Origin: a bacterium
Lineage (GTDB): Bacteria; JAJVIF01; JAGGVT01
Assembly: GCA_021157815.1 (NCBI GenBank)
Contig: JAGGVT010000096.1
Coordinates: 9,335 to 73,334 of the forward strand
Direction of reading: 5' to 3'
Length of the DNA: 64,000 bases
Part shown: piece after piece, positions 1 to 64,000 of the stretch
How the letters are laid out: each line of letters begins with the position of its first letter
How positions within the stretch are numbered: position 1 is the first letter of the stretch
Notes under the pieces: generated by a model
Databases searched by the model: none
Told to the model about the DNA's origin: nothing
The model's input: only the letters and a program-made list of their open reading frames with translations
Translations under genes and position numbers: made by a program

Positions 1-2
1 CG

Positions 3-926
3 GGCAATTGCGGTGAGCCGTACGAAATCTGCAATTTTTATCAGGATCCCCTGTATGATACAGTCGGCGCATCGGCAAATATCGCGATTACTGTTCGCGA
101 CTGGCAGAGCGATACAGACGCGGTTAATCTATATTGTCCTGAGATCACAGGCGTAACGCTTGTACCATTTACTCAGATTGATACTGAAACATGGGAAATG
201 GACCTGGTAAACGAAACCGGCGCATCAGAAGGCGATTATACCGGTTTCATTCTCGCAACATCAGCAAACTCCGGAACGCTTACACTATATGATGAAATTA
301 CAATAACTGTTACAAGCAGCGGATGCACCGAGCAAGAACTATACTATGATTTCATCGGCTGCGGTGACCCAATCGATTTCGTTTTTGAATGCCAGGGATG
401 GGTAGCCGGCGGATGCGGCCTGCCAAATTCATCCAATACTATGGGATGTTTCAAGTGGGGATGCGATGTCGGCAATCCCTGCGGAATGACTCATCCATAC
501 CTGACAACAGGCGGCGGTGAGATGATGGGATCAGACCCAAGCTGTGATTATATATTTTCACACGGCACTGCCGCGGATTTCAATGTAGTCAGCCCGCCAA
601 TCAACCTGCCAATATCTGACTATAGCGCCATCGAATTCAACCACTGCAACGATTTAACGGCTGGCGCAACTTTCTATGTTTATGTCTCAGAAAATGGATG
701 CACGGGCCCGTGGACTGAATTGTGGCTCTCAACCTCAAATGGCTGTTTTGAAAATACGTCGGTTGATATTTCAGATTATTCCGGGACAGATGTAATGTTC
801 CGATTCAGGTATGAATCGCTAAATTATACTGTTGGCACATCCGGTTTATGCGGCGATAACGCAGGCGTTGTAATCGACAATATCAGTATCAATGGATGTT
901 TCATAGGCACGCTTGAAGAGAATTAA
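3..926 (+). CDS. 5'-truncated member of the surface-lipoprotein family; C-terminal Cys-rich domain
   Basis: The frame is open from position 3 with no stop before the listed Met at 198. The upstream translation contains ITVRDWQSDTDAV, matching the family DWQQN motif. The C-terminal 240 aa is Cys/Gly-rich (GCG, CG, GC pairs). A terminator follows. Confidence 0.6.
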   Translation, partial: GNCGEPYEICNFYQDPLYDTVGASANIAITVRDWQSDTDAVNLYCPEITGVTLVPFTQIDTETWEMDLVNETGASEGDYTGFILATSANSGTLTLYDEITITVTSSGCTEQELYYDFIGCGDPIDFVFECQGWVAGGCGLPNSSNTMGCFKWGCDVGNPCGMTHPYLTTGGGEMMGSDPSCDYIFSHGTAADFNVVSPPINLPISDYSAIEFNHCNDLTAGATFYVYVSENGCTGPWTELWLSTSNGCFENTSVDISDYSGTDVMFRFRYESLNYTVGTSGLCGDNAGVVIDNISINGCFIGTLEEN

Positions 927-952
927 ACAATTCAATCTATATGACACTAACC

Positions 953-989
953 AAGCCCGGCTTGTTACATGCAAGCCGGGTTTTTTATT
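953..989 (+). terminator. rho-independent terminator
   Basis: aagcccggcttg..caagccgggtt stem followed by TTTTTTATTT, immediately after the stop at 926. Confidence 0.6.
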
Positions 990-1178
990 TCGTGGCGACC
1001 TCGTCCCGGGATACTGCCATTATTCAATATTCATGCCATTTGACACCGGTAACTGCCAGTATTTACTTTGTCATGTTTGTTTTCTTTAATGTATAGTGCT
1101 ATAATTTTTGTGATATACAGGGGTGCGATAGGTCTTCTTGTTTGTCTCCAAATCTCTTAGGAATTAAGGAGTTAACGA

Positions 1179-4100
1179 TGCAAAACTCCATTCGTTTTTT
1201 TATAACAGCAATGGTCATTACAGCCCTGCTTTTTGGTTGTTCAAGCGGTGGGAAAAATCCGGTAATGCCGCGTGATCCCGGTGACGGCAATGCAACCCCG
1301 GAACTACCGCTAGTCAGTGACACCCTTGATGATGTATTGAATCCTGAAAGGAATTTTGATGATCTCCCTGCTGCGGAATTGGGTACAATTCGAAACACAT
1401 TCAACGCTCTAGGCACAATGGGCGCGTACGAGTTATCACTGGACGCTGATTCCATGTCCGCTGAGCTTATTTCAATTCGTACAGCATCGCTTGGTGAGAG
1501 CTTTCTTGTATCAGGCGCCAGTTTCTTCACAGTCCGACCATGCATCGACTGCCTGAGAATTGAATCAATCGAATTGACTCCTGAAAATACAATCCTTGTT
1601 CAATTCGCCGTCAGGCATCCTTTTGAAAAAGGCGTTAAGACCGAACCGGCATCAGCGCTGAATCGTCTTGATCTGGATGTTTTCGACCTGGCGATTGTCA
1701 TAGTGCCATACAGCGCGAGTTACAAATCCTTCCCTCTTCTTGATGTCAACGCATATTCGAAACTATGCCAGAATGTTGACGGTTTCACCAGGGAACTCGC
1801 GGATTTAACTCACAACCCGCATGCCTGCCCCTATTATCTTGTTGTTGACGAGTCTGGTTTGGATGAGCACGACTACAACAGATTCGAAATGGGCACAACG
1901 GATGTACTGGTTCCGGCTTATTTCGCGGCAAATGGCAAGTTCAGGATTTACCTGACAATGGGTTACGGCGCGAGCGCTGATTTCACAACACGGCTTAGCC
2001 CGGTCTATTACAACCCTGAGTTCAACCGCAAATCCGCGTGGAAAGTCGAAGTAATTCCGCCTGAGGGCGAAAACCCTCCCGCATTAGGCAACACGTGGAA
2101 TGAGATTGATACATCAACGACTTACGACGTTACAATAAAAGTATATGACTGGCAGCAAAACGCGACAGTGGCGACCAAATATCCTGATTATGAAAACCGT
2201 GACCATATCTATGCTTCATCAAAAGTCAAACGCGTTACAGCTGAAGTTATGAATATGACAAATGATTTGAGATGGGAGTACACACCGGTAAGCGGCGATG
2301 GTTCCCCTCTTGACCCGTTGATTTACAAAGTGAAAATAGCAAATGAAAAAGGGCTTTCAGCCGGAGAACATTTCGGGCTTGTCAAAGTAAGCGATGAACG
2401 GCATCCGGCGTTAGCCGCCGATGTCGGTACGATTGACTCTCTGGTGCACAGTCCTGATGGAGGTACGCTGTATTGGAACACGATACCTGAATTCGCGACA
2501 TATCAGATTTTCACAGCGACTGTTGTTCCCGGTGACGGCATCACTGTCATACATCCAAACGGCGGTGAAACATGGGGGATTAGCTCATCGCAGACAGTAA
2601 CATGGTCATCGACGGGTACAATCGCAAATGTGAACATCGAACTTTCTCTGGACAGCGGCAGCAATTTCACAGTTCCAATCGCCAATACCGTTCCGAATAC
2701 AGGTTCATTTATCTATAATCCTGTTGGGAATTTCCCCACTGAAAATGCGAGAGTAAGGATTTACAATTCGCTCGACGCTACCATCGTTGATGAATCGGAC
2801 AACGATTTCACAATAGAGGATATCCAGGGGCCAATTCAGGTAATCACGCCAAACGGCGGCGAAATCTGGGCTAAAAACACCCAGCAGAATATTACATGGA
2901 CTGCCGATGCTGATATTACCTATGTCAGGATTTATCTGTCCATGGATTCCGGCCTGAGTTACACAATTCCAATCACCGGTTCAACGCAAAACGATGGAAT
3001 CCATCAGTGGAACATACCGGAAGAAGCCATTGGAATTAATAACAGAATTAAAGTGCAAAAACTCACAGATCCGTTGATTTTCGATGAAAGCGACGCTGAT
3101 TTTCAGGTTGTTTGCCCGGTACTTAATCCGCCAGCGAGTGTTACAGCCTCCGATGGCACATATAATGACAAAGTCTCCGTTTACTGGGATGAAGTCGCAG
3201 GAGCATCCGGATATGATATCTACCGCGATAATGTACTGCAGGTTGCCAATCATCCTGCATTATCATGGGAGGATGTCGCTGTTGTTCCCGGAACCATTTA
3301 CAATTATCAGATTGCATCAATAAACTCCTGCGGAGCCGGCCTAAAGGGGCCCGCCGACCCGGGTGAACCCGGAAATGCGTGTGTTTTACCCACATCGCCA
3401 ACCGGAGTAAGCGCGACTGATGGCAATTTCCCCGATAAGGTAACAGTTACCTGGAACGCCGTGGCAGGTGTAACCGGATACAACATCTACCGCGATTCCA
3501 TTTTGCAGCAGGGCAATTACACATTGCTTACATGGGATGACACATCAGTAACTCCGGGAGTGATATACAACTACCAGGTTGAAGCGTTTAACGGTTGCGG
3601 AACAAGCGCCAAATCTCCCGCCGACCCGGGCGAGTCCGGACATGCGTGTGTTCTGCCGGATTTCCCAACCGGTGTGGACGCGACTGATGACGCTTTTCCC
3701 GACAGGGTTACCGTTTCATGGAACGTTGTGATAGGCGCGACCGGTTACGATATCTACCGCGACAGCGGACTTGTGCAGGATGATTTCGTTGGATTAACAT
3801 GGGATGACATGACTGTAGTTCCGGGAACAGTTTATTACTACCAGGTTGAAGCTGTGAATACCTGCGGTAACGGGGCAATTGCTCCACCTGATCCCGGCGA
3901 ACCCGGAAACGCGTGCGTTATGCCATTACCGCCAACCGGAGTAAGCGCGACTGACGGTAATTTCCCGGACAAGGTAACTGTTTCATGGAATGCTGCAGTC
4001 GGCGCAACCGGATACAATATATACCGCGATTCTGTTGTGCAGCTGGCAAACCATCCCGGCATAACATGGGATGACATGACAGTAACTCCGGGAGTGGTTT

Positions 4101-6268
4101 ACAACTACCAGGTTGAAACAGTTAACGGCTGCGGAACAAGCGCCCTGGCTCCCGTTGCCCCCGGTGAACCCGGCAATGCGTGCGTTCTCCCTGTCGCACC
4201 GGCGTGGATTACAGCATCGGATGGCACTTTCACAGACAGAATTCAAATCGACTGGGCGCTTGTTGCGGGAGCGACAGGATATAATATCTATAGGGATTTG
4301 AATCCGGTGCCTGTCGCAACGAATGTAGCCGCTCCAACATGGGATGATTCCGCTGTAAACATCTGTGAAAATCACGATTATGAGGCTTCCGCCGTTTCAG
4401 CATGCGGCGAGGGGCCCAAATCCGCCAGCGACACGGGTTATTCAGAGGAATTCCCTGCCGCTCCGACAGGTGTGAATGCAACCGATGACGCTTTTCCTGA
4501 CAAAGTTACCGTCTCATGGAACGCGGTAACTGGAGCGACAAGTTACGACATTTACCGCGATACAATACTTGTTCAGGATGATTTTGCGGGTTTGACATGG
4601 GATGACACGACTGTAACTCCGGGAACTATTTATAATTACCAGGTTGAAGCGGTCAACGCCTGCGGCAATGGGCCTATTGCGCCGGGAGCGCCGGGCGAAC
4701 CCGGCAACGCTTGTGTTTTACCAACAGACCCAACTGGAGTCGATGCGACTGACGGCACTTTCCCGGACAAGGTAACAGTATCATGGAACGCCGTTGGGGG
4801 AGCGACTGGATATAACATCTATAGGGATAGCGGACTGGTGCAGGCTAATCACCCCGGTATTACATGGGATGACACGACAGCAGTTCCTCCTGTTGTTTAC
4901 AACTACCAGGTTGAAGCGATAAACGGCTGCGGTGTCAGCAATAAAGCTCCTGCCGACCCGGGTGAACCCGGCAATGCATGCGAACTTCCGGATACTCCAA
5001 CCGGACTTGCAGCATCAGACGGTACTCACACTGACAGAGTTCAGCTCAGTTGGACCGCCGCTGCTGGCGCGCTGTCTTACGACATCATCCGAAATTCAGG
5101 TTTCCTGATTAATGTACCGGGAATAACCCATGACGACATGACCGCCACGGCGGGAGTGATTTACACGTACGAGGTTGAAGCGGTAAACGCATGCGGCAAC
5201 AGCCCGGCTTCAGCAGCGGATACCGGTTACGCTTTCGCTTGCGCGGCTGATACAAACGATACATGTGGAACAGCTGATCAAATGTTTATGAACAATTTCG
5301 TAACGGGACACTCCGTATCAGGATGCGTTGACATGATTGATGAGGACTGGTTTTATGTGTATGCTCCTCCAAATGGAATTACAGCGGCAAGTACAATAGA
5401 CATCACAATGCCATCCGGCACGCTGGATATTGAAGTTTATGGAATCGACCCGGGCGGAACATGCCCCGGAGCGCTGATTACATCGCAAACCAACATTGGA
5501 ACAACAACAGTTAATGTTCCAGCAAGTTCGTTAAGCCTTCTCTACATTAAACTGATAGGCAACTCCGGAGAGGTCAGTTACACAATGGATTTGGATCTTG
5601 CCCCATGGATAACAAATATGCCTGTTCAGGTGTGTGTCGCGACCGATGACGGCACACCCGGCGGCAACTGGCCATACGACGGCACGAATTACCTTGATCT
5701 TGCACGACTTAACCAGATGATAACATGGGCTAATAATTTCTGGCATCAATATGGTTATAACCTCAATTGGGATGGCTCCACTGTAACAATCATGGATTGG
5801 ATCTATTACAATCTGGATAATGGCGCGGAAGTCAACGCAATGCACACCGCTTATCATACTAACAATCTGCTAACTCTCTACTGGGTCAACCAGCTTGATC
5901 CACCGCATAATACCGCGTACTGCAGGTGTTATACTCCTGAATCAGCGCATAATGTAAATAATGTCTTCACCGCCTACAGTCCGAATGTGTGGACATGGGA
6001 ATCGGTTGTTGAACATGAGAACGGTCATGCGATGGCTTATTATTTCGATGAATATCTATATAATGCCGGCGGATGCGCCTGCGGAGACAATGGCTGTCTC
6101 GGCTATGTTCCGTGGCTCTACTGGTGCGATAATGGCTGTTACAACGGCAACCTGATGTATTACCATCAGATGGGCTGGACATGGGATTTGTTTAACCTTG
6201 TTAACGGCCAATGGCAGCAGATAAATGAATTTAACTTTAACAATCCAACCAATTATCCGTGGTTCTGA
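1179..6268 (+). CDS. Giant surface lipoprotein: family N-terminal module, 2 beta-sandwich repeats, 8 tandem Fn3-like repeats, PPC domain and C-terminal HEXXH-containing region
   Basis: AGGAG RBS then ATG at 1179. Signal peptide ending in lipobox LLFGCSSGG. N-terminal motifs RPCIDC, RHPFEKG, NRLDLDVFDL, EFNRKSAWKVEV, YDWQQN are shared with paralogs. Repeats with GYNIYRD/YNYQVEA/NGCG occur 8 times. DEDWFYVY...LDIEVYG looks like a pre-peptidase C-terminal (PPC) domain. HENGH is present near the C-terminus. Confidence 0.9.
3110..5230 (+). repeat. Coding tandem repeat, about 270-285 bp period x8 (Fn3-like units), high DNA identity between units
   Basis: Repeated DNA blocks such as ccaaccggagtaagcgcgactga..ggatacaa(c/t)at(c/a)taccgcgat recur at about 3400, 3660, 3940, 4470 and 4740. 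The protein shows 8 units ending in Y(D/N)IYRD. Confidence 0.8.
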
Positions 6269-6286
6269 TAAGGGAGGACTACGAAA

Positions 6287-6883
6287 ATGAAAAAACTAAT
6301 TTATATCTCCATCATGGCATGTTTTGTAGTGGGGTTTTTCGCAATGCCGGCAAGCGCGTTAAGCCACAACGCCGAGAAATTCCTTCAGGCATGCACAGCA
6401 TTGGATTCTGTCTTCCCGCCTCGAAACTGGGATAAATACGATCTTCGGGACGCCGCGCTGGAAGTTCTCGATGAAATCGAAGACGGCACTTTCAACGCCT
6501 GGCCAACCGAGCCAACCGATTTCTGCCTCAAAACGCTCGGATACACACAATTCCCCGAGGACGTTGACAGGATTATCGCTTACGAGGATGACCTGACATA
6601 TTCAGTCCTGCGCTCATTAAAAGGATTTCCATCCGTAAAAGCGATTGAATGCCATTACAGATGGCTTGACAACGAGATTATGCCCAAGCGTGAACTGGCA
6701 TTTCAGGGTCTTGCGGATATCGATTTCAACAAGCTAAAGAAACCCGATAAGTGGCGCAGCGATGTCCTTGCAAAGCTTATAAACGCAAGGCAAAAAGAGA
6801 AAGTTGACTGGCTGATTAAGATTCTGGATAAATCAATTACAAAGGTCGAATCTTTCAAGATTAAGAAAGCGCCTAAGAAGTAG
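6287..6883 (+). CDS. hypothetical secreted protein
   Basis: GGGAGG RBS. N-terminal signal peptide MKKLIYISIMACFVVGFFAMPASALS. No recognisable domain. Confidence 0.7.
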   Translation: MKKLIYISIMACFVVGFFAMPASALSHNAEKFLQACTALDSVFPPRNWDKYDLRDAALEVLDEIEDGTFNAWPTEPTDFCLKTLGYTQFPEDVDRIIAYEDDLTYSVLRSLKGFPSVKAIECHYRWLDNEIMPKRELAFQGLADIDFNKLKKPDKWRSDVLAKLINARQKEKVDWLIKILDKSITKVESFKIKKAPKK

Positions 6884-6907
6884 GATAAATACAATAATTT
6901 ACCAATC

Positions 6908-7705
6908 TTATTGCTTTGCCATATAAATATTTACTAACATAAGCACTGCTGCTAAAAGCGTTGTTACAGCAAACAGAAGTTTCAATGTTTTCGGTTTTGT
7001 CTTAAGTGCAATCCTGCTGCCAATAATACCTCCTATAATTGTAACTGCAGCAAGCGGTACAGCCAGGGCTGGATTGAAACTCTCATGCATCGTATGCCCA
7101 ATAAATCCAGCAAAAGCTGTTGATGCAACCATTGCCGATGCTGTTCCCACGGCAATGCGCATTGGTACGCCACACGCCAGCACCATCAGCGGTACCAGAA
7201 ATGAGCCGCCGGAAACTCCAACCATGCCGGCAAAAAATCCGCTGGCAACAGCAATCGGAACAGTTAGCCACAAATTTATTGGGTAAATATCATCACCAGA
7301 TTTGAGATTCCAGAATCCAATGCGAGCGCTATCTTGTTTCCTGCGTTCATCCACTTGGAACAACATCATGATGCCCGCGACAACAAGAAGCAATGAGAAG
7401 ATGATTTTCATCTCCCTGCCAGTGAAATGCTGCGCGAGGAATCCGCCAGCAAACGCCATGACGAGGGTTATTCCGCCCATGAACAAAAATAAAGGGAATG
7501 AAAGCGCTTTGGATTTATGGAAAACAAAAGACGCTGCAAGCGCGGTTGCGAAAAGCACAAACTGCCCTGTTAAAGCGGCATCGTGCATCGGAATACCCGC
7601 CAGAACAAGTGTTAACACATAAAAATTCCCCCCGCCACGTCCAACCATTGTCATTACGATGGACAAAGCGAAAAACACAGCGCCGATTATAGCTACTTTA
7701 TACAT
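6908..7705 (-). CDS. TSUP/TauE-SafE family (DUF81) membrane transporter
   Basis: Polytopic, Gly-rich TM protein with two internally similar halves; VGVSGGSFLVPLMVLACGVPMRIAVGTAS is typical of the TauE/SafE sulfite-exporter family. Confidence 0.75.
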   Translation of the reverse strand: MYKVAIIGAVFFALSIVMTMVGRGGGNFYVLTLVLAGIPMHDAALTGQFVLFATALAASFVFHKSKALSFPLFLFMGGITLVMAFAGGFLAQHFTGREMKIIFSLLLVVAGIMMLFQVDERRKQDSARIGFWNLKSGDDIYPINLWLTVPIAVASGFFAGMVGVSGGSFLVPLMVLACGVPMRIAVGTASAMVASTAFAGFIGHTMHESFNPALAVPLAAVTIIGGIIGSRIALKTKPKTLKLLFAVTTLLAAVLMLVNIYMAKQ

Positions 7706-7734
7706 GGAATATTTTCCCTATCAGAATTGCAATC

Positions 7735-8907
7735 TTACCTCAGATATTTTTCCATTCTGTCGAAAGCCGTGTTTATCATTTCATCCGGCACACAGAATGA
7801 CAGCCTTAAATGTCCCTCGCCTGTAGATCCAAATGCAACGCCGGGCGTCGTCGAGACTTTTGCCTCTTTCAGCATTTTCTTGCAGAACGATGCTGAATCA
7901 TGCGAGCCTTCATCAGTCAGTATTTTCGGGAACATCAGATATGAACCGCCGGGTTTTTTGTATTCAAAAAAAGATGAAAGCCCATCCAGACGTTCGCACA
8001 TCAGATTCCTAGCGTGAAGATATTTTTCTCTGTAATCACTAACACAATCCTGCGAACCCTTTAGAGCAGCCAGCGCAGCATACTGCGATACAACTGGGGC
8101 ACATATCGCAAAAGGAATATGAGCTTTGCTGATTTGCGGAATCCATTCCTCATCCGCGTGAAGGTAGCCGACTCTCCAGCCTGTCATGGCGTATGTTTTA
8201 GTAAACGTAAAGCAACTGATTGCGTTTTTCCTCATTTCGGGAATGGATGCAATGCTGAAATGCTTGTGCCCATCGAAAACGAAATACTCGTACGCCTCAT
8301 CGGTTATCACAACCAGGTTGTGCTCCAGCGCTATCGCAGCAAGCTGGCGAAGTTCATCCTCGCTGAAAACCGTTCCGGTCGGATTGGATGGTGAACAGTA
8401 CAGAATCGCTCTTGTTCGTGGTGTAATCGCCTTTTTGATTGCATCAATATCCAGCCTGAAATCCTCTTCTTCGATTAGAGGAACCAAAACTGGTTTACCG
8501 GATGCTATATCAACCTGACGTATGTGGGTGGAGTATGTCGGCGTTGGCAGAATGACCTCATCGCCGGGGTCAATTACAGCCATTACCGCCGCTGCCAAAC
8601 CCTCAATTGCTCCGACTGTTACAATAACCTGAGCGGGATTTGCATCAATGTTGTTGTCCCGTTTTAGTTTAAGAGCGATTTCATCGCGAAGCGCTTTCAG
8701 GCCTGATGATTCAGTATATCCGCCTGTAAGGTCGCTCTGAATGGCATCGATAGCGGCATCTTTAATGTGCTGCGGAGTTCCTGAGGTTGGTTTTGCCCAC
8801 GACAGAAACGCGACATCCTCAATCTCTTTGGATAAGCGCGTCATTTCATGAATCGCGGATTTGCTGATTCGATTTATTCGTTCTGATACTCTAATTAAAT
8901 TACTCAT
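7735..8907 (-). CDS. class I/II PLP-dependent aminotransferase (aspartate/aromatic aminotransferase-like)
   Basis: Canonical motifs: SNPTGTVFS, VITDEAYEYFVFDG, TKTYAMTGWRVGY (lysine region), PTPTYSTH. Confidence 0.9.
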   Translation of the reverse strand: MSNLIRVSERINRISKSAIHEMTRLSKEIEDVAFLSWAKPTSGTPQHIKDAAIDAIQSDLTGGYTESSGLKALRDEIALKLKRDNNIDANPAQVIVTVGAIEGLAAAVMAVIDPGDEVILPTPTYSTHIRQVDIASGKPVLVPLIEEEDFRLDIDAIKKAITPRTRAILYCSPSNPTGTVFSEDELRQLAAIALEHNLVVITDEAYEYFVFDGHKHFSIASIPEMRKNAISCFTFTKTYAMTGWRVGYLHADEEWIPQISKAHIPFAICAPVVSQYAALAALKGSQDCVSDYREKYLHARNLMCERLDGLSSFFEYKKPGGSYLMFPKILTDEGSHDSASFCKKMLKEAKVSTTPGVAFGSTGEGHLRLSFCVPDEMINTAFDRMEKYLR

Positions 8908-9093
8908 GATTATCTCCTTCCAGTGATGTTGATCAAAGCAAGTTTATGTTACCACCGGAGGTTGTTATATTCCAGTTATCGCTCACTACCCAAAATCCGC
9001 AATAGGATATTTTTGTAACACCTGCAGCTCGCAGGTTGTGTGGAAAACGCTCGTTTTTCCCGTTAACATTGAATTCACCAATTGGGTGATAAA

Positions 9094-9173
9094 TTGTCAT
9101 TCTGAACTTGATTCAGAATCCATATCTTTTTCGCTTGTCAAGATGGATTCCGGGTCAAGCCCGGAATAACAAC
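9094..9173. repeat. Pair of inverted REP-like hairpin elements (same family as the array at 26081-26394)
   Basis: The two units are ttgtcattctgaaCTTGAttcagaatccat and, inverted, gttgttattccgggCTTGAcccggaatccatc. They share the GTCATTC..CTTGA..GAATCCAT frame with different but self-complementary stems. Confidence 0.6.
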
Positions 9174-9307
9174 GAGTTCAATCGCGGATTTAGGGTATTC
9201 ACTTACGATTCATGTCTGATAGATACCAATAAGCCGGTATGTTCTTTATTAATCAGTAATACGGTAATAGGTCTCTAATTTAACCGGACAGCAGTGACAT
9301 TATATAA

Positions 9308-11206
9308 TTAACAAAGATTTCTAACGAATTGTTCTCCATCAATTGATTCTACTGGTCCACCCCTCAGCATTGAAGTATGTTGTCTTAACCCATGATTTGG
9401 TCGACCAGAATGTGCAGTTGGTCCGCTACGTTGTTTTGCCCAAGTCATGAATAACATTTCTGTCGACCTTGTCATTGCCACATATAGTAATCTTCGTTCC
9501 TCATCAAAATCTTCTTGGGGAAATGGAATTAAATCATTTTCTGCCCCAATCACGATTGTGGCACGAACTGTTAATCCTTTTGATTGTCTCATTCTCATTA
9601 ATCGAACACCATGTGAATGACTAGATAATATGTCTTTTCCAATAGGTTGTATTTGTCCAATGTAAAAACCAAGATTCTTCCCCTTGTCTATTAAGTCATC
9701 AATTTCTATTAAAAGCTGTTTTAAATCATCTGTGCATTCAGGCAGCTGACCATTTTCCATTTGTTCCAGAATCCATTTGCCCCAGTAAATATCTTCATCA
9801 TCTGGGACTTGAGTCAATTCGATAAAATTGGTCATTGATTCCCATAGTTTTTTTGCTTGTTTCTTTCCATGTATTGGTGAAGAGGAAAAATTATTCGTTG
9901 CTTCATCAAAAAACGCCTGGCTAAAGCTTATTTGTGCTTCCTTAGCTTTTTGATACAGAAAGCTTATGAATTTAGCACCGATACCTTTAGTCATTTCCAT
10001 TAAGCTCCACCAAGCTAAGGAATCTTTTTCGTTTGATAAGAGCGATAGTATTTCAATTACATATCTATTACTTTGATCCTCAAGTATTACATTGATTTTA
10101 TCTGTTTCAGAAAAGGGAATGTTGAGCTCCTCAAGATTATCCTTTATCAATTTTGTAAATATGCCTTGTCGATCCTTTCTTGATAGTATAAGAATGTCGG
10201 ATGGGTCTATATGTTGCGAGTTTATCATCCATTTTGTTAGTTTTGAGACACCTTTTGCTTCCTCCTCCTCATTTCTAAATCTTAACAGACCTACATGCCC
10301 CTCATCAGATTGCTCATAACAATCTAATGTATATGGAGATTGTTCATCTGTACTACCTTGGATTACAAACTGAGACCACTCAAATAATTTCCTTGGTAGT
10401 CTTCGGCAGATTGTAAGTCCATAATCTTTAATAGGTGTAAATTCGTTAGGGAATCTAAGAATTCCTTTAGGATGTGCATTTCGAAAAGAGTAAATGGATT
10501 GTTTGTCATCGCCGATCGCAAAGATCGAGATTTCTCTATCTGATAAACGACGAAGAACCTCAAGATCACAAGCATTTAAATCCTGGTATTCATCAACAAT
10601 AATAATATCATAATCGATTCCCTTCAAATGATCATGGTCTCTCAATGCACATCTAAGCAGATCAGGTAATTCTTCAAGAAGTGTATAACCAAATATCGAG
10701 CGATGCACAAGCCATATGCCCATGAATTTTGCTCTTTCTTGGGTTGAAATTTCTGTATTTTCTTGCTCTGACAATGATTCCCATTTTGCTGCCATCTCCT
10801 TTATTAAATTATCCAGTAGTTTTACTTTTACACCAACAAGTTTTGCAAGATGCCGCCGAATGAGAAGTCGTTTTTCAACATCATTAGGAATGCGTAATGG
10901 AACAGGGAATTCAGCACATCCTTCATTCTGCAAAACAACAGAAATAGAAAACGAGTGAAGTGTACTTGGTTTAGCAAGTTTTTCTGATTCAATATTTTCA
11001 AGTTTTGTTGCTAATTCTGCAGTAGCTGCCCTTGTAAAAGTAATGAATTTTACTTTAGCAGGATTGTCCTCTGAATTTATAAGTCTGTTTGTTAACTCAA
11101 CTGCGGTAAGGCTTTTACCTGTCCCTGGTCCAGCTATAACGCGTCCATTCTTTTCCACAGGATGGCTGATTATTTCTTTCTGCTCATCAGTGAATTCTAT
11201 GGCCAT
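9308..11206 (-). CDS. SF1 UvrD/Rep-like DNA helicase (compact, 632 aa) in an AT-rich patch
   Basis: Walker A AGPGTGKS, motif Ia FITFTRAATAELA, motif II IIVDEYQDLN, C-terminal motif VI LLYVAMTRSTEML. Lower GC than flanking genes. Confidence 0.85.
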   Translation of the reverse strand: MAIEFTDEQKEIISHPVEKNGRVIAGPGTGKSLTAVELTNRLINSEDNPAKVKFITFTRAATAELATKLENIESEKLAKPSTLHSFSISVVLQNEGCAEFPVPLRIPNDVEKRLLIRRHLAKLVGVKVKLLDNLIKEMAAKWESLSEQENTEISTQERAKFMGIWLVHRSIFGYTLLEELPDLLRCALRDHDHLKGIDYDIIIVDEYQDLNACDLEVLRRLSDREISIFAIGDDKQSIYSFRNAHPKGILRFPNEFTPIKDYGLTICRRLPRKLFEWSQFVIQGSTDEQSPYTLDCYEQSDEGHVGLLRFRNEEEEAKGVSKLTKWMINSQHIDPSDILILSRKDRQGIFTKLIKDNLEELNIPFSETDKINVILEDQSNRYVIEILSLLSNEKDSLAWWSLMEMTKGIGAKFISFLYQKAKEAQISFSQAFFDEATNNFSSSPIHGKKQAKKLWESMTNFIELTQVPDDEDIYWGKWILEQMENGQLPECTDDLKQLLIEIDDLIDKGKNLGFYIGQIQPIGKDILSSHSHGVRLMRMRQSKGLTVRATIVIGAENDLIPFPQEDFDEERRLLYVAMTRSTEMLFMTWAKQRSGPTAHSGRPNHGLRQHTSMLRGGPVESIDGEQFVRNLC

Positions 11207-11316
11207 TTATATATCCTTTATAAGTTTTTCCTTAACAATCATCCACAATTGGAATGCTATCTCACAATTCATTAATCATTTATCCTTTTCGTTCTCTCGC
11301 TACATATTAAATCCCT

Positions 11317-12159
11317 CTATTCACCCGTCTCAAGCATAATCACCAAACGGCCGCCCTCCTCCTCCGCCCTGACCATTACTCCGTTGCGCGTAATAAAATA
11401 GTGACCGAAGGTTATATCATTCGCTTTCATGTCAACCTCGTACGCAATTATCTTCCTGTTGCCGAATTCCATTTCATGCTTGATTTTTGGTGTCATGGTC
11501 AGATTATAAAAGTCCTGCTGCACGATGCTTAGCACGCGAAGCGTTTCAGTGCGTCCGGTTTTAAGGCGCGGCTGGGTGCAGATTAGCGCCATCTGGCCTA
11601 TGAAATTGTTGTCGAATAAAAAAACATCATCGGGGATTTCCTTTATGAAAACCTTAGGTTCGTCATCGCCGGGTTTTTGGTGCTGAAAGTGCGCATGTCC
11701 GTTTTCAAAACGGGCATGGATACTGTAATGGCCGTCCATTGTGCTTCTTTTCCCGAATGATGAGTCCATTTCCCTATCATAGCTTAGCAGTCGCCAGTTT
11801 TCATCGAACACGAGAACACTCTCGCCGCTCATCCTTTCGTTGAATTCCTCGTTGTCTATATCTATTGATGTTAACAGGCGGTAATTGTTGTTTTCATTTT
11901 TGTCCAGCTTAAAAGTCGCGGAACCGATTTCAACATCCAGCATTTTGAAAACATACCTGTATTCCCTGCCGAGTTCGTATGGAATTCCGCGCTCACCCGG
12001 ATTCGTGTATGTAATCTTCTGGACAACAGGAGTTTCAGGGCTATTTCCCCCGTCTGGTGGAGATATTTTTTCTTTCCCGCGTCCACATGCGCTGAGATTT
12101 GGCAGAACAATCAGCAGAAGCACAAGAAATATGAGTTGTTTTATTCTGGTGAGTATCAT
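11317..12159 (-). CDS. hypothetical lipoprotein
   Basis: Signal peptide with lipobox LSACGRG; no recognisable domain. Confidence 0.7.
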   Translation of the reverse strand: MILTRIKQLIFLVLLLIVLPNLSACGRGKEKISPPDGGNSPETPVVQKITYTNPGERGIPYELGREYRYVFKMLDVEIGSATFKLDKNENNNYRLLTSIDIDNEEFNERMSGESVLVFDENWRLLSYDREMDSSFGKRSTMDGHYSIHARFENGHAHFQHQKPGDDEPKVFIKEIPDDVFLFDNNFIGQMALICTQPRLKTGRTETLRVLSIVQQDFYNLTMTPKIKHEMEFGNRKIIAYEVDMKANDITFGHYFITRNGVMVRAEEEGGRLVIMLETGE

Positions 12160-12210
12160 GTTTTTTTCTAAGAGACTGTTGCCAACAAGATATTTCTATT
12201 GGAATCCGTA

Positions 12211-12320
12211 AAAAAGGGGACAGTCCAGAAAAACTTCCAGTATGATGATTTCAATAAACATTGTTCTAAATCCCAGTGTTTATCGTATTTATAAACGTTG
12301 TGGGACAATCCCCTTTTTTA
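12211..12320. mobile_element. MITE-like element, copy 1 (TIR AAAAGGGGACAGTCC)
   Basis: aaaaaggggacagtcc ... tgggacaatcccctttttt terminal inverted repeats flank about 80 bp. Homologous copies lie at 41644-41756 and 43066-43201. Confidence 0.5.
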
Positions 12321-12376
12321 CTCAATTTATTAGATTTAGTTTTTATCATTTAGTTTGTTATTTTACAACACCTTCT

Positions 12377-13441
12377 CTATGAAAACTTCCAGTTATTCGA
12401 AAGCGCGCTCTGAGTTTCCTTAACCGCGCGTTTTACATTATCCATCACATGCAGATATTCAGGCTCATCCGGATCGACTTCGCCGCGCATGGCTCTCATT
12501 GTTTCAATCACACTCGCCGCGAGCGCGGTGTAGTCATATCCGCCCTCTAAAAATGCGAACATCGGAATTCCCCGCTCCGAACAGAATTTATCAACCGTTC
12601 CCGCCATCCATCTGAAAGTTTGCGTTGAGAAAGTCAGCGATGCCAGCGGGTCGCGCTCGTGAGCGTCATAACCGGCGCTTATAAGCAGAATCTGCGGATC
12701 ATACTGCTCAAGAACAGGCATTATAACGGATGCAAAACAGTATTTCGCTTCAGCATCGCCGCTGACCGGAGCGAGAGGAATATTCACATTAAAACCTTCT
12801 CCATCACCGATCCCGATTTCATCAGAACGGCCTGTACCCGGATATGCCGGATGCTGGTGAGTTGAAATGTATAAAATCTCTTTCTCGGAATAGAACGAAT
12901 TCTCTGTTCCGTTGCCGTGATGAACATCCCAGTCCAGGATTGCCACTCGTTCAAGGCCGTAATCGCGAATCGCGGCGCGGGCGGCAATCGCGATGTTGTT
13001 AAACAGGCAGAAACCCATCGCGCGGTTCGCAATCGCGTGATGTCCCGGCGGACGAGGCAGCGCAATCGCCCTGCTCTCTTTTCCATTTTCATCAGTTGTG
13101 CCGTAGTAGTTATGCAACATGTCAATACCGGCTCCAACGGCTTTTTCAGCGGCGATAAACGAACCGGGTGAAATAATCGTGTCAGGATCAAGATTGCGTC
13201 CTGAACCTCCCGACAATGCGGCGACTTCCTCTTTTATCATTTCATAATAGGAGTCATCATGATTTAGAAGAATGTATCCTTTCGATGCCGGTCTGGGGTC
13301 TCTAAGTTCAACAACCCCGATAACAAGGTCCTTGTCAATCGCGTTGATAATGGATGTCAGCCGTCCCGCATTTTCGGGATGATCTCCGGTATCGTGATCA
13401 AGAAATTCCACGCAATAATATACTGGCAGAGCGCTAATCAT
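12377..13441 (-). CDS. histone deacetylase-family (arginase/deacetylase fold) amidohydrolase, AcuC/HDAC-like
   Basis: RPPGHHA, GFCLFNNIAIAA, ILDWDVHHGNGTE, YISTHQHPAYPGTG. Confidence 0.9.
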   Translation of the reverse strand: MISALPVYYCVEFLDHDTGDHPENAGRLTSIINAIDKDLVIGVVELRDPRPASKGYILLNHDDSYYEMIKEEVAALSGGSGRNLDPDTIISPGSFIAAEKAVGAGIDMLHNYYGTTDENGKESRAIALPRPPGHHAIANRAMGFCLFNNIAIAARAAIRDYGLERVAILDWDVHHGNGTENSFYSEKEILYISTHQHPAYPGTGRSDEIGIGDGEGFNVNIPLAPVSGDAEAKYCFASVIMPVLEQYDPQILLISAGYDAHERDPLASLTFSTQTFRWMAGTVDKFCSERGIPMFAFLEGGYDYTALAASVIETMRAMRGEVDPDEPEYLHVMDNVKRAVKETQSALSNNWKFS

Positions 13442-14061
13442 TTTTCTTTGTCCTTTTGAGTTGATTCATTAACCGGTTTATCCTCAGATGAAACACCATC
13501 GTTTTCATTGTCTATATCTTTTGGCTCATACTTTCTTGGCTGCGTTCTGGTATAGAAACCAATAGTTGTGATTGTAATCATCAGGCCTTTCGCACCCTTG
13601 AACCGCTCCCTGATTTCAACAAGCTCCTTCGGCGGATCGGACATTGAAATGGTGATTTTACGAAGGCCGTTCTTGTCAAGGATATCAATCATATTTACCT
13701 TTGTCAGTCCGCCCAAATATTCAATATACCAATTCTTGACAACATCAATCGGATCATCCGTTGAATAAAAAACAGCCTGAGTCATATCAATGCCACTTTC
13801 CAATACCGCTTTTTGCGAATTTGGATAGGCCGGAATCCGGCTTTGTATCTTCTTTTCACTCTGTGATTCACCCTCCTCAGAATCATTATCCGTTGATGTA
13901 AGCGTTACCAATTCCGGCTTTTCCTTTTCAGCCGCAATGGGCTTTTCCTCCTTTATCTCTGAGCTTCCACGCATAAGCGCGACAGCAACCAAAAGAAGGA
14001 TTATTGGGAAAAGATAGGTTAAAAGTGGATATTTTCTCATGTTTCTTTCACTATTGCGCAA
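13438..14061 (-). CDS. hypothetical membrane-anchored protein, co-transcribed with the HDAC-like gene
   Basis: N-terminal TM anchor; 4-bp overlap (ATGA) with downstream HDAC-like gene. Confidence 0.65.
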   Translation of the reverse strand: MRNSERNMRKYPLLTYLFPIILLLVAVALMRGSSEIKEEKPIAAEKEKPELVTLTSTDNDSEEGESQSEKKIQSRIPAYPNSQKAVLESGIDMTQAVFYSTDDPIDVVKNWYIEYLGGLTKVNMIDILDKNGLRKITISMSDPPKELVEIRERFKGAKGLMITITTIGFYTRTQPRKYEPKDIDNENDGVSSEDKPVNESTQKDKEK

Positions 14062-14526
14062 TTTGTAATGAATTTACGCCTGTTTTATTCTGACACGAGT
14101 CGAGCACCGTCTTTAATGTTCATTAAATATTAATAATTCATATTAACCGAGAGCACATTACCTACCTATTTATCGATAATATCCGTTAAATACTCTTAAT
14201 TCAGATTTATCGCACATTAACGCTAGTTCTCCGCGGCTTAAATCGTTCCAAAATGAATATCCCAAAGTAAAATCTTACGATCAACATCCTGTCCAGAGAA
14301 TTAATTTGCTATTATCATTGTGCAGAATGTAATGAATTCTGCAACCTGCATTTTACCTAATTTGCACATTCACTTTCATTAAAGTTCATTAAATATGAAT
14401 TAATACGATTAATTTGCAATTCGTCATCGCTTAAATAAATCCCGCATGTAATTAATCGCGGTTATTCATATTATTTGCGCAAAACTAATGGTAATTGCAA
14501 GTATTGCATTTTATTAATTTTTTTCC

Positions 14527-14704
14527 CTGGGAGCGCTGGTCTCTGACCGGCATCTGGTTAGGCTAACTGGAAATATTAAACTGAATCTAACCAGTATTGT
14601 TGATAAACCCAATCCTTGTCTTTAGGTATTCCATCAGTTAGACAAACTCTATTGATTTCAATTAACCTGACACAGGTGCCGACCAGAGACCAGCGCTCCC
14701 GGGT
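14527..14704. repeat. Long inverted-repeat element (about 24-bp arms, about 125-bp interior with nested palindrome)
   Basis: gggagcgctggtctctgaccggca ... gccgaccagagaccagcgctccc; inner ctggttaggct/agcctaaccag-type palindrome. It lies in a 700-bp AT-rich non-coding region. Confidence 0.45.
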
Positions 14705-14765
14705 TCAGATTTTTACCTATACTAAAAGATCATCAGACACAACTAATTACGGATTTCCCCTACTA

Positions 14766-15257
14766 TCAATCCCCAACGCTATCACCGCTGAATATCAGAG
14801 AGATGATTTTCCATTTCCCTCGAATTTTCATAAGCGAAAATATATCAACGCCAGTTTGATGATTTGTTGAATCGCGATAATCATAATCACATACCACTGT
14901 CGCCATGCTGCTGCGATGGATCTCTATTTTTCGATTCGTCAGTTTGTCGGAAATAAATATCTCTTCCTTGAACATTTCCTTTGTTTCTTTCACCCATTCG
15001 GCAAGGCTCATTATATCCTGTTTGGTGTGGTTATCGAAATCGATTCCAATAACGGCACGATAATGGAACAGATTTTGGACATCTGTCATTTTCTTCGATG
15101 AATAAGCTTCCTGGAATTCATCGATGACAGCATCGACCGCATCGGTTTCATCAGCGGCAATCGCACTCCCCGATTCAGTTGCGGATGGGATAATGCATCC
15201 AAGCATAAATCCCACCATGACAAAAAGAATCGCGGCAATAATATTTTGCTTTTTCAT
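14766..15257 (-). CDS. hypothetical lipoprotein, NTF2/SnoaL-like fold suspected
   Basis: Signal peptide with lipobox FMLGCIIPS; about 130-aa mature domain of the size and pattern of DUF4440/SnoaL-like proteins (weak). Confidence 0.55.
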   Translation of the reverse strand: MKKQNIIAAILFVMVGFMLGCIIPSATESGSAIAADETDAVDAVIDEFQEAYSSKKMTDVQNLFHYRAVIGIDFDNHTKQDIMSLAEWVKETKEMFKEEIFISDKLTNRKIEIHRSSMATVVCDYDYRDSTNHQTGVDIFSLMKIRGKWKIISLIFSGDSVGD

Positions 15258-15401
15258 TTTTGCACCCTCTCACAAATTAATCACTGTGATTATAACGCAT
15301 TTGGTGAAATGAAAAAGCTATTCAATTGGCATAACTCCTCAAACCATGAAAAGACCCCGCATATCGCGGGGTCTTGGATTTACAAATAAGCCAGATTGCT
15401 T

Positions 15402-16382
15402 TTACTCAATGATCGGTATTTCTTCTTTGGATATTAAATATTTCTCGGGAATAATCAGGTCTTTGAGGTTTTCCTGTGTGAGAATAGGTTTTGATGTATC
15501 GAGTAGATCAAACTCACATGAGAACATCGATACCATATCGGACAAATTGTTTCCCCCTCCGTGATAAATGCAGTGCTTGATATACTCATTTCCGTTGATA
15601 TTCAAATAAACGTAGTTGGATTCATCATCTTTACCCCACTTAAACTGAACATTGGATTTGTCAACCAGTTTGGCAAAACTATCAAAGTTTTCACCGATGA
15701 CGAAATACTGCGGGCCGAGTGTTTCAATAAATGATGATGGAAGAACACCGTTATCAACGTAGAAATTCCCTGAATTCGTGAACAGGATATCGGTGAGCTG
15801 ACCAAACATAGCTAGAAGTTTTTTCTCATCCTCATCGAGTATTTTAGTTATGCTTGTGTTAACACCAATAAATATAGATGATTCCAAATCACTTTCTGAT
15901 GGAAATACATATTTAAGATTTCGCCACATGTCCTGATCGTCTGATTCATCTTGCCCGAAATACAAATAGTTAAATTGCGCGGAAGACCCGGAAAGCCGCT
16001 TATACCCTACCTCACCAAAATTCTGTTCGTTAACTATAACATCATTACTATTATCCAAAATCTGTACTGGATTTCCTGTTGACAGGTTTCTTGGCCAAAA
16101 TAATATGTGGCCGCTTGATACAAGAGTGTTAAATGAATCCGGCATGTTATCGTACGTTTTGAAATAACCTATACTGGCTTTTCTAAATATGTCATACGAA
16201 CTTAGCTGTATGGCAGATAGGGATTTGTCGTTTTCCTCAATCGGGAATGACCAATTATCAGAAATTGAGGTATCTCGTTCCTGTGTCTGTTTGTTTGAAT
16301 TGTCAATGACAATATCAGTTTTCTGGTTGGATGAACATCCGAATAGAACAGCAACCATTATTAATAAAACAAAAAATCTCAT
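15402..16382 (-). CDS. hypothetical lipoprotein, paralog of 38340..39272
   Basis: Lipobox LFGCSSNQ; shares SG(H/L)I(L/V)(F/V)WP.N..TGNPV motif with the 38340..39272 protein. Confidence 0.7.
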   Translation of the reverse strand: MRFFVLLIMVAVLFGCSSNQKTDIVIDNSNKQTQERDTSISDNWSFPIEENDKSLSAIQLSSYDIFRKASIGYFKTYDNMPDSFNTLVSSGHILFWPRNLSTGNPVQILDNSNDVIVNEQNFGEVGYKRLSGSSAQFNYLYFGQDESDDQDMWRNLKYVFPSESDLESSIFIGVNTSITKILDEDEKKLLAMFGQLTDILFTNSGNFYVDNGVLPSSFIETLGPQYFVIGENFDSFAKLVDKSNVQFKWGKDDESNYVYLNINGNEYIKHCIYHGGGNNLSDMVSMFSCEFDLLDTSKPILTQENLKDLIIPEKYLISKEEIPIIE

Positions 16383-16414
16383 AATCTAATCTCCATGGGT
16401 TTGATGAGTAAAAA

Positions 16415-16642
16415 TTAACCATTGTGGCACGGCTGCGATTCCCACACTGCCTCCGGTTTGCCACCTTCAGGGCAGAAAAAACACCGCGTATAATCACAAT
16501 ACGGTCTATCAGGTATTACTTCTATAAACCACCAATTCTTACTAACATCATAATCGCTACTGCAAGGTTGACTATAGACAACAGTTTTACTGCCTGCGAA
16601 TATTTTGCATGTCGCGGGTATCTCAAAGACTCTCCTTCTCAA
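16415..16642 (-). CDS. possible small Cys-rich protein (75 aa)
   Basis: ORF only; 6 Cys including C..C and CFFC pairs; located between the kinase gene and the lipoprotein gene on the same strand. Confidence 0.3.
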   Translation of the reverse strand: MRRRVFEIPATCKIFAGSKTVVYSQPCSSDYDVSKNWWFIEVIPDRPYCDYTRCFFCPEGGKPEAVWESQPCHNG

Positions 16643-16807
16643 CGGTGATATGGAATTCAGTAAACTGTAGCTATTATACCACGCCGGGGGGGGCGCAAGC
16701 GCAAATATAAATTATTTCGAATTATTATTAACAGCCTAAGTGACAGCCTGGAATAACCAGAATGACATTTTTTACTCCGTTAATGAAAATTAATCACACC
16801 GTTTAGG

Positions 16808-19800
16808 TTACACATGCGCTGAAGTATTATCAGCGGATAGAAGCATGTCGTATTTGTGGCGGAATTTTTCACGCCATTTCATCTGGAAAATCTTTCTCTC
16901 CAGCGTGCCAAGCACCTCTTTGCTCTTTGCGATGTGCTTATTTCCGGAATCCTCTTCACCGTGTTCGTTAAGGAAGACACCGTAACGGTAATAGAACAGC
17001 ACGATGAAAGTCCGGGGACTTTTATCTGATTTTTCATTGATTGCATTTTCAATCTGAGTATAAAGCGGTTTGGCGGAATCGATATCGCCTCTTTGCGCTA
17101 AAACCAGCGCATGCTCAAGCATAAATGCCAGTTTCAACCAGCTTCCTGCTTGAACCGTCGGAGATTCAAGCCCCTTTTTAATATTCTCTTCCGCCTTTTC
17201 CAAATCGCCAAGCCGGCTTGCAAGTTTGGCATTTATAAGATAATTGAACGGAATGCCGCGCTCGTATCCAATGTCTTTTTTTATTTCGTATGCCAGAAGG
17301 GAATAATTCTCCGCAAGTTTGTATTTACCTTGTTCCATCTGGGCAAACGCGATATTCGTCAGGGTTTCACATTCACCCTGCCTGTCGCCCAGAGCTCTGA
17401 ATACCATAAGCGCGCGTTCGTAATAATCCATCGATTCCCTGTACTCACCAAGTTCGAAAAGAACATCCGCCATTGTAACGTGCACTTTTGCCTGCACTCT
17501 TGTATCAGCAAGGCGTGCCTGGGAGGATATTATTTCTCTCAGGAGAATCATCGCCCTTTCGAATTCACCCTCCTCTGTGTAGATAATAGCCATGTTCCCA
17601 ATCGGAAGAACCTCACCCTGGATATCATCAATCTCCCTGAAAAGCCGAATGCTTCTTTCAAGCCATTCCTTTGCCAGCGGAATGTCGCCCAGTATTTTAT
17701 ATATCAATCCCATATTGTTATAGATACGCGCCATGCCCTCACGATCATTCAATGTTTCGCATATTTCACGTGATTTGCCAAGAACATCGATTGCCTTGTC
17801 AAAATCACCCTGAAAGCAGAAATTAATGCTCAGCTCCTTAAGGATAAGGGCGACTTCTCTGTCATCCCCGGTTTCCTTGAGAACGTCAAGCCCGTTTTTG
17901 AAATAATCAATGCTTGAACGGTAATCGGCAATCGACCGGTAGTATTCACCAAGAGCTTTCAACGCCTGCCCTTCGAGATGCGTATCACGAGAGAGGATAG
18001 CGCGATTATAGGCGCTATATGTATTTTCACGATAACTATCGGCATCGCCGGATTGCCTTGCCAACGCGCCTTTCAGAAGATAGAACCTGCCGAGAAGATG
18101 TTCATCCTTGCCTGTTTTATTCTCCAACGCTTTCATGCCGCACTCGCACCATTCCTCCGCCTGTGATTTCAGGTTGATTTTTTGCGCATATCGTGCCGCT
18201 TTCAGGTAATATTCCGCGACATCGGCTGTCTGTCCGGCTTTCTCAAGATGTTCCGCAATTTTGGCTGCAAGTTTCTGGTCATGATGAATATTCGAACGCA
18301 GCACTTCAGCCGCCGCGATATGTTTCTCCCTTTTCACATCATCCGGAATACTGGAATAAACAACCTTGCAAAGCATATTTGGATTGAAAGTGTACGTGTC
18401 GTCCGTTCGGACAAACACATGGTGTTCATCCGCAAGGCTTTTGACAACCTTCTCCACACTTGCAGATGATGATCCGGAAAGCGCCGCGAGATTATCGATT
18501 ATGAATTCGTTCCCGAGTATGGATGCCCACTTCAACGCGTCCTGCATGTTATCCGGAAGCATCTCCATTCTCTCCAGCATTAGAGATTGCACCGAACGCG
18601 GGTTATCCTGAACATCAATATCGGAACTCAACCTTACGGAACCTCCGTCCCTGATAATCTGTTTCTGGTTTTCCAAAGATTTCAGCATTTCAACCAGATA
18701 GAAAGGATTTCCACCCATAGTTGCGTGCAGCATTTCAGCCAGCCTGTGGGCATCCTCAGGATATTCCCATGAGTACTTTGAAAGCAGAAGTTCATGCGTT
18801 TGAGACAGATCTAAATCTCTGATTTCATAAAGCAGGTAATTGGCGCGCCTTGAGAATTCCTCCATAAGACTGCTCATATCACCTTCATTTGCCATATTGA
18901 AAGTTACAACAATCATCACAGGATATTTTGCCGTGGCTATTGAGATATCACGCAAAAGTTGCAATGACTGGGAATCAACATAGTTGACATCATCAATACA
19001 GATAATCAACTTGTGCTTGAGAGAAAGATGCTTGAATCCCGTCGCGATGAGTTTCTGGTAATTAATCTCATCCATCATCTGGGTCGGTTCCTTCACATCC
19101 CCGACATTTGGAGTGATAAGGGCAACTAACGGCGAAACAAGCAAAGGTATTTCAGGGAACATATCGGTAAGGAAATTCTTGTAATGCTCAACTTCGCTAT
19201 CCCCGAGGTATGATCGCCACAATCGTTTTGTCGTTTCAAATGGGCGGTTTTTATCTCCCGGATACGCGGTTGTTCTCATGATGCAGATATCGCTTTCATC
19301 AGCCGCGATTTGTTGAAGCAATTCCAGGCTCCATCGCGATTTCCCAAGTCCGGTATCCGCTTTCAATGCGAGAATCCTGCCTAATCCCTCATCCAGCCCG
19401 TTTTTCAGCCAACGCTTTAGTTCATCAATTTCATCAGCGCCGACCAACACTATGTCATTGCTGTTTTTAAAATTTTTCAGATACTGCACCACATCCTGCC
19501 CGGCTGGTTGGTCCTTGCCTCTCGACTGGAACCATTCCACGCCAAGGAAGAATTTACGCTCCAGCTCCTCCGCTTTCACAAGCAGATCGTTCAGTTCATC
19601 GAGTGTTGGTGGATGCGGAGCGGCGATCTCATCCGCGAGATTCCCTACATCACTCAGGAACAAAGAGACATTATCATCATCGCTTCTTTCCTGCTCCTTG
19701 AAAGCGTCGATTATTTGCCACAAAACCTTGCCGACACTCTTTCTATCACGTTTGAAATCCGCTTCCGATGAAATCAGGTTGGCAAGTCCGAAATCGATTA

Positions 19801-20323
19801 CTTTCATGAGGTGGCGCGATGTTGAAACGTCATCGTACATCACGTTCTTCACATGCAAATCGCCATGAATCAGATTGTTGCGTTTCAATGCAATCAGCAC
19901 ATGAAGAAGCTGAATGATTGTTACGATTATCATGCGGCCATCTATCGGCTGTTTCTCTTCAATGTACTCCTGCAGCGTTTTGCCATATACGCGTTCCCAG
20001 ACAATGAAAGGGACGAACACTTTTTCACCGTCTATTTCACAATTTTCCTCGCCGAAATCTGTAACGGAAGCAATGTACGGGCACCCGCGCACCTTCATCG
20101 CGCGTTTTGCCTCCTGAACCCACTCGGGACCCAGAGGAATTTTAACTCCGCCTATCTCAGTGTTAATAACCTTGACAACAACCTCTCCCTCGAGAAGTTC
20201 ATCGTAGGCCAGATAGGCTCGAGCCATTAAACCATGGCCGATTTCCTCAAGAAGCACATAACGCTCCTTGATTTTTAAACCGGCAAGATTAGTCGCACTT
20301 TCTGTCGTATCAGTTATCTGCAT
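16808..20323 (-). CDS. Ser/Thr protein kinase fused to STAND-type P-loop NTPase and TPR repeats (PknK/MalT-like architecture)
   Basis: Kinase subdomains VVVKVIN, HGDLHVKNVMY, IDFGLANL. P-loop KADTGLGKS. Long C-terminal TPR-like region with repeated A..Y......Y..A pattern. Confidence 0.9.
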   Translation of the reverse strand: MQITDTTESATNLAGLKIKERYVLLEEIGHGLMARAYLAYDELLEGEVVVKVINTEIGGVKIPLGPEWVQEAKRAMKVRGCPYIASVTDFGEENCEIDGEKVFVPFIVWERVYGKTLQEYIEEKQPIDGRMIIVTIIQLLHVLIALKRNNLIHGDLHVKNVMYDDVSTSRHLMKVIDFGLANLISSEADFKRDRKSVGKVLWQIIDAFKEQERSDDDNVSLFLSDVGNLADEIAAPHPPTLDELNDLLVKAEELERKFFLGVEWFQSRGKDQPAGQDVVQYLKNFKNSNDIVLVGADEIDELKRWLKNGLDEGLGRILALKADTGLGKSRWSLELLQQIAADESDICIMRTTAYPGDKNRPFETTKRLWRSYLGDSEVEHYKNFLTDMFPEIPLLVSPLVALITPNVGDVKEPTQMMDEINYQKLIATGFKHLSLKHKLIICIDDVNYVDSQSLQLLRDISIATAKYPVMIVVTFNMANEGDMSSLMEEFSRRANYLLYEIRDLDLSQTHELLLSKYSWEYPEDAHRLAEMLHATMGGNPFYLVEMLKSLENQKQIIRDGGSVRLSSDIDVQDNPRSVQSLMLERMEMLPDNMQDALKWASILGNEFIIDNLAALSGSSSASVEKVVKSLADEHHVFVRTDDTYTFNPNMLCKVVYSSIPDDVKREKHIAAAEVLRSNIHHDQKLAAKIAEHLEKAGQTADVAEYYLKAARYAQKINLKSQAEEWCECGMKALENKTGKDEHLLGRFYLLKGALARQSGDADSYRENTYSAYNRAILSRDTHLEGQALKALGEYYRSIADYRSSIDYFKNGLDVLKETGDDREVALILKELSINFCFQGDFDKAIDVLGKSREICETLNDREGMARIYNNMGLIYKILGDIPLAKEWLERSIRLFREIDDIQGEVLPIGNMAIIYTEEGEFERAMILLREIISSQARLADTRVQAKVHVTMADVLFELGEYRESMDYYERALMVFRALGDRQGECETLTNIAFAQMEQGKYKLAENYSLLAYEIKKDIGYERGIPFNYLINAKLASRLGDLEKAEENIKKGLESPTVQAGSWLKLAFMLEHALVLAQRGDIDSAKPLYTQIENAINEKSDKSPRTFIVLFYYRYGVFLNEHGEEDSGNKHIAKSKEVLGTLERKIFQMKWREKFRHKYDMLLSADNTSAHV

Positions 20324-20665
20324 TATAAGGTACGCGCATACTATCCTCTTGCACTAATAATATTGCCTGAAAACGCTATTCTTTTATTTATAGGGCTTTA
20401 TTTCAAGAAAAAAAAAGGCCCCCGGGCTGGGATGCGGTCGCCTGGGGAGCCGTACTTGGGAGAAAAGTTGAGATGCATCAGGTTGCGTTATCATAGAGCA
20501 CCTCATTAATTCTCATTAATAGTATCGGAAGCAAATGTGGTTTTTTACCCTTTTTTCCAAAAAAATATTAAATCTTTTTAAGGTTGATTAACCCGCAGGG
20601 AATTTGCATTTTATTTCGAAAGTTTGCCGCGCTTCCTCCGATATAAAAATCGGTGATAGCACTTC

Positions 20666-20700
20666 CCTCAAAGAAAACCGCCTGGGAACGCAGGCGGTTT
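20666..20700 (-). terminator. rho-independent terminator downstream of 20744..23365
   Basis: aaccgcctgggaacgcaggcggtt hairpin followed on the minus strand by TTTTCTTTG. Confidence 0.55.
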
Positions 20701-20743
20701 GTCTATTTCAGTAAAGGAATCCTTCTCAATATTACAACTTCAA

Positions 20744-29399: not shown

Positions 29400-30377
29400 A
29401 TGGTTGTTCAACTGATTATAACGATTATTCTTGCAGCGGGAATATCATTCCTGGTAACTCCGCGACTGATTCACTTCTGCCACCAGAAGAAACTGCTGGC
29501 AACCCCAGATGGTCGCCGTAAGCATGAAAAACCGATTCCAAACCTGGGTGGCTTTTCTATATATATAGGATTCCTTTTTGCGCTCCTGGTAGCTTTCCCA
29601 TTTTTATCTGATTCCCTCAAACAATATCCCTCGTTTATATTCGGAATTCTCGGAACAGTAATCGCCGGCGGATTGTGTTTTATAATGGGGCTTTTTGATG
29701 ATCTCTTCGAGCTCAAAGCCGGCACAAAAATCCTTTTCCAGGCGGCGATTGCCGCATGCCTGGTTATCTTCGGAGTCAGAATCGGATTCATCAGCAGTCC
29801 CGGCGATGGCATGATATTTCTCCCGATGTGGATATCCGCGATAGTAACAATTTTCTGGGTTGTCGCCGTGATGAACGCTATCAACTTCAGCGATGGCCTG
29901 GATGGCCTTGCGAGCGGAATAAGCCTGATAGCCGGAATTGTTTTCCTTGTGATTGCATTATCGCGCACCGAACCTCTCAAAGCGGAGGTTCCGGCGTTTC
30001 TGTCCGCCGCGATGATTGGCGCGATTGTCGGATTTCTGCCGTTTAATTTCCCAAAAGCGCGCATTTTCCTCGGCGATTCGGGAAGCCAGCTGCTCGGGCT
30101 TCTCCTCGCGACAATCTCGATTCTCGGAGCGTTCAAAGGGCCCGTACTAATCGCGGTTGGAATTCCAATTCTCGTTCTCGGCATACCGCTTCTCGACACA
30201 TCCCTCGCGATTCTGCGAAGAAGCATCAAAGGCAAAAAGATATACGAACCCGATGATGAGCATCTCCATCACGCGCTTGTAAAAAAAGGATTCACCCCCA
30301 TCCAAACTGTTCTTATTCTTTGCGCGATAACCATTGTCCTTGGCGCTGTAGCGATTAGCGTATCGGGTTGCAATTAA
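29400..30377 (+). CDS. Glycosyltransferase family 4 (MraY/WecA/TagO-like) UDP-HexNAc:polyprenol-P HexNAc-1-P transferase
   Basis: DDLFELKAGTK, NAINFSDGLDGLASG, LGDSGSQLLG; polytopic membrane protein. Confidence 0.9.
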   Translation: MVVQLIITIILAAGISFLVTPRLIHFCHQKKLLATPDGRRKHEKPIPNLGGFSIYIGFLFALLVAFPFLSDSLKQYPSFIFGILGTVIAGGLCFIMGLFDDLFELKAGTKILFQAAIAACLVIFGVRIGFISSPGDGMIFLPMWISAIVTIFWVVAVMNAINFSDGLDGLASGISLIAGIVFLVIALSRTEPLKAEVPAFLSAAMIGAIVGFLPFNFPKARIFLGDSGSQLLGLLLATISILGAFKGPVLIAVGIPILVLGIPLLDTSLAILRRSIKGKKIYEPDDEHLHHALVKKGFTPIQTVLILCAITIVLGAVAISVSGCN

Positions 30378-30419
30378 ACGCTCAAACCAAACACCTGTAT
30401 TTCCTTAAAAATCTCTAAA

Positions 30420-30485
30420 GTCAACTAAGATTAGTCCGTTGATCTTATTTACCATTTTGTCAACTAAGATTAGTCCGCTGATCTT
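30420..30485. promoter_or_regulatory. Two direct 27-bp repeats (GTCAACTAAGATTAGTCCGYTGATCTT), each internally palindromic; candidate operator upstream of 30597
   Basis: Exact duplication 39 bp apart, about 110 bp upstream of the BNR lipoprotein start; aagat..atctt dyad inside each. Confidence 0.4.
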
Positions 30486-30596
30486 AATTGACATATCTCA
30501 CACAACCAAAACCACGATTAAACTATCCCAATAAATGATATATACTGTGGAGGATTACCTGACTTTTACCAATCTCGATTTCGAGTGTAATTGAAC

Positions 30597-33443
30597 ATGC
30601 ATAAAACATACACCATTCTTATCTGCCTTACATTGCTAATCATCCTGATCGGATGCTCTAAAGACGCATCGCCACTGGCTCCATCCATGACAAATGGCGT
30701 TTCGCCGGAATTCAATCCGCAACTGGCTGTCAGTGATTATGCCCCATCAGGAATCATCTCCGGCGGAATGAGCGCACTGGGACTGTATCAGGCTCACATA
30801 AACACTGACACTTTATCCGGAGAATTAATCCCTTTTAGAACATCCGCGTTAACCGATTCACTCGAAATCGTGGATATCACAAATTTCCTCACAATGGCTC
30901 CATGCGTTGACTGTGTCAAACTCGACTCAATCGGCCTCGATGCGAAAGGAAACATCTCACTAAGAATCGGGATAAAGCACCCATTCGACGCTCCCGATTT
31001 GGAGGGTGAAATATCCGGCGCAAATCGCGCCGACCTGCATATTTTCAACATCGAGGGCACAATAATCGGCGACAGCGGATTGCCGTTTGAATTCACCGAA
31101 CTCGGCGAAACAATCGACTCCTTCCGTCTTATCAACGCTGACGGCTACTCGAAATATCTCGACCAAACTCTGGAAACCGTATTCCCATCAACCGCGACAA
31201 TCCACCCGTATATCCTTCACTTCGATGACTACACCCTCGGCAATTTCGATCCCGCATCGGCAACCGGTTTTTCCGATGTCATCACACCAACCGGAAACCT
31301 TGTCATGGCGATGGGTGCGGATTACGATTTCAAAAACTATGTTTTTTCATACCCGTCAGGCGGCAATCTCGATTTTATCTTCGCGGTTGGATGCTCCTTT
31401 GGGGTAAGTGTCGAATCATGGGAAGGTCGTCTGGAACCGGAATACAGAATACCGCAGTTCAACAAAAAAGCCGCGAGTGAAATAGATGTCAGAGTAACCG
31501 ACTGGAGTTTCATCGCAGGCGATACCGAATCAACGGTATCAATCGAGGTCGATGTCATGGATATCAACCACGGTGTTGCTGTCGGCGAGGCTCTGGATGA
31601 AATGGCGCATGACAGTTCAGTTGCTCAAATCGCTCTGGACATCCCCGGATTCCTCCTTGAGCAATTTTCAGCCACCGACCCGGAACCGAAAAACACAATC
31701 GACCATGTCAGAACCGACCCGTACATATTTGAAATCACACTTACCAACACAGCCGGCGGAACTCAGGCGGCATATCCAGCGCTTCTAAAAGTAACAGACT
31801 CATATCCGCCGGCATCGAACACTCATCCTTATCTTACTGGAATGGATGGTCTTGCGCGCATTGAACCCGGCGCATCATCCACTTTCGACAGCCTTTTTGT
31901 AATTGATGAATTCGCGACATATCTCGCTTTCATACTCGCCGAACCCGGCGCAGAACCAACATGCCAAATCACAACCGACCCATCTCCGGCGGAAGTCGAA
32001 CAGGGAACCGCGATTGAATTTGACGCTTCCGGGTCAATCGATGACGGTATAATCGAAACCTACGAATGGGATTTCGACTATGACGATGTTACTTTCAATT
32101 CCGAAGCATCAGGCGCGGTTATAAGCAGATTTATCTGCGTTCCCGGAACTCACACTGTCGCAGTCAAACTCACAGATGATGAATTGGATTCAAGCATCTG
32201 CACCGTTGATGTCACAATCACCGCCGATGACGGCGCAATCGAGGGTTTCGCCGCGGATCAGAAAATCCTTGGCGCCACTTCACTGGAACCGTTTATCCTG
32301 AACACATCGAACCGCGCAATCGCCGCGTGGAAAAACAATCTCTACATCGTGATGAACAGCAACCTTCCAACAGACGCATCCGAAAATATCTTCTTCATGC
32401 GTTCAACGGATTTGGGAATCACATGGGAAACTCCCATTCAGCTGACATCATATCCAGCCGCTGATGAAGCATGGGCAAGGGAAGCAAATCTGGCTATTGG
32501 CAAAAACACAGGTGATATTTTCATCCAGTTCCAATCCGACTGGAAAAGCTACGACGCGACCGGCAATTACAAATACGACGTTTTCTTCACGATGAGTTCC
32601 GATGAGGGCGTAACATTTACCGGCCCGGTTCAGGTAAACGATGACTCTCCGGGAGCATCCGACCAGCTTGCGGGTTCAATCGCTGTCGATGATTCAACCT
32701 CGCCATCGATAATTTACATCGCTTATGAAAATCGCGAAGATGCGAACGATTTTAATATCTTCTCAGCGACAGCATTATCAAATGACACTTCAACATGGGC
32801 AATCACTCAAATCGACAATGACACCGTTTTGAAATCGATGCACCCCGCCATTTATGTCAATCCGACCGACAGTTCAGTCAATGTCGCATGGGTTGACCCT
32901 GTAAATCTTGGCGGCACAGGGCAAATTCTGTTCGACCGCTCAATCGATAACGCTGCAACCTGGGGCGATGACATCAGTATTTTCACCGTTTCATCAAACA
33001 ACGGCCCATTCGAAACCTGCCTCGCAATCGCGCCATCAAGCGGAATCCCGGGCGTTATCTGGCGCGATGTTGACACCGGCGACTCCACATGTTTCCACAG
33101 ATTCGCCATAGCCGAATCCGCAGACGGCGCCACATGGACAGCGCCTGTAAATCTCACCGATGGCGGAACGAAATACTGCTGGTCGGGAACTCTCGATGTT
33201 TCCTCCGATGGCCGATGGTTCGCCGTACTCGAGCAGGACATCACCCACGACACCGACTGGAAAGCCATGTTTACCGAATCATCCGACGGAATCACATGGA
33301 CAACTCCCGTTCAGGTCGATGATGAAAACAAGGTTTTCGGACTTTCAATGGTGTTGGATGACTGCAACACGGTGCATGTAATCTGGGGTGACGTCAGGGA
33401 AGACGGCGTAAACAACGAATTATTTTACGACTTCGGAAGTTAA
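30597..33443 (+). CDS. Surface lipoprotein family member: N-terminal family module, PKD-like domain, C-terminal BNR/Asp-box beta-propeller
   Basis: Lipobox ILIGCSKD. Motifs APCVDC, KHPFDAPD, NRADLHIFNI, IHPYILHFDDY, YRIPQFNKKAAS. YEWDFDYDDVTF (PKD). Asp-boxes STDLGITW, SSDEGVTF, SIDNAATW, SADGATW, SSDGITW. Confidence 0.9.
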   Translation: MHKTYTILICLTLLIILIGCSKDASPLAPSMTNGVSPEFNPQLAVSDYAPSGIISGGMSALGLYQAHINTDTLSGELIPFRTSALTDSLEIVDITNFLTMAPCVDCVKLDSIGLDAKGNISLRIGIKHPFDAPDLEGEISGANRADLHIFNIEGTIIGDSGLPFEFTELGETIDSFRLINADGYSKYLDQTLETVFPSTATIHPYILHFDDYTLGNFDPASATGFSDVITPTGNLVMAMGADYDFKNYVFSYPSGGNLDFIFAVGCSFGVSVESWEGRLEPEYRIPQFNKKAASEIDVRVTDWSFIAGDTESTVSIEVDVMDINHGVAVGEALDEMAHDSSVAQIALDIPGFLLEQFSATDPEPKNTIDHVRTDPYIFEITLTNTAGGTQAAYPALLKVTDSYPPASNTHPYLTGMDGLARIEPGASSTFDSLFVIDEFATYLAFILAEPGAEPTCQITTDPSPAEVEQGTAIEFDASGSIDDGIIETYEWDFDYDDVTFNSEASGAVISRFICVPGTHTVAVKLTDDELDSSICTVDVTITADDGAIEGFAADQKILGATSLEPFILNTSNRAIAAWKNNLYIVMNSNLPTDASENIFFMRSTDLGITWETPIQLTSYPAADEAWAREANLAIGKNTGDIFIQFQSDWKSYDATGNYKYDVFFTMSSDEGVTFTGPVQVNDDSPGASDQLAGSIAVDDSTSPSIIYIAYENREDANDFNIFSATALSNDTSTWAITQIDNDTVLKSMHPAIYVNPTDSSVNVAWVDPVNLGGTGQILFDRSIDNAATWGDDISIFTVSSNNGPFETCLAIAPSSGIPGVIWRDVDTGDSTCFHRFAIAESADGATWTAPVNLTDGGTKYCWSGTLDVSSDGRWFAVLEQDITHDTDWKAMFTESSDGITWTTPVQVDDENKVFGLSMVLDDCNTVHVIWGDVREDGVNNELFYDFGS

Positions 33444-33752
33444 CGAAAACAGCCTCGCCTAAGTCAGTTTCTTCAACAGCTCCTCACGGGTCAACATTGA
33501 TTTACCGATAAATAACTAGCACGGCTGGCACCACGGGTGTCCCTTTAATATACTATTGTATAACCTACGATTAAATTTGGTGCCGACTGCCAAAATGACC
33601 AAATTCTCACTTAACACACCAAAGATTCACAAGTCAATATTGATTTACCGGCTAATATTAAATATACTTTAATCTCTATTAATTGATGCAGTATCCTGAG
33701 GGTTCAACGGATCTATACTTTTCCACATTCGCTCAAACACGCGAGGTGACTT

Positions 33753-36569
33753 ATGAACCGCTTATCACTAATCTTCCCTGCCATTGCCTTAATCATGATT
33801 ATCGGATGTTCAAGCGGTGGAACTTCTCCTGTCGCACCCAATGAACAACTATCCAATACATTTACAAATGGAAATATCAATGCCGGTGTCAGCGAATACC
33901 TCCCGGATGGCAGCCCCGCCGGCGGTGTCAGCCTGCTGGGACTCTACAATGTCCATGTTGACACTGGAAACCTTTCCGGTGATATTGTTCCCGCGAGAAA
34001 CGGCTCGCTTGAGGATGTTCTTGAGGTGGTCGATATTAGCGGATTTCTGTCCGTCGCGCCATGTACCGACTGTGTCAAACTCCAGTCAATTTCATTAGAC
34101 AGCGATGGCAATATCGTCCTGAGCATCGGACTCAAACACCCGTTTATACCCGGCAATCCAGCGATGCCAATCACGGGGAAAAATCGCGCCGACCTGCATG
34201 TCTTCAATGTCGAAGGCGTAATTGCCTCCGATGGCGGAACCGCACCTATTGTCTTTTCATCCATCGGTGAAACAATCGGCAACTTTTTTTTAACCAACGC
34301 GGATGGCTACTCGCCGTATCTCGATGACATGCTCGACGACACCCTGAACACTGTCGCCACAATTCATCCGTATATCCTGCATTTCGACGATTACTCATCA
34401 GGCAATTTCTCCGCATCAAACCCGAACGGATTTCAAAGCGTAACAACCCCCGGCCCGAATGGCTGCCTTGTAATGGCGATGGGTTGTGATTACGATTTCA
34501 AAAATTACATTTTCGAATCAACAGGCGGCGCGGACATGGATTTCATCTACGCTGTCGAGTGCACGTACGCTGTATCCGCCGCGACCAGACACGACAGGTT
34601 CAATCCTGAATTCCGAATCCCGCAGCATAATAAAAAAGCCGCCAGCGAAGTTAAAATCGAAATCGCCGATAACGGTTTAATCGCCGGACTTGATACATCA
34701 ACCGCAACACTCCATGTAAAAGTTCTTGACTATAATCACGGAGTCGCGGTCGGGACAAACCTCGATGAAATGCTCGCGGATTCATCTGTTGGAAGCATTT
34801 CAATTGAAATCCCGCAGGTTACACTCACGCCTGTTATTGTAAATTCACCGGTTGAAATTAGCGGTGTCGGCAATGATCCCGCAGACCCGCTGACATACGA
34901 AATCGTTGTAACAAACACGGGCGCGGCGGATGAAGGCATCTACACCGGACTTGTGAAAGTGCTCGATTCCTATCCTCCCGGATTGAACACAAACGCGCTG
35001 CTGGACAACATGGACGGCATCGAACGAGTTGGGCCAACTGACAATCCTATCGAGGGCCTTTTCGACATTTCAGAATTCGCGGCATATCAATCATTTGGAA
35101 TCGAAGTTATCTCATCAATTCCAAACTGCGTGATTGTAACCGACCCCGACCCCGTGGATATCATTCAGGGAGACCCAATCCAATTCGACGGCAGCGGTTC
35201 ATCCGCGACCGGTTCCTCCACATTGGTTTCTTACGAATGGGATTACGATTATGACGGCATCACTTTCGACATTGACGACACAGGCGATATTGTGAATCCC
35301 TCTCTCTGCGAACCCGGAACAAGGGATGTCGCCTTGAGAGTTACGGATAACCTTACTGAATTCTCAATCTGCACCGTTCCAATCACTATCACAGATTCAT
35401 ACCCGACAACCGGATGGGGAACTGACACCCCGATTGCATCATCATTGCAGGGATTTGTTCTGAACACAGGGCAAAGAGCGATCCGCATTTACGGCGATGA
35501 CCTGTATGTTTCTTTCTACACTGTAACAAATCCAAGGAATGTTTATTTCGTTCGATCAGAAGATATGGGAGCAACGTGGGAAACTCCGGTTCAGGTTACC
35601 ACCTATACTGCTCCAAACGGTGAACGAACCGAGGGCTGCAATCTCTGGATCGATGGCAACACGGATGATATCTATATTGGTTACAAGAGTCAGGCACCCG
35701 ATATTACCTTTGACTGTTATGTAACAAGAAGCCAGGATCGAGGCGATTCATGGGCAACTCCAGCTAAAGTAAACCCGAATCCACCGGGAGGCAGCAACCA
35801 GCATCACGGTGGAATTGTCATCGATGACAGCGTTGACCCGTCGCGCATTTATATCTCATATTCCGACCAAATCGTTCTGAGCAATTACGACATCATCGTT
35901 GCGACAACGACAACTGATGACTGGCAGAACTGGACATATCACACTATCGATGATTCCGCTACTGACTCTCATCAACCAAGCATCTATATCAGCCCGGTTG
36001 ACCAGTCTGTTAATGTCGCATGGTCTGATCCAATTAACTATGGCGGCACTGGAAATATTCTGTTTGACCGCTCAACCGATAACGGCGCGACATGGGGAAC
36101 AGATGTCGTTGTTTTCACTCATACTGGAAATTACGGGCCTTATGAATCCGCACTGGTTATCCAGCCCCAAACAGGCATACCCGGAATTCTGTGCAGGTAC
36201 ATTGACGAATCTGTTCCATCATATGTTCATGGTTTTTTCAAAGCCAATGACGCTCAAGGATCATCATGGGCAGCTCCCGTTGAATTAGCGGAAAACCCAA
36301 CCGGATATACCTGGGCAGGCGCACTTGAGTGCACCGCCGATGGCCACTGGTTCGCTGTTTTAAAGGAAGCATTCCCCTCATATCAGATGCAATTCACTGA
36401 ATCATACGATGACGGCATAACATGGGAACCATTCACAAAGCTTGATGATGCAGTGGGGTATTATTCATTCAATCCTCAGATGGCGCTTGACAGGTGCGGC
36501 ACGGTGCATATTGTCTGGGCTGACCGTCGAACAGGCAGCTACCAGATAATGTACGATTCCGGATCGTAA
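33753..36569 (+). CDS. Surface lipoprotein family member, tandem paralog of 30597..33443 (PKD plus BNR propeller)
   Basis: Lipobox IIGCSSGG; APCTDC, KHPFIPGN, NRADLHVFNV, IHPYILHFDDY, FRIPQHNKKAAS; YEWDYDYDGITF; Asp-boxes SEDMGATW, SQDRGDSW, STDNGATW, SYDDGITW. Confidence 0.9.
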   Translation: MNRLSLIFPAIALIMIIGCSSGGTSPVAPNEQLSNTFTNGNINAGVSEYLPDGSPAGGVSLLGLYNVHVDTGNLSGDIVPARNGSLEDVLEVVDISGFLSVAPCTDCVKLQSISLDSDGNIVLSIGLKHPFIPGNPAMPITGKNRADLHVFNVEGVIASDGGTAPIVFSSIGETIGNFFLTNADGYSPYLDDMLDDTLNTVATIHPYILHFDDYSSGNFSASNPNGFQSVTTPGPNGCLVMAMGCDYDFKNYIFESTGGADMDFIYAVECTYAVSAATRHDRFNPEFRIPQHNKKAASEVKIEIADNGLIAGLDTSTATLHVKVLDYNHGVAVGTNLDEMLADSSVGSISIEIPQVTLTPVIVNSPVEISGVGNDPADPLTYEIVVTNTGAADEGIYTGLVKVLDSYPPGLNTNALLDNMDGIERVGPTDNPIEGLFDISEFAAYQSFGIEVISSIPNCVIVTDPDPVDIIQGDPIQFDGSGSSATGSSTLVSYEWDYDYDGITFDIDDTGDIVNPSLCEPGTRDVALRVTDNLTEFSICTVPITITDSYPTTGWGTDTPIASSLQGFVLNTGQRAIRIYGDDLYVSFYTVTNPRNVYFVRSEDMGATWETPVQVTTYTAPNGERTEGCNLWIDGNTDDIYIGYKSQAPDITFDCYVTRSQDRGDSWATPAKVNPNPPGGSNQHHGGIVIDDSVDPSRIYISYSDQIVLSNYDIIVATTTTDDWQNWTYHTIDDSATDSHQPSIYISPVDQSVNVAWSDPINYGGTGNILFDRSTDNGATWGTDVVVFTHTGNYGPYESALVIQPQTGIPGILCRYIDESVPSYVHGFFKANDAQGSSWAAPVELAENPTGYTWAGALECTADGHWFAVLKEAFPSYQMQFTESYDDGITWEPFTKLDDAVGYYSFNPQMALDRCGTVHIVWADRRTGSYQIMYDSGS

Positions 36570-36662
36570 CCCCCCCTTGGAAGCGCTGGATTCCAGCCGG
36601 CGCAGGAAGGCGTTCACGCCTTTTTCGTTGGCGCTTTTGCGCCAATGCGCCTGCTGGAAAAC

Positions 36663-36900
36663 GTAACCCGGTCATGCAGTCCCGTGCACACTTGACAATT
36701 TTCTATGATGTAAATCAGGCATGCCGGGGAGATGGCTATTTACAGCGGGACCCCGGCATGCCTGATTCATCTTATAGATAATTGTTTCTTTAGTTCGGGA
36801 CGGCATGACCGGGTTACGAGGAAAATAGGCTTTTTCGACAATCCCATCCTGCCTGTATCTTGAGATGTAACATGATGTCTAAATATATGCAGGCAGGATG
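36663..36900. repeat. Nested palindromes in a convergent intergenic region (candidate bidirectional terminator or structured RNA)
   Basis: Outer gtaacccggtcatgc / gcatgaccgggttac; inner 17-bp stem aatcaggcatgccgggg / ccccggcatgcctgatt; third catcctgcctg / caggcaggatg. Confidence 0.45.
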
Positions 36901-36948
36901 CCTGCAGCACAAAATTAAGTGCTATTCCATCTGCAAAATTAGGGCTTT

Positions 36949-38121
36949 TTAAGACTTGAATTGAATTTTGGTTCGGGAGATGTAAACTATGCCTTCGGGC
37001 AGGTCAAGACCGATTGCCTGTTCATGCAGTTGAATGGAAAGTTCTATCATTTCCTCGCGATTTTCAAGGTCCATCAGCCACCGCATGGGAATTGCCGGAG
37101 CGCCGTTGAGCGCTCCTGATAAGGAACCCGCCAACGCCGCGATTGAATCGGTATCACCGCCAGCGTTGACAGCTGTAAGAAGTGTTTCCTCAAAATTCGA
37201 TGGTGAATTAAGGAAACAGTATAAAGCGGCCGGGACGCTTTCGAGAACGTATTTGCCAGTGCCTATCTCCTCAAGGATTGCGTATCTATCATCCGTATCT
37301 TCAATGCTCTGCCCGCGACTGAAAACATTCTTTGAGCAGGGCTTGTCATAAACCTTGTGTTCAATCGGTTTGCGGGCAATGTATCTTTTCAACTGGGCAA
37401 TGCTGCCGACCATTTTCGGTGCGTGCTCACCGGCAAGTTTAATCAGATTGTCAATGAATTCGATCCTGTCGAAGAAGAATCTATCCTCCTTAAAAACAAG
37501 ATACTGCGCGAGAGCTATAACTTTCGCGCCCTGAATTGCCAAGGATTCAATATGGGTCGGCTTGGCGGAATTCTCAACATCCTGCATGAATTCAGAGATG
37601 TTATCGGTGTCATAATTAAGAAGTGTAAGGGGAGCGATACGAACCGCTGCACCGTTTGACGCTGAATATTCGCCGCTTTGATCCCAGGGAATTCCACGAT
37701 ACAGCTTTCTCGCCGCCAGCGAGATTGTTCTGCCAACACCGCGCGCAGGCTCAATACCCTCATCGCTGAGACGCATCCATTCACCAATACGATTACCAAA
37801 ATCCTCCGGGATAAATTTCCTGCAGTGAAGAAGTGATTTCACTAAAACCAGAGTGAGCTGGGTTTCATCAGTGAAAATACCCTTGCCCATCATCGTGAGC
37901 TGGTATCCTCGAACGGTGCCGAGAACGGTTTTGATTGTTTTACGGCTCCAGCCTTCAACAGGCGCGCCTAATGCATCGCCGACAGCAACGCCTAATATCG
38001 TGCCTATAAATCGATCCTGCAGAGATGGTTCTTTTGACATTCCCGAATCCGCTTGGGATGGTTCATACGAACCATAACCCATCGTTCCCTTGATTTCCTT
38101 CACATTCTGCGGATAATACAC
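36949..38121 (-). CDS. ADP-ribosylglycohydrolase family protein (DraG/ARH-like)
   Basis: RFIGTILGVAVGDALGAPVEGWS, GIFTDETQLTL, C-terminal GGDTDSIAALAGSLSGA; start may be an internal Met. Confidence 0.85.
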   Translation of the reverse strand: MYYPQNVKEIKGTMGYGSYEPSQADSGMSKEPSLQDRFIGTILGVAVGDALGAPVEGWSRKTIKTVLGTVRGYQLTMMGKGIFTDETQLTLVLVKSLLHCRKFIPEDFGNRIGEWMRLSDEGIEPARGVGRTISLAARKLYRGIPWDQSGEYSASNGAAVRIAPLTLLNYDTDNISEFMQDVENSAKPTHIESLAIQGAKVIALAQYLVFKEDRFFFDRIEFIDNLIKLAGEHAPKMVGSIAQLKRYIARKPIEHKVYDKPCSKNVFSRGQSIEDTDDRYAILEEIGTGKYVLESVPAALYCFLNSPSNFEETLLTAVNAGGDTDSIAALAGSLSGALNGAPAIPMRWLMDLENREEMIELSIQLHEQAIGLDLPEGIVYISRTKIQFKS

Positions 38122-38339
38122 CGCAAATCAGAATATTGAGTCTCAGATGTAACAGTACTCCACTCATGCGTCCGATTTTCGTTAACCAAGTCAGACACCA
38201 AGCTTAATTATACTATGTTTTTCGCATGATGGACTCTGCCATGCACTGAATTTCCTTAAAATATCGGTTTCGCATTAATCATTATTAACGCGATTTAGCA
38301 ATCTCAAATCCAAATTATTATAAAGCACGCATAAGTTGG

Positions 38340-39272
38340 CTAATCGCGTACATATTTTATATCGTCAACGGACATCAAAACCTTTCCCGGCAATGTGAGA
38401 ACATCAGGATAAACCGATGATCCCAGAAGTGGAATCGGGGTTTTCAATTCAGGGAAATCCTCATCGACAAACTCCCTCTCAAGGAGGTTTAATCCCTCGT
38501 ATGGAAACCGGTGCGCGAAATGGTAAGTGTAATCAGGGCGCGTTTTGTATATTGAATACCAGAATCCCGCTTTCAGGTCAACGCCAAGTTCGAAAAACCC
38601 ACCGTGCTGATCGTCATCACCGCTGTATTTAGGCCGATAATACTCCCTTAAAATCCTGAAATGGTTTCCGAGTAACTCCTCAGTGCTTTTTGGAAGCTTT
38701 CCGGTTTTTTCATCGAGATGAATATTTTTCAGCGTCCCAAACAAACTCGCCATCGACTTCGCGAATCTGTACGGCTCCTTTTCCGAATACGATTTAGTGC
38801 TGCTCTTTTTCAACTGCTCGAGTTTTGATTGGTCAACCACATCCGGGAATTCATAATATTCCCATCCCATTGAACGAGTGGTCTCGAAAATGCCCTTGAA
38901 AAAGCCGGCTTTGGGAGAATTATAGACATAGCACATCTCGCCGGCATATTTGTATTCACCCTCGCGAATATCCCTGATGAATCTAACCGGGTTTCCAGTC
39001 AGTGGATTAATTGGCCAGACAACGATTAATCCCGATTTTACCAACAGTCGTGCGGATGCCGGATATTCGCCATAAATACAGCAGTATCTGAAAAGCGCAT
39101 GCGAGAAATAATTCATGTAACCCTCAATTCGAACCTGCTCCACACGGGTAAGTTCTCTGGGTTCACTGGGGTTACGGGCAATTCTGCGCTTTGAGGCATC
39201 CGCTGAATCGGGAGCTACACAAAGGAGAATCAGAAAAGCAAGCGTTAATATAAATGGCAGTTTGGATTTCAT
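38340..39272 (-). CDS. hypothetical secreted protein, paralog of 15402..16382
   Basis: Signal peptide ending VAPDSADA; shared motif SGLIVVWPINPLTGNPV. Confidence 0.7.
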   Translation of the reverse strand: MKSKLPFILTLAFLILLCVAPDSADASKRRIARNPSEPRELTRVEQVRIEGYMNYFSHALFRYCCIYGEYPASARLLVKSGLIVVWPINPLTGNPVRFIRDIREGEYKYAGEMCYVYNSPKAGFFKGIFETTRSMGWEYYEFPDVVDQSKLEQLKKSSTKSYSEKEPYRFAKSMASLFGTLKNIHLDEKTGKLPKSTEELLGNHFRILREYYRPKYSGDDDQHGGFFELGVDLKAGFWYSIYKTRPDYTYHFAHRFPYEGLNLLEREFVDEDFPELKTPIPLLGSSVYPDVLTLPGKVLMSVDDIKYVRD

Positions 39273-39454
39273 TTTCTTATGCGACGATTAAGGGATTCCG
39301 ACCATTCACCTGCGGTGAATGTCGGAATGACATCTATCTGTTCTTTGATTTATAAGACGAACTCGTCAGTAATATATTACAACACCACGGGATGATATGT
39401 ATAAAAAAACTCCCGCCTGGGCGGGAGTCAGTATTAGTATTCATGGTTCATATA

Positions 39455-40039
39455 TCAATTCAAATTCGTCAAATCATCAATAGTCGCTGTGACCAGCCAG
39501 TTATCCCAGTCGGATGGCACATAATTGCCTAATGACATCCAGTCATCCCAGTCAGATGGCTCATAATCGCCAAGAGGATCTATAATTTCCGATATTTTCT
39601 CAAGCCATTCGCTGTCAGAGCTGTCATGGGCGCGCCTGATTGCGGGTATTCCAATTTTTGGAGCACTCATCCAGTCATCCCAGTCGGATGGTTCGTAATC
39701 GGTTGCGGTTCTCGGCTGTATTTCGTATCCCATCCAGTCATCCCAGTCGCTTGGCTCCCAATAAATATCAAAAGCCGCCAGTGCATAACTTGCAAAATAT
39801 CCAAACTGCGCCGGATTAATCAACTCGATTGTTGGAACGTCAGTTGGAATCCTTTCCGGATTTGGATAATCCGCTCCCGCCAGAACAAGCGCGAGTTGGA
39901 ATGTTTTTGCCTCAGGGTTGAATTCGGATGTTATCCTGTCAGGGGTAACCGGCTGGTTGCTGCAACCGTATAGTGCCAATAGTAACACTGCAACGATGAT
40001 TAGTTTGTATTTTGTCATTGTTCTCTCCCAAGCATTCAT
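39455..40039 (-). CDS. Lipoprotein with five-fold YEPSDWDDWM repeat
   Basis: Lipobox LYGCSNQ; repeats WEPSDWDDWM, DYEPSDWDDWM (x3), VPSDWDNWL. Periodic DNA repeats at 39470-39770. Confidence 0.7.
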   Translation of the reverse strand: MNAWERTMTKYKLIIVAVLLLALYGCSNQPVTPDRITSEFNPEAKTFQLALVLAGADYPNPERIPTDVPTIELINPAQFGYFASYALAAFDIYWEPSDWDDWMGYEIQPRTATDYEPSDWDDWMSAPKIGIPAIRRAHDSSDSEWLEKISEIIDPLGDYEPSDWDDWMSLGNYVPSDWDNWLVTATIDDLTNLN

Positions 40040-40190
40040 TGGAGATGTTAAAATAATCGAAACAAGTTACGGCAGGTAACTTAAATAGATTTAATCAAAA
40101 CATATATAACTTAATGCAACTAAATTATAATCAACTAAATACAATCATGTCAAGAGATGGCACTGCAGAATTACAAGCGATGCTATATGT

Positions 40191-41603
40191 ATGTTTAGTA
40201 TAATTGCGGAATTCTTTTCGCAAAAACTCACCAAGTCGGTATATAATTGCGTGATGCGATACGTTGTCGGGATAATCCTCTTTTTTGTGTTGATGGCATG
40301 CTCTTCCTCTCTGGAGGCATCGGAGGGCGTGACACCATCCAGCGCGCCTGAAGCTGAATACATGGTTGCGTTAATCGATACAACATCACCCGGCATGATA
40401 AAAGCGCGAATTTTTGTGGCATTCTCATCCAAAAATTCTTCTAATATTCCTGAAAGTTTTATTTTCAAAGGATTGAATCGGAAAAATGTGTCAACCTGCT
40501 CGCTTACGGATTATGTGTTCTTTGATGTCAGATTTGTAAAACAGCTCGAGAAAAAATTTCAGGATAATGCAAGGATCAAATCTGAAAGGGATAATTTTAA
40601 TCAGCAAGTGGAAAATACGAACATTTTCCTGTTTCAGCAGCCTTTCTGGATGATTCATCTTGCCTTCAAACTTCCAACAGCGCTGCTTGAATGGCATTTG
40701 TCGATGAAGAAAAAGCAGCCGGCACAGGATTTCTGGGCTCATATTTATTCTGCTGAACAACAGGATTTGCCGGATGACATCAATTTCGAATCCGCCGGTG
40801 AAAGCAATTCATCTTTGAAAATCAGCTATTATCTCTCCGGGCAAACCGACATGTTTTCATCAAGGGGAGTAATGTTCACTTATACGGAATCTTTTAGAAA
40901 TGACGATGAACGCCTCGATATTGTCAACAGAATTCTGGCTGGTGAGATAATTCACGAGGATTCAGGCATGACGATTGCATTTCCTTTGACAAGGGCGTAT
41001 ATAATAAATAAAGCAAACTCGTCCGGATTGCGCATTTCTCCTGTGGATGGCGTCCAACTTGATGAGGTTTCACTGATAAACCGTGTCAACGCGAGGGAGA
41101 AAGGCGTTTTTTATTCATCGGATGGCGTGATTGCGTTTTTCGACATGATCAATTCGGATGGCGCGGTTCAGAAATATTCGCTTTTCAAGCAGCCATCATC
41201 AGGGATTCCTTTCCAAATCGAGATTGCGGGGACTCTGGATGAGTCAACCGGATTTTACCAGCATGAATCCGAATTGAGCCGTATCAAACGCTTCACCAGT
41301 CTCATTCGAACAATCCTGACCGGATTGATACTCTGGATACTATTTTTCACCCTATTCCATCGATTATTGTTAGTCGGCTTGGGCTTTTGGAAAATAATCA
41401 GGATATCACTGTTTGCGTATTTTGTTTACGTGCTCATATCAACAGTGTTTTCATTCATGTTCGGATTTGGATTTGTTCTGGGCATTATTGCAATGGTATC
41501 TGCAACAAGACGTTTTATTGGCGAATGTTCAACATCGAGGCTTTTTATGTACGGCTTATTAACATCCTTTTTCACCGCGCTGTCAGCGTATCTTTTAATA
41601 TAA
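40191..41603 (+). CDS. hypothetical membrane protein (periplasmic N-domain plus C-terminal TM bundle)
   Basis: Signal/lipobox LMACSSS; about 4 hydrophobic helices in the last 130 aa. Confidence 0.6.
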   Translation: MFSIIAEFFSQKLTKSVYNCVMRYVVGIILFFVLMACSSSLEASEGVTPSSAPEAEYMVALIDTTSPGMIKARIFVAFSSKNSSNIPESFIFKGLNRKNVSTCSLTDYVFFDVRFVKQLEKKFQDNARIKSERDNFNQQVENTNIFLFQQPFWMIHLAFKLPTALLEWHLSMKKKQPAQDFWAHIYSAEQQDLPDDINFESAGESNSSLKISYYLSGQTDMFSSRGVMFTYTESFRNDDERLDIVNRILAGEIIHEDSGMTIAFPLTRAYIINKANSSGLRISPVDGVQLDEVSLINRVNAREKGVFYSSDGVIAFFDMINSDGAVQKYSLFKQPSSGIPFQIEIAGTLDESTGFYQHESELSRIKRFTSLIRTILTGLILWILFFTLFHRLLLVGLGFWKIIRISLFAYFVYVLISTVFSFMFGFGFVLGIIAMVSATRRFIGECSTSRLFMYGLLTSFFTALSAYLLI

Positions 41604-41643
41604 GGGTCTTCAATAAATCGTGTGGGTTGAATCTGGATTGAGT

Positions 41644-41756
41644 AAAAAAAGGGGAATGTCCCAACCAAGTGAATAAACACCGTATAAATAAGGGGTTACA
41701 GCATAGTATGTTGATAACATCAGTTTTGAAGTCTCATGTGGACTGTCCCCTTTTTA
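41644..41756. mobile_element. MITE-like element, copy 2 (inverted orientation)
   Basis: aaaaaaaggggaatgtccca ... gtggactgtcccctttttac. Confidence 0.5.
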
Positions 41757-41819
41757 CTACCGTCATAGAGCATTTAATGTTTCGTCTACTTTCGTTCAAA
41801 TTTAACCGGACAGTCGTGT

Positions 41820-43061
41820 TTACTTATACAAATTCGCTGCGACTTTCCTCACGCCGGATATTACATCCGTGATTTCCTGATCGCCGAAAGTCGGAGAGAG
41901 CGCGATATAAACCAGACGTCCAGCGATATCCTCCGTTTTCGGGCACATTCCCAGATGATATTTTACATCGCCTTTGTAGTATGGGCATGTAAACGGGCAG
42001 CCCTCCGGCGTGGCTGTGCTCATGTTTAAAACCTGTGGCCATGTCTGGTATATTGCGCCGCCGTACATTTTACTTGAATCGATATTCTCAGCGTTTAGAG
42101 CCTTAACAAACCTTGACGCCAGCTCAGCGGATTCCATATAGAAAATCACACTTGTTCCGATATCCTCCGCGCCATCGGTAACACGCCTGAAAATCAACCC
42201 CTTGATATCTCCTATTCCCTTTAGTATTTCCTCTTTCGCTTTTTTCATAGATGCGATAATGCTGTCGAGTTTTTTAATCTGCACGACTCCCACCGCGCCT
42301 GTAAATTCACTCATCCTGTGATTCTCGCCCATAAACGGCACTCCGCCTGTGAATTCGCGAAGGTTGCCGTGGTCGTGAAATCGGACAGCACGATGAAACA
42401 GGTCGGTGTCATCTGTGATTATAATTCCACCTTCTCCTGTCGAGATTAATTTATTCATCTGTAAACTGAAAACGCCCATTTTGCCCAGCGTTCCGACTTG
42501 TTGCCCCTTGTAATGCGCTCCGAACGACTGCGCGCAGTCCTCTAATACAGCGATATCGTTCTGCTTCGCGATTAGGAAAATGGAATCCATATCGCAAGCA
42601 ACACCCTGAAGATGAACGAGCATTATCACTTTTGTTCGAGGAGTGATTTTCGTTTTGAGATCATCCACATCGATATTTAACGTATCATCGACCTCAACGA
42701 AAACCGGGATCGCTTTCGCCGCGACAACAGCGCTCGCGCAGGCTATGAAAGTATATGCCGGAACGATTACTTCATCGCCGGGAGATACTCCGAGCGCGAC
42801 AAGCGCCACTTTCAATGCGGCAGTAGCGGATGTTACCCCCAGTGCGTGTTTTGTTCCTAAATATTCCTGAAGAGAGTTTTCAAATTCAGAAACCTTGTTC
42901 AGCATGTCGGGCCCGTAATATCTGAACGGGGATTTATGCTCGATAACCTCTATTAACGCCTGTTTCTCCTCATCGCCCATAACAAGCGCGCCCGGATACG
43001 GTGGTGGCAGCGGTTCGTTGCGAACAGGCTTTCCGCCATCTATTGCAAGTTTATCTGTCAT
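41820..43061 (-). CDS. DegT/DnrJ/EryC1/StrS-family PLP-dependent sugar aminotransferase
   Basis: HALGVTSATAALKVAL, DEVIVPAYTFIACASAV, VLEDCAQSFGA, SLQMNKLISTGEGG. Confidence 0.9.
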   Translation of the reverse strand: MTDKLAIDGGKPVRNEPLPPPYPGALVMGDEEKQALIEVIEHKSPFRYYGPDMLNKVSEFENSLQEYLGTKHALGVTSATAALKVALVALGVSPGDEVIVPAYTFIACASAVVAAKAIPVFVEVDDTLNIDVDDLKTKITPRTKVIMLVHLQGVACDMDSIFLIAKQNDIAVLEDCAQSFGAHYKGQQVGTLGKMGVFSLQMNKLISTGEGGIIITDDTDLFHRAVRFHDHGNLREFTGGVPFMGENHRMSEFTGAVGVVQIKKLDSIIASMKKAKEEILKGIGDIKGLIFRRVTDGAEDIGTSVIFYMESAELASRFVKALNAENIDSSKMYGGAIYQTWPQVLNMSTATPEGCPFTCPYYKGDVKYHLGMCPKTEDIAGRLVYIALSPTFGDQEITDVISGVRKVAANLYK

Positions 43062-43065
43062 TTTT

Positions 43066-43201
43066 TAGTCAACACCTCGATATCGCAAAAATGGGGACAG
43101 TCCACAACAGGCTTCAAATCTGACATTATCAATAGACATTACTCATAACACCAGCATTTATTGTATTTATTAACGTTGTTGGGACAGTCCCCATTTTTGC
43201 T
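43066..43201. mobile_element. MITE-like element, copy 3, flanked by 18-bp direct duplication AAGTTTATCTGTCATTTT
   Basis: TIRs aaaaatggggacagtcc / gggacagtccccattttt. The direct repeat at 43048-43065 and 43202-43219 includes the start codon of 41820..43061. Confidence 0.55.
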
Positions 43202-43217
43202 AAGTTTATCTGTCATT

Positions 43218-44069
43218 TTAGTTTTTCACATCAATACCGAACAGTTTTGCCGTGTTTAAACCAAGAATCTTTTCTTTGTCAGATTCCGAAATATCAGCAT
43301 AAACAATTTTCCCCACCTGCGGAACAGGCGATATAAACGGCACATCGGAGCCGTAGAGAATCCGTTCAGCACCGACCTCGCGAACCATCATCTCGATTAC
43401 ATCGGGATAAAGCCGCGATGAAGCCGTATCGAGATAAACATTCGGATGCTTTTTCGCGACCTCGATTGCCTCAAAAACGCCGTCATATTCCCCGCCGGTG
43501 TGCCCAAGAATGATAATCGCATCCGGATAATTCTCGGCAACCTTGTTAAAAAGCGATGGGAGGCAGTAATCGCAAATCGGGTCGTAATACCTCATGCTGT
43601 TCCATGTGTGTATTAAAACAGGCGCTTTGTGTTTCGATGAAAACTCCCAAACCGGATTGTAACGCGCATCATCACCGGCAACCTGATCGCAATAAGGATG
43701 GATTTTAATCCCCTTGAATCCGTGCTCATCGAAACAGCGATTGAGTTCGTCATCGAGGATATCAGCGTAATTCGCATTAACTCTGGCGTATCCGACAAAC
43801 CTGTCGGGATATGATTTGACCGCCCCGGCGACAATATCATTGCCAAACGGAAGCCCGTTGCTGAACGAGCTGATAGCAACCTTGTTAATTCCGATTCTAT
43901 CCAGTCCGGCGACTATTGCACCTGCATCATCACCGCCGGGGATATAGAATCCATGGTCAGGCCCAAAATGTCCATGGCAGTCGAAGATGAAATAGTCATC
44001 TAAAGGTTTGCCATCGTTTGTTGTTTTTGTGAAGTAGTCCATTGAGTTATCCTTTTTAAATATTACCAT
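43218..44069 (-). CDS. amidohydrolase_2 (PF04909-like) metal-dependent TIM-barrel hydrolase
   Basis: FDCHGHFGP near the N-terminus, ILGHTGG, DTAS; lactonase/decarboxylase-type family. Confidence 0.7.
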   Translation of the reverse strand: MVIFKKDNSMDYFTKTTNDGKPLDDYFIFDCHGHFGPDHGFYIPGGDDAGAIVAGLDRIGINKVAISSFSNGLPFGNDIVAGAVKSYPDRFVGYARVNANYADILDDELNRCFDEHGFKGIKIHPYCDQVAGDDARYNPVWEFSSKHKAPVLIHTWNSMRYYDPICDYCLPSLFNKVAENYPDAIIILGHTGGEYDGVFEAIEVAKKHPNVYLDTASSRLYPDVIEMMVREVGAERILYGSDVPFISPVPQVGKIVYADISESDKEKILGLNTAKLFGIDVKN

Positions 44070-44093
44070 GTTTTAGCATGGTGTTATCCAGTA

Positions 44094-46670
44094 TTAATCA
44101 ATTACAACGTACCCATCCTCGAATGAATATCCAAACTCCCTGTTACTGAATATTACCACCGTTACGCCGGGTGCAAGTATTCTCGCGCCGGATATATCCG
44201 ATTCTGTTCCTATCTCGAGAAGCAGATTGTTATGTGAAATCTCAATTGCTTCTATTGTTTCAAGCGATGAGAAAATCAACATGCCGTTGTATTCCAGGTG
44301 CGATGCGTTAATCAGAAGGACATCGAAATCGGGATTGTTTGCACGGACAACATGCGCCAAATCACCCTGGAATTTGTATTTCCCAAACGTGGCCATCTTA
44401 TTGGAGTTGCCCGTTTCGAGAAACACATCCGTTCTGTCAGGCAGTTCGATTTCGTAGCCATAGTTACGCCTGTGTGCCCTATCAATCCAGTCAGTTTCAA
44501 GCGTTTTGATTTCAATATCTGGAGCGTCTTTTCCCTCGTACGGATACAGCAAAACCTGGTATTGAACAAACGGCATCCGCGCCTGATGCAGTGAGATATA
44601 CGGCGCGTCATCCTTAACGCCATCAGCCGGTGTCACCATAGGCCCGGTTTTTTCATGGATCTCAACCTCATCCGCATTAAGCGGAATAAGCGCAAGATTG
44701 GCATCATCATTGGAAGTGTCGATGCGTTTTGTTTTCTTATCAATCTTAAGTTCAGTCGGCTGGAAATGCGCAAGCCAGTCGAATGTATGATATCCGCTGG
44801 TCTGGAAACTCGCTTGATAGTACGCCGGTCCCGGCAGGAAATCGGTTATTATCCAATAGCCGGGTTTGACAAAAATCGCACGTCTATTGTGAAGCACGCC
44901 AATCCAGCGGTAGCCATCGCTCCAAGCATCCGTGAAATCGAATCTCTCGCCAGTCCACCATTGCTCGACACGGTTGTTAGTGCATTTTCGCTGGCTTCTG
45001 GAATCGACCCAAACTGTATTATGCGCGATTGTTTGCTTGTACCATCGCTTGTTTATATCCGCTTCATAAGGCCCGGTACGGCCGCATTCCGTACAAATCG
45101 GTTTGCCAAACGCGTGGATATTAAAGTTGCCGAAATCAGGATGCGAATGCCACGCCTCATCCCAGCCGAAATCAAGGAACATATACGATGAATTTTTATC
45201 CCATGAATTGCGCATCACAACCCAGTCAGAATCGGGAAGATGAATTGATTTATATGGCGGGATCTGCGCCTTGGTTTTATTGTAGGCGTCAAGCGCTTGT
45301 GCGGTATTCTCGCACTGATCATTTGCTATCCTTTCAACATCATCCGGGTACCACTCAGAAAATTCTTTCAAGATTGGATTCGCAAATTCAAGCGCGCCTT
45401 CGATTATCGTGCCCTTGATTAGATAACCGTCCGGACCAATTCCGCCATCGCCGACAGGAACACCATTGCCTGCAGGCGGCATTATCTTGACCATGGATAA
45501 ATACATCGATTCCCATTTTCTATAACAATCCTCCGGTATCTCTCTTCCCGTTTTGCGAATGATATTTACAGTCCTGCGATACTGGTCAATAACACCGGTC
45601 GCATAGTTGACCGAATTCTCGATATGAGTGCCGTCATCGTAGGTATCGGTAATCATGTGCTCCTTGAAAAGTTCCCATGAAGGCTCAATCCAATTTTCTG
45701 AATCGTTGAACTCCGGGAAATACGCTCCGATTTTAATCAGCGCCTCGCACTGGCATGTCTGCCAGTTGCCCGGCATAAAGACATCGTTGCACTTTTCCAG
45801 AAATTGCGCATGTTCAAGAATCGATTTGTAGAAATTAATATTTCTTTCCTTGTCGAGATTCAATTCACCTGTTTTTGCAAGCCATCGTTCTGTGTCGCAC
45901 ATATGAATTGCGGTACCGCCTGCGCCAAGCGTTCGCCAGTATGGCAGCCAGACAAAACCGATATACGCTTTCGGCCGTTGAGCGGGCGGACGGTACGTTT
46001 CATACCAGTGAGAGAACATCTCAAGCCACGCATCGGCGTATTTCCTGTCATTTGTGTGTATTGCCGCGCGTTCGAGAACACGCATCAACCCAAAAAGTGA
46101 ATACCTTTTTCCGGGAACGCATGCTGGGAAATCGGGATCTTTGATAATCTCGTCAGCGTCTATTACCGCGGCTTCACCCGCTTCTTTTGTAATCGGACAA
46201 AGCTTCAACTGATTCGGCCTTGGGCGTTCAGACTGATATATCAAATATTCATCCCGCGCTTTTGTGAAATCACGCGAATCAACCGCTGCCTTCACTTTCT
46301 CAAGTCCCTGATGGTTCAAATCCACGGTGGAAAAAAAATCTTTATCCGTCATTATTGGACAGGTGGGCGTGTAGTCGTATTCCGCTTTGTATCGCTCGAC
46401 AAAAGTATTTGTATAGCGGTATTTGCTAAGGAGTTTGACATCCAAATTGACATCCGAATCAAATTCAATTGACGGGTCATCCACGTACGTTATCTCCGAT
46501 GGCTCATACGGAGAAATTGCCTCCGGTGGAACAGGCACCTGCGCCATGTCAACATACGCCATCGTGTTGGGAACTTCATTCTCCCGTGAAGATTTATCAT
46601 TATCGGAATCCACTGGGCAACCACAAAAAATGAAGGATGCCATTATTAGTAGAAATGCAAATCGTGCCAT
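44094..46670 (-). CDS. heparinase II/III-like polysaccharide lyase family protein (secreted), paralog 1
   Basis: Signal/lipobox FIFCGC. WDEAWHSHPDFGNFNIHAFG matches the H.H.D...F Hepar_II_III motif. Large alpha-rich N-domain with NWQT. Start reassigned to ATG at 46670 (AGGAG RBS), 11 bp after the upstream gene stop. Confidence 0.75.
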   Translation of the reverse strand: MARFAFLLIMASFIFCGCPVDSDNDKSSRENEVPNTMAYVDMAQVPVPPEAISPYEPSEITYVDDPSIEFDSDVNLDVKLLSKYRYTNTFVERYKAEYDYTPTCPIMTDKDFFSTVDLNHQGLEKVKAAVDSRDFTKARDEYLIYQSERPRPNQLKLCPITKEAGEAAVIDADEIIKDPDFPACVPGKRYSLFGLMRVLERAAIHTNDRKYADAWLEMFSHWYETYRPPAQRPKAYIGFVWLPYWRTLGAGGTAIHMCDTERWLAKTGELNLDKERNINFYKSILEHAQFLEKCNDVFMPGNWQTCQCEALIKIGAYFPEFNDSENWIEPSWELFKEHMITDTYDDGTHIENSVNYATGVIDQYRRTVNIIRKTGREIPEDCYRKWESMYLSMVKIMPPAGNGVPVGDGGIGPDGYLIKGTIIEGALEFANPILKEFSEWYPDDVERIANDQCENTAQALDAYNKTKAQIPPYKSIHLPDSDWVVMRNSWDKNSSYMFLDFGWDEAWHSHPDFGNFNIHAFGKPICTECGRTGPYEADINKRWYKQTIAHNTVWVDSRSQRKCTNNRVEQWWTGERFDFTDAWSDGYRWIGVLHNRRAIFVKPGYWIITDFLPGPAYYQASFQTSGYHTFDWLAHFQPTELKIDKKTKRIDTSNDDANLALIPLNADEVEIHEKTGPMVTPADGVKDDAPYISLHQARMPFVQYQVLLYPYEGKDAPDIEIKTLETDWIDRAHRRNYGYEIELPDRTDVFLETGNSNKMATFGKYKFQGDLAHVVRANNPDFDVLLINASHLEYNGMLIFSSLETIEAIEISHNNLLLEIGTESDISGARILAPGVTVVIFSNREFGYSFEDGYVVID

Positions 46671-46680
46671 TGTTTTTCTC

Positions 46681-49233
46681 CTAGTTAATGATAATGAACC
46701 CATCTTGCATGTTAACTTTTTCCTGTTCGCCATTGATTATAACCTTGTTCACACTACCAGCAACTATCTTGACACCTGATAAATCGGATTCGCTTGTTAT
46801 GCTCATTTTGGCTCCATTAACACTTATTTCAAGCGCTTCAATTGCTGCAGGAGCTGAGAATATAAGGATATCATCAATCATTAGATAATCGGCATTAAGT
46901 AGAAGAAAGACTGTTTCGGATTTTTCAATGTCACTAAGAAGCGCGATATCGCCGCGGAATTCATAATCGCCGAATTTAACTTTCTTTGTTGCATCGCCGG
47001 ATTCCATGAAAATATCTTTTCGGTTTGAGAATGATATTTCATAACCAACATTCTGCCTGCTGACACGGTCAGCGAAATCCGTTTCAAGCGGCGTGATTTC
47101 AATTTCAGGCGCGACTTTTCCCTCGTAAGGAACAAGCAAAACCTGATACTGCTTGAACGCCAATCCCTCCTGATGCAGGGAAATGTAAGGAGTTTCTACC
47201 ATTCCATCCGTTGTTGACATCGGGCCTTTGCTTTTATTAACGACAATGTCCTCATGGTTAAGGGGGACAAGCGCGATATTGGCGTCAGGATTCAGCGTAT
47301 CAATACGCTTTGTTTTACTGTCAATATTAAGTTGAGTCGGCTGGAAATGCGCAAGCCAGTCGAATTCATGATATCCGCTGGTCTGGAAACTGGTTCCGTA
47401 ATAGGACGGTCCCGGCAGGAAATCCGTGATAATCCAATAGTCGGGTTTTGAAAAAATTACTCGACGGTTATGCTGAACGCCAATCCAGCGGTAGCCATCG
47501 CTCCAAGCGTCAGTGTAATCAAAATCATCCGATGTCCACCACTGCTTCAGAGTGTTAGTCGTGCATTTGCGCATGCTTCGCGAATCAATCATGACAGTAT
47601 TATGCGCGATAGTCTGCTTGTACCATCTTTTTGATACGTCAGCCTCGTAAGAACCAGTCCTGCCACATTCAGTGCAGATTGGTTTTCCGAATGCCCAAAT
47701 ATCGAACGAGCCAAAATCGGGATGCGAATGCCACGCCTCATCCCAGCCGAAATCGAAAAACATATACGGCGATTTCTCATCCCACGATTCACGCATAACT
47801 GACCAGCCTGTGTCGGGCAGGAGAACAGAGGTAAATGACGGCTCTTCTGATTTGATTTTGTTGTATGCCGCAAGCACTTCATCAGTATTGTCAAACTGCT
47901 CGTTCGCTGTTTTGATAACATCATCGGGATATCGCTCGGCGAAATATTTCATTGCAGGGTCATTAAATTCAAGTGCGCCTTTTATAATCGCGCGTTTGGT
48001 GAAACTGCCATCCGCTCCGATACCGCTATCACCGCATGGAACATAATTTCCCGTCGGCGGAACTATCTTAACAGCCCATAAATACATGGTTTTCCACTTT
48101 CGGTAGAATTCATCGGGGATAAACATCCCGAGTTTTCGTACGAGCCTGACTACAGTGCGGTATTCATCCATAACACCGGTAGCGTAACCGACTGAGTTTT
48201 CGCAGTGAGTGCCGTCGTTATAGGTTTCCTTTACCATGTGCTGTTGCGACATTTTCCACGCGTGTTCGCACCAGAATTGCGATTTTTTAAACGATGGGAA
48301 ATAACCGCCGATTTTCATAATCCCCTCGCACTGGGCGGTCTGCCAGTTGCTGGGCATGAATACATCATTGCATATATAGAGATATTCAGCATGTTCCAGA
48401 ACTGATTTATACAAATTGAATATTTTATCTTTGCACAATTTAGGGTTATCAATCTGCGAAAGCCATCGTTCAGTTTCAGGCAGGCTTCTAGCCGGGCCTG
48501 AGGCACCAAGTGTACGCCAATATGGCATCCAGATAAAGGAGATATACGTTTTGGGCCGCTGAGCTGGCGGGCGATATGTTTCATACCAGTGGTTGTACAT
48601 TTCAAGCCACGCTTCAGCATATTTAATATCATCCGTGTGGATATACGCCCGTTCGAGATAGTACATCATTCCCCATAATGAGAAGTACATCCCCGGCCTG
48701 CAATCCGGGAATTTGGGGTCTTTCATAATCTCATCCGCTTTCTCTACAGCAGCCTCGCCTGCTTCTTTTGTAACAACCCGTTCTTTAAGCTGGTATTTTT
48801 TATCGCGCTTCGCCTGATATGACAAATACTCATCCCGCGCCTTTTGGAAATCACCAGACGTAACCGCCGCCTTAACTTTCTCAAGGCCTGGATAGTCCAG
48901 ATTAACCGCCTCGAAAAATTCCCTGTCCGACATCTCCGGCTTGGTGGGAGTATAGCCGTATTTCGCTTTCCACTTCGCCACAAATTCGTTGGTGTAGCGA
49001 TACTTGCTGAAAAGTTTTACATCCATGTTCCAGTCGGAATCGAGTTCAATCAACGGCTCATCCACGTAGGTGATTTCCGTTGGTTCAAATGGGGACAATG
49101 CCTCCGGTGGAACAGCTACAATCTGCCCGCCATCGGCATAATCCATCGTGTAGTGAACATCCTTTTCCCTTGATAGTGAAAATCCGAAGAAAATAATCGA
49201 TGCAATAAAAAGGGCTATAGCTGTTCGAGTCAT
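46681..49233 (-). CDS. heparinase II/III-like polysaccharide lyase family protein (secreted), paralog 2
   Basis: Signal peptide; WDEAWHSHPDFGSFDIWAFG; about 60% identical to paralog 1 along the full length. Confidence 0.75.
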   Translation of the reverse strand: MTRTAIALFIASIIFFGFSLSREKDVHYTMDYADGGQIVAVPPEALSPFEPTEITYVDEPLIELDSDWNMDVKLFSKYRYTNEFVAKWKAKYGYTPTKPEMSDREFFEAVNLDYPGLEKVKAAVTSGDFQKARDEYLSYQAKRDKKYQLKERVVTKEAGEAAVEKADEIMKDPKFPDCRPGMYFSLWGMMYYLERAYIHTDDIKYAEAWLEMYNHWYETYRPPAQRPKTYISFIWMPYWRTLGASGPARSLPETERWLSQIDNPKLCKDKIFNLYKSVLEHAEYLYICNDVFMPSNWQTAQCEGIMKIGGYFPSFKKSQFWCEHAWKMSQQHMVKETYNDGTHCENSVGYATGVMDEYRTVVRLVRKLGMFIPDEFYRKWKTMYLWAVKIVPPTGNYVPCGDSGIGADGSFTKRAIIKGALEFNDPAMKYFAERYPDDVIKTANEQFDNTDEVLAAYNKIKSEEPSFTSVLLPDTGWSVMRESWDEKSPYMFFDFGWDEAWHSHPDFGSFDIWAFGKPICTECGRTGSYEADVSKRWYKQTIAHNTVMIDSRSMRKCTTNTLKQWWTSDDFDYTDAWSDGYRWIGVQHNRRVIFSKPDYWIITDFLPGPSYYGTSFQTSGYHEFDWLAHFQPTQLNIDSKTKRIDTLNPDANIALVPLNHEDIVVNKSKGPMSTTDGMVETPYISLHQEGLAFKQYQVLLVPYEGKVAPEIEITPLETDFADRVSRQNVGYEISFSNRKDIFMESGDATKKVKFGDYEFRGDIALLSDIEKSETVFLLLNADYLMIDDILIFSAPAAIEALEISVNGAKMSITSESDLSGVKIVAGSVNKVIINGEQEKVNMQDGFIIIN

Positions 49234-49294
49234 TTTTATGTCTCCTTAACAATTATGAGACAGGCTATAAAAGCCTCTCCCGATGGCATTACAA

Positions 49295-50032
49295 TTATGA
49301 AACCCCTAACAGTTTCAACAAATTGCCGCCGGCTATCATCGACTTCTCCTCATCAGATATCCCGGCGTATTGCACCGCCATCACTGATGGCTCAGGATTG
49401 AAAAGCGGAATTGACGTTCCGAACAGAAGTCGCCTTGCTGAGAATTTCGCGCAGACATCCTCTATTCCACCATGCAATTGGAACATTGATGTATCAAGAT
49501 ACAGATTCGATGTCTCAGATAAAAGCGCGTAAATCAGGCGGCTGAATCTAAACGGCGCTCCCGTTAAAACAACAGCAAGTCCTGTATGTTGTTTGCACAA
49601 TCCATATATCTGATCGACGCTTGTTTCGTTATAATCGATAAACAGCGGGATGGAACGCTCCTGCAGAACACTTAGCAGAGTACCGCAACTCCATTCCGAC
49701 AACGACCAGTTATGAGTTTTTGGAAAAACACGCACGGTGCGAACGCCATTTTCCAGCATTGATTCAACAATCTCCACCGGTGGAGGCATTTCACCTGTGT
49801 GATGCGGCATTACAGCCCAGCATGGATACAGGTTGCCATAATCCGCGACCTCGTCAAGAATCCAATTGTTGCCGTAAGTCGGGCTGTATTCCTTCGATGA
49901 AATATGATAAACAAGTGCACCATCAATACCGGCTTGTTTCATCACTTTTGCCAGTTCTTTTGCGTTGTCGATATAACCCGGCAGTGGTACGGATAATTTG
50001 CCTATACAGCAATTGGCATCGATAAATTGCAT
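49295..50032 (-). CDS. amidohydrolase_2-family TIM-barrel hydrolase
   Basis: MQFIDANCCIGK N-terminus, pattern and size like neighbouring PF04909-type proteins. Confidence 0.65.
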   Translation of the reverse strand: MQFIDANCCIGKLSVPLPGYIDNAKELAKVMKQAGIDGALVYHISSKEYSPTYGNNWILDEVADYGNLYPCWAVMPHHTGEMPPPVEIVESMLENGVRTVRVFPKTHNWSLSEWSCGTLLSVLQERSIPLFIDYNETSVDQIYGLCKQHTGLAVVLTGAPFRFSRLIYALLSETSNLYLDTSMFQLHGGIEDVCAKFSARRLLFGTSIPLFNPEPSVMAVQYAGISDEEKSMIAGGNLLKLLGVS

Positions 50033-50101
50033 AATAACCTCTTGTTGTTATAACATCATTTTAAATCTTTGAAGCACCACGCTAAAGCATGGTGATATTT
50101 C

Positions 50102-51499
50102 TTACGAATTCTCAATTATCGCCAATCCATAGAGCGTGGCAAGATTGCGAAAGTCCTCTTCCAAATCGCCGTAGAATGATACTCGATGCCATCCGAAGTT
50201 GCACTCGACATTCCAGCTGTTCAGTATCGCTTTCGCATCGGGAACCTCAACAGCGATTTTAGTCCGGCAAGCCCAGTCGATATCGACATTTCCAACCACC
50301 ACTCCCTTGTGAAGCGCGAGTTTTTTATCCACCGGATGCAATTTAACTGTTGTCATTGGAAGGCCAAGCCGCGCTTTGACCTGCACGGATGCTCCTTTGC
50401 CGCATTCCGCATGGCTTCTGATAACATACGGCATGGGTGGCTCATCTGGAATCATTCTGTTCGAGCAAACACAATGAGCATAAATTACCTGATTGGATGC
50501 GGTATCAATCACGGGGTCGGAAACAAATCCGGGAGCGCCGGTTAAATAGCGCCCCATCAGATTTGTCAGGCTTGAGAAAATATCCGCCTCGCAGATTCCC
50601 ATAAGACCATCGTTCATCAACTGAAAAAATGCCATGCACGGGTATCCGGGAAATTTATCGCGATAAACATAGTTCAAACAATCGGTGGAAACACAGGTCG
50701 CGCCGACATCCTCCATCGCGCTTTTTAAAGCGAGATACATAACAGCCGCCTGCAGCATTGTTTCATCATCCGGTTCAACAACCTTCTCCGCTTCTTTTTC
50801 CCATTTTGCCGCTATTTTCTTCGCTTCGGAATTGTCAACATCGTCGCAGTATTTCAGAAGTTCCTGCCCCGGTTTTAGGATTATCTCTGTTCCGAAAATA
50901 TCCTTAATGACTTTCTCCTCGCCCGGTCTCATGCCCCATTCAGATACAGCATCCATGTAGTCAAGGATTTTCGTTTCACGCATTTTACGCATGACTGTTA
51001 TTAAATGCAGCGCGCGCCTTGTGTCGTTTGAATCCGATGAACTCACCAGAATCGCCGGAAGGTTATTGCGTTTAACAAAACTGTTGCAGTGCAGAAACAT
51101 GCCGTCGCCGGCATATAAATTATTCAGAACAACGGTTGGTTTGCCTGTGGACAGGATATCGAATTCACAGGAGCAACCGGGTATGCACAGCGAGACAACC
51201 AGAACGCCATCAGATTGCCTTACACCATCCTGAATGTGTTTGGGAAAATCATTTAGAGATTCAGGCCCTCGGCTTTCAAGCACCTGATTAACATACCCTC
51301 CGATTTCGCATGTTCCCTTATCGTGACACGGCACCATATCGCCGCCGGTGAATTCGAATTCATCGCCGAATTCCTCGTTGAGTTTAGCCATCCATTCTTT
51401 GCTGTGAGTTTCGGGATCAAGTTGCGCGTTGGGCCATCCAGGAACGCCTATCGGTTTTTTCTCCCCTAGAAACGCTGTGTATATGCGAGTTTTTTCCAT
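50102..51499 (-). CDS. hypothetical protein, possibly sugar isomerase-like (function unresolved)
   Basis: Clear 465-aa ORF in operon context, not secreted; weak resemblance to the L-fucose/L-arabinose isomerase-type fold only. Confidence 0.55.
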   Translation of the reverse strand: MEKTRIYTAFLGEKKPIGVPGWPNAQLDPETHSKEWMAKLNEEFGDEFEFTGGDMVPCHDKGTCEIGGYVNQVLESRGPESLNDFPKHIQDGVRQSDGVLVVSLCIPGCSCEFDILSTGKPTVVLNNLYAGDGMFLHCNSFVKRNNLPAILVSSSDSNDTRRALHLITVMRKMRETKILDYMDAVSEWGMRPGEEKVIKDIFGTEIILKPGQELLKYCDDVDNSEAKKIAAKWEKEAEKVVEPDDETMLQAAVMYLALKSAMEDVGATCVSTDCLNYVYRDKFPGYPCMAFFQLMNDGLMGICEADIFSSLTNLMGRYLTGAPGFVSDPVIDTASNQVIYAHCVCSNRMIPDEPPMPYVIRSHAECGKGASVQVKARLGLPMTTVKLHPVDKKLALHKGVVVGNVDIDWACRTKIAVEVPDAKAILNSWNVECNFGWHRVSFYGDLEEDFRNLATLYGLAIIENS

Positions 51500-51534
51500 T
51501 TGTGTATGTCCTTTTTACTTTCCTGAGAGATAAA

Positions 51535-52635
51535 CTATTCCTTTAAGCTCACACCAAGACCGACGCCGGTGGGCAGTTCAAGATAACCATTTTCGCAATG
51601 CTTAAAAAACGGCGCTGGATGAATAGTGTCATCCACCAGCATCTCAGGGCCTATCATCTCGCAGGCGTAATTGATGTTTGGCATCGCGATCGCAAAATGC
51701 AATCCCGCCGCTGACCCGACGCCCATCTCAGGCATGGAACCCACCAGGCAGGGAACACCCGCCGCTCTCGCAATATCGGCAACCGCACGCGAGCCACGCA
51801 ATCCGCACGGTTTCATTATTTTGATGTTGATTATATCCGTCGCTTTTCGCTTGATTAGTTCAATCGCATCCTTTATTCCGAACATGCTTTCATCCGCCAT
51901 GATTGGAGTTTCCAGCTTCTCACACAGTTTAGCCATGCCATCGATATCTTCTCGTGGAAGCGGCTGCTCGATCAATTCCAGATTGTACTTCTCCATTTTT
52001 GGAAGCGTTTCGATTGCAGTATCGTAATCGTATCCCTGGTTGGCATCGACACGAAGTTTGATTTCATCGCCAATCGCGCTTCGAACCTCTTTCACGGCGT
52101 CAATGTCACGCCCCGGGTCATTTCCAATTTTTATTTTAATTGTCTTATAGCCCTTTTGGACATACTCAACCGCTTCACTCGCAACCTCATCTATATCTCC
52201 AATTCCAATCGCCCATGCGAGCGGGACAGTATCACGGCATTTGCCTCCAAGCATCTGATAAACAGGCTGGTTTGTGATTTTCCCAATTACGTCGTGCAGT
52301 GCAAGGTCAATAGCGGCTTTAGCGTAACTGTTGCCCTCGACTGTTTTATCCAGCAGTTCCATAATCGCGTTTATCTCAAACGGGTCAAGCCCGATTATCG
52401 CCGGAATCAGTTTCTCTTTCAGAACCGCCTCGACACCGGTATGTGTTTCATCCGAATAGGACTGCATTGTAGCTGCTTCACCCAACCCGATTGTGCCGTC
52501 ATCAGTGATTATCCTGATAATCGCATGTTCGCATAGAGTTGTTTCCCCGCCGGCAATTACAAACGGCCTTCTGAATGGAACAGCTTTCTGCAGAATTTCC
52601 ACTTTTTCGATTTTCATATTAACCACCTGAAACAA
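51535..52635 (-). CDS. enolase-superfamily mandelate racemase/muconate lactonizing enzyme (MR/MLE) family protein
   Basis: KIKIGNDPGRDIDAVKEVRSAIGDEIKLRVDANQGY; LELIEQPLPREDIDGMAKL; ETPIMADES. Confidence 0.9.
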   Translation of the reverse strand: MFQVVNMKIEKVEILQKAVPFRRPFVIAGGETTLCEHAIIRIITDDGTIGLGEAATMQSYSDETHTGVEAVLKEKLIPAIIGLDPFEINAIMELLDKTVEGNSYAKAAIDLALHDVIGKITNQPVYQMLGGKCRDTVPLAWAIGIGDIDEVASEAVEYVQKGYKTIKIKIGNDPGRDIDAVKEVRSAIGDEIKLRVDANQGYDYDTAIETLPKMEKYNLELIEQPLPREDIDGMAKLCEKLETPIMADESMFGIKDAIELIKRKATDIINIKIMKPCGLRGSRAVADIARAAGVPCLVGSMPEMGVGSAAGLHFAIAMPNINYACEMIGPEMLVDDTIHPAPFFKHCENGYLELPTGVGLGVSLKE

Positions 52636-53524
52636 CCGTATTTCTTAATGTGCCAATGCCTTCAATGGTCGCCTCGACAACATCACCGACTTCAAGCGCT
52701 GAGATTCCCTCCGGAGTGCCTGTCATAATCATGTCACCCGGCAGGAGAGTCATGTGCTTTGAGATGTATGACATCAAACTGGGAATATCGAACACCATTT
52801 TGGCGGTAGTTGATTTCTGCCGGGTTTCGCCGTTTACTTTCAATTCCATCTCGAGATTCTGTGCGTCATCGACCGCATCTTTGGGAACAACAAAGGGTCC
52901 AAGCGGAGTGAATGTGTCGAAACTTTTCGAGCGAAGCCACGGATTAACAATCTTCATGTCCCTTTCCTGCATGTCCCTTGCGGAGATATCGTTGCCGATT
53001 GTGTATCCCGCGATGTGATCATAAGCATCGGATGGTGAAATGTCCTTCGCGGTTTTTCCAATTATAATCACAAGTTCGATCTCATGGTCAAGGCGATTAA
53101 CAACGGATGGATATACAATTTCGCCTTCGTGAGGAAGCATCGATGATGTTACCTTGTCAAAAATAATCGGCTCATCGGGAACCGATAGATTACTCTCCTC
53201 CGCATGCGCCCTGTAATTCCTGCCCAGCGCGAGTATTTTCGATGGTTGAATCAGCGGAATCTCATATTTGAAATTTTCTTTGACTGTGAAACTATCCACC
53301 AGATTGTGTTTCTTGAGGAAATCGCACACTTCGGTAAATATTCCCAGTTTGAAAATGCCTTGTTTAATCATCATGTCCATCGACTGGCAGATTAGCGCGA
53401 TTTGCGTTGCTTTCCTGTCGGCTAGTTCATAAGCCAGTCTGGCGCGTTGGAAATCAATAACAGCATCATCCAGCATCACGCCGATTTTCATTTCGTTGCC
53501 GGTTTTCAATCTGAATACCTTCAT
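52619..53524 (-). CDS. fumarylacetoacetate hydrolase (FAH)-family hydrolase/hydratase
   Basis: NRLDHEIELVIIIGK, GYTIGNDISARD, LLPGDMIMTGTPEG; 17-bp overlap with the MR/MLE gene. Confidence 0.9.
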   Translation of the reverse strand: MKVFRLKTGNEMKIGVMLDDAVIDFQRARLAYELADRKATQIALICQSMDMMIKQGIFKLGIFTEVCDFLKKHNLVDSFTVKENFKYEIPLIQPSKILALGRNYRAHAEESNLSVPDEPIIFDKVTSSMLPHEGEIVYPSVVNRLDHEIELVIIIGKTAKDISPSDAYDHIAGYTIGNDISARDMQERDMKIVNPWLRSKSFDTFTPLGPFVVPKDAVDDAQNLEMELKVNGETRQKSTTAKMVFDIPSLMSYISKHMTLLPGDMIMTGTPEGISALEVGDVVEATIEGIGTLRNTVVSGG

Positions 53525-53620
53525 TGTGTTATTCCTTTTTGTTTATTTTGCATGTAATCCGGGAGCTCTTCCCAAGGACCCCGGCGAAGGGACGCCGGGT
53601 TACAATTCACTAATTTTCCA

Positions 53621-53736
53621 ACTTACTAACCTGCCAACTTACTAACCTGCTAACCTGCTAACTTGCTAACCTACTAACCTGCTAACTTACTAACCTGCTA
53701 ACTTACTAACCTACTAACCTGCTAACTTACTAACCA
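53621..53736. repeat. 8-bp tandem repeat (CTAACYTR)n, about 14 units, beginning at the stop codon of 53730..54350
   Basis: Same unit as 23803-23906; preceded by ctaaTTTTCCAAC and a G/C hairpin (53560-53615). Confidence 0.85.
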
Positions 53737-54350
53737 ACCATCGCTACCACTCTTGCGGGAGCGCCATCGACAGCGCGCACTTTCAATGGCAGCGCGAGAA
53801 GCTTGATTTTATCGGCGTTTACAGCATCCAGATTCGCCAGGTTTTCAATCAGAAGCCTGTCCGCGCCAAGTACAATCAGATGCACCTCTGCGCTGAGCGG
53901 AAGATCGCTGGCGATGAATTTCGCTCCCTTGTCAACGAGCATCTGCGCGGTTTCAGGATCAAGAATTGGGAAATCCTTATAAAAGTTTCCCGTGTTCCAC
54001 TGCTTGTACCAGCCTGTGTTTATCAGGATTCCGACATCGGGCGTGATTTCCAGGTGCGACAGCATGCCGGGTGTGATATGCGAATTTTCGCCGATTCCAT
54101 CCAGTTTGCATACAACACAATCGCTGACAAGCATGTTCAGCGGGACTTCATCAATTGTCATCGCACCTTCGATAAAATGCGCGGGAGCGTCAATGTGAGT
54201 CCCCGTATGTGTCGCCATTTCAATTTTGTGAACCTGGCATTTGTCCCGTTCATACGAGCCTGTCTCCTCGCATGAAAAGGAGGCATGATAGTCGCCCCAA
54301 AAACGAGTCATGCCGTAATACAAATCTACGCTTAAATCGATAAGTTCCAT
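53730..54350 (-). CDS. cyclase-family protein (kynurenine formamidase-like, PF04199)
   Basis: HTGTHIDAPAHF signature. Confidence 0.85.
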   Translation of the reverse strand: MELIDLSVDLYYGMTRFWGDYHASFSCEETGSYERDKCQVHKIEMATHTGTHIDAPAHFIEGAMTIDEVPLNMLVSDCVVCKLDGIGENSHITPGMLSHLEITPDVGILINTGWYKQWNTGNFYKDFPILDPETAQMLVDKGAKFIASDLPLSAEVHLIVLGADRLLIENLANLDAVNADKIKLLALPLKVRAVDGAPARVVAMVG

Positions 54351-54362
54351 TTCATTTCTCCA

Positions 54363-55205
54363 TCATGATAATTTCCCGAGATATTCATTCATCTTCTCGA
54401 CATACTGCGGAAACGCTTCTTCCGGTTCAGGCAAATCAGGCTGCCAGACCTTTTCCCATTCGTACGAAAGATAGCCATCATATCCCATCGATGCAAGTAT
54501 TTTCAAGGCTTTTTGAATCGGGATATCGCCTTCTCCGATAAACACCAGCTTTGCATCTTTTCCGTCAAGGATTGAATCTTTCATGTGAACGTTTTTTATA
54601 TATGGAGCAAGCAGATTTGCGGACTCATCAATTGGCTCGCCTGTCCAGAAACAGTTGCTTATATCCCAGACTACACCTACCGAATCGTGATTCGTTTTTT
54701 TCATTACTGCGGCAACAGCTTTACCGGTGAGGAAACTGTCGTGCGTTTCAAGCGCGACAATGACTCCTTTTTCCGCAGCGAAATCGCCAAGCTGGATTAG
54801 ATAAGATGCCAGTTGATTCGCGCCGTCCTCAAAAGAGATTCCATCCGGTATTGAACCACCGAAAACTCGAACCAAAGGCGCGCCAAGTTCGCTTGCCAGA
54901 GTGATATAATCCCGCGCTTCATCAACGCTATTTTGCAATTTCTCCTGTTCCTTATGAAAAAAGCTGGCGGATGAATCGACGCTTATAATTTCAATTCCGG
55001 CATCGTTGAACATCGCGCGTGTCTTTTCAATATTGCCGCTGGAGAAATCCGGCAGATTGCGAATGTCGAGTTCATTGTCAATCCCGCGTAATTCCATGCC
55101 TGAAAAGCCATACAGTCTGGCGGATTCAATCGCTCTTTCAAGCGACCATGCGGGACATCCCAATGTGCTGAATGATAATTTCATGGTTTTATCCTTTATT
55201 CGCAA
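54363..55205 (-). CDS. sugar phosphate isomerase/epimerase (xylose isomerase-like TIM barrel)
   Basis: MKLSFSTLGCP..W.....ESARLYGF.GMELRG N-terminus typical of the AP-endonuclease-2/xylose-isomerase-like TIM family. Confidence 0.8.
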   Translation of the reverse strand: MRIKDKTMKLSFSTLGCPAWSLERAIESARLYGFSGMELRGIDNELDIRNLPDFSSGNIEKTRAMFNDAGIEIISVDSSASFFHKEQEKLQNSVDEARDYITLASELGAPLVRVFGGSIPDGISFEDGANQLASYLIQLGDFAAEKGVIVALETHDSFLTGKAVAAVMKKTNHDSVGVVWDISNCFWTGEPIDESANLLAPYIKNVHMKDSILDGKDAKLVFIGEGDIPIQKALKILASMGYDGYLSYEWEKVWQPDLPEPEEAFPQYVEKMNEYLGKLS

Positions 55206-55217
55206 CGCTGTTGAAAT

Positions 55218-55985
55218 TTAATACTTCCCCGCAAGCCATTTTAACATCTGGCCCCAGAACTGCGGATAGTGCTCCCAGTCCTTGAAATCACCCGCCCAGT
55301 GCGGAGCGAAATCAGATGCGAAAGTTGCCGTCCTGCCTTTCTTATATTCCCAGCATGTAATAAACGGATCGCCGTCATATTCCGCAAGCAGTTTTGCGCC
55401 ATCCTTGAGTTTCACCTGATTGTATCCGCACAGCGTGAATTCCGCACTATCCCAGGGTATCCCGGATGTTATCGGATGTTCCTTATCCACAACATTGAAG
55501 ATGAAACCGTCGGTTGCCTCGATTCGATCATCGTAAGGAGAAACCGAAACCGGCAGAATTTCCTCGACAGGAGTGTTGTGCCATCTGCCGATTGCGTTGA
55601 TTCCCGCAAACGAAAGATACCCGCCGCTCATGACAAATCCGCCTCCTTTCTCGACAAACTCCTTCACCATTTTAACCCTGTCAGGTCCCAGCGGATATTC
55701 ATACGGCGGCTTCAATCCTGCGTAGAATATCATCGAGTTGTAGCCGACATCGCTGAAAATCAGGACATCCCATTTCTCAAGTTCTTCCATCGATTTGGGA
55801 AACTGGTATGGAACATCGTGAGGATTGATATGCCTCAGTTCGATATATGGCAGTGTCGCCATGGCATCCCTGAAAAAATGAGCGTTGTCGTTGTAGTTAG
55901 CCTGCTCGAAGGAATCAGCTCCGACAATATATTTGCTTAGAACTATTTCAGAGTCGCCGATATAAAGCACTTTGATTTTTTCCAT
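55218..55985 (-). CDS. ThuA-like / class I glutamine amidotransferase-like fold protein
   Basis: About 250 aa, VLIFSDVGYNS..GGGFVMSGGYLSF pattern. This family commonly neighbours xylose-isomerase-like TIM-barrel genes (weak, by architecture). Confidence 0.45.
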   Translation of the reverse strand: MEKIKVLYIGDSEIVLSKYIVGADSFEQANYNDNAHFFRDAMATLPYIELRHINPHDVPYQFPKSMEELEKWDVLIFSDVGYNSMIFYAGLKPPYEYPLGPDRVKMVKEFVEKGGGFVMSGGYLSFAGINAIGRWHNTPVEEILPVSVSPYDDRIEATDGFIFNVVDKEHPITSGIPWDSAEFTLCGYNQVKLKDGAKLLAEYDGDPFITCWEYKKGRTATFASDFAPHWAGDFKDWEHYPQFWGQMLKWLAGKY

Positions 55986-56003
55986 TTTCGTTTGTCCTTT
56001 TTA

Positions 56004-56167
56004 CGTAGCGCTGACTTCCTGGGGCTGTTGAAAAAGCCCGTTTTGTCCCAGACCGTAGGGGCAACTCTCCGTGGTTGCCCTGTATTTATGCCAATATTTA
56101 GGGTAGGCACAGAGACCTACCCCCTACATTCAGCCCTTTTTCAACAGCCCCGGATGCCAGCGCTACG
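56004..56167. repeat. Long inverted-repeat element (about 33-bp arms) with internal G/C hairpins
   Basis: cgtagcgctgacttcctggggctgttgaaaaag ... ctttttcaacagccccggatgccagcgctacg; inner gggcaac..gttgccc and gggtagg..cctaccc. Confidence 0.5.
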
Positions 56168-56176
56168 AATCGTTAT

Positions 56177-56965
56177 CTATTTAAACAATTTAATCGCATT
56201 ACTCGATAATATCAACTCGCGGTCACGCTCACTTATTTTAGCATTCAACACCTTCAACAGCGATGATTTAACATACTGAAACGGAGCATTGCTGCCGAAT
56301 AACATTTTGTCCGCACCGAAATCCTCAACCGCTCTGACAACCACCTCGACCGCTCCCGGGCTTGCGTGGCGTCCCTGCATTCTGCCTATGTCGAAATGCC
56401 AGTTGTCGAGTTTCGCAAGTCGTTCTCTGACTGAGCTGAGTTCGCTGTATGACGCTCCGCTTATAACAAATCTCACTTTCGGGAATTTGATGATTGTATC
56501 AACCACTTTGCCCATATCAAGCGGTGGCACTTTCATCAGCCAGTGATGCTGGCGTTCATCCTCTACTCTAACCGCAAGCGCGACGGGGATATTTTTATTT
56601 TCCGCTGCTTTGATTAATGCAATCAGGCATTTATCTGTCAGGCCGTATCCGTGATATGTCGGAAACAGGCGCAATCCTTTGAATTTCATTTTATCGAAAC
56701 AGGTTTCAAAATCATGCTCCCAGCCCTCGAAAGCGGGATTTATCACGGCAAACGGAACAACCATAGATTGATATTTTTTATAAGCGTCATAAACCTCAAG
56801 GTTACCATCCATGCAATCCTTTGCGAGTATTGATGTAATCGGATAAACAACCGCCTGATCGATTCCCTCCCTTTCCATCAACTCTATAAACTTATCCGCA
56901 GATGCGTATTTCAATTTTCTAAACGGCCATGTGCCAATTCCTGTGAAGGTATCTATAATCATCAC
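56177..56965 (-). CDS. amidohydrolase_2-family TIM-barrel hydrolase
   Basis: Size and pattern match neighbouring PF04909-like genes; 4-bp overlap with upstream gene. Confidence 0.65.
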   Translation of the reverse strand: MMIIDTFTGIGTWPFRKLKYASADKFIELMEREGIDQAVVYPITSILAKDCMDGNLEVYDAYKKYQSMVVPFAVINPAFEGWEHDFETCFDKMKFKGLRLFPTYHGYGLTDKCLIALIKAAENKNIPVALAVRVEDERQHHWLMKVPPLDMGKVVDTIIKFPKVRFVISGASYSELSSVRERLAKLDNWHFDIGRMQGRHASPGAVEVVVRAVEDFGADKMLFGSNAPFQYVKSSLLKVLNAKISERDRELILSSNAIKLFK

Positions 56966-57714
56966 AAATCACCCCCCAGAAGACGGACAGCGTTATCGTA
57001 GAGAATCAGTTTTTTCTGCTCGTCGGTGATATCAGCTCCCTCGACTTTCCCAAGGTTTGTCCAGAAATCGATATCCGGCAGATCTGTTCCGAAGAAGATT
57101 CTCTCAGCGCCTAATTCCTCGACCGCCATTTCAATCGCGCCGCAATCGACAATGCTTCCGCAGATATCGATTAGAACATTCGGCAAGCCGCGAATCGCCT
57201 TGATTCCCCGCTGCCAGTCGCCGCCGATATGAGCCATGATTATTTTCACATTCGGAAATTGCTTTGCGAGAAAAGCGACATCCGCCGGTTTGGATTCGCC
57301 ATCAATGCATCCGGTAATTTTGAACCATGTGTGCTGCAGTATGGGGATATTCAGCGATTCGGCTTTCTCCATGATTGGAATATAGCGCGGGTCAGTGCAT
57401 ACACAGCCGCATTCGAACTTGATTCCAGTCATGCCGTATTCGTTAATCGCCCTGTCAATCTCATCGAGCGATTCCCGCTCATGTTCGGGATTCACATAAA
57501 CCCAGCCGTGAACGTAACCCGGTTCTTTTTTCATCCATTCATAAACACGGGCGTTATCCTCACGAAACTGCTCGGGAGTTGGCTTGTAAACGCCATCAGA
57601 TGGCTCAAGACACGAAACAACGATTTTCTCAACTCCAGCCGATTTCACCAAATCGAGCGTATGCTGAAAGCTCTCATCATCGCATAAATGCACATGCATA
57701 TCGATTATCTTCAT
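56962..57714 (-). CDS. amidohydrolase_2-family TIM-barrel hydrolase
   Basis: MKIIDMHVHL N-terminal metal-binding HxH, IMAHIGG, DLPD. Confidence 0.75.
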   Translation of the reverse strand: MKIIDMHVHLCDDESFQHTLDLVKSAGVEKIVVSCLEPSDGVYKPTPEQFREDNARVYEWMKKEPGYVHGWVYVNPEHERESLDEIDRAINEYGMTGIKFECGCVCTDPRYIPIMEKAESLNIPILQHTWFKITGCIDGESKPADVAFLAKQFPNVKIIMAHIGGDWQRGIKAIRGLPNVLIDICGSIVDCGAIEMAVEELGAERIFFGTDLPDIDFWTNLGKVEGADITDEQKKLILYDNAVRLLGGDL

Positions 57715-57728
57715 TGTTCAACCTGCCT

Positions 57729-57906
57729 GCTAATTGTAACCCAGCATCCCTTCACTGGGGTTTGCGTAAAATTGCCGATAATTCCCTCGGTTAATGAGAA
57801 CCCGTGCTACCAGTTTTGCTAATCGTAACCCGGCATCCCTTTGCCGGGGTTATGCGTGAATTAACGCCGTTTTCCCGGGAAATGGATTCCCGTACTACCA
57901 GTTTTC
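57729..57906. repeat. Tandem duplication of an about 90-bp unit carrying a GTAACCCRGCATCCCTT..GGGGTT hairpin
   Basis: 57729-57818 and 57819-57906 align with about 75% identity. The second copy ends in CCAGTTTTCCAAC, joined to the 8-mer array. Confidence 0.7.
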
Positions 57907-57907
57907 C

Positions 57908-58016
57908 AACCTGCTAACCTGCTAACTTACTAACCTGCTAACTTACTAACCTGCTAACTTACTAACTTACTAACCTGCTAACTTACTAACTTACTAACCT
58001 GCTAACTTATTAACCT
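57908..58016. repeat. 8-bp tandem repeat (CTAACYTR)n, about 13 units, overlapping the stop codon of 58010..60520
   Basis: Same unit and same TTTTCCAAC junction as the arrays at 23.8 kb and 53.6 kb. Confidence 0.85.
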
Positions 58017-60520
58017 GTCACAAGATAACTGCCATCGGGAAGTGTGATTGTCATTTTTCCCTTGAAATCACCATTGACCGATGCGCCGTTGTTTGTAAAC
58101 TGAATCTCGACCCAGTCCATTTCATTCGAGCAATACGCAATAACCTTTCCATCGCGTTTAAGGCATGTTCCGCCGACAAGTAGAATCGAACTAACAACTC
58201 CGTCTTTTTCTCTGATTAACGCCATTTCACCATCGAAAGAGAAATCGCCGTATTTGCGAAACGCGCTTTTCTCATCAACAACGTAATAATAATCCGCCTT
58301 GAGGGATTCGAGGTAGTAATCGATTCCATCAGGCGATGTGATTTTCAAACCCTTGCATCGCCAGGCATCATCGCCCATATCGAGAGTTTCGACTTTGATA
58401 TCCGGGGCGACTGTTCCCTTGTATGGATAAATAACAACCTCGTAATCGACCGGCAAATCGCCCTCTCTTTGATAGCCGATATACGGCGCATCATCCACTT
58501 CACCATCCGGAGTAACCATCCAGCCCGTGGATTGATTAACAATGAGAGTTTCAGGATTTAACGGCACCACCAGAACATTCACATCGGGATTGTTTGTGCG
58601 AATCGCTTTCGATTTCTCATCAATTGCCAGTTCAGTCGGCTGGAAATGTGCCAGCCATTCACATTCGTGATAACCGCTGGTCTGACACATTTTTTCAGTC
58701 AGGTTGTCAGTGAGAATCCAATAGTTGGGTTTAACAAACGTAATTTTTCTACGGCTATACGCGCCAAGATATTTGTAACCATCATGGATTGCGTTTGCAT
58801 AATCGGCTGTCGATGATGTAACCCATGTATCGCAGATTCCGGATGTAATCTTGCGCTGGCTCATCCCGTTGATTGTTACAAGGTTATGCGAGATTGTTTC
58901 CTTATACCACAATTTGCACCTGTCAGTCTGATATCCGCCAGCAAGCCCGCAGTCCGTAATAAGCGGCTTGCCATAAGCGAAAATGCTGAATCCAAGGCCG
59001 TCGCGATGGCAGTGCCACGGCTCGTTTGAGCCATAATCGAAAAGCAGATAACGGGCATCCCTGCTCCAGTCGTCGCGCATTATCGCCCAGCCTGTGTCAG
59101 GCAGATTCACGGATGTATAATCCGGTTCCTTCGGTACGATTGCTTTTAATTCAGCGATAACCTCATCAGCGCCATCACCGAAAAGATCTTTTGCCCTTTC
59201 TCTTAATTTATCAGGATAATCCTTCACAAAATATTTGAACTCAGGGCATGGGAATAAAAGAGCGCCATCAATAAGATATGGAACTGCGAAATTCTCCGCT
59301 CCCATAGCACTGTCGCCGACAGGCGCCAGATTAAGAATCGGCGAATATACTTTTATTGTCCATTCCTGCGCATGTTTAAGTTTCGGCTCAAGCCAGTCGG
59401 GTTCCTCCAAACCAGCTATACGCACCAGTTTAAGAATCTTTCGAAAAAACTTTATAACAGCATTGTTATAACCTGCCGCTCTCTCGAAATAACCGCCATC
59501 GGGCATCACACCAAGATCCACGTGTTTTAGAAGGTAATTCCACGCGAAATCAATCCATTGCCGGGACTCCTTGAATTCAGGATAATTTATCCCGGCCTCA
59601 AGAAGGTTAAGCATCTGAAGAAGTTGAATATTACCGGCGCGGTATCCGGGATTGACCGACATTAAAAATTGCGCATGCTCAACAACTGATTTATACAGTA
59701 CAATCCTTTCATCAACCGGAATGTCATTGTATTCAATTCCAGTCAGAATATCATTGAAACATGAGAAAGTGTGAATTCTGTAACCCGCCAGATGGGAATC
59801 CCATGGATTGTTAATAAACGATGGTGAAAGCCAGATTTTCGGAGCGCCCTCAGGCGGTCGGACTGTCTCATACCAGAATGAAAACATATCCATCAAACCA
59901 TGGAGATATTTCATATCGCCTGTGTAACGATAAGCATAGTAAAGATGTGATAGCCAGTTCCACCACGCATCCTTTGAGCCATTGCCAAGTTTTTCCCTGT
60001 CCCACGGATGATTCGGGAAATCCGGACTATTGAGAAGCTCATCGGACCTTTCAACATAAATATTCTTTCTCGATGGATTAAGCGTGCCAGGGTCGATATG
60101 GACAATTTCAGGACGATTCTTAAAATAATCCGCAAGTTCAAATTTCGCCTTTTTGTAATCCCCCGCCTCTACTGCTGCCTTCACTGATTCAAGACCGTCA
60201 TGGCTAAGGTCAATCACCGAAAACAACTCCTCATCGGCCATGACATCCGCGACTGGATGGTAGTTGTATTTTACAAGCCATCTCTCAAGATACAGGTCAG
60301 ACAGTTTGATTTCTGAAAATGTCTTGTAGTGCAGATTGAGTTCAGCTTCCAGCTTAACTGACGGCTCATCCACAACGGTGATTGATTCATCGGATTGAGC
60401 ATACCCGGTTGTGAACATTGAAACTACACAAGCTACCAGAACAAGCATCCATGATTTCCACATATCTCCACACCTCGTATTTTGATGGCACAGTAAAATA
60501 AATAAACCCTGAAAAAACAT
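58010..60520 (-). CDS. heparinase II/III-like polysaccharide lyase family protein (secreted), paralog 3
   Basis: Signal peptide MWKSWMLVLVACVVSMFTTGYA (start probably internal, about 60463). H.H.D...F motif as SNEPWHCHRDGLGFSIFAYG. Collinear with paralogs 1 and 2. Confidence 0.75.
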   Translation of the reverse strand: MFFQGLFILLCHQNTRCGDMWKSWMLVLVACVVSMFTTGYAQSDESITVVDEPSVKLEAELNLHYKTFSEIKLSDLYLERWLVKYNYHPVADVMADEELFSVIDLSHDGLESVKAAVEAGDYKKAKFELADYFKNRPEIVHIDPGTLNPSRKNIYVERSDELLNSPDFPNHPWDREKLGNGSKDAWWNWLSHLYYAYRYTGDMKYLHGLMDMFSFWYETVRPPEGAPKIWLSPSFINNPWDSHLAGYRIHTFSCFNDILTGIEYNDIPVDERIVLYKSVVEHAQFLMSVNPGYRAGNIQLLQMLNLLEAGINYPEFKESRQWIDFAWNYLLKHVDLGVMPDGGYFERAAGYNNAVIKFFRKILKLVRIAGLEEPDWLEPKLKHAQEWTIKVYSPILNLAPVGDSAMGAENFAVPYLIDGALLFPCPEFKYFVKDYPDKLRERAKDLFGDGADEVIAELKAIVPKEPDYTSVNLPDTGWAIMRDDWSRDARYLLFDYGSNEPWHCHRDGLGFSIFAYGKPLITDCGLAGGYQTDRCKLWYKETISHNLVTINGMSQRKITSGICDTWVTSSTADYANAIHDGYKYLGAYSRRKITFVKPNYWILTDNLTEKMCQTSGYHECEWLAHFQPTELAIDEKSKAIRTNNPDVNVLVVPLNPETLIVNQSTGWMVTPDGEVDDAPYIGYQREGDLPVDYEVVIYPYKGTVAPDIKVETLDMGDDAWRCKGLKITSPDGIDYYLESLKADYYYVVDEKSAFRKYGDFSFDGEMALIREKDGVVSSILLVGGTCLKRDGKVIAYCSNEMDWVEIQFTNNGASVNGDFKGKMTITLPDGSYLVTG

Positions 60521-60819
60521 TTTACCGAAAATTCCTCTTTTTTAAAGAATAAATCGTGATTTATTTCAAAGCAAGCCAGCTGGAGTGAAAATGTCACTGT
60601 CGTTAAAATCTATTAAATTACACTTCCTATGTCGGGGTCAAATATTCCTGGCATAGAATGATATTATTATTAGTTTAAGTTGCAATATAAGAGAAGGAAA
60701 TTGGAAAAATGGCAAAGCCAACCTGAGCTAATTAAGTTACTGCCAAGCCGATACTTGCCGGATATCTGATTTCTTGTAGAAAAATTAGATTTACACTTTT
60801 TTTATGAGGAGCTCTCTAA

Positions 60820-61212
60820 ATGGAGATTAAACTAAAAGAGCAGGATGAAATTACCATCATGGAAGTGCGGGGGGATATCAAATTCTCAAATTGGCATGAG
60901 ATTGTCCATTCCGCAAACGAGGTTATCGACAGCGGAAAGGAAAAACTGATTGTCTCCTGGGAAAATGTAGGTTATATGGACTCCTCAGCAATGGGCGCTC
61001 TTATAACCGTTCACAAACTGTTTGCAAAACTCCCCAATGGAAAATCTGTGATCTTCACACCACGAAAGGAACATCACTTTGTTTTTCAGCAGGCGCATTT
61101 CCACATGTTTCTCGATATTTTCGACGATTTGGACAATGCTGTTGGGAGCTTTTCAGTTGACCAGGAATCTATAAAAATGAATGAAAATGGCGTGAAGGTC
61201 ATTGCAAAGTAG
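60820..61212 (+). CDS. STAS-domain protein (anti-sigma-factor antagonist SpoIIAA-like)
   Basis: ITIMEVRGDI ... LIVSWENVGYMDSSAMGALI pattern of STAS domains; AT-rich gene. Confidence 0.65.
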   Translation: MEIKLKEQDEITIMEVRGDIKFSNWHEIVHSANEVIDSGKEKLIVSWENVGYMDSSAMGALITVHKLFAKLPNGKSVIFTPRKEHHFVFQQAHFHMFLDIFDDLDNAVGSFSVDQESIKMNENGVKVIAK

Positions 61213-61247
61213 CATTTTTTCGATTTCATAAACACAAATAAACGACG

Positions 61248-61492
61248 GAGGGTTTACGAGCCTGTCGGGAAAGGCACCGCAAACAAGAAACCCCCACCCC
61301 AGCCCTCCCCAACCCGTTCGGCTACGCTCAGGGTCTTCGACGAGCGGGAAGGGAGAATGTTATCTTTTCCCTTCGCAAGTGTATAGACCGGGTATATCGT
61401 TTGCAAATGCAAAAACATTTCCCCCCGCTCGCGGGGGGATTAAGGGGGGGAGGAGATATAAAAACAACCTTTCCCGACAAGCTCCTACCCAC
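61248..61492. mobile_element. MITE-like element, copy B (inverted and diverged relative to 29084-29306)
   Basis: The reverse complement aligns along its length with copy A, including gtcgggaaagg ends and the ccccccgcgagcgggggg hairpin. Confidence 0.6.
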
Positions 61493-61604
61493 TCTGCTTT
61501 CTGATTACTTCTTTTGATTATGATAAAATTTCGCTGGTCTTAATGAGATGATTCAATGCTCATTTCTTTTTACGCATTTTTCCCGCTGACATAAATAACG
61601 GCAG

Positions 61605-62777
61605 GTGATTGAGATGGCGTTTAAGGCAATTGACTATTACAACATTGACGAGCTGCTCGGCGATTCAGAATTGCTCATCCGGGATACTGTTCGAAGCCTG
61701 ATGGAGGATAAATACCAGCCTGCAATCGCAAAGCATTTCAACGATGGCACATGCCCGTTGGAAATCGCAAAAGACCTTGGAGAGTTAAATGCATTTGGAG
61801 TAAACCTTGAAGGTTACGGCTGCGCGGGTTCATCAGACACGGCTTATGGTTTAATCAACCAGGAGCTTGAACGGGTGGACAGTGCGCTTCGTTCGTTCAG
61901 TTCAGTTCAAACCTCCCTTTCGATGTATCCAATCCACCGGTGGGGTTCTGGCGAACAAAAGGAAAGATACCTTCCCGGCATGGCAAAGGGTGAAATAATC
62001 GGATGCTTCGGACTCACCGAACCCGACCACGGCAGCGACCCATCCGGAATGAAAACCACCGCCCAAAAAACAGATTCAGGTTACATAATAAACGGCTCCA
62101 AGATGTGGATTACCAACGGCACTATCGCTGATATCGCCGTTGTATGGGCTAAACTGGACGGTGAAATCCGCGGTTTCCTTGTTGAAAAAGGCACTGATGG
62201 ATATACAGCTCCGGAAATAAAAAACAAGTTCTCGCTGCGGGCATCTGTTACAAGCGAATTGAGTTTTCTGGATTGCGAGATTCCCAAAGAGAATATCCTT
62301 CCTGATGCCGTAGGGCTGAAAGCGCCGCTGTCATGCCTGACACAGGCTCGATACGGAATCGCATGGGGGGTAATCGGCGCCGCTATGGCTTGTTTCGATG
62401 AAGCTTTGCAATACGCGCAGGAGAGAATTCAATTCGGGAAACCGATTGCCGCGTTTCAATTACAGCAGGAAAAATTCGCATACATGGCGACTGAAATCAC
62501 AAAGATGCAGCTTTTATGCCTCAGGCTGGGGCAACTCAAGGATGCGGGAAAAGCAACCCACACGCAGGTTTCGATGGCGAAACGTAACAATGTCGCTGAA
62601 GCGCTGAAAATCGCAGGGATGGCTCGTGGAATTCTCGGCGCGGCTGGAATTGTCGATGAATACTCCGCAATGCGCCACGCTTGCAATCTTGAATCGGTTT
62701 ACACCTACGAGGGAACTCACGATATCCATACGCTCATCCTCGGCCATGATATAACCGGCTTCAAGGCATACAGGTAA
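61605..62777 (+). CDS. acyl-CoA dehydrogenase (glutaryl-CoA dehydrogenase-like)
   Basis: GCFGLTEPDHGSDPSGMKT, SKMWITNG, YEGTHDIHTLILG; start may be MAFKAIDYY (61614). Confidence 0.9.
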   Translation: MIEMAFKAIDYYNIDELLGDSELLIRDTVRSLMEDKYQPAIAKHFNDGTCPLEIAKDLGELNAFGVNLEGYGCAGSSDTAYGLINQELERVDSALRSFSSVQTSLSMYPIHRWGSGEQKERYLPGMAKGEIIGCFGLTEPDHGSDPSGMKTTAQKTDSGYIINGSKMWITNGTIADIAVVWAKLDGEIRGFLVEKGTDGYTAPEIKNKFSLRASVTSELSFLDCEIPKENILPDAVGLKAPLSCLTQARYGIAWGVIGAAMACFDEALQYAQERIQFGKPIAAFQLQQEKFAYMATEITKMQLLCLRLGQLKDAGKATHTQVSMAKRNNVAEALKIAGMARGILGAAGIVDEYSAMRHACNLESVYTYEGTHDIHTLILGHDITGFKAYR

Positions 62778-62977
62778 TTTGACTTTCTCGATGGTTTTTG
62801 CTATATAACATATAACTTGTGGATGCAAGGGAAGATGGTTAAAGTCCATCGCGGTCCAGCCACTGTGTTGGGCACATTATTGAAGTCCAGATAATTGCCC
62901 TAAGCCAGAAAACCAATTCACAGGTTGAATGTACAGCTTCTTGGATTGGGCTTCGCATTCATTGGATATTCTCCTTT

Positions 62978-63015
62978 GATGCACCACCCCTGGAAGCGGG
63001 TGGTTTTCTTTTCCA
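62978..63015 (+). terminator. putative rho-independent terminator
   Basis: ccacccctggaagcgggtgg hairpin followed by TTTTCTTTTCC. Confidence 0.45.
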
Positions 63016-63054
63016 CCCACTTCTTACCTAATTAATATTTTGGAGGCGCACAAA

Positions 63055-63999
63055 ATGCGCTATTTATGTATTTTTATCACCATGATGATTTTCATCATGC
63101 TTTTTGCCGCCGGTTGTTCGAGAGATGCAAATCCGCTTGTCCCTTTACAAAATCAAGCGGATTCCGATTTAATGCCTGTTGTCAGATATGATAACATCAG
63201 CGCCACTGGTTTGTTCGGCGTGTACTGTTTATCAATCTCGCCTGATTTTGCATCCACTGAATTGGTTCCGATGCGCAATTCCGCTATTGGAGAATCCTAC
63301 ATCGTTTCTGGCGCGGGTTTCTTCACAGTTTCACCGTGCGTTGATTGCTTGAAAATCAAGAGCATCGCATTGGATGAAAATGGGAATGCCGTTCTTGAAT
63401 TTAAAGTGAAACATCCGTTTGAGAAAGGCGACCCTCTCAAGCCGCCAACCGCGGTGAATCGTCTCGATTTGGATGTTTTCGACCTTGCGCTTGTTATCAA
63501 GCCAATTGAAATCACGCCTGATATCTATACACAAACGGATATCAGCGCCTACACGGGCATAATGAAAAACGCGGACGGCTTCACATGCGAACTGAGCGAT
63601 GTTGTGGATGATGACGTTGTAATGCCGTACAAAATATGCTATGAGGATGAAAATAACAACCGTTTTGAAATGGGCACTGACTATCAGTTATTTGATGTCA
63701 TCCTGTCGCCCGGTTCAGGTTTGTTGTTTGATGTCTATCTAACGATGGGTTACGGCGCGAGCGCGAAAAAACCTGAAAGGCTCGTTCCGACATATTATGT
63801 GCCGGAGTTCAACAGGAAAGCAGCATGGAAAGTGGAGGTTATTCCCCCTGAGGGAGATAATCCGCCGGAGATCGGCAACACCTGGGATGATGTCGAAACA
63901 ACCGTTGAATACACGGTAACTGTTGATATTTATGATTGGAATCATGGCGCAGTAATCGCGACAGATTTCCCTGATTCCGACAATACAAATCACATTTAC
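63055..63999 (+). CDS. 3'-truncated member of the surface-lipoprotein family, closest paralog of 1179..6268
   Basis: GGAGG RBS. Lipobox FAAGCSRD. SPCVDCLKIKS, KHPFEKGD, NRLDLDVFDLALVI, EFNRKAAWKVEVIPPEGDNPPEIGNTW, YDWNHG. Runs off the window end. Confidence 0.8.
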   Translation, partial: MRYLCIFITMMIFIMLFAAGCSRDANPLVPLQNQADSDLMPVVRYDNISATGLFGVYCLSISPDFASTELVPMRNSAIGESYIVSGAGFFTVSPCVDCLKIKSIALDENGNAVLEFKVKHPFEKGDPLKPPTAVNRLDLDVFDLALVIKPIEITPDIYTQTDISAYTGIMKNADGFTCELSDVVDDDVVMPYKICYEDENNNRFEMGTDYQLFDVILSPGSGLLFDVYLTMGYGASAKKPERLVPTYYVPEFNRKAAWKVEVIPPEGDNPPEIGNTWDDVETTVEYTVTVDIYDWNHGAVIATDFPDSDNTNHIY

Positions 64000-64000
64000 G

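Follow-up and report, generated by a model that had tools for sequence, protein, structure and literature searches.

The stretch of bacterial DNA analysed here, a window of 64,000 nucleotides (64 kb), encodes seven predicted lipoproteins of a single family, whose genes together take up 27% of its length, a density far beyond chance. The family is defined by a previously undescribed N-terminal module, which no described domain family covers and which is followed by C-terminal domains (heads) of unrelated kinds. We read the module as a lipid-anchored pedestal, perhaps stabilised by metal, on which interchangeable heads are displayed as an arsenal for nutrient capture, and we regard this reading as about evenly poised between right and wrong. 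The seven ORFs listed in the initial annotation all exist, with the start of B corrected to an ATG at 1178 (the earlier coordinate, 1179, being one base out of frame), and searches of the whole 64 kb with profiles of the two forms of the module, main-type and D-type, revealed no further hidden members. The seven genes are:

3..926, plus strand: member A, its 5' end cut off at the window boundary; C-terminal ~108 aa of a D-type N-terminal module (3..~326), then a Cys-rich head
1178..6268, plus strand: member B, 1696 aa; lipobox LFGCS; main-type module ~1244..2692, then repeats and a HENGH region
20744..23365, minus strand: member C, 873 aa; lipobox VWSCS; main-type module ~21938..23251; putative BNR-like propeller head
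23914..25971, minus strand: member D, 685 aa; lipobox LYGCS; short D-type module ~25057..25971; clostripain-like C11 peptidase head
30597..33443, plus strand: member E, 948 aa; lipobox LIGCS; main-type module ~30657..32126; PKD domain; probable BNR propeller
33753..36569, plus strand: member F, 938 aa; lipobox IIGCS; main-type module ~33813..35273; linker; probable BNR propeller
63055..64000, plus strand: member G, its 3' end cut off at the window boundary; lipobox AAGCS; main-type module; head outside the window

Members B, C, E, F and G have in common a collinear N-terminal module (the main type) that extends ~430 aa past the lipobox; this exceeds the ~330 aa first estimated and includes a second, Ig-like sub-domain. 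All-against-all BLASTP among the five gives E values of 1e-26 to 1e-85 over ~300–500 aligned residues, and a module-derived profile scores them at 270–676 bits (270 for G, 413 for C); E and F are 45% identical over their full length (BLASTP), and G is 43% identical to B. The motifs PCxDC, [RK]HPF, NRxDL[HD][VI]F[ND] and P[EQ][FH]N[RK]KxA come in constant order and at near-constant spacing, HPF lying 25 and NRxDL 40–41 residues past PCxDC. Such a collinear series had been attributed to all seven ORFs; it holds for these five and not for A and D, which carry a divergent sister module, and two motifs then proposed as shared have to be given up, DWQQN occurring only in B and C and IHPY not being conserved in B and G. 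Among 72 paralogues whose identity is otherwise 28–86%, ~17 residues do not vary, most of them polar and situated in predicted loops; those invariant in the main type include (F numbering) C104, C107, H129, R145, D147 and R282. The sister module of A and D (the D-type) is shorter, ~300 aa, lacks the PCxDC, HPF and NRxDL motifs, and is present in 17 copies in related loci. A and D have ~106 aa in common (BLASTP, E 1e-20), and A matches the D-type jackhmmer profile at positions 198–305. Aligned with hhalign, the two types give a probability of 99.4% (E 2.9e-21) over 307 collinear columns; on this comparison the two are divergent homologues, the D-type being found at the same position in the protein without the main-type Cys, His, Asp and Arg invariants.

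Proteins were called lipoproteins when an N-terminal hydrophobic signal peptide ended in [LVI][ASTVI][GAS]-C. A lipobox of consensus [LI][IAT]G-C-S was present in all 77 main-type and all 16 D-type sequences examined, with Gly at position -1 in 78 of the 93 and Ser at position +1 in 88. Next to the module, and common to both types, lies a conserved tether, C-S-[SG]-G-x-[NS]-P-x-x-P, and the domain order is always tether, then directly the module, then the head. A lipobox and tether of similar character also occur in window lipoproteins that do not carry the module.

The module does not map to any described domain, which agrees with the earlier failure to assign it. It had no match in Pfam and NCBIfam at E<=0.01–0.1; 72 modules compared with Pfam at E<=10 returned only sub-threshold motif matches; the precomputed Pfam annotation over the module is empty in 69 homologues; and sequence-profile and fold searches of the PDB found nothing that covers it. 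A literature search found no paper on the family or on the source MAG. AlphaFold2 models of F (residues 20–475, pLDDT 81.7; residues 56–300, pLDDT 86.6) are confident and show an all-beta module in two parts. The first (D1, ~245 aa) is an elaborated beta-sandwich and contains the PCxDC...HPF...NRxDL...RxxPxYxxPxFNxKxA residues, and the second, D2 (F ~300–455), is an Ig-like sandwich of seven to eight strands with the motif DPLxYxxxIxN...GxYxGLVKVxD. In fold searches the models are similar to nothing but generic sandwiches, to CBMs and to Ig-like domains. D2 is similar to Ig-like or CARDB-type domains, the best Foldseek sub-matches being the CARDB domain 3idu (prob 0.97, target TM 0.50); however, Foldseek gives this an E value no better than 0.02, CARDB is not matched in Pfam, and the likeness concerns about a quarter of the module. 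The envelope proteins VP37, VP26, VP28 and VP24 of white spot syndrome virus, which are beta-barrels anchored N-terminally in the membrane, were compared as a known system, and a search of viral contigs for a viral origin found no relative.

Behind the module the heads are highly diverse, as had been proposed for the C-terminal domains: 86 heads fall into 34 clusters, six of which occur behind both main-type and D-type modules. Most are beta-propellers of at least six kinds (BNR, Kelch/NanM, PQQ/BamB-like, SBBP, FG-GAP and LVIVD), and others are beta-helix, PKD, C11 peptidase, HExxH and MtrC-like multihaem cytochrome domains; the propellers, beta-helix, C11 peptidase and cytochrome are types typical of extracytoplasmic binding and degradation. 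In the window, the C11 peptidase noted at first lies in D, which matches Peptidase_C11 (Pfam PF03415, 109.7 bits against a cutoff of 25.8, residues 313–596). After its module B has two ~90-aa repeats, eight Fn3-like repeats (YxIYRD) and a C-terminal region with one HENGH motif, so that the Fn3 and HEXXH elements of the initial description stand and the PPC domain was not detected. PKD plus BNR had been assigned to three members; BNR_2 is just over its cutoff of 31.4 bits in E (32.7 bits) and F (32.1 bits), PKD is matched in E only, and C stays under the cutoff at 20.3 bits. The Cys-rich tail noted at first is found in A; it resembles choice-of-anchor J weakly (24.4 bits, under the cutoff of 30), and a main-type paralogue (L037:9890-12133) has a head with 51% identity to it. 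E is 91% identical to L001:1362-4211, and B shares 50% identity in the module and 48% in the C-terminal region with the orthologue-like L023:6809-9658. Between orthologues (two pairs) the module is 92–93% and the head 89–92% identical, equal rates which indicate that both are under ordinary purifying selection; an arms race in which heads evolve faster than the module was not seen in these pairs. Three secreted heparinase II/III-like proteins are also encoded in the window.

The initial impression of a lineage-specific and unusually dense family is borne out on a larger scale. In one related MAG there are 90 or more distinct members, most of them arranged in tandem. At E<=1e-30 the matches amount to 466 cluster representatives, of which the named ones are all "hypothetical" proteins of unclassified bacteria. 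The family was found only in unclassified uncultured bacteria, the source labels of homologues being "bacterium", plus one "Zixibacteria" and one "Nanoarchaeota" MAG (probably mis-binned). GltX of a contig of the same lineage is 63–69% identical to its closest relatives, after which identity drops to 48% or less, and the named matches at ~40% belong to mixed phyla. A 198-aa ORF in two related loci (L046/L047), considered as a recurrent gene upstream of a member, was rejected as such, since it belongs to a family member broken by a frameshift, of which it is the N-terminal part.

According to the pedestal reading, acylation would take place at the Cys of the [LI]xG-C-S lipobox, and the Ser/Gly/Pro-rich tether and then the module would follow as a common membrane-proximal pedestal keeping interchangeable C-terminal heads clear of the membrane on its extracytoplasmic side, probably at the surface of the cell, where the heads together may form a large repertoire for nutrient capture and degradation. 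Support comes from the lipobox in 93 of 93 sequences together with the fixed order of tether, module and head and the shuffling of heads between module types, from B, in which the module is joined to eight further Fn3 repeats, and from all-beta models whose likeness is only to generic sandwiches, CBMs and Ig-like domains. The D-type relatives, which hold the same position without the Cys, His, Asp and Arg invariants, speak against catalysis as the function common to the family. The same SBBP propeller head also stands behind an Fn3-repeat N-terminus (L041:12466-15231), so that the module can be exchanged for a classic spacer. The head types, the heparinase II/III-like proteins, the riboswitch of G (see below) and the B12-dependent radical-SAM enzymes encoded in a related genome are also in favour of this reading. 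What counts against a pedestal is that ~17 invariants are more than a passive spacer needs and indicate a specific ligand, metal or partner. Those in the loops (Cys-x2-Cys, His, Asp, Arg) would most likely serve as a structural metal or disulfide site, as a docking surface common to the family, or as both.

Two kinds of known system bear comparison. SLH domains are ~55 aa long, occur in three copies, are helical and bind a pyruvylated cell-wall polymer. As with SLH and similar display modules, one terminal module is here common to dozens of unrelated extracytoplasmic proteins per genome; the present family, however, is predicted to be lipid-anchored with an all-beta module, and Pfam scans gave no SLH match. 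DUF1735 and BACON have been proposed as membrane-bound spacers that project a functional domain from the cell surface (PMC11216935). In the surface lipoproteins of Bacteroidota polysaccharide utilisation loci these domains likewise follow the lipobox, form a beta-sandwich, are fused to many unrelated domains and occur in many copies per genome. The module differs in giving no hmmscan match to them even at E<=10, in being four to five times larger (~430 aa, two sub-domains) with conserved polar and Cys motifs, and in belonging to an unclassified lineage and not to Bacteroidota, with no SusC/SusD-like neighbours seen.

A tentative alternative, which we place on the improbable side, is that the module may be an anchoring or docking domain whose invariant loops bind a shared partner and provide, functionally like SLH and other modules that bind the cell wall, a second and specific attachment that reinforces the lipid anchor. 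Possible partners, suggested with the same reserve, are peptidoglycan, LPS, an S-layer glycan, an outer-membrane protein or the module itself, the last giving a coat or lattice. A fuller version, in which a metal-stabilised lipid-anchored beta-sandwich docks to an envelope component or to itself and gathers ~100 different heads of propeller, enzyme and cytochrome type in one coat, seems to us rather doubtful; if true, it would be a lineage-wide surface architecture not recognised before, an independently evolved counterpart of the Bacteroidota nutrient-capture systems in a deep-branching uncultured phylum, and would include a B12-regulated member.

We consider it distinctly unlikely that the module serves to direct sorting or export and is read by lineage-specific machinery, in a role like Slam-dependent or Bacteroidota LES-dependent export. 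Its strictly N-terminal place, adjoining a tether common to both module types, and its confinement to one lineage would fit such a role; known export signals, however, are short peptides or C-terminal barrels and not 430-aa N-terminal domains, the same kind of head is carried by lipoproteins with an Fn3 N-terminus, and the other window lipoproteins with similar lipobox and tether do without the module. Nor does a dedicated transporter gene recur near members: clustering of 317 non-family ORFs from 46 loci and the window revealed no conserved partner or secretion gene and no ORF family in more than seven loci, the seven-locus family being another lipoprotein with the same SBBP head and the largest non-family ORFs miscellaneous housekeeping genes. 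The display, sorting or substrate-binding role first suggested is plausible by inference, with sorting unsupported by gene neighbourhoods. Highly improbable, finally, is that D1 is itself enzymatic, or binds a metal or a cofactor, and acts through Cys-x2-Cys, His and Asp in a common chemical step to which the heads give specificity: the invariance of C104, C107, H129, D147, R145 and R282 and the recurrent weak Pfam matches of 17 of 72 modules to Zn-dependent APOBEC-like deaminases via PCxxC speak for it, but those matches (E>=0.014, <15 bits against cutoffs of 25–27) span no more than ~20–50 residues about PCxxC, H[AV]E is missing upstream and the invariant His comes after PCxxC and not before, the predicted fold is all-beta against the alpha/beta fold of deaminases, fold searches with the module models gave no enzyme match, and D-type relatives lack all these residues. 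Homology to cytidine deaminase/APOBEC was accordingly rejected, with only PCxxC aligning and both motif order and fold wrong.

Upstream of G lie two regulatory features:

62802-62963, plus strand: cobalamin riboswitch aptamer
62983-63014, plus strand: terminator-like hairpin with a T-run, found by a terminator scan; it follows the aptamer, and the two together immediately precede G's RBS and ATG

The aptamer scores over the threshold of RF00174 (34.0 bits, gathering score 31.5; clan CL00101) and just under that of RF01482 AdoCbl (47.1 bits, E 1.6e-7, gathering score 50), and G appears from these matches to be controlled by a cobalamin riboswitch. No riboswitch was found by Rfam beside other paralogues in 42 related loci, and nhmmer gave no match in 105 loci; as a general family feature it was rejected, being a single case confined to G. 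The closest paralogues of G (63% and 55% identical) have none, and no true orthologue was recovered. There is precedent in the B12-regulated surface lipoproteins of Bacteroides (PMC6143338). Like BtuG and BtuH, G is a lipoprotein under apparent cobalamin riboswitch control, and many heads of the family are beta-propellers, as is BtuG (PMC6143338); the difference is that the head of G, like the genes downstream of it, lies outside the window, no btuB-like gene is visible within it, and the riboswitch is found at one member only.

One uncharacterised domain heads ~100 proteins per genome, or about one gene in four of the regions examined, in a host lineage without cultured or named relatives; whatever its function, it is central to the interaction of the organism with its surroundings. 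Its definition would give an annotation to hundreds of metagenome protein clusters now called "hypothetical", and it is a possible marker for the lineage and its surface proteome. The riboswitch-controlled G offers a testable entry to function, through B12-dependent expression and B12 binding, and the module itself is a natural scaffold that tolerates many fused heads.

Seven open reading frames (ORFs) had been assigned to one lipoprotein family in the initial annotation. All seven are present in the window, and the observation is real, and stronger than the sequence alone could reveal. The ORFs hold as listed except for the start of B, which had been put one base out of frame at 1179 and is here set at the ATG at 1178. 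Members A and G are truncated by the window ends. The members and their variable C-terminal parts, hereafter heads, are as follows.

A, 3..926: Cys-rich tail, choice-of-anchor-J-like
B, 1178..6268: eight Fn3-like repeats and a HENGH region
C, 20744..23365: BNR-like propellers
D, 23914..25971: C11 peptidase
E, 30597..33443: BNR propellers and PKD
F, 33753..36569: BNR propellers
G, 63055..end: shared N-terminal module

The N-terminal regions of B, C, E, F, and G are homologous in all-against-all BLASTP (approximately 300–500 aligned residues, E-values of 1e-26 down to 1e-85). Over their full length E and F are 45% identical, and the profile of this main-type module scores 270–676 bits against the five. 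The motif series described earlier is indeed collinear in these members, with PCxDC, [RK]HPF, NRxDL[HD][VI]F[ND], and P[EQ][FH]N[RK]KxA in the same order and at nearly constant spacing. The module had been estimated at about 330 aa, but homology actually reaches approximately 430 residues past the lipobox, and a second conserved block, DPLxYxxxIxN...GxYxGLVKVxD...EFATYQxF, belongs to it. D and A do not carry the motif series that had been ascribed to them; the two align with one another over about 106 residues (BLASTP, E-value 1e-20) and define a D-type module of approximately 300 aa, with 17 copies in related loci. Profile-profile alignment with the signal peptide removed matches D-type to main-type over 307 collinear columns (99.4% probability, E-value 2.9e-21), and thus D and A are divergent homologues, as had been guessed for D. 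Neither the module HMM nor the D-type profile detected further members in the window. All complete members open with a hydrophobic signal peptide whose end reads [LI][IAT]G-C-S (77 of 77 main-type and 16 of 16 D-type sequences), followed by a tether rich in Ser, Gly, and Asn with a P-x-x-P element. Since other lipoproteins of the window that lack the module have similar lipoboxes, lipobox and tether are an organism-wide feature and not a family hallmark.

The module is undescribed by every library searched here, in agreement with the initial failure to assign it: neither Pfam nor NCBIfam matched it, precomputed Pfam annotation over the module was empty in 69 homologues, and a profile search of PDB sequences returned nothing at E ≤ 1. 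AlphaFold2 predicts, with good confidence, an all-beta structure from a 37-sequence alignment (pLDDT 81.7, pTM 0.82), and the first sub-domain alone (D1; F residues 56–300, 71 sequences) reaches a pLDDT of 86.6. Foldseek found no PDB match at E ≤ 1e-3; its top sub-matches were Ig-like and CARDB domains, aligned to the second sub-domain (D2). APOBEC-like deaminases recurred as weak matches in 17 of the 72 modules scanned singly at a permissive threshold (best E-value 0.023). Homology to deaminases is rejected, since the matches span only 20–50 residues around PCxxC, the H[AV]E motif is missing and the fold is wrong; what is retained is the hint of a possible metal-binding knuckle at PCxDC.

Among the Pfam-scanned C-terminal parts of 71 paralogues, propellers are PQQ/BamB-like (10–11), SBBP (9), BNR (5), and DUF5122 (4), alongside PKD (10) and beta-helix (5) heads and single cases of Kelch/NanM, FG-GAP, LVIVD, and a multihaem MtrC-like cytochrome. 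The Fn3, C11, and Cys-rich heads first proposed for the window stand, the BNR_2 match lies just above the cutoff in E and F and below it in C, PKD is confined to E, and the proposed PPC domain was undetected. Clustering of 86 heads gave 34 clusters, six of which are found behind both module types, and the SBBP head is also carried by a lipoprotein with an Fn3-repeat N-terminus; together these indicate repeated shuffling of modules and heads. That lipoprotein (L041:12466-15231, + strand, in a related locus) has a lipobox, four Fn3-like repeats of about 90 aa, and an SBBP propeller in the absence of the N-module. Six related ORFs occur in L005, L010, L030, L031, L042, and L046, and all seven represent a second architecture in the same genome that shares a head type with many family members. 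Module and head are equally conserved in two orthologue pairs (92–93% vs. 89–92%). The HENGH tail of B covers residues ~1600–1696 (5990..6268); the C-terminal ~430 aa contain a single HENGH and, as sole Pfam trace, a sub-threshold fn3 at the start of the stretch. This region, which is 48% identical to L023:6809-9658, could represent a zinc metallopeptidase-like head not described before.

The claim of unusual density is upheld: the seven genes, arranged as three tandem pairs and one single gene, fill 27% of the window, and the related metagenome-assembled genome (MAG) CBDURE01 holds at least 90 members. A pattern and tblastn scan of one genome per species (185,579 species), resting on one peptide pattern that divergent carriers could escape, detected the module in just two assemblies. 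The 'uncultured bacterium' MAG CBDURE01 gave 43 of the 45 loci and a 'Nanoarchaeota' MAG (JAHIRU01) the other two, L039 and L044. The latter encode typical bacterial lipobox members with at most 54% identity to F, and their contigs are probably bacterial DNA mis-binned in an archaeal MAG. The module HMM and D-type profile detect 101 distinct members in the fetched DNA (90 from CBDURE01), 63 of which have another member within 600 nt. Of the 429 non-overlapping ORFs in these regions, 112 belong to the family. Orthologues of E and F in locus L001 are 91% identical, indicating that the window comes from a close relative of CBDURE01. An exhaustive HMMER search over 1.84 billion cluster representatives returned 466 proteins at E ≤ 1e-30, a number that rose to 928 at E ≤ 1e-10; the weaker ones perhaps matched partly via heads, as the profile took in some weakly conserved C-terminal columns. 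All named matches looked up were 'hypothetical' or named for the head, from unclassified 'bacterium' MAGs. A metagenome scan with G added 58 loci and 84 further members, several on one 485-kb contig; viral contigs had no family member. The glutamyl-tRNA synthetase of a same-lineage contig has its closest relatives at 63–69% identity and the next at ≤48%, with named matches at about 40% from mixed phyla, which indicates a deep, unclassified lineage.

Other features of the window are listed below.

6287..6883, +: secreted protein, 198 aa, no Pfam match, directly downstream of B
16808..20323, −: large Ser/Thr protein kinase carrying fused TPR repeats, 1171 aa
26472..27053, −: IS200/Y1-type (REP-associated-like) tyrosine transposase homologue
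44094..46733, 46681..49233, and 58010..60520, all −: three secreted heparinase II/III-like paralogues with N- and C-terminal domains and signal peptides, one with lipobox
62802..63014, +: cobalamin riboswitch aptamer and terminator hairpin, flanked by an acyl-CoA dehydrogenase gene (61605..62777) and by G

No recurrent non-family gene adjoins the members, which have a mixed set of neighbours (tRNA synthetases, TPR proteins, T2SS/T4P ATPases, cytochromes, radical-SAM/B12-binding enzymes). Homologues of the kinase adjoin members in L009 and L027, and a 63%-identical homologue of the secreted protein (L023:6210-6821) follows B's closest relative in the same position, forming a conserved gene pair. 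Relatives of the transposase (30–59% identity) lie near members in L005, L021, L045, and L046, the last with a precomputed Y1_Tnp label; such a transposase may have a part in how the family is duplicated or shuffled. In L046 (JGI 3300056594, 193-kb contig) a member at 9448-12178 is frameshifted, giving an N-terminal ORF of 198 aa and a second ORF of 725 aa (P0055). The region is identical in L047, with the same split in two independent assemblies, and represents either a pseudogene or a programmed/slippery frameshift. The heparinase-like genes sit among genes for sugar modification (MR/MLE racemase, DegT aminotransferase), and the region resembles a cluster for the utilisation of glycosaminoglycans or uronic polysaccharides.

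The aptamer, at 62802–62963 immediately upstream of G, passes the RF00174 gathering score (34 vs. 31.5 bits) and falls just below that of the AdoCbl model (47.1 vs. 50 bits, E-value 1.6e-7). It is followed by a GC-rich hairpin with a T-run, GGAGG, and the ATG of G, and from this layout G is probably repressed by B12. A scan of 42 related loci revealed no riboswitch, and none of the sequences recovered was a true orthologue of G. In Bacteroides, corrinoid-capturing surface lipoproteins are encoded in B12-regulated loci (PMC6143338). By analogy, the riboswitch supports a putative role in nutrient capture for at least one member; this is a single case, and the head of G falls beyond the window end.

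In 72 paralogues whose identity is otherwise 28–86%, seventeen positions never vary, among them R82, C104, C107, H129, R145, D147, R282, D326, and S344 (F numbering). Most of the seventeen fall in predicted loops of D1 and D2. An invariant site of this kind might serve stability via a metal or disulfide, and/or docking. D-type modules lack most of these residues, yet occupy the identical architectural position, which favours the module as a lipid-anchored pedestal or display unit for interchangeable heads, a function we propose with roughly even confidence. A specific anchoring, docking, or coat-forming unit would suit the invariant loops; we consider it possible but doubtful. A role as export determinant would fit the constant position behind the signal peptide, and it appears improbable, as the neighbourhoods offer no local sign of a dedicated partner or export machinery. 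An enzyme or cofactor domain, to which the invariant Cys and His might point, is the least probable reading given the same D-type losses. For the pedestal or display unit, the nearest functional counterparts are the BACON and DUF1735 spacers found in surface lipoproteins of Bacteroidota (PMC11216935); the module is a member of neither family. Lipoproteins that combine a conserved N-terminal module with variable heads are an already known kind of architecture, here built on a module that is undescribed in the libraries searched and may present interchangeable heads on a lipid anchor.

Follow-up and report, generated by a model that had tools for sequence, protein, structure and literature searches.

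A lipoprotein gene and its modules

The window, by which we mean the whole 64,000-nucleotide stretch of bacterial DNA that was analysed, carries near its beginning a single ORF (1142-6268, plus strand) that spans an entire region of long protein repeats, with its frame intact over 5.1 kb. While the ORF lister begins this gene at a TTG codon (1142) and reports 1708 aa, the ATG at 1178 is the likely true start, giving a 1696-aa product, because an AAGGAG lies 7 nt upstream of it and MQNSIRFFITAMVITALLFG-C follows it. The product is identical to P0001 (NCBI MCD6217411.1), annotated as "hypothetical protein J7L05_06085 [bacterium]". Its N-terminus, MQNSIRFFITAMVITALLFG-CSSGG, contains the lipobox L-x-[GA]-C of bacterial lipoproteins, and as read from this sequence the protein is a predicted lipid-anchored lipoprotein. 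Residues L17, L18, G20, C21, and S22 are invariant (alignment A3), and with GCSxGG as the consensus across 30 paralogues (alignment A2) the lipobox is kept family-wide. A scan against NCBIfam returned no family for the lipoprotein. The modules follow one another in the order lipobox, N-terminal domain, two Kre9-like units, eight Fn3 units, PPC-like sandwich, and metzincin domain, and the features outside the Fn3 array are listed here.

1178..6268, plus strand: lipoprotein gene, 1696 aa
1178..1240, plus strand: signal peptide and lipobox (LLFG-C), as read from the sequence, with the codon of the lipidated Cys at 1238-1240
1238..2551, plus strand: N-terminal all-beta domain of ~440 aa, function unassigned, common to a large paralogue family
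2552..2845, plus strand: Kre9/KNH-like Ig unit 1 (Pfam PF10342), PNGGE motif at 2555
2846..3112, plus strand: Kre9/KNH-like Ig unit 2 (Pfam PF10342), PNGGE motif at 2849
5246..5605, plus strand: beta-sandwich resembling PPC or collagen-binding domains, holding a D.DW motif
5606..6265, plus strand: predicted metzincin-fold zinc peptidase domain, with HENGH at 6014-6028, a candidate third-ligand Asp at 6047-6049, and a Cys cluster from 6074
6287..6883, plus strand: conserved gene for a secreted partner of ~200 aa, directly 3' of the protease gene

The two beta-sandwich units with PNGGE motifs that a preliminary description had placed ahead of the repeats are indeed present as Ig units of the Kre9/KNH type, and the two-unit segment at 2546-3112 matches PF10342 at 29.8 bits against a cut-off of 24.6, in two matched stretches. 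Toward the end of the N-terminal domain, seven synonymous differences between the window and locus L003 are clustered at 2440-2515, and no donor for this patch was found among the window or the fetched loci. The partner gene takes the same place after family genes in loci L001, L004, L005, L048 (twice), L050, and L052. Distinct partner genes are 46-67% identical, the value of 94% in L001 being that of a close orthologue, and the product matched no Pfam or NCBIfam family.

Structure prediction modelled the C-terminal segment as a metzincin catalytic fold together with the PPC-like sandwich, from which we infer a metzincin-fold zinc peptidase with predicted activity. Among 19 sequences the HExxH is invariant, the Gly at +3 is replaced variously (A, G, S, or T at this position), +6 is variable, and an invariant Asp stands at +7. 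One Met, 36 residues past this Asp (M304, alignment A1), is likewise invariant and is a candidate for the Met-turn of metzincins beneath the zinc site; it lies where model confidence is low (pLDDT 45-59). The segment 5600-6265 found no match even at E<=1 in a Pfam-A scan that would cover any M64 model, and motif-level matches to the M64-like PDB chains 4df9 and 3p1v were obtained at E 0.04-0.15. The likeness to M64 consists of the metzincin fold in both (Thomasclavelia ramosa IgA protease, PDB 9qa6; Bacteroides lipoproteins 4df9/3p1v), of the HExxH with Asp at +7 and Tyr at +9 (HENGHAMAYYFDEY in the present protein versus HEFGHSFGGLADEY), and of an invariant Cys cluster just downstream, at the place of the M64 second zinc site. 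In M64, this second site is Cys3-Glu and is bridged by the D-x-Y loop, and the protease is joined to a tail of stalk-like domains (bioRxiv 10.1101/2024.12.31.630911). In contrast, the Glu of DEY varies here (E/Q/V/T), and the M64 domain order is unlike that of the present protein. Identity to the pappalysin/adamalysin metzincins (ulilysin 2cki, mirolysin 6r7u, atrolysin C 1dth) is just 10-14%, and their canonical HExxHxxGxxH/D spacing appears not to be kept, with +3 and +6 variable and the Asp at +7. Overall, with its M64-type zinc motif, the C-terminal domain has the look of a metzincin family not yet described.

The eight Fn3 units and their number in relatives

Eight Fn3 units stand head to tail between the Kre9-like units and the PPC-like sandwich, as had been proposed, and the whole protein matches Pfam fn3 (PF00041) at E=2.5e-22 and 79.3 bits against a cut-off of 25, in four matched stretches. 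Their period, first given as 270-285 bp, is 267 bp, with one unit of 264 bp. The letters a to e below denote unit types shared with relatives.

3113..3379, plus strand: Fn3 unit 1 (type a), orthologue of unit 1 in the five-unit relatives (bootstrap 98 with unit 1 of P0002)
3380..3646, plus strand: Fn3 unit 2, extra copy of the unit-7 (d) type, within a c/d clade of 100% support
3647..3913, plus strand: Fn3 unit 3, extra copy of the unit-6 (c) type, 75% identical to unit 6 in DNA and 76% in protein
3914..4180, plus strand: Fn3 unit 4, extra copy of the unit-7 (d) type, DNA identity 78% to unit 2 and 72% to unit 7
4181..4447, plus strand: Fn3 unit 5 (type b), the most divergent unit, sharing 53-57% DNA identity with the others
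4448..4711, plus strand: Fn3 unit 6 (type c), 264 bp, orthologue of unit 3 of P0002 (74%)
4712..4978, plus strand: Fn3 unit 7 (type d), orthologue of unit 4 of P0002 (69%)
4979..5245, plus strand: Fn3 unit 8 (type e), orthologue of the last unit in P0006 and P0002 (bootstrap 82-98)

When four units were scanned singly against Pfam fn3, units 2, 8, and 1 matched at E values of 1.5e-5, 6e-5, and 0.011, respectively, and unit 5 gave no match; the family unit HMM matches unit 5 at E 4e-39. Residues 4-76 of unit 7 align full-length to the FN3con consensus design (4u3h) with the Fn3 core positions present, namely the strand B Trp, the strand C Tyr, and the strand F tyrosine corner Y.Y.V.A.N..G, and an alignment of all eight units shows the same core motifs. 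The motif Y[DN]IYRD, noted at the outset, was found in seven of the eight, and motifs like YNYQVEA and NGCG were found in forms that vary from unit to unit. In all arrays of 19 proteins, cysteines recur at a spacing of 72 / 13-17 residues, a pattern consistent with disulfide-bonded domains outside the cytoplasm.

At the DNA level the units had been described as near-identical, with 70% identity named as the threshold. Their pairwise DNA identity is in fact 53-78% (mean 62%), with 23 of the 28 pairs below 70%, and the longest exact word common to any two of them is 25 nt; protein identity is 34-76% (mean 53%). Codon-shuffled units give a baseline DNA identity of 48.3% +/- 1.5% (maximum 53%), such that units 5 and 8 are barely above the DNA background. 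Identity between units at four-fold degenerate sites is 0.43 overall versus 0.25 by chance, and the best residual synonymous similarity (0.69) is that of units 2 and 4. Tandem Repeats Finder reports only 3350-4186, as 3.1 copies with 69% matches.

Copy number proved constant among close relatives, where variation had been anticipated: the 90% cluster comprises seven independently assembled relatives at 87-99.9% protein identity, and every one has eight units and zero array indels. As these seven are assembly consensuses, mostly short-read, low-frequency length variants within populations are possible. One of them is 99.84% DNA-identical to the window, with just one difference inside the array. 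Comparison of the window with the 88%-identical lineage gave unit DNA identities of 82-91% on the diagonal and at most 78% off it, with bootstrap values of 96-100 for each orthologous unit pair, and this one-to-one orthology between lineages means that concerted evolution is absent. The dN/dS of the array is 0.148, alongside 0.137 for the N-terminal domain and 0.156/0.166 for the C-terminal domains; the units and the catalytic domain are under equally strong purifying selection. Synonymous divergence in units 6-7 is two- to three-fold above that of the rest of the gene. Gene conversion between units was considered for the differences between the window and L001, and was rejected as an explanation, since in a per-unit comparison with every possible donor unit, units 6-7 included, no donor stood out. 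A metagenome scan with the full protein returned no match, and one with the close-relative alignment returned 10 loci, of which one was a full-length family member, the known five-unit P0002 contig; no further close relatives were added by these scans.

Across the wider family, relatives with the same N- and C-terminal domains have 0-8 Fn3 units and 0-2 Kre9 units. Three paralogues in tandem on one contig have 5, 1, and 4 Fn3 units, and a sister MAG has one 8-unit and one 1-unit paralogue. In other family members the units of an array have diverged further (DNA identity 49-62%, shared words no longer than 16 nt), the present array being the most internally similar within the family (up to 78% DNA identity, with the 25-nt word).

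Units 2-4, additional copies of the 6/7 type, have no counterpart in the five-unit orthologues; for unit 2 in particular, none was found in P0002, P0114, or P0006. Unit 3 forms a clade with unit 6 and P0002 unit 3 (bootstrap 89), unit 4 groups with unit 7 (bootstrap 68), and unit 5 is orthologous to the second units of P0002 and P0006 (bootstrap 100). The probable ancestral order of the long-stalk orthologues is a-b-c-d-e, and the present lineage has a further d-c-d block (units 2-4) between a and b. Because unit 6 groups with P0002 unit 3 to the exclusion of unit 3 at just 65% bootstrap, the three-unit difference may be a gain here or a loss in the five-unit lineages. Judged from these sequences, length varies between paralogues and species and is not hypervariable within populations, so that the idea of a variable stalk length holds for the family at large (0-8 units) and fails for the close relatives, which are fixed at eight.

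A probable spacer between anchor and peptidase, and other readings

We consider it probable that the eight Fn3 units form a stalk of fixed length, and that whole domains were duplicated or lost to give the different stalk lengths of paralogues and species. With the two Kre9-like Ig units ahead of them, the Fn3 units would act as a spacer inside a lipid-anchored extracytoplasmic protein, parting the anchor-proximal N-terminal domain from the distal PPC-like sandwich and metzincin-fold peptidase. An Fn3 domain is ~3.5 nm long, and the reach would come to ~28 nm for the eight Fn3 units and ~35 nm for all ten Ig-like domains. Rigidity and extension of the array are assumed here from Fn3 arrays generally, and the stalk geometry, reach, surface exposure, and protease activity are predicted ones. 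The array probably originated by whole-domain duplication followed by divergence of the copies, which would now evolve singly under purifying selection; with diverged copies evolving independently in this manner, stalk length would be stable within a species.

The equal constraint on the units and the catalytic domain is also predicted by a ligand-binding role, in which the Fn3 units would be multivalent modules tethering the protease to a polymer, such as a matrix of glycan or protein, and avidity instead of reach would be what copy number tunes. Beyond an array dN/dS as low as in the catalytic domain, this reading can draw on the motifs DG.FPDKVTVSW, TWDD, and Y.YQVEA.N.CG, which are strongly kept across units and homologues, and on a neighbourhood of heparinase II/III-like lyases, a clostripain-family peptidase, and BNR-repeat (sialidase-like) paralogues. 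However, the conserved positions are mostly those of the canonical Fn3 core in the FN3con alignment, family members keep both end domains with just 0-2 units, and with the PPC/collagen-binding-like sandwich a dedicated module of binding type is already adjacent to the protease. No binding site was identified, and we regard such a role as rather unlikely.

Considerably less credible is a contingency locus of the periscope type, whose similar units would recombine or slip such that strains differ in stalk length. The layout resembles one, in that an array of folded domains sits between the anchor and a functional module and the unit number differs in more distant relatives, and this array is the family's most self-similar, as seen in the 78% DNA identity, 25-nt word, and 0.69 synonymous similarity of its closest units (2 and 4 for the last). 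Efficient homologous recombination in E. coli needs roughly at least 25-50 nt of perfect identity and drops steeply with divergence. The mean unit identity of 62%, with most pairs (23/28) below 70%, argues against this reading, as do the eight units without an array indel in 7/7 relatives at 87-99.9% identity, the strict one-to-one unit orthology, and a per-unit donor comparison that found no gene-conversion signature. Slipped-strand contingency loci have short identical units of 1-9 bp, whereas the period here is 267 bp with diverged copies, and Tandem Repeats Finder found no short-unit tract within the gene. The periscope class itself consists of long, highly identical DNA repeats, those of Sgo_0707 being 82-100% protein-identical (PMC8201768). 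This reading is largely refuted, and with it falls the earlier proposal that the array is a current substrate for slippage or recombination; both outcomes named beforehand as counting against that proposal, low DNA identity between units and a fixed copy number, were observed at the relevant scale.

Lastly, although repeats commonly cause metagenome mis-assembly, a mis-joined or collapsed array is extremely improbable: the units differ by 22-47% in DNA, which allows unambiguous read placement, the reading frame is unbroken over 5.1 kb, and seven sequences from different sources, on contigs that differ in length, including the one that is 99.84% DNA-identical, have the same eight units.

Wider meaning and comparison with known systems

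No solved structure is related to the N-terminal domain, which has expanded massively in a single uncultured lineage, with ~67 ORFs carrying it in the sister MAG and five in the window. Among the window ORFs that were scanned, none proved to be a taxonomic marker gene. We tentatively raise the possibility, which we hold to be more doubtful than the fixed-length stalk, that the gene is part of a system of modular surface proteins in an unclassified diderm. Here one lipid-anchored N-terminal domain would carry interchangeable effectors (metzincin, BNR propellers, LVIVD/DUF5122 repeats), and the reach of the metzincin would be stepped by paralogues of 0-8 units, each paired with a conserved secreted protein of ~200 aa, which could act as its cognate inhibitor or chaperone. 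If such a system is real, stalk length would be a hard-wired design parameter diversified through paralogy. The same end domains combined with 0-8 Fn3 units also provide a natural series on spacer length versus a tethered protease. The negative result has its own value, as a long protein repeat that is regular to the eye proves to be an ordinary case of diverged multidomain architecture and not a recombination hotspot.

Among known systems, the array resembles the Fn3 linkers of bacterial enzymes (Clostridium thermocellum CbhA, PDB 3pe9/3pdd; Fn3 of chitinases and glycosidases), in that a secreted hydrolase has, between its other modules, tandem units of ~89 aa that match Pfam fn3. Neighbouring domains of multidomain proteins are usually diverged, and adjacent units here have 36-66% protein identity, again as in such linkers. 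The two differ in copy number and setting (eight in a lipoprotein here versus one to three in a free enzyme), in the cargo (a metzincin-fold peptidase here, a glycoside hydrolase there), and in the conserved Cys pair of each unit, with its 72 / 13-17 spacing.

The other comparison is with the Periscope Proteins (SasG, Rib, Sgo_0707/SHIRT, CdrA), in which repeat number changes even between similar strains (Whelan et al. 2021, PMC8201768). Shared with them are a rod of folded domains between the cell anchor and a distal domain, the rod shape being a predicted one here, and a number of stalk domains that differs among family members (0-8 here). In contrast, the present repeats are 53-78% DNA-identical versus 82-100% protein identity in SHIRT, all seven related assemblies have the same eight of them, the protein is anchored by an N-terminal lipid rather than a C-terminal LPXTG, and the distal module is a protease instead of an adhesin. 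Where Periscope Proteins change length from strain to strain, the length diversity of this family is held in separate paralogues.

Anatomy of the Fn3-array gene

One ORF covers the whole region (1142-6268, + strand), and its start codon is likely the ATG at 1178, which has AAGGAG 7 nt upstream and a lipobox signal peptide after it (MQNSIRFFITAMVITALLFG-CSSGG). The 1696-aa product is listed at NCBI, with identical sequence, as MCD6217411.1, 'hypothetical protein J7L05_06085 [bacterium]'. Motif anchors, together with a repeat search that allowed no gaps, gave the following units:

2552-3112, + strand: two PNGGE units, 5' of the Fn3 array (Pfam Kre9_KNH, above cut-off)
3113-5245, + strand: eight head-to-tail Fn3 units, starting at 3113, 3380, 3647, 3914, 4181, 4448, 4712 and 4979

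The array has a period of 267 bp, with unit 6 at 264 bp. The whole protein matches Pfam fn3 with an E value of 2.5e-22, and FN3con, an Fn3 consensus design, aligns end to end with unit 7, with matching Trp, Tyr and tyrosine-corner positions. Motifs, Pfam fn3 and Kre9_KNH thus bear out the anatomy of the preliminary description, i.e., eight units preceded by two PNGGE units. A Cys spacing of 72 and then 13-17 residues recurs throughout every Fn3 array of the family (window 3113-5266; members P0002-P0019). This periodicity, as read from sequence, implies that each unit, or each inter-unit junction, has one conserved disulfide, and fits disulfide-bonded extracytoplasmic domains, possibly with stiffened junctions.

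Divergence and number of the Fn3 units

The units had been described as near-identical in DNA, which they are not: unit pairs share 53-78% DNA identity (mean 62%), and only 5 of the 28 (2-4, 2-7, 3-4, 3-6 and 4-7) reach 70%. With the same aligner, codon-shuffled units give a baseline of 48.3% +/- 1.5%, and unrelated 267-bp pieces from the same gene give 48.7%; the DNA-level resemblance of units 5 and 8 to other units is marginal. The longest exact word common to any two units is 25 nt, and Tandem Repeats Finder reports 3.1 copies with 69% matches. Protein identity is 34-76% across pairs and 36-66% between neighbours. Identity at four-fold degenerate sites is 0.43 overall (chance 0.25) and 0.69 in the best pair. 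Judging from these identities, the duplications are old, with synonymous sites short of full saturation. Arrays of other family members are more diverged still (49-62% DNA identity, shared words of at most 16 nt).

The 90%-identity cluster of the window protein has seven members, drawn from NCBI, JGI, ENA and Logan on contigs of unequal size. All seven (87-99.9% identical to the window protein) have eight units, with no array indels among them. A relative 99.84% identical over the gene (L003) has one substitution within the array, and in the 88.5%-identical lineage L001 the sole indel falls 3' of it. Window units share 82-91% DNA identity with their positional counterparts in L001 and at most 78% with other units, and each orthologous pair has a bootstrap of 96-100. 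Since each unit is closest to its counterpart, the arrays have not evolved in concert after the two lineages split; tests for donor-unit signatures of gene conversion in the array found none. Ordinary purifying selection maintains the units, with a dN/dS of 0.148 for the array against 0.137 for the N-terminal domain and 0.156/0.166 for the C-terminal domains.

Two local patterns were also seen. Units 6-7 (4448-4978) have a synonymous divergence from L001 of ~0.85, compared with 0.24-0.41 in the remaining units and 0.22-0.62 in the remaining domains; none of the units explains this as a donor, and the excess may be an allelic recombination import. Between the window and L003, seven of the eight differences over the 5.1-kb gene, all seven synonymous, sit in one 76-bp patch (2440-2515) that looks like a short recombination tract, for which the window and the relatives' loci examined hold no donor.

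Across the wider family, the 19 distinct homologues with the same N-terminal domain and C-terminal domain pair carry 8, 7, 7, 7, 6, 5, 5, 4, 4, 3, 2, 2, 2, 2, 1, 1, 1, 1 and 1 Fn3 units and 0-2 Kre9 units, and one additional representative has zero Fn3 units. Paralogues of unequal length occur together: three tandem genes on a single 64-kb contig have 5, 1 and 4 units, and a sister MAG has both 8-unit and 1-unit copies. The suggestion of a variable stalk length therefore holds across the family (0-8 units), in an evolutionary sense only, but not among close relatives (7/7 fixed at eight).

In the five-unit orthologues P0002 and P0006, units 1-5 are counterparts of window units 1, 5, 6, 7 and 8. 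Window units 2, 3 and 4 have no counterparts there, a MAFFT alignment leaves a 267-residue gap exactly at their position, and they fall with units 6 and 7 in one clade (support 100%). By parsimony over the two five-unit lineages, the window lineage more likely gained this block, made of copies of the unit 7, 6 and 7 types. Loss elsewhere is still compatible with the unit tree, because the grouping of unit 6 with P0002 unit 3, excluding unit 3, has only 65% bootstrap.

C-terminal domains, candidate partner gene and host

In a structure model (pLDDT 80.5), the C-terminal 340 residues form two domains, of which the one at 5606-6265 has a metzincin fold. Residues invariant in the 19 homologues are both His and the Glu of HExxH, Asp at +7, Tyr at +9, four Cys further downstream and a single Met. 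Peptidase M64 (HEFGHSFGGLADEY) has this zinc-motif spacing; its Asp serves as third zinc ligand, and its D-x-Y loop forms the bridge to a second zinc site of the Cys3-Glu type. HExxH-x6-D-x-Y with four invariant Cys resembles M64 rather than the canonical metzincin HExxHxxGxxH. The match to 4df9 is at motif level (E 0.04), no Pfam or NCBIfam model matches the catalytic domain, and it may represent an undescribed metzincin family.

Directly 3' of seven of the eight metzincin-bearing family genes examined, sometimes with a few-base overlap, lies a gene for a ~190-203-aa signal-peptide protein:

6287-6883, + strand: window
15094-15690: L001
3014-3625: L005
14239-14850: L048
21772-22383: L048, second gene
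5244-5825: L050
6528-7100: L052

Proteins of distinct genes are 46-67% identical and match no Pfam or NCBIfam family; a cognate inhibitor, a chaperone or a partner are possible roles.

The host is probably diderm, given LpxK, Glycos_transf_N (Kdo transferase family) and CTP_transf_3 (CMP-Kdo synthase family) genes on the syntenic contig. Three heparinase II/III-like lyase genes (44094-49233 and 58010-60520, both - strand; two of the three adjacent) and a clostripain-family peptidase (23914-25971) suggest a polymer-degrading heterotroph. Just 5' of the Fn3-array gene, a Cys-rich ORF (198-926, + strand) has a weak, sub-cut-off choice-of-anchor J match (E 1.7e-5); at the orthologous position, L001, L002 and L003 have a gene of 511-686 aa without a family match. 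A 1171-aa protein (16808-20323, - strand) has an N-terminal Ser/Thr kinase domain and a long TPR region. The N-terminal domain of the Fn3-array protein occurs in only one other GTDB representative genome, 'Nanoarchaeota archaeon MM_PC_MetaG.mb.142' (L012, L037), whose lipobox-bearing, bacterial-type genes suggest that these short contigs are mis-binned bacterial DNA.

Probable stalk role and comparison with known systems

We consider it likely that the array is a fixed-length stalk. The ten Ig-like domains would form an extended spacer keeping the PPC-plus-peptidase head apart from the lipid-anchored N-terminal domain. An Fn3 domain is ~3.5 nm long, from which the reach would be roughly 30-35 nm. 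That the Fn3 units instead serve in binding or avidity is unlikely. A periscope or contingency mechanism, in which the array would change length, is very improbable against diverged repeats fixed at eight in close relatives, and we give almost no credence to the eight-unit array being an assembly artefact.

In essence, the preliminary description proposed a Periscope Protein (PMC8201768). The defining features of that class are long DNA repeats of high identity and a repeat number that shifts even between similar strains; SHIRT repeats, for instance, share 82-100% protein identity (PMC8201768). Neither defining feature is found here, so the window protein is not a periscope protein, and what the two have in common is the general stalk logic. 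Within large proteins, neighbouring domains typically share <50% identity (PMC8201768); the window units, at 36-66% between neighbours, have an intermediate value that fits old duplications. The surrounding family is worth separate attention for its expanded N-terminal domain, possibly undescribed M64-like metzincin, conserved partner gene and series of stalk lengths. The closest known kind to the array itself is the diverged Fn3 linker arrays of bacterial extracellular enzymes.

Follow-up and report, generated by a model that had tools for sequence, protein, structure and literature searches.

How does a short non-coding repeat come to lie between two genes, with the start of one of them repeated on its far side? 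The question is raised by a locus in a 64-kb stretch of DNA (the window, meaning the whole stretch analysed), where an inverted repeat separates an amidohydrolase gene from the gene for an aminotransferase, referred to here as DegT. The features at the locus are listed below with their positions in the window.

41820–43061, minus strand: DegT/DnrJ/EryC1-family aminotransferase gene, 413 aa (PF01041), intact
43047–43084, minus strand: DegT-proximal junction copy (D), 38 nt, with the 18-mer at 43047–43064 and the functional DegT start
43085–43200, plus strand: core copy 3 of the repeat, 116 nt
43139–43216, minus strand: orphan 25-codon frame, a predicted ORF reading MTDKLSKNGDCPNNVNKYNKCWCYE and then stop
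43201: one extra base (T on the plus strand) that separates the core from the upstream junction copy
43202–43238, minus strand: upstream junction copy (U), 37 nt, with the exact 18-mer at 43202–43219
43218–44069, minus strand: Amidohydro_2-family gene, 283 aa (PF04909), intact, its stop lying in U

Both genes are intact because the upstream junction copy retains the last codons and the stop of the amidohydrolase gene, while the downstream copy retains GAGGTG, the spacer and the DegT start. The orphan frame takes the duplicated DegT ATG as its start, crosses the 5' hairpin arm and reaches its stop within the core interior; that it might be translated is something we infer only.

The core repeat and its copies

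A unit of about 116 nt, with terminal inverted repeats (TIRs) of about 24 nt, is present in three copies in the 64-kb window.

12208–12321, plus strand: core copy 1, inside the 217-nt spacer that separates two minus-strand genes
41642–41757, minus strand: core copy 2, part of a 215-bp composite
43085–43200, plus strand: core copy 3, as above

The mean column identity in the alignment of the three cores is 76%. At up to two mismatches, AAAWGGGGACAGTCC is matched eight times in the window against 0.18 matches expected, and six of the eight are the two ends of the three core copies. Copy 3 reads AAATGGGGACAGTCC, not AAAAGGGG; its TIRs are GCAAAAATGGGGACAGTCCACAAC at 43085–43108 and the complement that ends at 43200. 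The core interior, of about 70 nt, is AT-rich, conserved in sequence and unpaired. Neither the 116-bp core nor the composites of 189–215 bp have coding capacity, the sole frame being the orphan 25-codon ORF that the duplication itself made. A first-pass annotation of the window had described a non-coding inverted-repeat family of three copies; this is borne out, with core coordinates close to those that it gave.

Copy 1 is flanked only by short arm remnants of larger elements, CCGT to its left and ACTCAAT to its right. A resemblance between the flanks of copies 1 and 3 was rejected, being no greater than chance gives in T-rich sequence (P 0.12). Besides the three dispersed copies in the window, ten lie on as many contigs of one sister-genome assembly, CBDURE01. 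Copy 3 is most closely related to the copy at a further locus, L142 of GCA_043815725.1, which has the same extra base (AGC...).

From the company that it keeps, the 116-nt unit is a core common to larger composites whose outer arms differ and not, as had been supposed, a complete MITE in itself. In the sister genome it is nested in larger MITEs that have outer inverted repeats of their own and duplicate 8 bp, and it occurs with unrelated arms, of type A, of type B and of the type seen at L142. The outer inverted repeats are GGCGCTTCAATA... in type A and CACTACTGTCCGGTTAA in type B. Type-A elements of the sister genome are 189–192 bp in length and have 8-bp AT-rich target duplications, which are perfect in three of the six elements, match at 6–7 of 8 positions in two and are absent from one. 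No direct repeat adjoining the core was evident by eye in the 13 copies other than copy 3. Copy 2 is itself a chimera.

41604–41818, minus strand: copy 2, a 215-bp chimeric composite of two elements
41604–41641: type-A right arm of copy 2, its outer end abutting the stop of a convergent 470-aa gene
41758–41818: inverted type-B right arm of copy 2, with outer end CACGACTGTCCGGTTAA, 1 nt past the DegT stop

This composite stands where L006, the corresponding locus of the sister genome, has a 2.78-kb two-gene segment. The repeat makes up a new family of MITEs and does not represent a novel type of system.

The 13-nt palindrome at the core ends, GGGGAC(A/T)GTCCCC, is very common and occurs in very many arrangements among the metagenome-contig matches listed. 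A literature search for the end motif returned unrelated primer sequences and no description, and the plasmid, phage and viral-contig collections searched gave no match. At the gathering threshold Rfam gave nothing at the repeat, its only match in the window being a cobalamin riboswitch (62804–62935). No long ORF in the window or the fetched loci is flanked by outer or core end motifs, and these reachable data yielded no partner transposase with matching ends.

The duplicated gene junction

The 18-mer AAGTTTATCTGTCATTTT is an exact direct repeat with exactly two occurrences, at 43047–43064 and 43202–43219. At up to three mismatches 0.17 matches are expected, and two were obtained in no shuffle. 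On the minus strand it reads AAA followed by ATG ACA GAT AAA CTT, which are DegT codons 1–5 (MTDKL), and the right copy has two bases in common with the amidohydrolase stop codon. The first-pass annotation had correctly recognized an exact two-copy repeat that holds the DegT ATG and first five codons, but had placed its first copy one nucleotide off, at 43048–43065. It had also taken the repeat to bracket the element. The spacing is in fact asymmetric: the right 18-mer is 1 nt from the inverted repeat and the left 18-mer is 20 nt away, and the span then assigned to the element (43066–43201) includes 20 nt that lie outside the repeat family and are what is left of an amidohydrolase 3' end. Judged from the sequence, what is duplicated is not 18 bp but the full gene junction, about 37–38 bp, in copies of 37 and 38 nt that abut both core ends and are imperfect past the 18-mer.

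The upstream copy, U, contains the last six amidohydrolase codons (GIDVKN), the stop TAA at 43218–43220, a 1-nt spacer and the orphan DegT codons 1–5, with the duplicated ATG at 43214–43216; the 25 nt preceding this ATG are identical to the junction at L008 in 21 positions. The downstream copy, D, has a Shine–Dalgarno-like GAGGTG at 43073–43078, 11 nt ahead of the ATG, as in L006 and L007. Its 20-nt segment at 43065–43084 (sense GATATCGAGGTGTTGACTAA) is a decayed amidohydrolase 3' end. The flank beside the core that contains these 20 nt reads GCGATATCGAGGTGTTGACTAA and the D junction reads GATATCGAGGTGTTGACTAAAAAATGACAGATAAACTTGC, the relic amidohydrolase ending being IEVLTKK followed by a stop.

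The 20-nt relic is identical to the amidohydrolase tail of L145 at 13 of 15 positions (local score 11; P 0.001 against random 20-mers from the window and 0.003 against shuffles), and its score is reached by none of 251 upstream regions of long ORFs. An earlier test with four junctions (the upstream copy in the window, L006, L007 and L008) gave P values of 0.07–0.2, and significance arose only once three further relatives were added. When compared directly, the two 20-nt extensions have no significant similarity (P 0.1–0.2), so that the case for the relic rests on each extension matching natural tails. The 20-nt stretch has no other occurrence in the window or in 144 fetched loci and is missing from all 13 other core copies. 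A 245-aa amidohydrolase paralogue was considered as its source and rejected, as its 3' end is unlike by inspection. The tail in U is of the KN type, like that of the distant L008, and the nearest relatives, L006 (GVEVTK and stop) and L007 (GVEVTKK and stop), have TK(K) tails that resemble the downstream relic.

Empty sites in related genomes

In six related genomes the amidohydrolase stop stands beside the DegT ATG, the 18-nt segment is present once and there is no element. These relatives span DegT identities from 94% to 74% and include outgroups. The comparison with empty sites that the first-pass annotation had proposed thus supports insertion, and a genuine 155-bp insert is present in the window. 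Its length against the closest relative is exactly 155 bp, made up of a single nucleotide, the 116-bp core and the second junction copy. The distance from the amidohydrolase stop to the DegT start in the six relatives is −4 to +2 nt, which suggests that the pair forms a single operon with translational coupling.

Divergence from L006 is even on either side of the insert, at about 90% identity, and the 20 nt just before the amidohydrolase tail match L006 at 20 of 20 positions. The difference at fourfold degenerate sites is 0.20–0.29, and roughly 14–18% decay per junction copy since the split would therefore be possible. Contigs from two independent metagenomes, JGI 3300016457 and ENA ERZ23499350, carry one and the same filled allele; among six contigs read with the exact DegT, the five loci obtained, on contigs of 16–32 kb, show this 155-bp structure unchanged and well away from the contig ends. 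No empty site is definable for the L142 copy, since synteny with the next orthologue, L144, is lost downstream.

Origin of the insertion

The reading that we put forward, and to which we give an even chance of being right, is that copy 3 is one bare 116-bp core insertion at the amidohydrolase–DegT boundary and that the junction was duplicated in the same event. The core would have landed exactly where two closely packed genes meet, a pair whose translation is probably coupled, and the duplication would have been made during the insertion itself, not by the transposition with an 8-bp stagger that is usual for the family. Candidate routes are a break with overhangs of about 37 nt that were then filled in (a long stagger) and a copy-in event, for example by template switching or by recombination at short homologies. 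With no spacer between the ancestral genes, only a junction-duplicating insertion would have survived here. The junction copies would later have decayed according to the role left to each, the 18 nt at the DegT start staying identical.

We note an observation that speaks against drift: the unconstrained upstream 18-mer has no changes, compared with about seven substitutions and two indels in the adjoining 20 nt. By a rough estimate (P about 0.05–0.1), this contrast is only marginally compatible with simple drift. The KN tail upstream, when set against TK(K) in the nearest relatives, would agree better with a foreign junction having been imported than with drift.

Such an import is the substance of a tentative and less probable account, in which the junction copies come from two lineages or alleles, the core came with a piece of foreign junction and the repeat is a recombination scar. 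The scar could have been left by a small circle that crossed over once inside the 18 identical nt, or by homology-facilitated illegitimate recombination after DNA uptake, and an allelic origin of D would imply an uninterrupted junction ...GATATCGAGGTGTTGACTAAAAAATG. Several features are consistent with it. The GIDVKN tail resembles that of the distant L008 at 21 of 25 positions, yet the gene body is 91% identical to L006; the downstream relic, IEVLTKK, is like the L007 tail, besides its match to L145; and 18/18 identity lies beside identity of about 60–70%. At L142, AATGACAGAT lies just as far from the corresponding inverted-repeat end (anchored P 0.003), and the 50 nt upstream of it align to the L007 amidohydrolase 3' end (P 0.008–0.02), which suggests that the subfamily of copy 3 can carry junction DNA along. 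Copy 2 shows that the locus has been remodelled before by recombination between elements of this kind. However, the L142 similarities are modest after multiple comparisons, there is no break in divergence from L006 on either side and the 20 nt just before the tail are unchanged, and a donor allele was not found. The tails are moreover short, fast-evolving and related through small indels, which makes them weak characters.

The remaining accounts have much less in their favour. An 18-bp target-site duplication by a transposase, with the 20 nt belonging to the mobile element, is improbable: the exact 18-mer is real and long variable direct repeats are documented for IS1549 and IS1634 (PMC2266710), but the reading is largely refuted by the match of the 20 nt to the amidohydrolase 3' ends of relatives. 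Their absence from the other core copies and fetched loci and the 8 bp duplicated at the outer ends of core-carrying elements also count against it, and the doubt already expressed in the first-pass annotation about 18 bp as a classical target-site duplication was justified. Recombination between the 18-nt repeats would restore a clean junction tracelessly, so that the filled state might be ancestral and the relatives might have lost the element by precise deletion; we regard this as very improbable, since all six relatives, outgroups included, are empty and many independent precise losses would be needed, and the sister assembly has at least ten core copies elsewhere and none here. We practically discount an assembly artefact at the repeat. 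Repeats do break metagenome assemblies, and one contig (L039) stops within a core, but the identical structure in five loci from two metagenomes lies well within contigs.

Two arrangements of copies 2 and 3 were rejected. Reading DegT between them as an integron attC cassette or a composite transposon is contradicted by the inverted copies and differing arms, and divergence from L006 is the same for DegT as for the genes beside it. An inversion between the two copies gives no sensible ancestor.

Beyond the single insertion with its duplicated junction, one wider idea can be framed, which we consider rather unlikely. The core might spread by copy-in and not by cut-and-paste, with tens of flanking bases co-copied and long, variable duplications as the outcome. 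The left arm at L142 would then be a transduced junction, and the carried fragments would steer insertions to homologous gene boundaries, leaving both genes unharmed.

Comparison with known repeat families

Like bacterial MITEs, the elements are short, non-coding, multi-copy, intergenic and bounded by TIRs, and the type-A composites have 8-bp AT-rich duplications. Copy 3 differs in being the core alone, flanked by a gene-junction duplication of 37–38 bp (18 of them exact) in place of a short one of fixed length. Integron attC sites have outer core sites RYYYAAC ... GTTRRRY and follow each cassette gene in one orientation, whereas the core ends here are GCAAAAATGGGG.../...CCCCATTTTTGC and copies 2 and 3, which flank DegT, are oppositely oriented.

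The ERIC/IRU elements, the Correia elements of Neisseria and the BOX elements of pneumococci are inverted repeats of about 100–150 nt that are co-transcribed between genes. ERIC, Correia and BOX elements fold into hairpins as RNA and can influence the stability or expression of an mRNA. The modular build of BOX elements is shared by the core family described here, and Correia elements duplicate only TA. None of these families has a sequence relationship to this core, and we know of no repeat of the ERIC, Correia or BOX type that duplicates a whole stop/start junction.

REPs have a head of the GT(A/G)G type, which is absent here. REPINs and the REP–RAYT system (PMC3116915) resemble the present family in their units of about 100 nt, two inverted pairing ends, extragenic position and many copies, the end motif here being a short palindrome in its own right; they differ in that the REPIN spacer pairs, with compensatory changes, whereas only a 17-pair terminal stem is found here. 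IS1549 and IS1634 are reported to generate direct repeats of 8–514 bp, compared with the usual 2–14 bp (PMC2266710). They are a precedent for long duplications and are comparable in outcome only, being autonomous elements with their own transposase, and nothing ties this core to them.

Hairpin and expression

The two core ends pair as single-stranded DNA or RNA. The sense-strand RNA fold has an energy of −50.9 kcal/mol (z = −4.2), and the consensus fold of 14 copies retains the terminal stem only, with one compensatory change from A:T to T:A. The first-pass annotation had suggested that the element might supply or disrupt the promoter of DegT; a simple sigma-70 scan of the element gave no promoter-like site. 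In the mRNA, a 24-bp stem followed by a U-run would now part the amidohydrolase from DegT, and on this model the hairpin probably weakens DegT expression or uncouples it from the upstream gene.

Implications

If our reading holds, the locus is a clean natural case of a small repeat entering a spacer-less gene pair, in which stop codon, ribosome-binding site and start codon are all doubled by the insertion, so that both genes are spared, and a coupled pair becomes two genes split by a strong hairpin. The junction footprint of 37–38 bp is unusual for an otherwise ordinary kind of bacterial repeat. The locus also shows operons of uncultured Planctomycetota-like bacteria being remodelled by such elements, two genes having been lost where copy 2 now stands, and it shows that a repeat family can have a modular build in which unrelated arms enclose one and the same core. 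The core-end palindrome may be the sign of a large repeat system, as yet undescribed, with a putative protein partner.

Core repeat and genes at the insertion site

A scan of the window for AAAWGGGGACAGTCC with at most two mismatches gave eight matches against 0.18 expected, six of which are the paired ends of three units of about 116 nt. The first-pass annotation had described three copies of a MITE-like repeat; these are borne out as units with matching ends, and their alignment has a mean column identity of 76%. The units and the genes surrounding copy 3 (Pfam assignments) are as follows.

12208–12321, plus strand, core copy 1, AAAWGGGGACAGTCC ends
41642–41757, minus strand, core copy 2, AAAWGGGGACAGTCC ends
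43085–43200, plus strand, core copy 3, AAAWGGGGACAGTCC ends
41820–43061, minus strand, DegT/DnrJ/EryC1 aminotransferase gene
43218–44069, minus strand, Amidohydro_2 gene (amidohydrolase)
44094–46733, minus strand, heparinase II/III-like gene

The last of these forms a tandem pair with a paralogue at 46681–49233 (minus; ~71% DNA identity), and a third, related heparinase-like gene is found at 58010–60520. A second, shorter Amidohydro_2 gene occupies 49295–50032. The names of homologues point to Planctomycetota as the affiliation of this uncultured bacterium.

The 18-mer AAGTTTATCTGTCATTTT occurs exactly twice in the window, at 43047–43064 and 43202–43219. The annotated 18-bp repeat is therefore exact and two-copy, but its first copy had been placed one base too high (the true start is 43047). 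The sense strand reads AAA ATG ACA GAT AAA CTT, the DegT start and four codons, and the right-hand copy extends into the amidohydrolase stop codon (43218–43220).

Evidence for insertion

Six contigs carry the exact DegT protein, and a look-up by that protein returned five loci from two metagenomes (JGI 3300016457 and ENA ERZ23499350). These are 99.8–99.9% identical to the window and all five share the insert structure, which rules out an assembly artefact; they are uninformative on the history of the insert. Six related loci were reached via more distant DegT homologues.

Related loci with the amidohydrolase–DegT pair (DegT amino-acid identity to the window; state of the junction)
L006: 94%; empty
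L007: 86%; empty
L008: 77%; empty
L145: 77%; empty
L148: 76%; empty
L147: 74%; empty

In each of the six, the distance from amidohydrolase stop to DegT ATG is −4 to +2 nt with no intervening sequence; the uninterrupted junction of L006 is ...GTTGAGGTGACGAAATAAAAATGACAGATAAACTTGCAATAG. The window has exactly 155 bases more than L006, and nucleotide identity between the two is ~90% on each side of the insert, without discontinuity. Since all six relatives are empty and the window carries these 155 extra bases, the structure is an insertion rather than an ancestral feature, and the comparison with related genomes on which the annotation had staked its insertion came out in its favour. We also note that in L147 (3–794) the gene calls split the amidohydrolase preceding DegT into ORFs of 157 and 80 aa, which may reflect a frameshift or a pseudogene.

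Duplicated gene junction

A single nucleotide separates the right 18-mer from the core, against 20 nt for the left 18-mer; on the sense strand these 20 nt read GATATCGAGGTGTTGACTAA. An 18-bp duplication with these 20 nt belonging to the element, as first annotated, is largely excluded by their match to amidohydrolase 3′ ends. With only four junctions compared the resemblance was not significant; after three relatives were added, GATATCGAGGTGTTGACTAA was identical to L145 (ATCGAGGTAATGACT) at 13 of 15 positions. The best local score is 11 (P = 0.001 with random window 20-mers as background, 0.003 with shuffles); 251 regions upstream of long ATG-started ORFs all scored lower. In frame, GATATCGAGGTGTTGACTAA encodes ...IEVLTKK, with a TGA overlapping the ATG; the amidohydrolase tails compared are GVEVTKK* (L007) and GIEVMT* (L145 and L147).

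On the sense strand the structure is GGTATTGATGTGAAAAACTAAAATGACAGATAAACTT, A, core, GATATCGAGGTGTTGACTAAAAAATGACAGATAAACTT, GCAATAG.... Judged from these alignments, the core is flanked directly by two copies of the junction, 37 and 38 nt long, and the whole gene junction is duplicated. The upstream copy encodes the amidohydrolase tail GIDVKN*, is identical to L008 at 21 of the 25 nt before the ATG and has lost GAGGTG (now GATGTG). The downstream copy, which no longer needs to encode the amidohydrolase tail, retains the start codon and, 11 nt before it, GAGGTG, a spacing found also in L006 and L007.

Repeat family in the sister genome

Among species-representative genomes, a pattern scan located ten core copies, every one of them in the metagenome-assembled genome CBDURE01 (SRR22302362_metabat2_46; assembly ERZ25746724). 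L006, with its empty site, derives from the same assembly and is presumably from the same organism. The core is never alone among the ten. Six copies lie within 189–192-bp elements with outer inverted repeats GGCGCTTCAATAWATTGTGTGGGTT (type A). Flanking AT-rich target duplications of 8 bp are exact for three of these (TATATTTT, AAAGATTT and ATTAATAT), agree at 6–7 of 8 positions for two and are absent for one. The other four are enclosed in elements of ~300 bp (type B; outer inverted repeats CACTACTGTCCGGTTAA), and type-B arms also surround other central modules (L140 4302–4608; window 9000–9305). Because the same core occurs in both types, the family is modular, with unrelated arms enclosing one common core.

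Across 14 core copies, conserved pairing is limited to a 17-pair terminal stem, in which one compensatory A:T to T:A change is common to copy 3 and its closest relative, in L142; the 70-nt interior does not pair, though its sequence is conserved. In REPINs the spacer pairs as well (PMC3116915), and by this difference the core family looks like a MITE rather than a REPIN. Searches of Rfam, of plasmid and phage collections and of viral contigs gave no match.

The L142 element (1254–1449; also L039 and L141) is enclosed by 16-nt inverted repeats GTGACCGYTGCAAAAG and follows an unrelated gene of 312 aa. At this locus neither the amidohydrolase nor the DegT gene is present, yet the left arm of the element is similar to an amidohydrolase 3′ end joined to the DegT start.

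The 13-nt palindrome of the core ends, GGGGAC(A/T)GTCCCC, occurs very widely on metagenome contigs: among the matches listed (L011–L130) it is present in more than 120 stretches, mostly GC-rich, as tandem arrays, as inverted pairs or in mixed clusters, and the spacers between its copies are of many kinds. A literature search for the palindrome found no description.

Several other repeats were noted. At window 9000–9305 (minus) a type-B left arm (outer end CACTGCTGTCCGGTTAA, 9280–9296) adjoins another central module; this includes GGGCTTGACCCGGAAT, which recurs as the repeat unit of a 25-nt tandem array (11.8 copies, 26082–26377). Tandem arrays of the octamer CTAACCTG / CTAACTTA, ~13 copies each, lie directly downstream of minus-strand genes at 23801–23907, 53620–53735 and 57908–58017, and such arrays adjoin type-B element ends in the sister genome (L135 and L139 flanks). 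A separate inverted-repeat family (29081–29305 and 61243–61494; arms of 144 and 68 nt, 85–87% complementarity, internal inverted repeats in each) also occurs in the sister genome (L140 7902–7997, 86% identity). A ~200-nt repeat at 23566–23765 has two copies there within a single 8-kb locus (L131 513–711 and 6205–6385, 84–85% identity). The window further contains a 1708-aa ORF (1142–6268, plus) with 267-nt tandem repeats (3131–5203), a 194-aa protein (39455–40039, minus) with the motif PSDWDDWM four times, and a cobalamin riboswitch (RF00174; 62804–62935, plus; 34 bits, above the gathering score of 31.5).

Origin of the duplication

The footprint of the family is 8 bp at the outer ends, and inspection by eye found no flanking repeat beside the core in the other copies, so the ~37-bp duplication is not a canonical product. 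Long duplications have precedent in IS1549 and IS1634 (8–514 bp; PMC2266710), a likeness of length that does not tie the core to that family. A single event, either a copy-in process or the filling-in of a break with a long stagger, may have duplicated the junction, after which both copies would have decayed; on this our judgement is evenly balanced. From a plausible common ancestor, 3–4 changes in ~22 nt suffice to give either junction copy, an amount allowed by the difference of 0.20–0.29 between window and L006 at four-fold degenerate sites. The absence of any change in the unconstrained upstream 18-mer is only mildly surprising under such decay (P ~0.05–0.1 by our own estimate).

It is possible, if rather less probable, that the junction copies came from different alleles or lineages and were united by recombination. 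The functional tail belongs to the KN type of distant relatives, and L006 and L007, the nearest ones, end in TK(K), as the downstream relic does; tail types are, however, weak characters, and the flanking genes contain no foreign tract. L142 carries AATGACAGAT at the same end and offset (anchored P 0.003), and its next 50 nt upstream align to the L007 amidohydrolase end (P 0.008–0.02), which hints that the copy 3/L142 subfamily is able to carry junction DNA along. Both a single duplicating event and recombination are non-canonical, and under either the repeat is not a classical target-site duplication.

Predicted consequences for the two genes

As the ancestral genes have no spacer, an insertion without junction duplication would destroy the stop, the ribosome-binding site or the start, and we infer that selection accounts for the odd event being the one seen. 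In the sense-strand RNA fold the ends form a long stem followed by AUUUUUG (−50.9 kcal/mol, z = −4.2), and this predicted stem should hamper read-through or ribosome coupling. From the duplicated ATG, which remains 1 nt past the amidohydrolase stop, a frame of 25 codons extends through the 5′ arm of the stem, and translation of this frame would melt the stem. A crude sigma-70-type scan of the element, with a consensus that may not be that of the host, found no promoter-like site; this result neither backs nor excludes the annotated suggestion that the element supplies or disrupts the DegT promoter.

Copy 2 and probable remodelling of the locus

Copy 2 is a 215-bp chimera (41604–41818) of inverted type-B right arm, core and type-A right arm. 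The type-B arm begins 1 nt past the DegT stop, and the outer end of the type-A arm abuts the stop of a convergent 470-aa gene. The flanking points are 2.78 kb apart in L006 (11246–14024), where a 337-aa ORF and a gene for a GFO_IDH_MocA oxidoreductase lie in the interval; in L007 and L148, too, DegT is followed by a member of this oxidoreductase family. In the simplest reading, type-B and type-A elements would have inserted one on each side of this interval and then recombined via their common core ends, deleting it.

In our view, copy 3 is a real insertion whose unusual footprint is a ~37-bp duplication of the stop/start junction that leaves both genes intact, and the modular MITE family is previously undescribed, of an ordinary kind, in an uncultured bacterium. 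With copy 2 read as the product of a two-element deletion, recombination between elements of the core family would already have remodelled the DegT locus.

Follow-up and report, generated by a model that had tools for sequence, protein, structure and literature searches.

The question raised by this locus is what three heparinase II/III-like proteins and the enzymes encoded between them accomplish together in an uncultured bacterium, and which substrate they might act upon. Using a Pfam profile search of the ORFs in the window (the whole 64,000 nt stretch of DNA that was analysed), we identified 14 co-directional genes on the minus strand at 41820-60520, comprising three Hepar_II_III, four Amidohydro_2, and single MR/MLE, FAH, cyclase, xylose-isomerase-like TIM barrel, GATase1_like and DegT genes, along with one for a 465-aa protein (Table 1). 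Every gene of the preliminary description was recovered on this strand, with strong Pfam support, and two entries were amended: the DegT aminotransferase is present as described, but lies outside the start of 43218 given for the operon, and the gene called ThuA-like exists but encodes a GATase1_like protein (227 bits, compared with 18.9 for ThuA against a threshold of 33.4). As the longest ORFs overstated some of the starts, these were revised from gene calls on identical contigs (LyB, ~60463; LyA2, ~46670-46703; MLE, 52617; TIM barrel, 55184). None of the locus enzymes is orthologous to a characterised one, with all NCBIfam equivalog scores falling far below cut-off. No glycoside hydrolase, kinase or aldolase was found in the window locus, which therefore does not reveal how its products would enter central metabolism.

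Table 1. Genes of the lyase-containing locus, with window coordinates of the longest ORFs
Feature	Coordinates	Strand	Support
DegT/DnrJ/EryC1-family PLP aminotransferase	41820..43061	-	Pfam PF01041, E 1.7e-85
Amidohydro_2 AH2a	43218..44069	-	Pfam E 3e-33
Lyase LyA2	44094..46733	-	Hepar_II_III_N + Hepar_II_III_C
Lyase LyA1, PL12-like, exported-type	46681..49233	-	Hepar_II_III_N + Hepar_II_III_C; PDB 4mmh E 5.9e-28
Amidohydro_2 AH2b	49295..50032	-	Pfam E 2.5e-7
465-aa protein, AraA/FucI fold (predicted)	50102..51499	-	No Pfam match; structure match
MR_MLE, MLE subgroup	51535..52635	-	Pfam MR_MLE_N + MR_MLE_C
FAA_hydrolase (FAH family)	52619..53524	-	Pfam E 2e-72
Cyclase/arylformamidase-family metallohydrolase	53730..54350	-	Pfam PF04199, E 1.5e-25
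Xylose-isomerase-like TIM barrel (AP_endonuc_2)	54363..55205	-	Pfam PF01261, E 4e-39
GATase1_like	55218..55985	-	Pfam PF07090, 227 bits
Amidohydro_2 AH2c	56177..56965	-	Pfam E 6e-22
Amidohydro_2 AH2d	56962..57714	-	Pfam E 5e-28
Lyase LyB, first gene of locus	58010..60520	-	Hepar_II_III_N + Hepar_II_III_C

The three lyase-like proteins all carry the H.H.D...F motif previously ascribed to them (WHSHPDFGSF, WHSHPDFGNF and WHCHRDGLGF), and two of them, LyA1 and LyA2, are indeed tandem paralogues sharing 60 % identity; with LyB, these two copies share 35-37 %. Amongst the locus products they alone possess hydrophobic export-type N-termini, that of LyA2 being lipoprotein-like (FIFCGC) and that of LyB resembling a signal peptide ending in ...GYAQ/S. 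Their best match among polysaccharide lyase (PL) families, by both sequence and predicted fold, is PL12 heparinase III: the AF2 model of LyA1 (pLDDT 89.5) returned the heparinase III structures 5jmf, 4mmh and 4fnv as top Foldseek matches (E 2e-30 to 3e-28). The catalytic residues of PL12 (Asn240/Tyr294/His424; PMC12088678) align with N296/Y350/H502 of LyA1, and all three proteins retain Asn, Tyr and His, the loss of which had been named as grounds for rejecting the proposed catabolic island. Across 31 homologues, down to 18 % identity, H502 is kept in at least 90 %, and N296 and Y350 without exception. The subfamily itself is very narrow (∼23 protein clusters at ≥ 36 % identity); the LyA duplication occurs only in the window lineage and in L016, whilst L011 contains an additional lyase paralogue with a CBM9 domain. 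On the basis of sequence and predicted structure, the three proteins are thus credible exported uronate-polymer lyases.

The arrangement extends well beyond the window. A core of 10 genes (LyB-AH2d-AH2c-GATase1L-TIM-isomerase-AH2b-LyA-AH2a-DegT) is shared, at 55-82 % identity, by at least eight MAG species of the Planctomycetota/Phycisphaerae. Such recurrence of the gene order, in no fewer than eight MAG species besides the window's own, places the arrangement far beyond what chance would produce. DegT ends this core, following AH2a in every complete locus. The locus is a real, conserved gene cluster of uncultured sediment planctomycetes, with the window deriving from an uncultured, Phycisphaerae-related member of the Planctomycetota. 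Genes for the cyclase, FAH and MLE proteins are missing from approximately half of the orthologous loci (variant II loci are without MLE). Upstream of LyB, variant II loci also have a second DegT gene and one for an SSF symporter, and an NAD-dependent epimerase is found in sister loci. Even in a distant locus (L030), where the lyase is only 30 % identical, a ligand-less and an intact Amidohydro_2 gene still adjoin it; this locus additionally encodes an HpcH/HpaI keto-deoxy-acid aldolase.

Uronate C5-epimerases possess the same fold and catalytic residues (PMC8006597), and the LyA1 model also matched dermatan sulfate epimerase (6hzn, E 2.7e-16 by Foldseek). The proteins might, instead of serving catabolism, work on polysaccharide made by the cell itself, in its envelope or as exopolysaccharide, either modifying it as C5-epimerases or trimming it as chain-length lyases, with DegT and the NAD-dependent epimerase of the sister loci producing an amino sugar for this polymer. 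Both DegT enzymes and NAD-dependent epimerases belong classically to biosynthesis, and the homologue P0151 (24 % identity) is encoded within a cluster for polysaccharide biosynthesis, alongside Wzy, flippase, glycosyltransferase and PIG-L genes. Nevertheless, no glycosyltransferase, flippase, polymerase or nucleotidyltransferase was found within 10 kb of the core-bearing loci, and the SSF symporter, the CBM9-bearing lyase paralogue and the isomerase, amidohydrolase and FAH-type enzymes of sister loci are all typical of catabolism, which makes a role in processing an endogenous polymer improbable.

If the lyases are catabolic, the fate of their products would fall to the cytoplasmic enzymes. 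The preliminary description had envisaged non-phosphorylative oxidation of sugars released by the lyases and by BNR proteins, with Amidohydro_2 lactonases, an MR/MLE acid-sugar dehydratase and an FAH-family 2,4-diketo-3-deoxy-acid hydrolase. What stands of this is that the lyases are encoded, in a locus that is conserved, together with carbohydrate-type enzymes of the cytoplasm; the proposed route fares poorly. The four Amidohydro_2 proteins form two pairs, in which AH2a (HGH, HTW, GHTGG, GSD) and AH2d (HVH, HTW, AHIGG, GTD) have intact metal ligands, whilst AH2b (DANCC, FID, TGA, GTS) is without all five canonical ligands and AH2c (DTFTG, ALA, SGA, GSN) is likewise ligand-less. The HxH, His, His and Asp ligands are absent from AH2b and AH2c in every orthologue, the degeneracy of AH2b being seen in L030 also, and the start of AH2c overlaps the stop of AH2d. 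By PDB profile ranking, AH2a and AH2d group with the gamma-resorcylate, ACMS and LigW decarboxylases and the LigJ hydratase (the best matches for AH2a being 3nur and the ACMS and gamma-resorcylate decarboxylases), and no lactonase-named chain appeared among their PDB matches at E ≤ 0.01.

The MR/MLE protein scored 289 bits against the muconate cycloisomerase model TIGR02534 (cut-off 335), and 230 and 227 bits against 2p88 and 1jpm, compared with ≤ 133 bits for acid-sugar dehydratases; its MLE-subgroup scores are thus about twice those of any such dehydratase. It also has the KxK, D, E, D and K motifs together with a cycloisomerase-type CEMIGP, and by these sequence criteria is a member of the muconate-cycloisomerase subgroup rather than an acid-sugar dehydratase. 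The FAH protein reached 229 bits with HpaG-C and 204 bits with 2,4-didehydro-3-deoxy-L-rhamnonate hydrolase, both below cut-offs, and the latter score favours the sugar-acid route, as do the aldolase in L030 and the cooperation of the amidohydrolase (Amidohydro_2) and enolase superfamilies in the oxidative uronate pathway, exemplified by Gli and Gci (PMC6353982). Against this, Pfam detected no dehydrogenase among the 14 genes, where the pathway requires two; the cyclase-FAH-MLE trio is missing from about half of the orthologous loci; and in no other sampled genome were BNR genes found beside the locus, which leaves the BNR link unsupported. We therefore regard the sugar-acid route as unlikely.

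Grouping with aromatic-degradation families had been set out beforehand as a finding that would speak against a sugar pathway, and the nearest named relatives of the MLE, FAH (HpaG), Amidohydro_2 and cyclase (arylformamidase) proteins do come from aromatic ring-cleavage pathways, although all of them score below curated cut-offs; the cyclase, for example, has the motif HTGTHIDAPAH but only 85 bits on TIGR03035 (cut-off 223). The cytoplasmic genes could accordingly be imagined as a catabolic module for unsaturated, aromatic-type or amino-acid-derived acids that is merely adjacent to the lyases, its components being ACMSD-like, muconate-cycloisomerase-like, HpaG-like and formamidase-like. Oxygenase and CoA-dependent ring-reduction genes are, however, absent from the locus. 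Moreover, the Amidohydro_2 genes are interleaved with those for the lyases in an order that is fixed across genomes and extends even to the distant L030, and it is MLE, FAH and cyclase that are dispensable, whilst the lyase and Amidohydro_2 core is not. Mere adjacency is, as a result, the least probable of the readings considered here.

The 465-aa protein, previously unassigned, showed weak NCBIfam matches to sulfoquinovose isomerase and L-arabinose isomerase, and its family profile matched AraA (7cwv, E 1e-4). Its AF2 model (pLDDT 90.9) aligned over its full length with AraA 4r1p (Foldseek E 1.3e-21, TM 0.72) and then with FucI, and E304, D328, H342 and H438 are invariant; on this predicted structure it is a sugar isomerase of the L-arabinose/L-fucose-isomerase fold. 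The TIM barrel has a candidate metal-ligand tetrad (E153/D181/H207/E251, ORF numbering) and resembles epimerases and isomerases of characterised function only weakly. For the GATase1_like protein, which lacks the nucleophile cysteine at the elbow, the PDB matches were 2gk3 and 3soz (STM1381, uncharacterised; E 2e-48), and its proteobacterial homologues occur in loci for sugar ABC transporters, kinases and phosphotriesterase-like proteins. DegT retains the lysine of SLQMNK, and its best NCBIfam matches (PseC, LegC and WecE) are all far below cut-offs.

Taken together, the genes present, their synteny, the folds and families to which the products belong, the conserved catalytic residues and the export signals, all of which are shown here, somewhat favour a non-canonical polysaccharide-utilisation-type locus for a polymer of uronic acid and amino sugar, the substrate class and each individual reaction being inferred. 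In such a scheme, the three PL12-like lyases, which represent two orthologous types (LyA and LyB), would be exported and would cleave by beta-elimination a uronic-acid-containing polymer, probably a glycosaminoglycan-like one with an amino sugar as a further constituent. Unsaturated oligosaccharides would then be imported, in sister loci perhaps via the SSF symporter, and processed by a cytoplasmic core that differs from the canonical GH88/KduI/KduD/KdgK/KdgA set. The two Amidohydro_2 pairs, each of a metal-competent and a ligand-less partner, may have as their target the alpha,beta-unsaturated carboxylate that the 4,5-unsaturated uronate carries, and would hydrate or decarboxylate it with the chemistry known from their closest relatives. 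The AraA/FucI-fold protein, as an aldose-ketose isomerase, could fill the KduI-type step, the TIM barrel may be a metal-dependent keto-sugar isomerase or epimerase, and DegT would handle the amino sugar, with the cyclase-FAH-MLE trio representing a lineage-variable add-on rather than the backbone of the route. The usual substrates of DegT-family enzymes are nucleotide sugars, in biosynthesis, which counts against this explanation, as do the setting of P0151, the features shared with C5-epimerases, the lack of orthologues of characterised enzymes and the missing glycoside hydrolase, kinase and aldolase.

Comparison with known systems shows where the locus departs from precedent. The closest lyases are the PL12 heparinase III enzymes HepC of Pedobacter heparinus (4MMH) and BT4657 of Bacteroides thetaiotaomicron (5JMD/4FNV), with which the locus proteins share an N-terminal alpha/alpha toroid followed by a beta-sandwich, as well as export. 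Identity is nevertheless only ∼17-21 % by structural alignment, and the HepC equivalog model, with a cut-off of 700 bits, gave just 131. In addition, His241 and His295 of HepC are replaced by Trp and Ala, and the locus proteins are extended by ∼100-190 residues at the N-terminus and by a beta domain of ∼130 residues at the C-terminus. The 465-aa protein shows AraA-like spacing of its conserved acidic and His residues, as in the AraA/FucI superfamily (including the sulfoquinovose isomerase SftI), but is only 13-15 % identical to its members. It falls into a family of its own, with proteins of ∼435-465 residues that are widespread among anaerobe MAGs and are encoded in varied genomic surroundings.

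With regard to downstream pathways, the non-phosphorylative L-fucose/L-rhamnose pathway (Amidohydro_2 lactonase, MR-subgroup dehydratase, SDR dehydrogenases and FAH hydrolase) resembles the locus in its Amidohydro_2, enolase and FAH superfamily members, but differs in that the locus is without dehydrogenases, its enolase member is of the MLE subgroup, its Amidohydro_2 proteins are not lactonase-type and the trio is not conserved. The Agrobacterium oxidative uronate pathway Udh-Gli-Gci-KdgD pairs an amidohydrolase-superfamily enzyme with an enolase-superfamily cycloisomerase on uronate-derived lactones (PMC6353982), a superfamily pairing that recurs here; uronate dehydrogenase and KdgD are, however, absent, and no galactarolactone-enzyme-named PDB chain was among the matches listed for the MR/MLE or Amidohydro_2 proteins. 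Finally, the canonical unsaturated-uronate route, as found in Bacteroides heparin/heparan sulfate PULs and in pectin and alginate loci, proceeds via GH88/GH105, KdgF, KduI or DhuI, KduD, KdgK and KdgA. Its logic is that of the scheme proposed here, in that lyases are exported and the 4,5-unsaturated uronates are then converted within the cytoplasm (PMC6353982, used here for comparison with canonical uronate pathways); in place of the canonical families, none of which it encodes, the locus has an AraA/FucI-fold isomerase, a TIM barrel, a GATase1_like protein and the Amidohydro_2 pairs.

The locus consists of 14 co-directional genes with intervening gaps of ≤ 295 bp, and we conclude that it is a real feature: a utilisation locus built on lyases, whose set of enzymes has not been described. 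Every family that the preliminary description had named was borne out by a Pfam search of these genes. For the protein termed ThuA-like, the gene is indeed present, but its identity is GATase1_like (PF07090, 227 bits), with the ThuA score falling below threshold. No Pfam match was obtained for the 465-aa protein, nor did any locus gene match the canonical uronate families (GH88/105, KdgF, KduI/DhuI, KduD, KdgK and KdgA); all intergenic gaps are < 300 bp. Near-identical or identical contigs are present in several metagenomes, and relatives carry the labels Planctomycetota or Phycisphaerae. Promoter and terminator scans yielded counts no better than those for shuffled sequence. Neither this combination of genes nor lactonases of the cyclase family turned up in literature searches.

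Coordinates of the locus genes and of other features in the window
Feature	Position (nt)	Strand	Pfam family or description
Locus	41820-60520	minus	14 genes
LyB	58010-60520	minus	Hepar_II_III_N + Hepar_II_III_C; lyase-like
AH2d	56962-57714	minus	Amidohydro_2
AH2c	56177-56965	minus	Amidohydro_2
GATase1_like		minus	PF07090
TIM barrel		minus	AP_endonuc_2
Cyclase	53730-54350	minus	Cyclase
FAH	52619-53524	minus	FAA_hydrolase
MR/MLE	51535-52635	minus	MR_MLE
Isomerase	50102-51499	minus	465-aa protein
AH2b	49295-50032	minus	Amidohydro_2
LyA1	46681-49233	minus	Hepar_II_III_N + Hepar_II_III_C; lyase-like
LyA2	44094-46733	minus	Hepar_II_III_N + Hepar_II_III_C; lyase-like
AH2a	43218-44069	minus	Amidohydro_2
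DegT		minus	DegT
8-nt array, LyB	57908-58017		unit GTTAGCAG/GTTAGTAA (minus strand), ~13 copies
8-nt array, cyclase	53620-53735		same unit, ~13 copies
8-nt array, Peptidase_C11	23801-23907		same unit, ~13 copies
Direct repeats, LyB-AH2d gap	57716-57904		two of ~88 nt (AAACTGGTAGYACGGG ... GGGATGCYGGGTTACRATTAGCA)
Acyl-CoA dehydrogenase gene	61605-62777
Cobalamin riboswitch	62804-62935	plus	RF00174, 34 bits (gathering 31.5)
25-nt tandem array and adjoining IS200/Y1-type transposase gene	26082-26377 and 26472-27053		array of ~12 copies
267-nt tandem repeat	3350-4186		3.1 copies, 69 % matching
ORF with 267-nt repeat	1142-6268		1708 aa; fibronectin type III domains
Ser/Thr protein kinase	16808-20323	minus	1171 aa; AAA-like region, many TPR repeats

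Several repeats were recorded within and around the locus. Three arrays of ~110 bp, built from the same 8-nt unit, start at or just after the stop codons of the minus-strand genes for LyB, the cyclase and Peptidase_C11. For a 21-mer drawn from them, chance predicts no match, and 23 were counted. The arrays recur in contigs of the same population (L001–L004) and are absent from all other loci, including an 86–95 % identical relative. The gap between LyB and AH2d is filled by two direct repeats, whose predicted RNA fold was no better than that of shuffled sequence (z = − 1.5). Elsewhere in the window, the cobalamin riboswitch is located a short distance downstream of the gene for the acyl-CoA dehydrogenase, the 25-nt array adjoins an IS200/Y1-type transposase gene, and the 267-nt repeat probably encodes repeated domains; a large TPR-containing kinase is also present.

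The H.H.D...F motif attributed to the three lyase-like proteins was confirmed in each. LyA1 and LyA2 are tandem paralogues (60 % identical), and LyB is 35–37 % identical to both. Their best sequence matches among solved structures are the PL12 chains 4mmh, 5jmd and 4fnv (E 6e-28 to 9e-18; 4mmh, E 5.9e-28), with other PL families far weaker (PL21, E 7e-4; PL15, E 1.5e-3). An AlphaFold (AF2) lyase model, derived from an alignment of 31 homologues (pLDDT 89.5), displays an alpha/alpha toroid plus an antiparallel beta-sandwich and is closest to PL12 structures: the best five Foldseek matches were all heparinase III (E 2e-30 to 3e-28), followed in order by PL39, PL17, PL35, PL15, PL40, dermatan sulfate epimerase, PL21 and PL33. 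The catalytic residues of the PL12 enzyme HepC are Tyr294 and His424, with Asn240 as the neutralising residue (PMC12088678), and in a HMMER alignment these correspond to Y350, H502 and N296 of LyA1. The nine locus lyases (alignment A1) share all three without exception; across 31 homologues with identities as low as 18 % (alignment A4), N296 and Y350 never vary, and H502 is kept in at least 90 %. The Asn/Tyr/His set, whose loss would have counted against the preliminary reading of these proteins as lyases, is thus retained. Judged from their sequences they are nevertheless far from HepC orthologues, because they score 131, 131 and 112 bits on the HepC equivalog NF045573 (cut-off 700), and because HepC residues His241 and His295 are replaced. 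Within the locus, hydrophobic N-termini were found only in the three lyases (Kyte-Doolittle window > 2.1; best other protein 1.33), and several lyase orthologues have lipobox-like N-terminal sequences. The clade is rare, with ~23 clusters at ≥ 36 % identity in a protein search (next matches ≤ 28 %), and a scan of 185,579 species genomes gave 15 loci, all from MAGs.

Gene calls on related contigs, and a tblastn comparison of 30 loci with all proteins of the window, define a 10-gene core (LyB, AH2d, AH2c, GATase1_like, TIM barrel, isomerase, AH2b, LyA, AH2a, DegT) whose order is kept, at 55–82 % identity, in at least eight MAG species. Two locus variants were found. In variant I (the window, L016/L026, L010/L018 and L011) a cyclase–FAH–MLE trio lies between the TIM barrel and the isomerase, and two genomes also encode a DHO-dehydrogenase-like Fe-S protein after DegT. 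In variant II (L006/L007/L024, L012/L020, L021, L023/L025, L027 and L029) the trio is absent; an SSF symporter and a second DegT are situated upstream of LyB, an NAD-dependent epimerase-family protein and a 358-aa protein without known identity are found downstream, and some loci also contain a CN_hydrolase. Specifically, the genes for MLE, FAH and the cyclase are missing from L006/L024, L012/L020, L021 and L025, with the rest of the locus retained. MLE and FAH are thus dispensable in sister loci, and the genes of the proposed pathway are not inherited as a unit. The BNR proteins encoded in the window were not matched next to the locus in any of the other genomes sampled, and their suggested link to it was rejected. 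In the distant Planctomycetales locus L030 (lyase 30 % identical), an Amidohydro_2 pair still adjoins the lyase, and an HpcH/HpaI aldolase is also present.

The locus may instead have a biosynthetic or polymer-modifying role, as C5-epimerases have the same fold and residues as the lyase-like proteins. Moreover, contig L034 encodes at 9001–11487 a Hepar_II_III protein, 24 % identical to LyA1, amid a biosynthesis cluster with Wzy, flippase, glycosyltransferase and PIG-L genes, which shows that the fold is used outside catabolic loci too. However, no glycosyltransferases or export genes were found in the core-bearing loci, and a symporter and a lyase paralogue with a CBM9 domain occur in sister loci. 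As a general idea, the catabolic island around uronate-polymer lyases that was originally proposed is well supported.

With regard to the four Amidohydro_2 proteins, AH2a and AH2d retain the HxH, His, His and Asp ligands, whilst AH2b and AH2c have lost all five canonical metal ligands, a loss conserved across species (orthologues in L006, L010, L011, L012 and L030). Each intact gene is paired with a ligand-less one, either adjacent to it or bracketing a lyase with it, and AH2d and AH2c overlap; this arrangement suggests that AH2b and AH2c are non-catalytic partner subunits in heteromers. A profile of the intact proteins had the uncharacterised 3nur as its top match, followed by gamma-resorcylate, 5-carboxyvanillate, ACMS, dihydroxybenzoate and salicylate decarboxylases, the LigJ hydratase and the LigY hydrolase; no lactonase-named chain appeared in this search at E ≤ 0.01. 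The proteins had been read as lactonases; a place in the lactonase-type (LigI or fuconolactonase) group is not supported by their position in the decarboxylase/hydratase wing, nor by the absence of ligands from two of the four.

The 465-aa protein, hitherto 'hypothetical', has weak NCBIfam matches to sulfoquinovose isomerase and L-arabinose isomerase, and its family profile matches AraA with an E-value of 1e-4. Its predicted structure (pLDDT 90.9) has the three-domain AraA/FucI fold; the best Foldseek match was 4r1p (E 1.3e-21, TM 0.72), and all 41 matches at E ≤ 0.001 were L-arabinose, L-fucose or D-arabinose isomerases. On the strength of this model we assign the protein as an AraA/FucI-fold isomerase. 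Residues E304, D328, H342 and H438 are invariant in its alignment, with E304 aligning with the glutamate of the AraA EGD motif; by spacing, and without superposition, the four resemble the AraA Glu/Glu/His/His set, which we take to be E306/E333/H350/H450. Genomic contexts of homologues (40–50 % identity) were considered as a guide to the substrate and rejected: they are heterogeneous (NAD-kinase-like and radical SAM genes, with AP_endonuc_2 and a glucuronoyl esterase once each), and nothing in them is transferable. A plasmid search with the isomerase gave a weak Bacteroides fucose isomerase match alone. The TIM barrel has candidate E/D/H/E ligands and weak matches to characterised members, whilst the GATase1_like protein resembles the uncharacterised STM1381, and its plasmid homologues sit in ribose-type ABC-transporter, kinase and phosphotriesterase-like loci, contexts that would agree with carbohydrate metabolism in general and with nothing specific. 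DegT keeps its lysine and is similar to nucleotide-sugar aminotransferases, every score being below cut-off.

For the MR/MLE protein, the best PDB matches (190–230 bits) were 2p88, which carries a generic MR/MLE family name in the database and is presumably an N-succinyl-amino-acid racemase; 1jpm, an Ala-Glu epimerase; and chloromuconate and muconate cycloisomerases. It scores 288.9 bits on muconate cycloisomerase TIGR02534, below the cut-off of 334.95, with all acid-sugar dehydratase models at ≤ 133 bits. It carries KxK, Asp, Glu, Asp and a strand-6 Lys (NIKIMK), together with CEMIGP as in chloromuconate cycloisomerase. These motifs place it in the MLE subgroup, and both this signature and the difference in score (289 versus ≤ 133 bits) count against an acid-sugar dehydratase of the mandelate-racemase subgroup, the type that the earlier reading would require. 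A dipeptide epimerase was rejected, the DxD motif being absent. The FAH protein is a clear but generic family member (E 2e-72) that scores 229 bits on HpaG-C, below cut-off, and thus higher than on the rhamnonate-pathway hydrolase model NF053535 (204 bits, cut-off 500). An amidase or hydrolase role is plausible for the cyclase because its HxGTHxDxPxH metal motif is kept. Among named proteins, the closest relatives of Amidohydro_2, MLE, FAH and the cyclase are enzymes of aromatic ring-cleavage pathways, an outcome that the preliminary description had given as one that would refute it. Nevertheless, we do not accept aromatic catabolism: the genes alternate with those of the lyases, oxygenases are lacking and no score reaches its cut-off.

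The specific sugar-acid pathway of the preliminary description is likewise unsupported. Such a non-phosphorylative route needs a sugar 1-dehydrogenase and a 2-keto-3-deoxy-acid 4-dehydrogenase, neither of which is in the locus, as no dehydrogenase domain was found among the 14 genes. Furthermore, the enolase-superfamily enzyme is of the wrong subgroup, half of the Amidohydro_2 proteins appear non-catalytic, MLE and FAH are dispensable and the BNR link is not conserved.

By analogy, the chemistry of these families, which involves alpha,beta-unsaturated carboxylates and beta-diketo acids, could also fit 4,5-unsaturated uronates and their 4-deoxy-5-keto derivatives (for the uronate pathway background, see PMC6353982). 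We therefore favour a model in which a non-canonical route follows the lyases, each reaction of which we infer from the observed family placements and synteny. The unsaturated uronate would be the substrate of the Amidohydro_2 pairs, a KduI-type aldose–ketose step would fall to the AraA-fold isomerase, and the TIM barrel would isomerise or epimerise a keto sugar. DegT would handle an amino sugar, in some loci perhaps helped by an amidase-type enzyme (cyclase or CN_hydrolase), and the trio and the extra genes of variant II may represent alternative, lineage-specific endings. A more explicit version, a largely redox-neutral route by which the locus would process lyase products independently of glycoside hydrolases, strikes us as quite improbable with all four of its steps taken together. 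Here, Amidohydro_2 heteromers of a catalytic and a ligand-less subunit would hydrate or decarboxylate the C4=C5-COO- unit of the unsaturated uronate, replacing GH88/GH105; a 2,4-diketo-3-deoxy acid would then arise through a carbonyl shift by the AraA-fold isomerase and the TIM barrel; FAH would cleave this acid to pyruvate and a C3 acid in variant I loci; and DegT would remove the amino group of the partner sugar.

In anoxic sediments, Planctomycetota are regarded as important in the breakdown of acidic glycans, and to our knowledge their pathways downstream of lyases are largely undescribed. Even if the locus proves ordinary, an annotation is corrected (the 465-aa isomerase), and the labels 'dehydratase' and 'lactonase' should not be transferred to its enzymes. 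The conserved ligand-less partners offer a natural example among Amidohydro_2 proteins. Compared with known systems, a rare and divergent PL12-like lyase clade is paired here with a fixed enzyme set that matches no described uronate pathway, and the locus thereby supplies candidates for a replacement of the unsaturated-uronyl hydrolase, for a KduI-type isomerase with an AraA fold and for a catabolic DegT aminotransferase.
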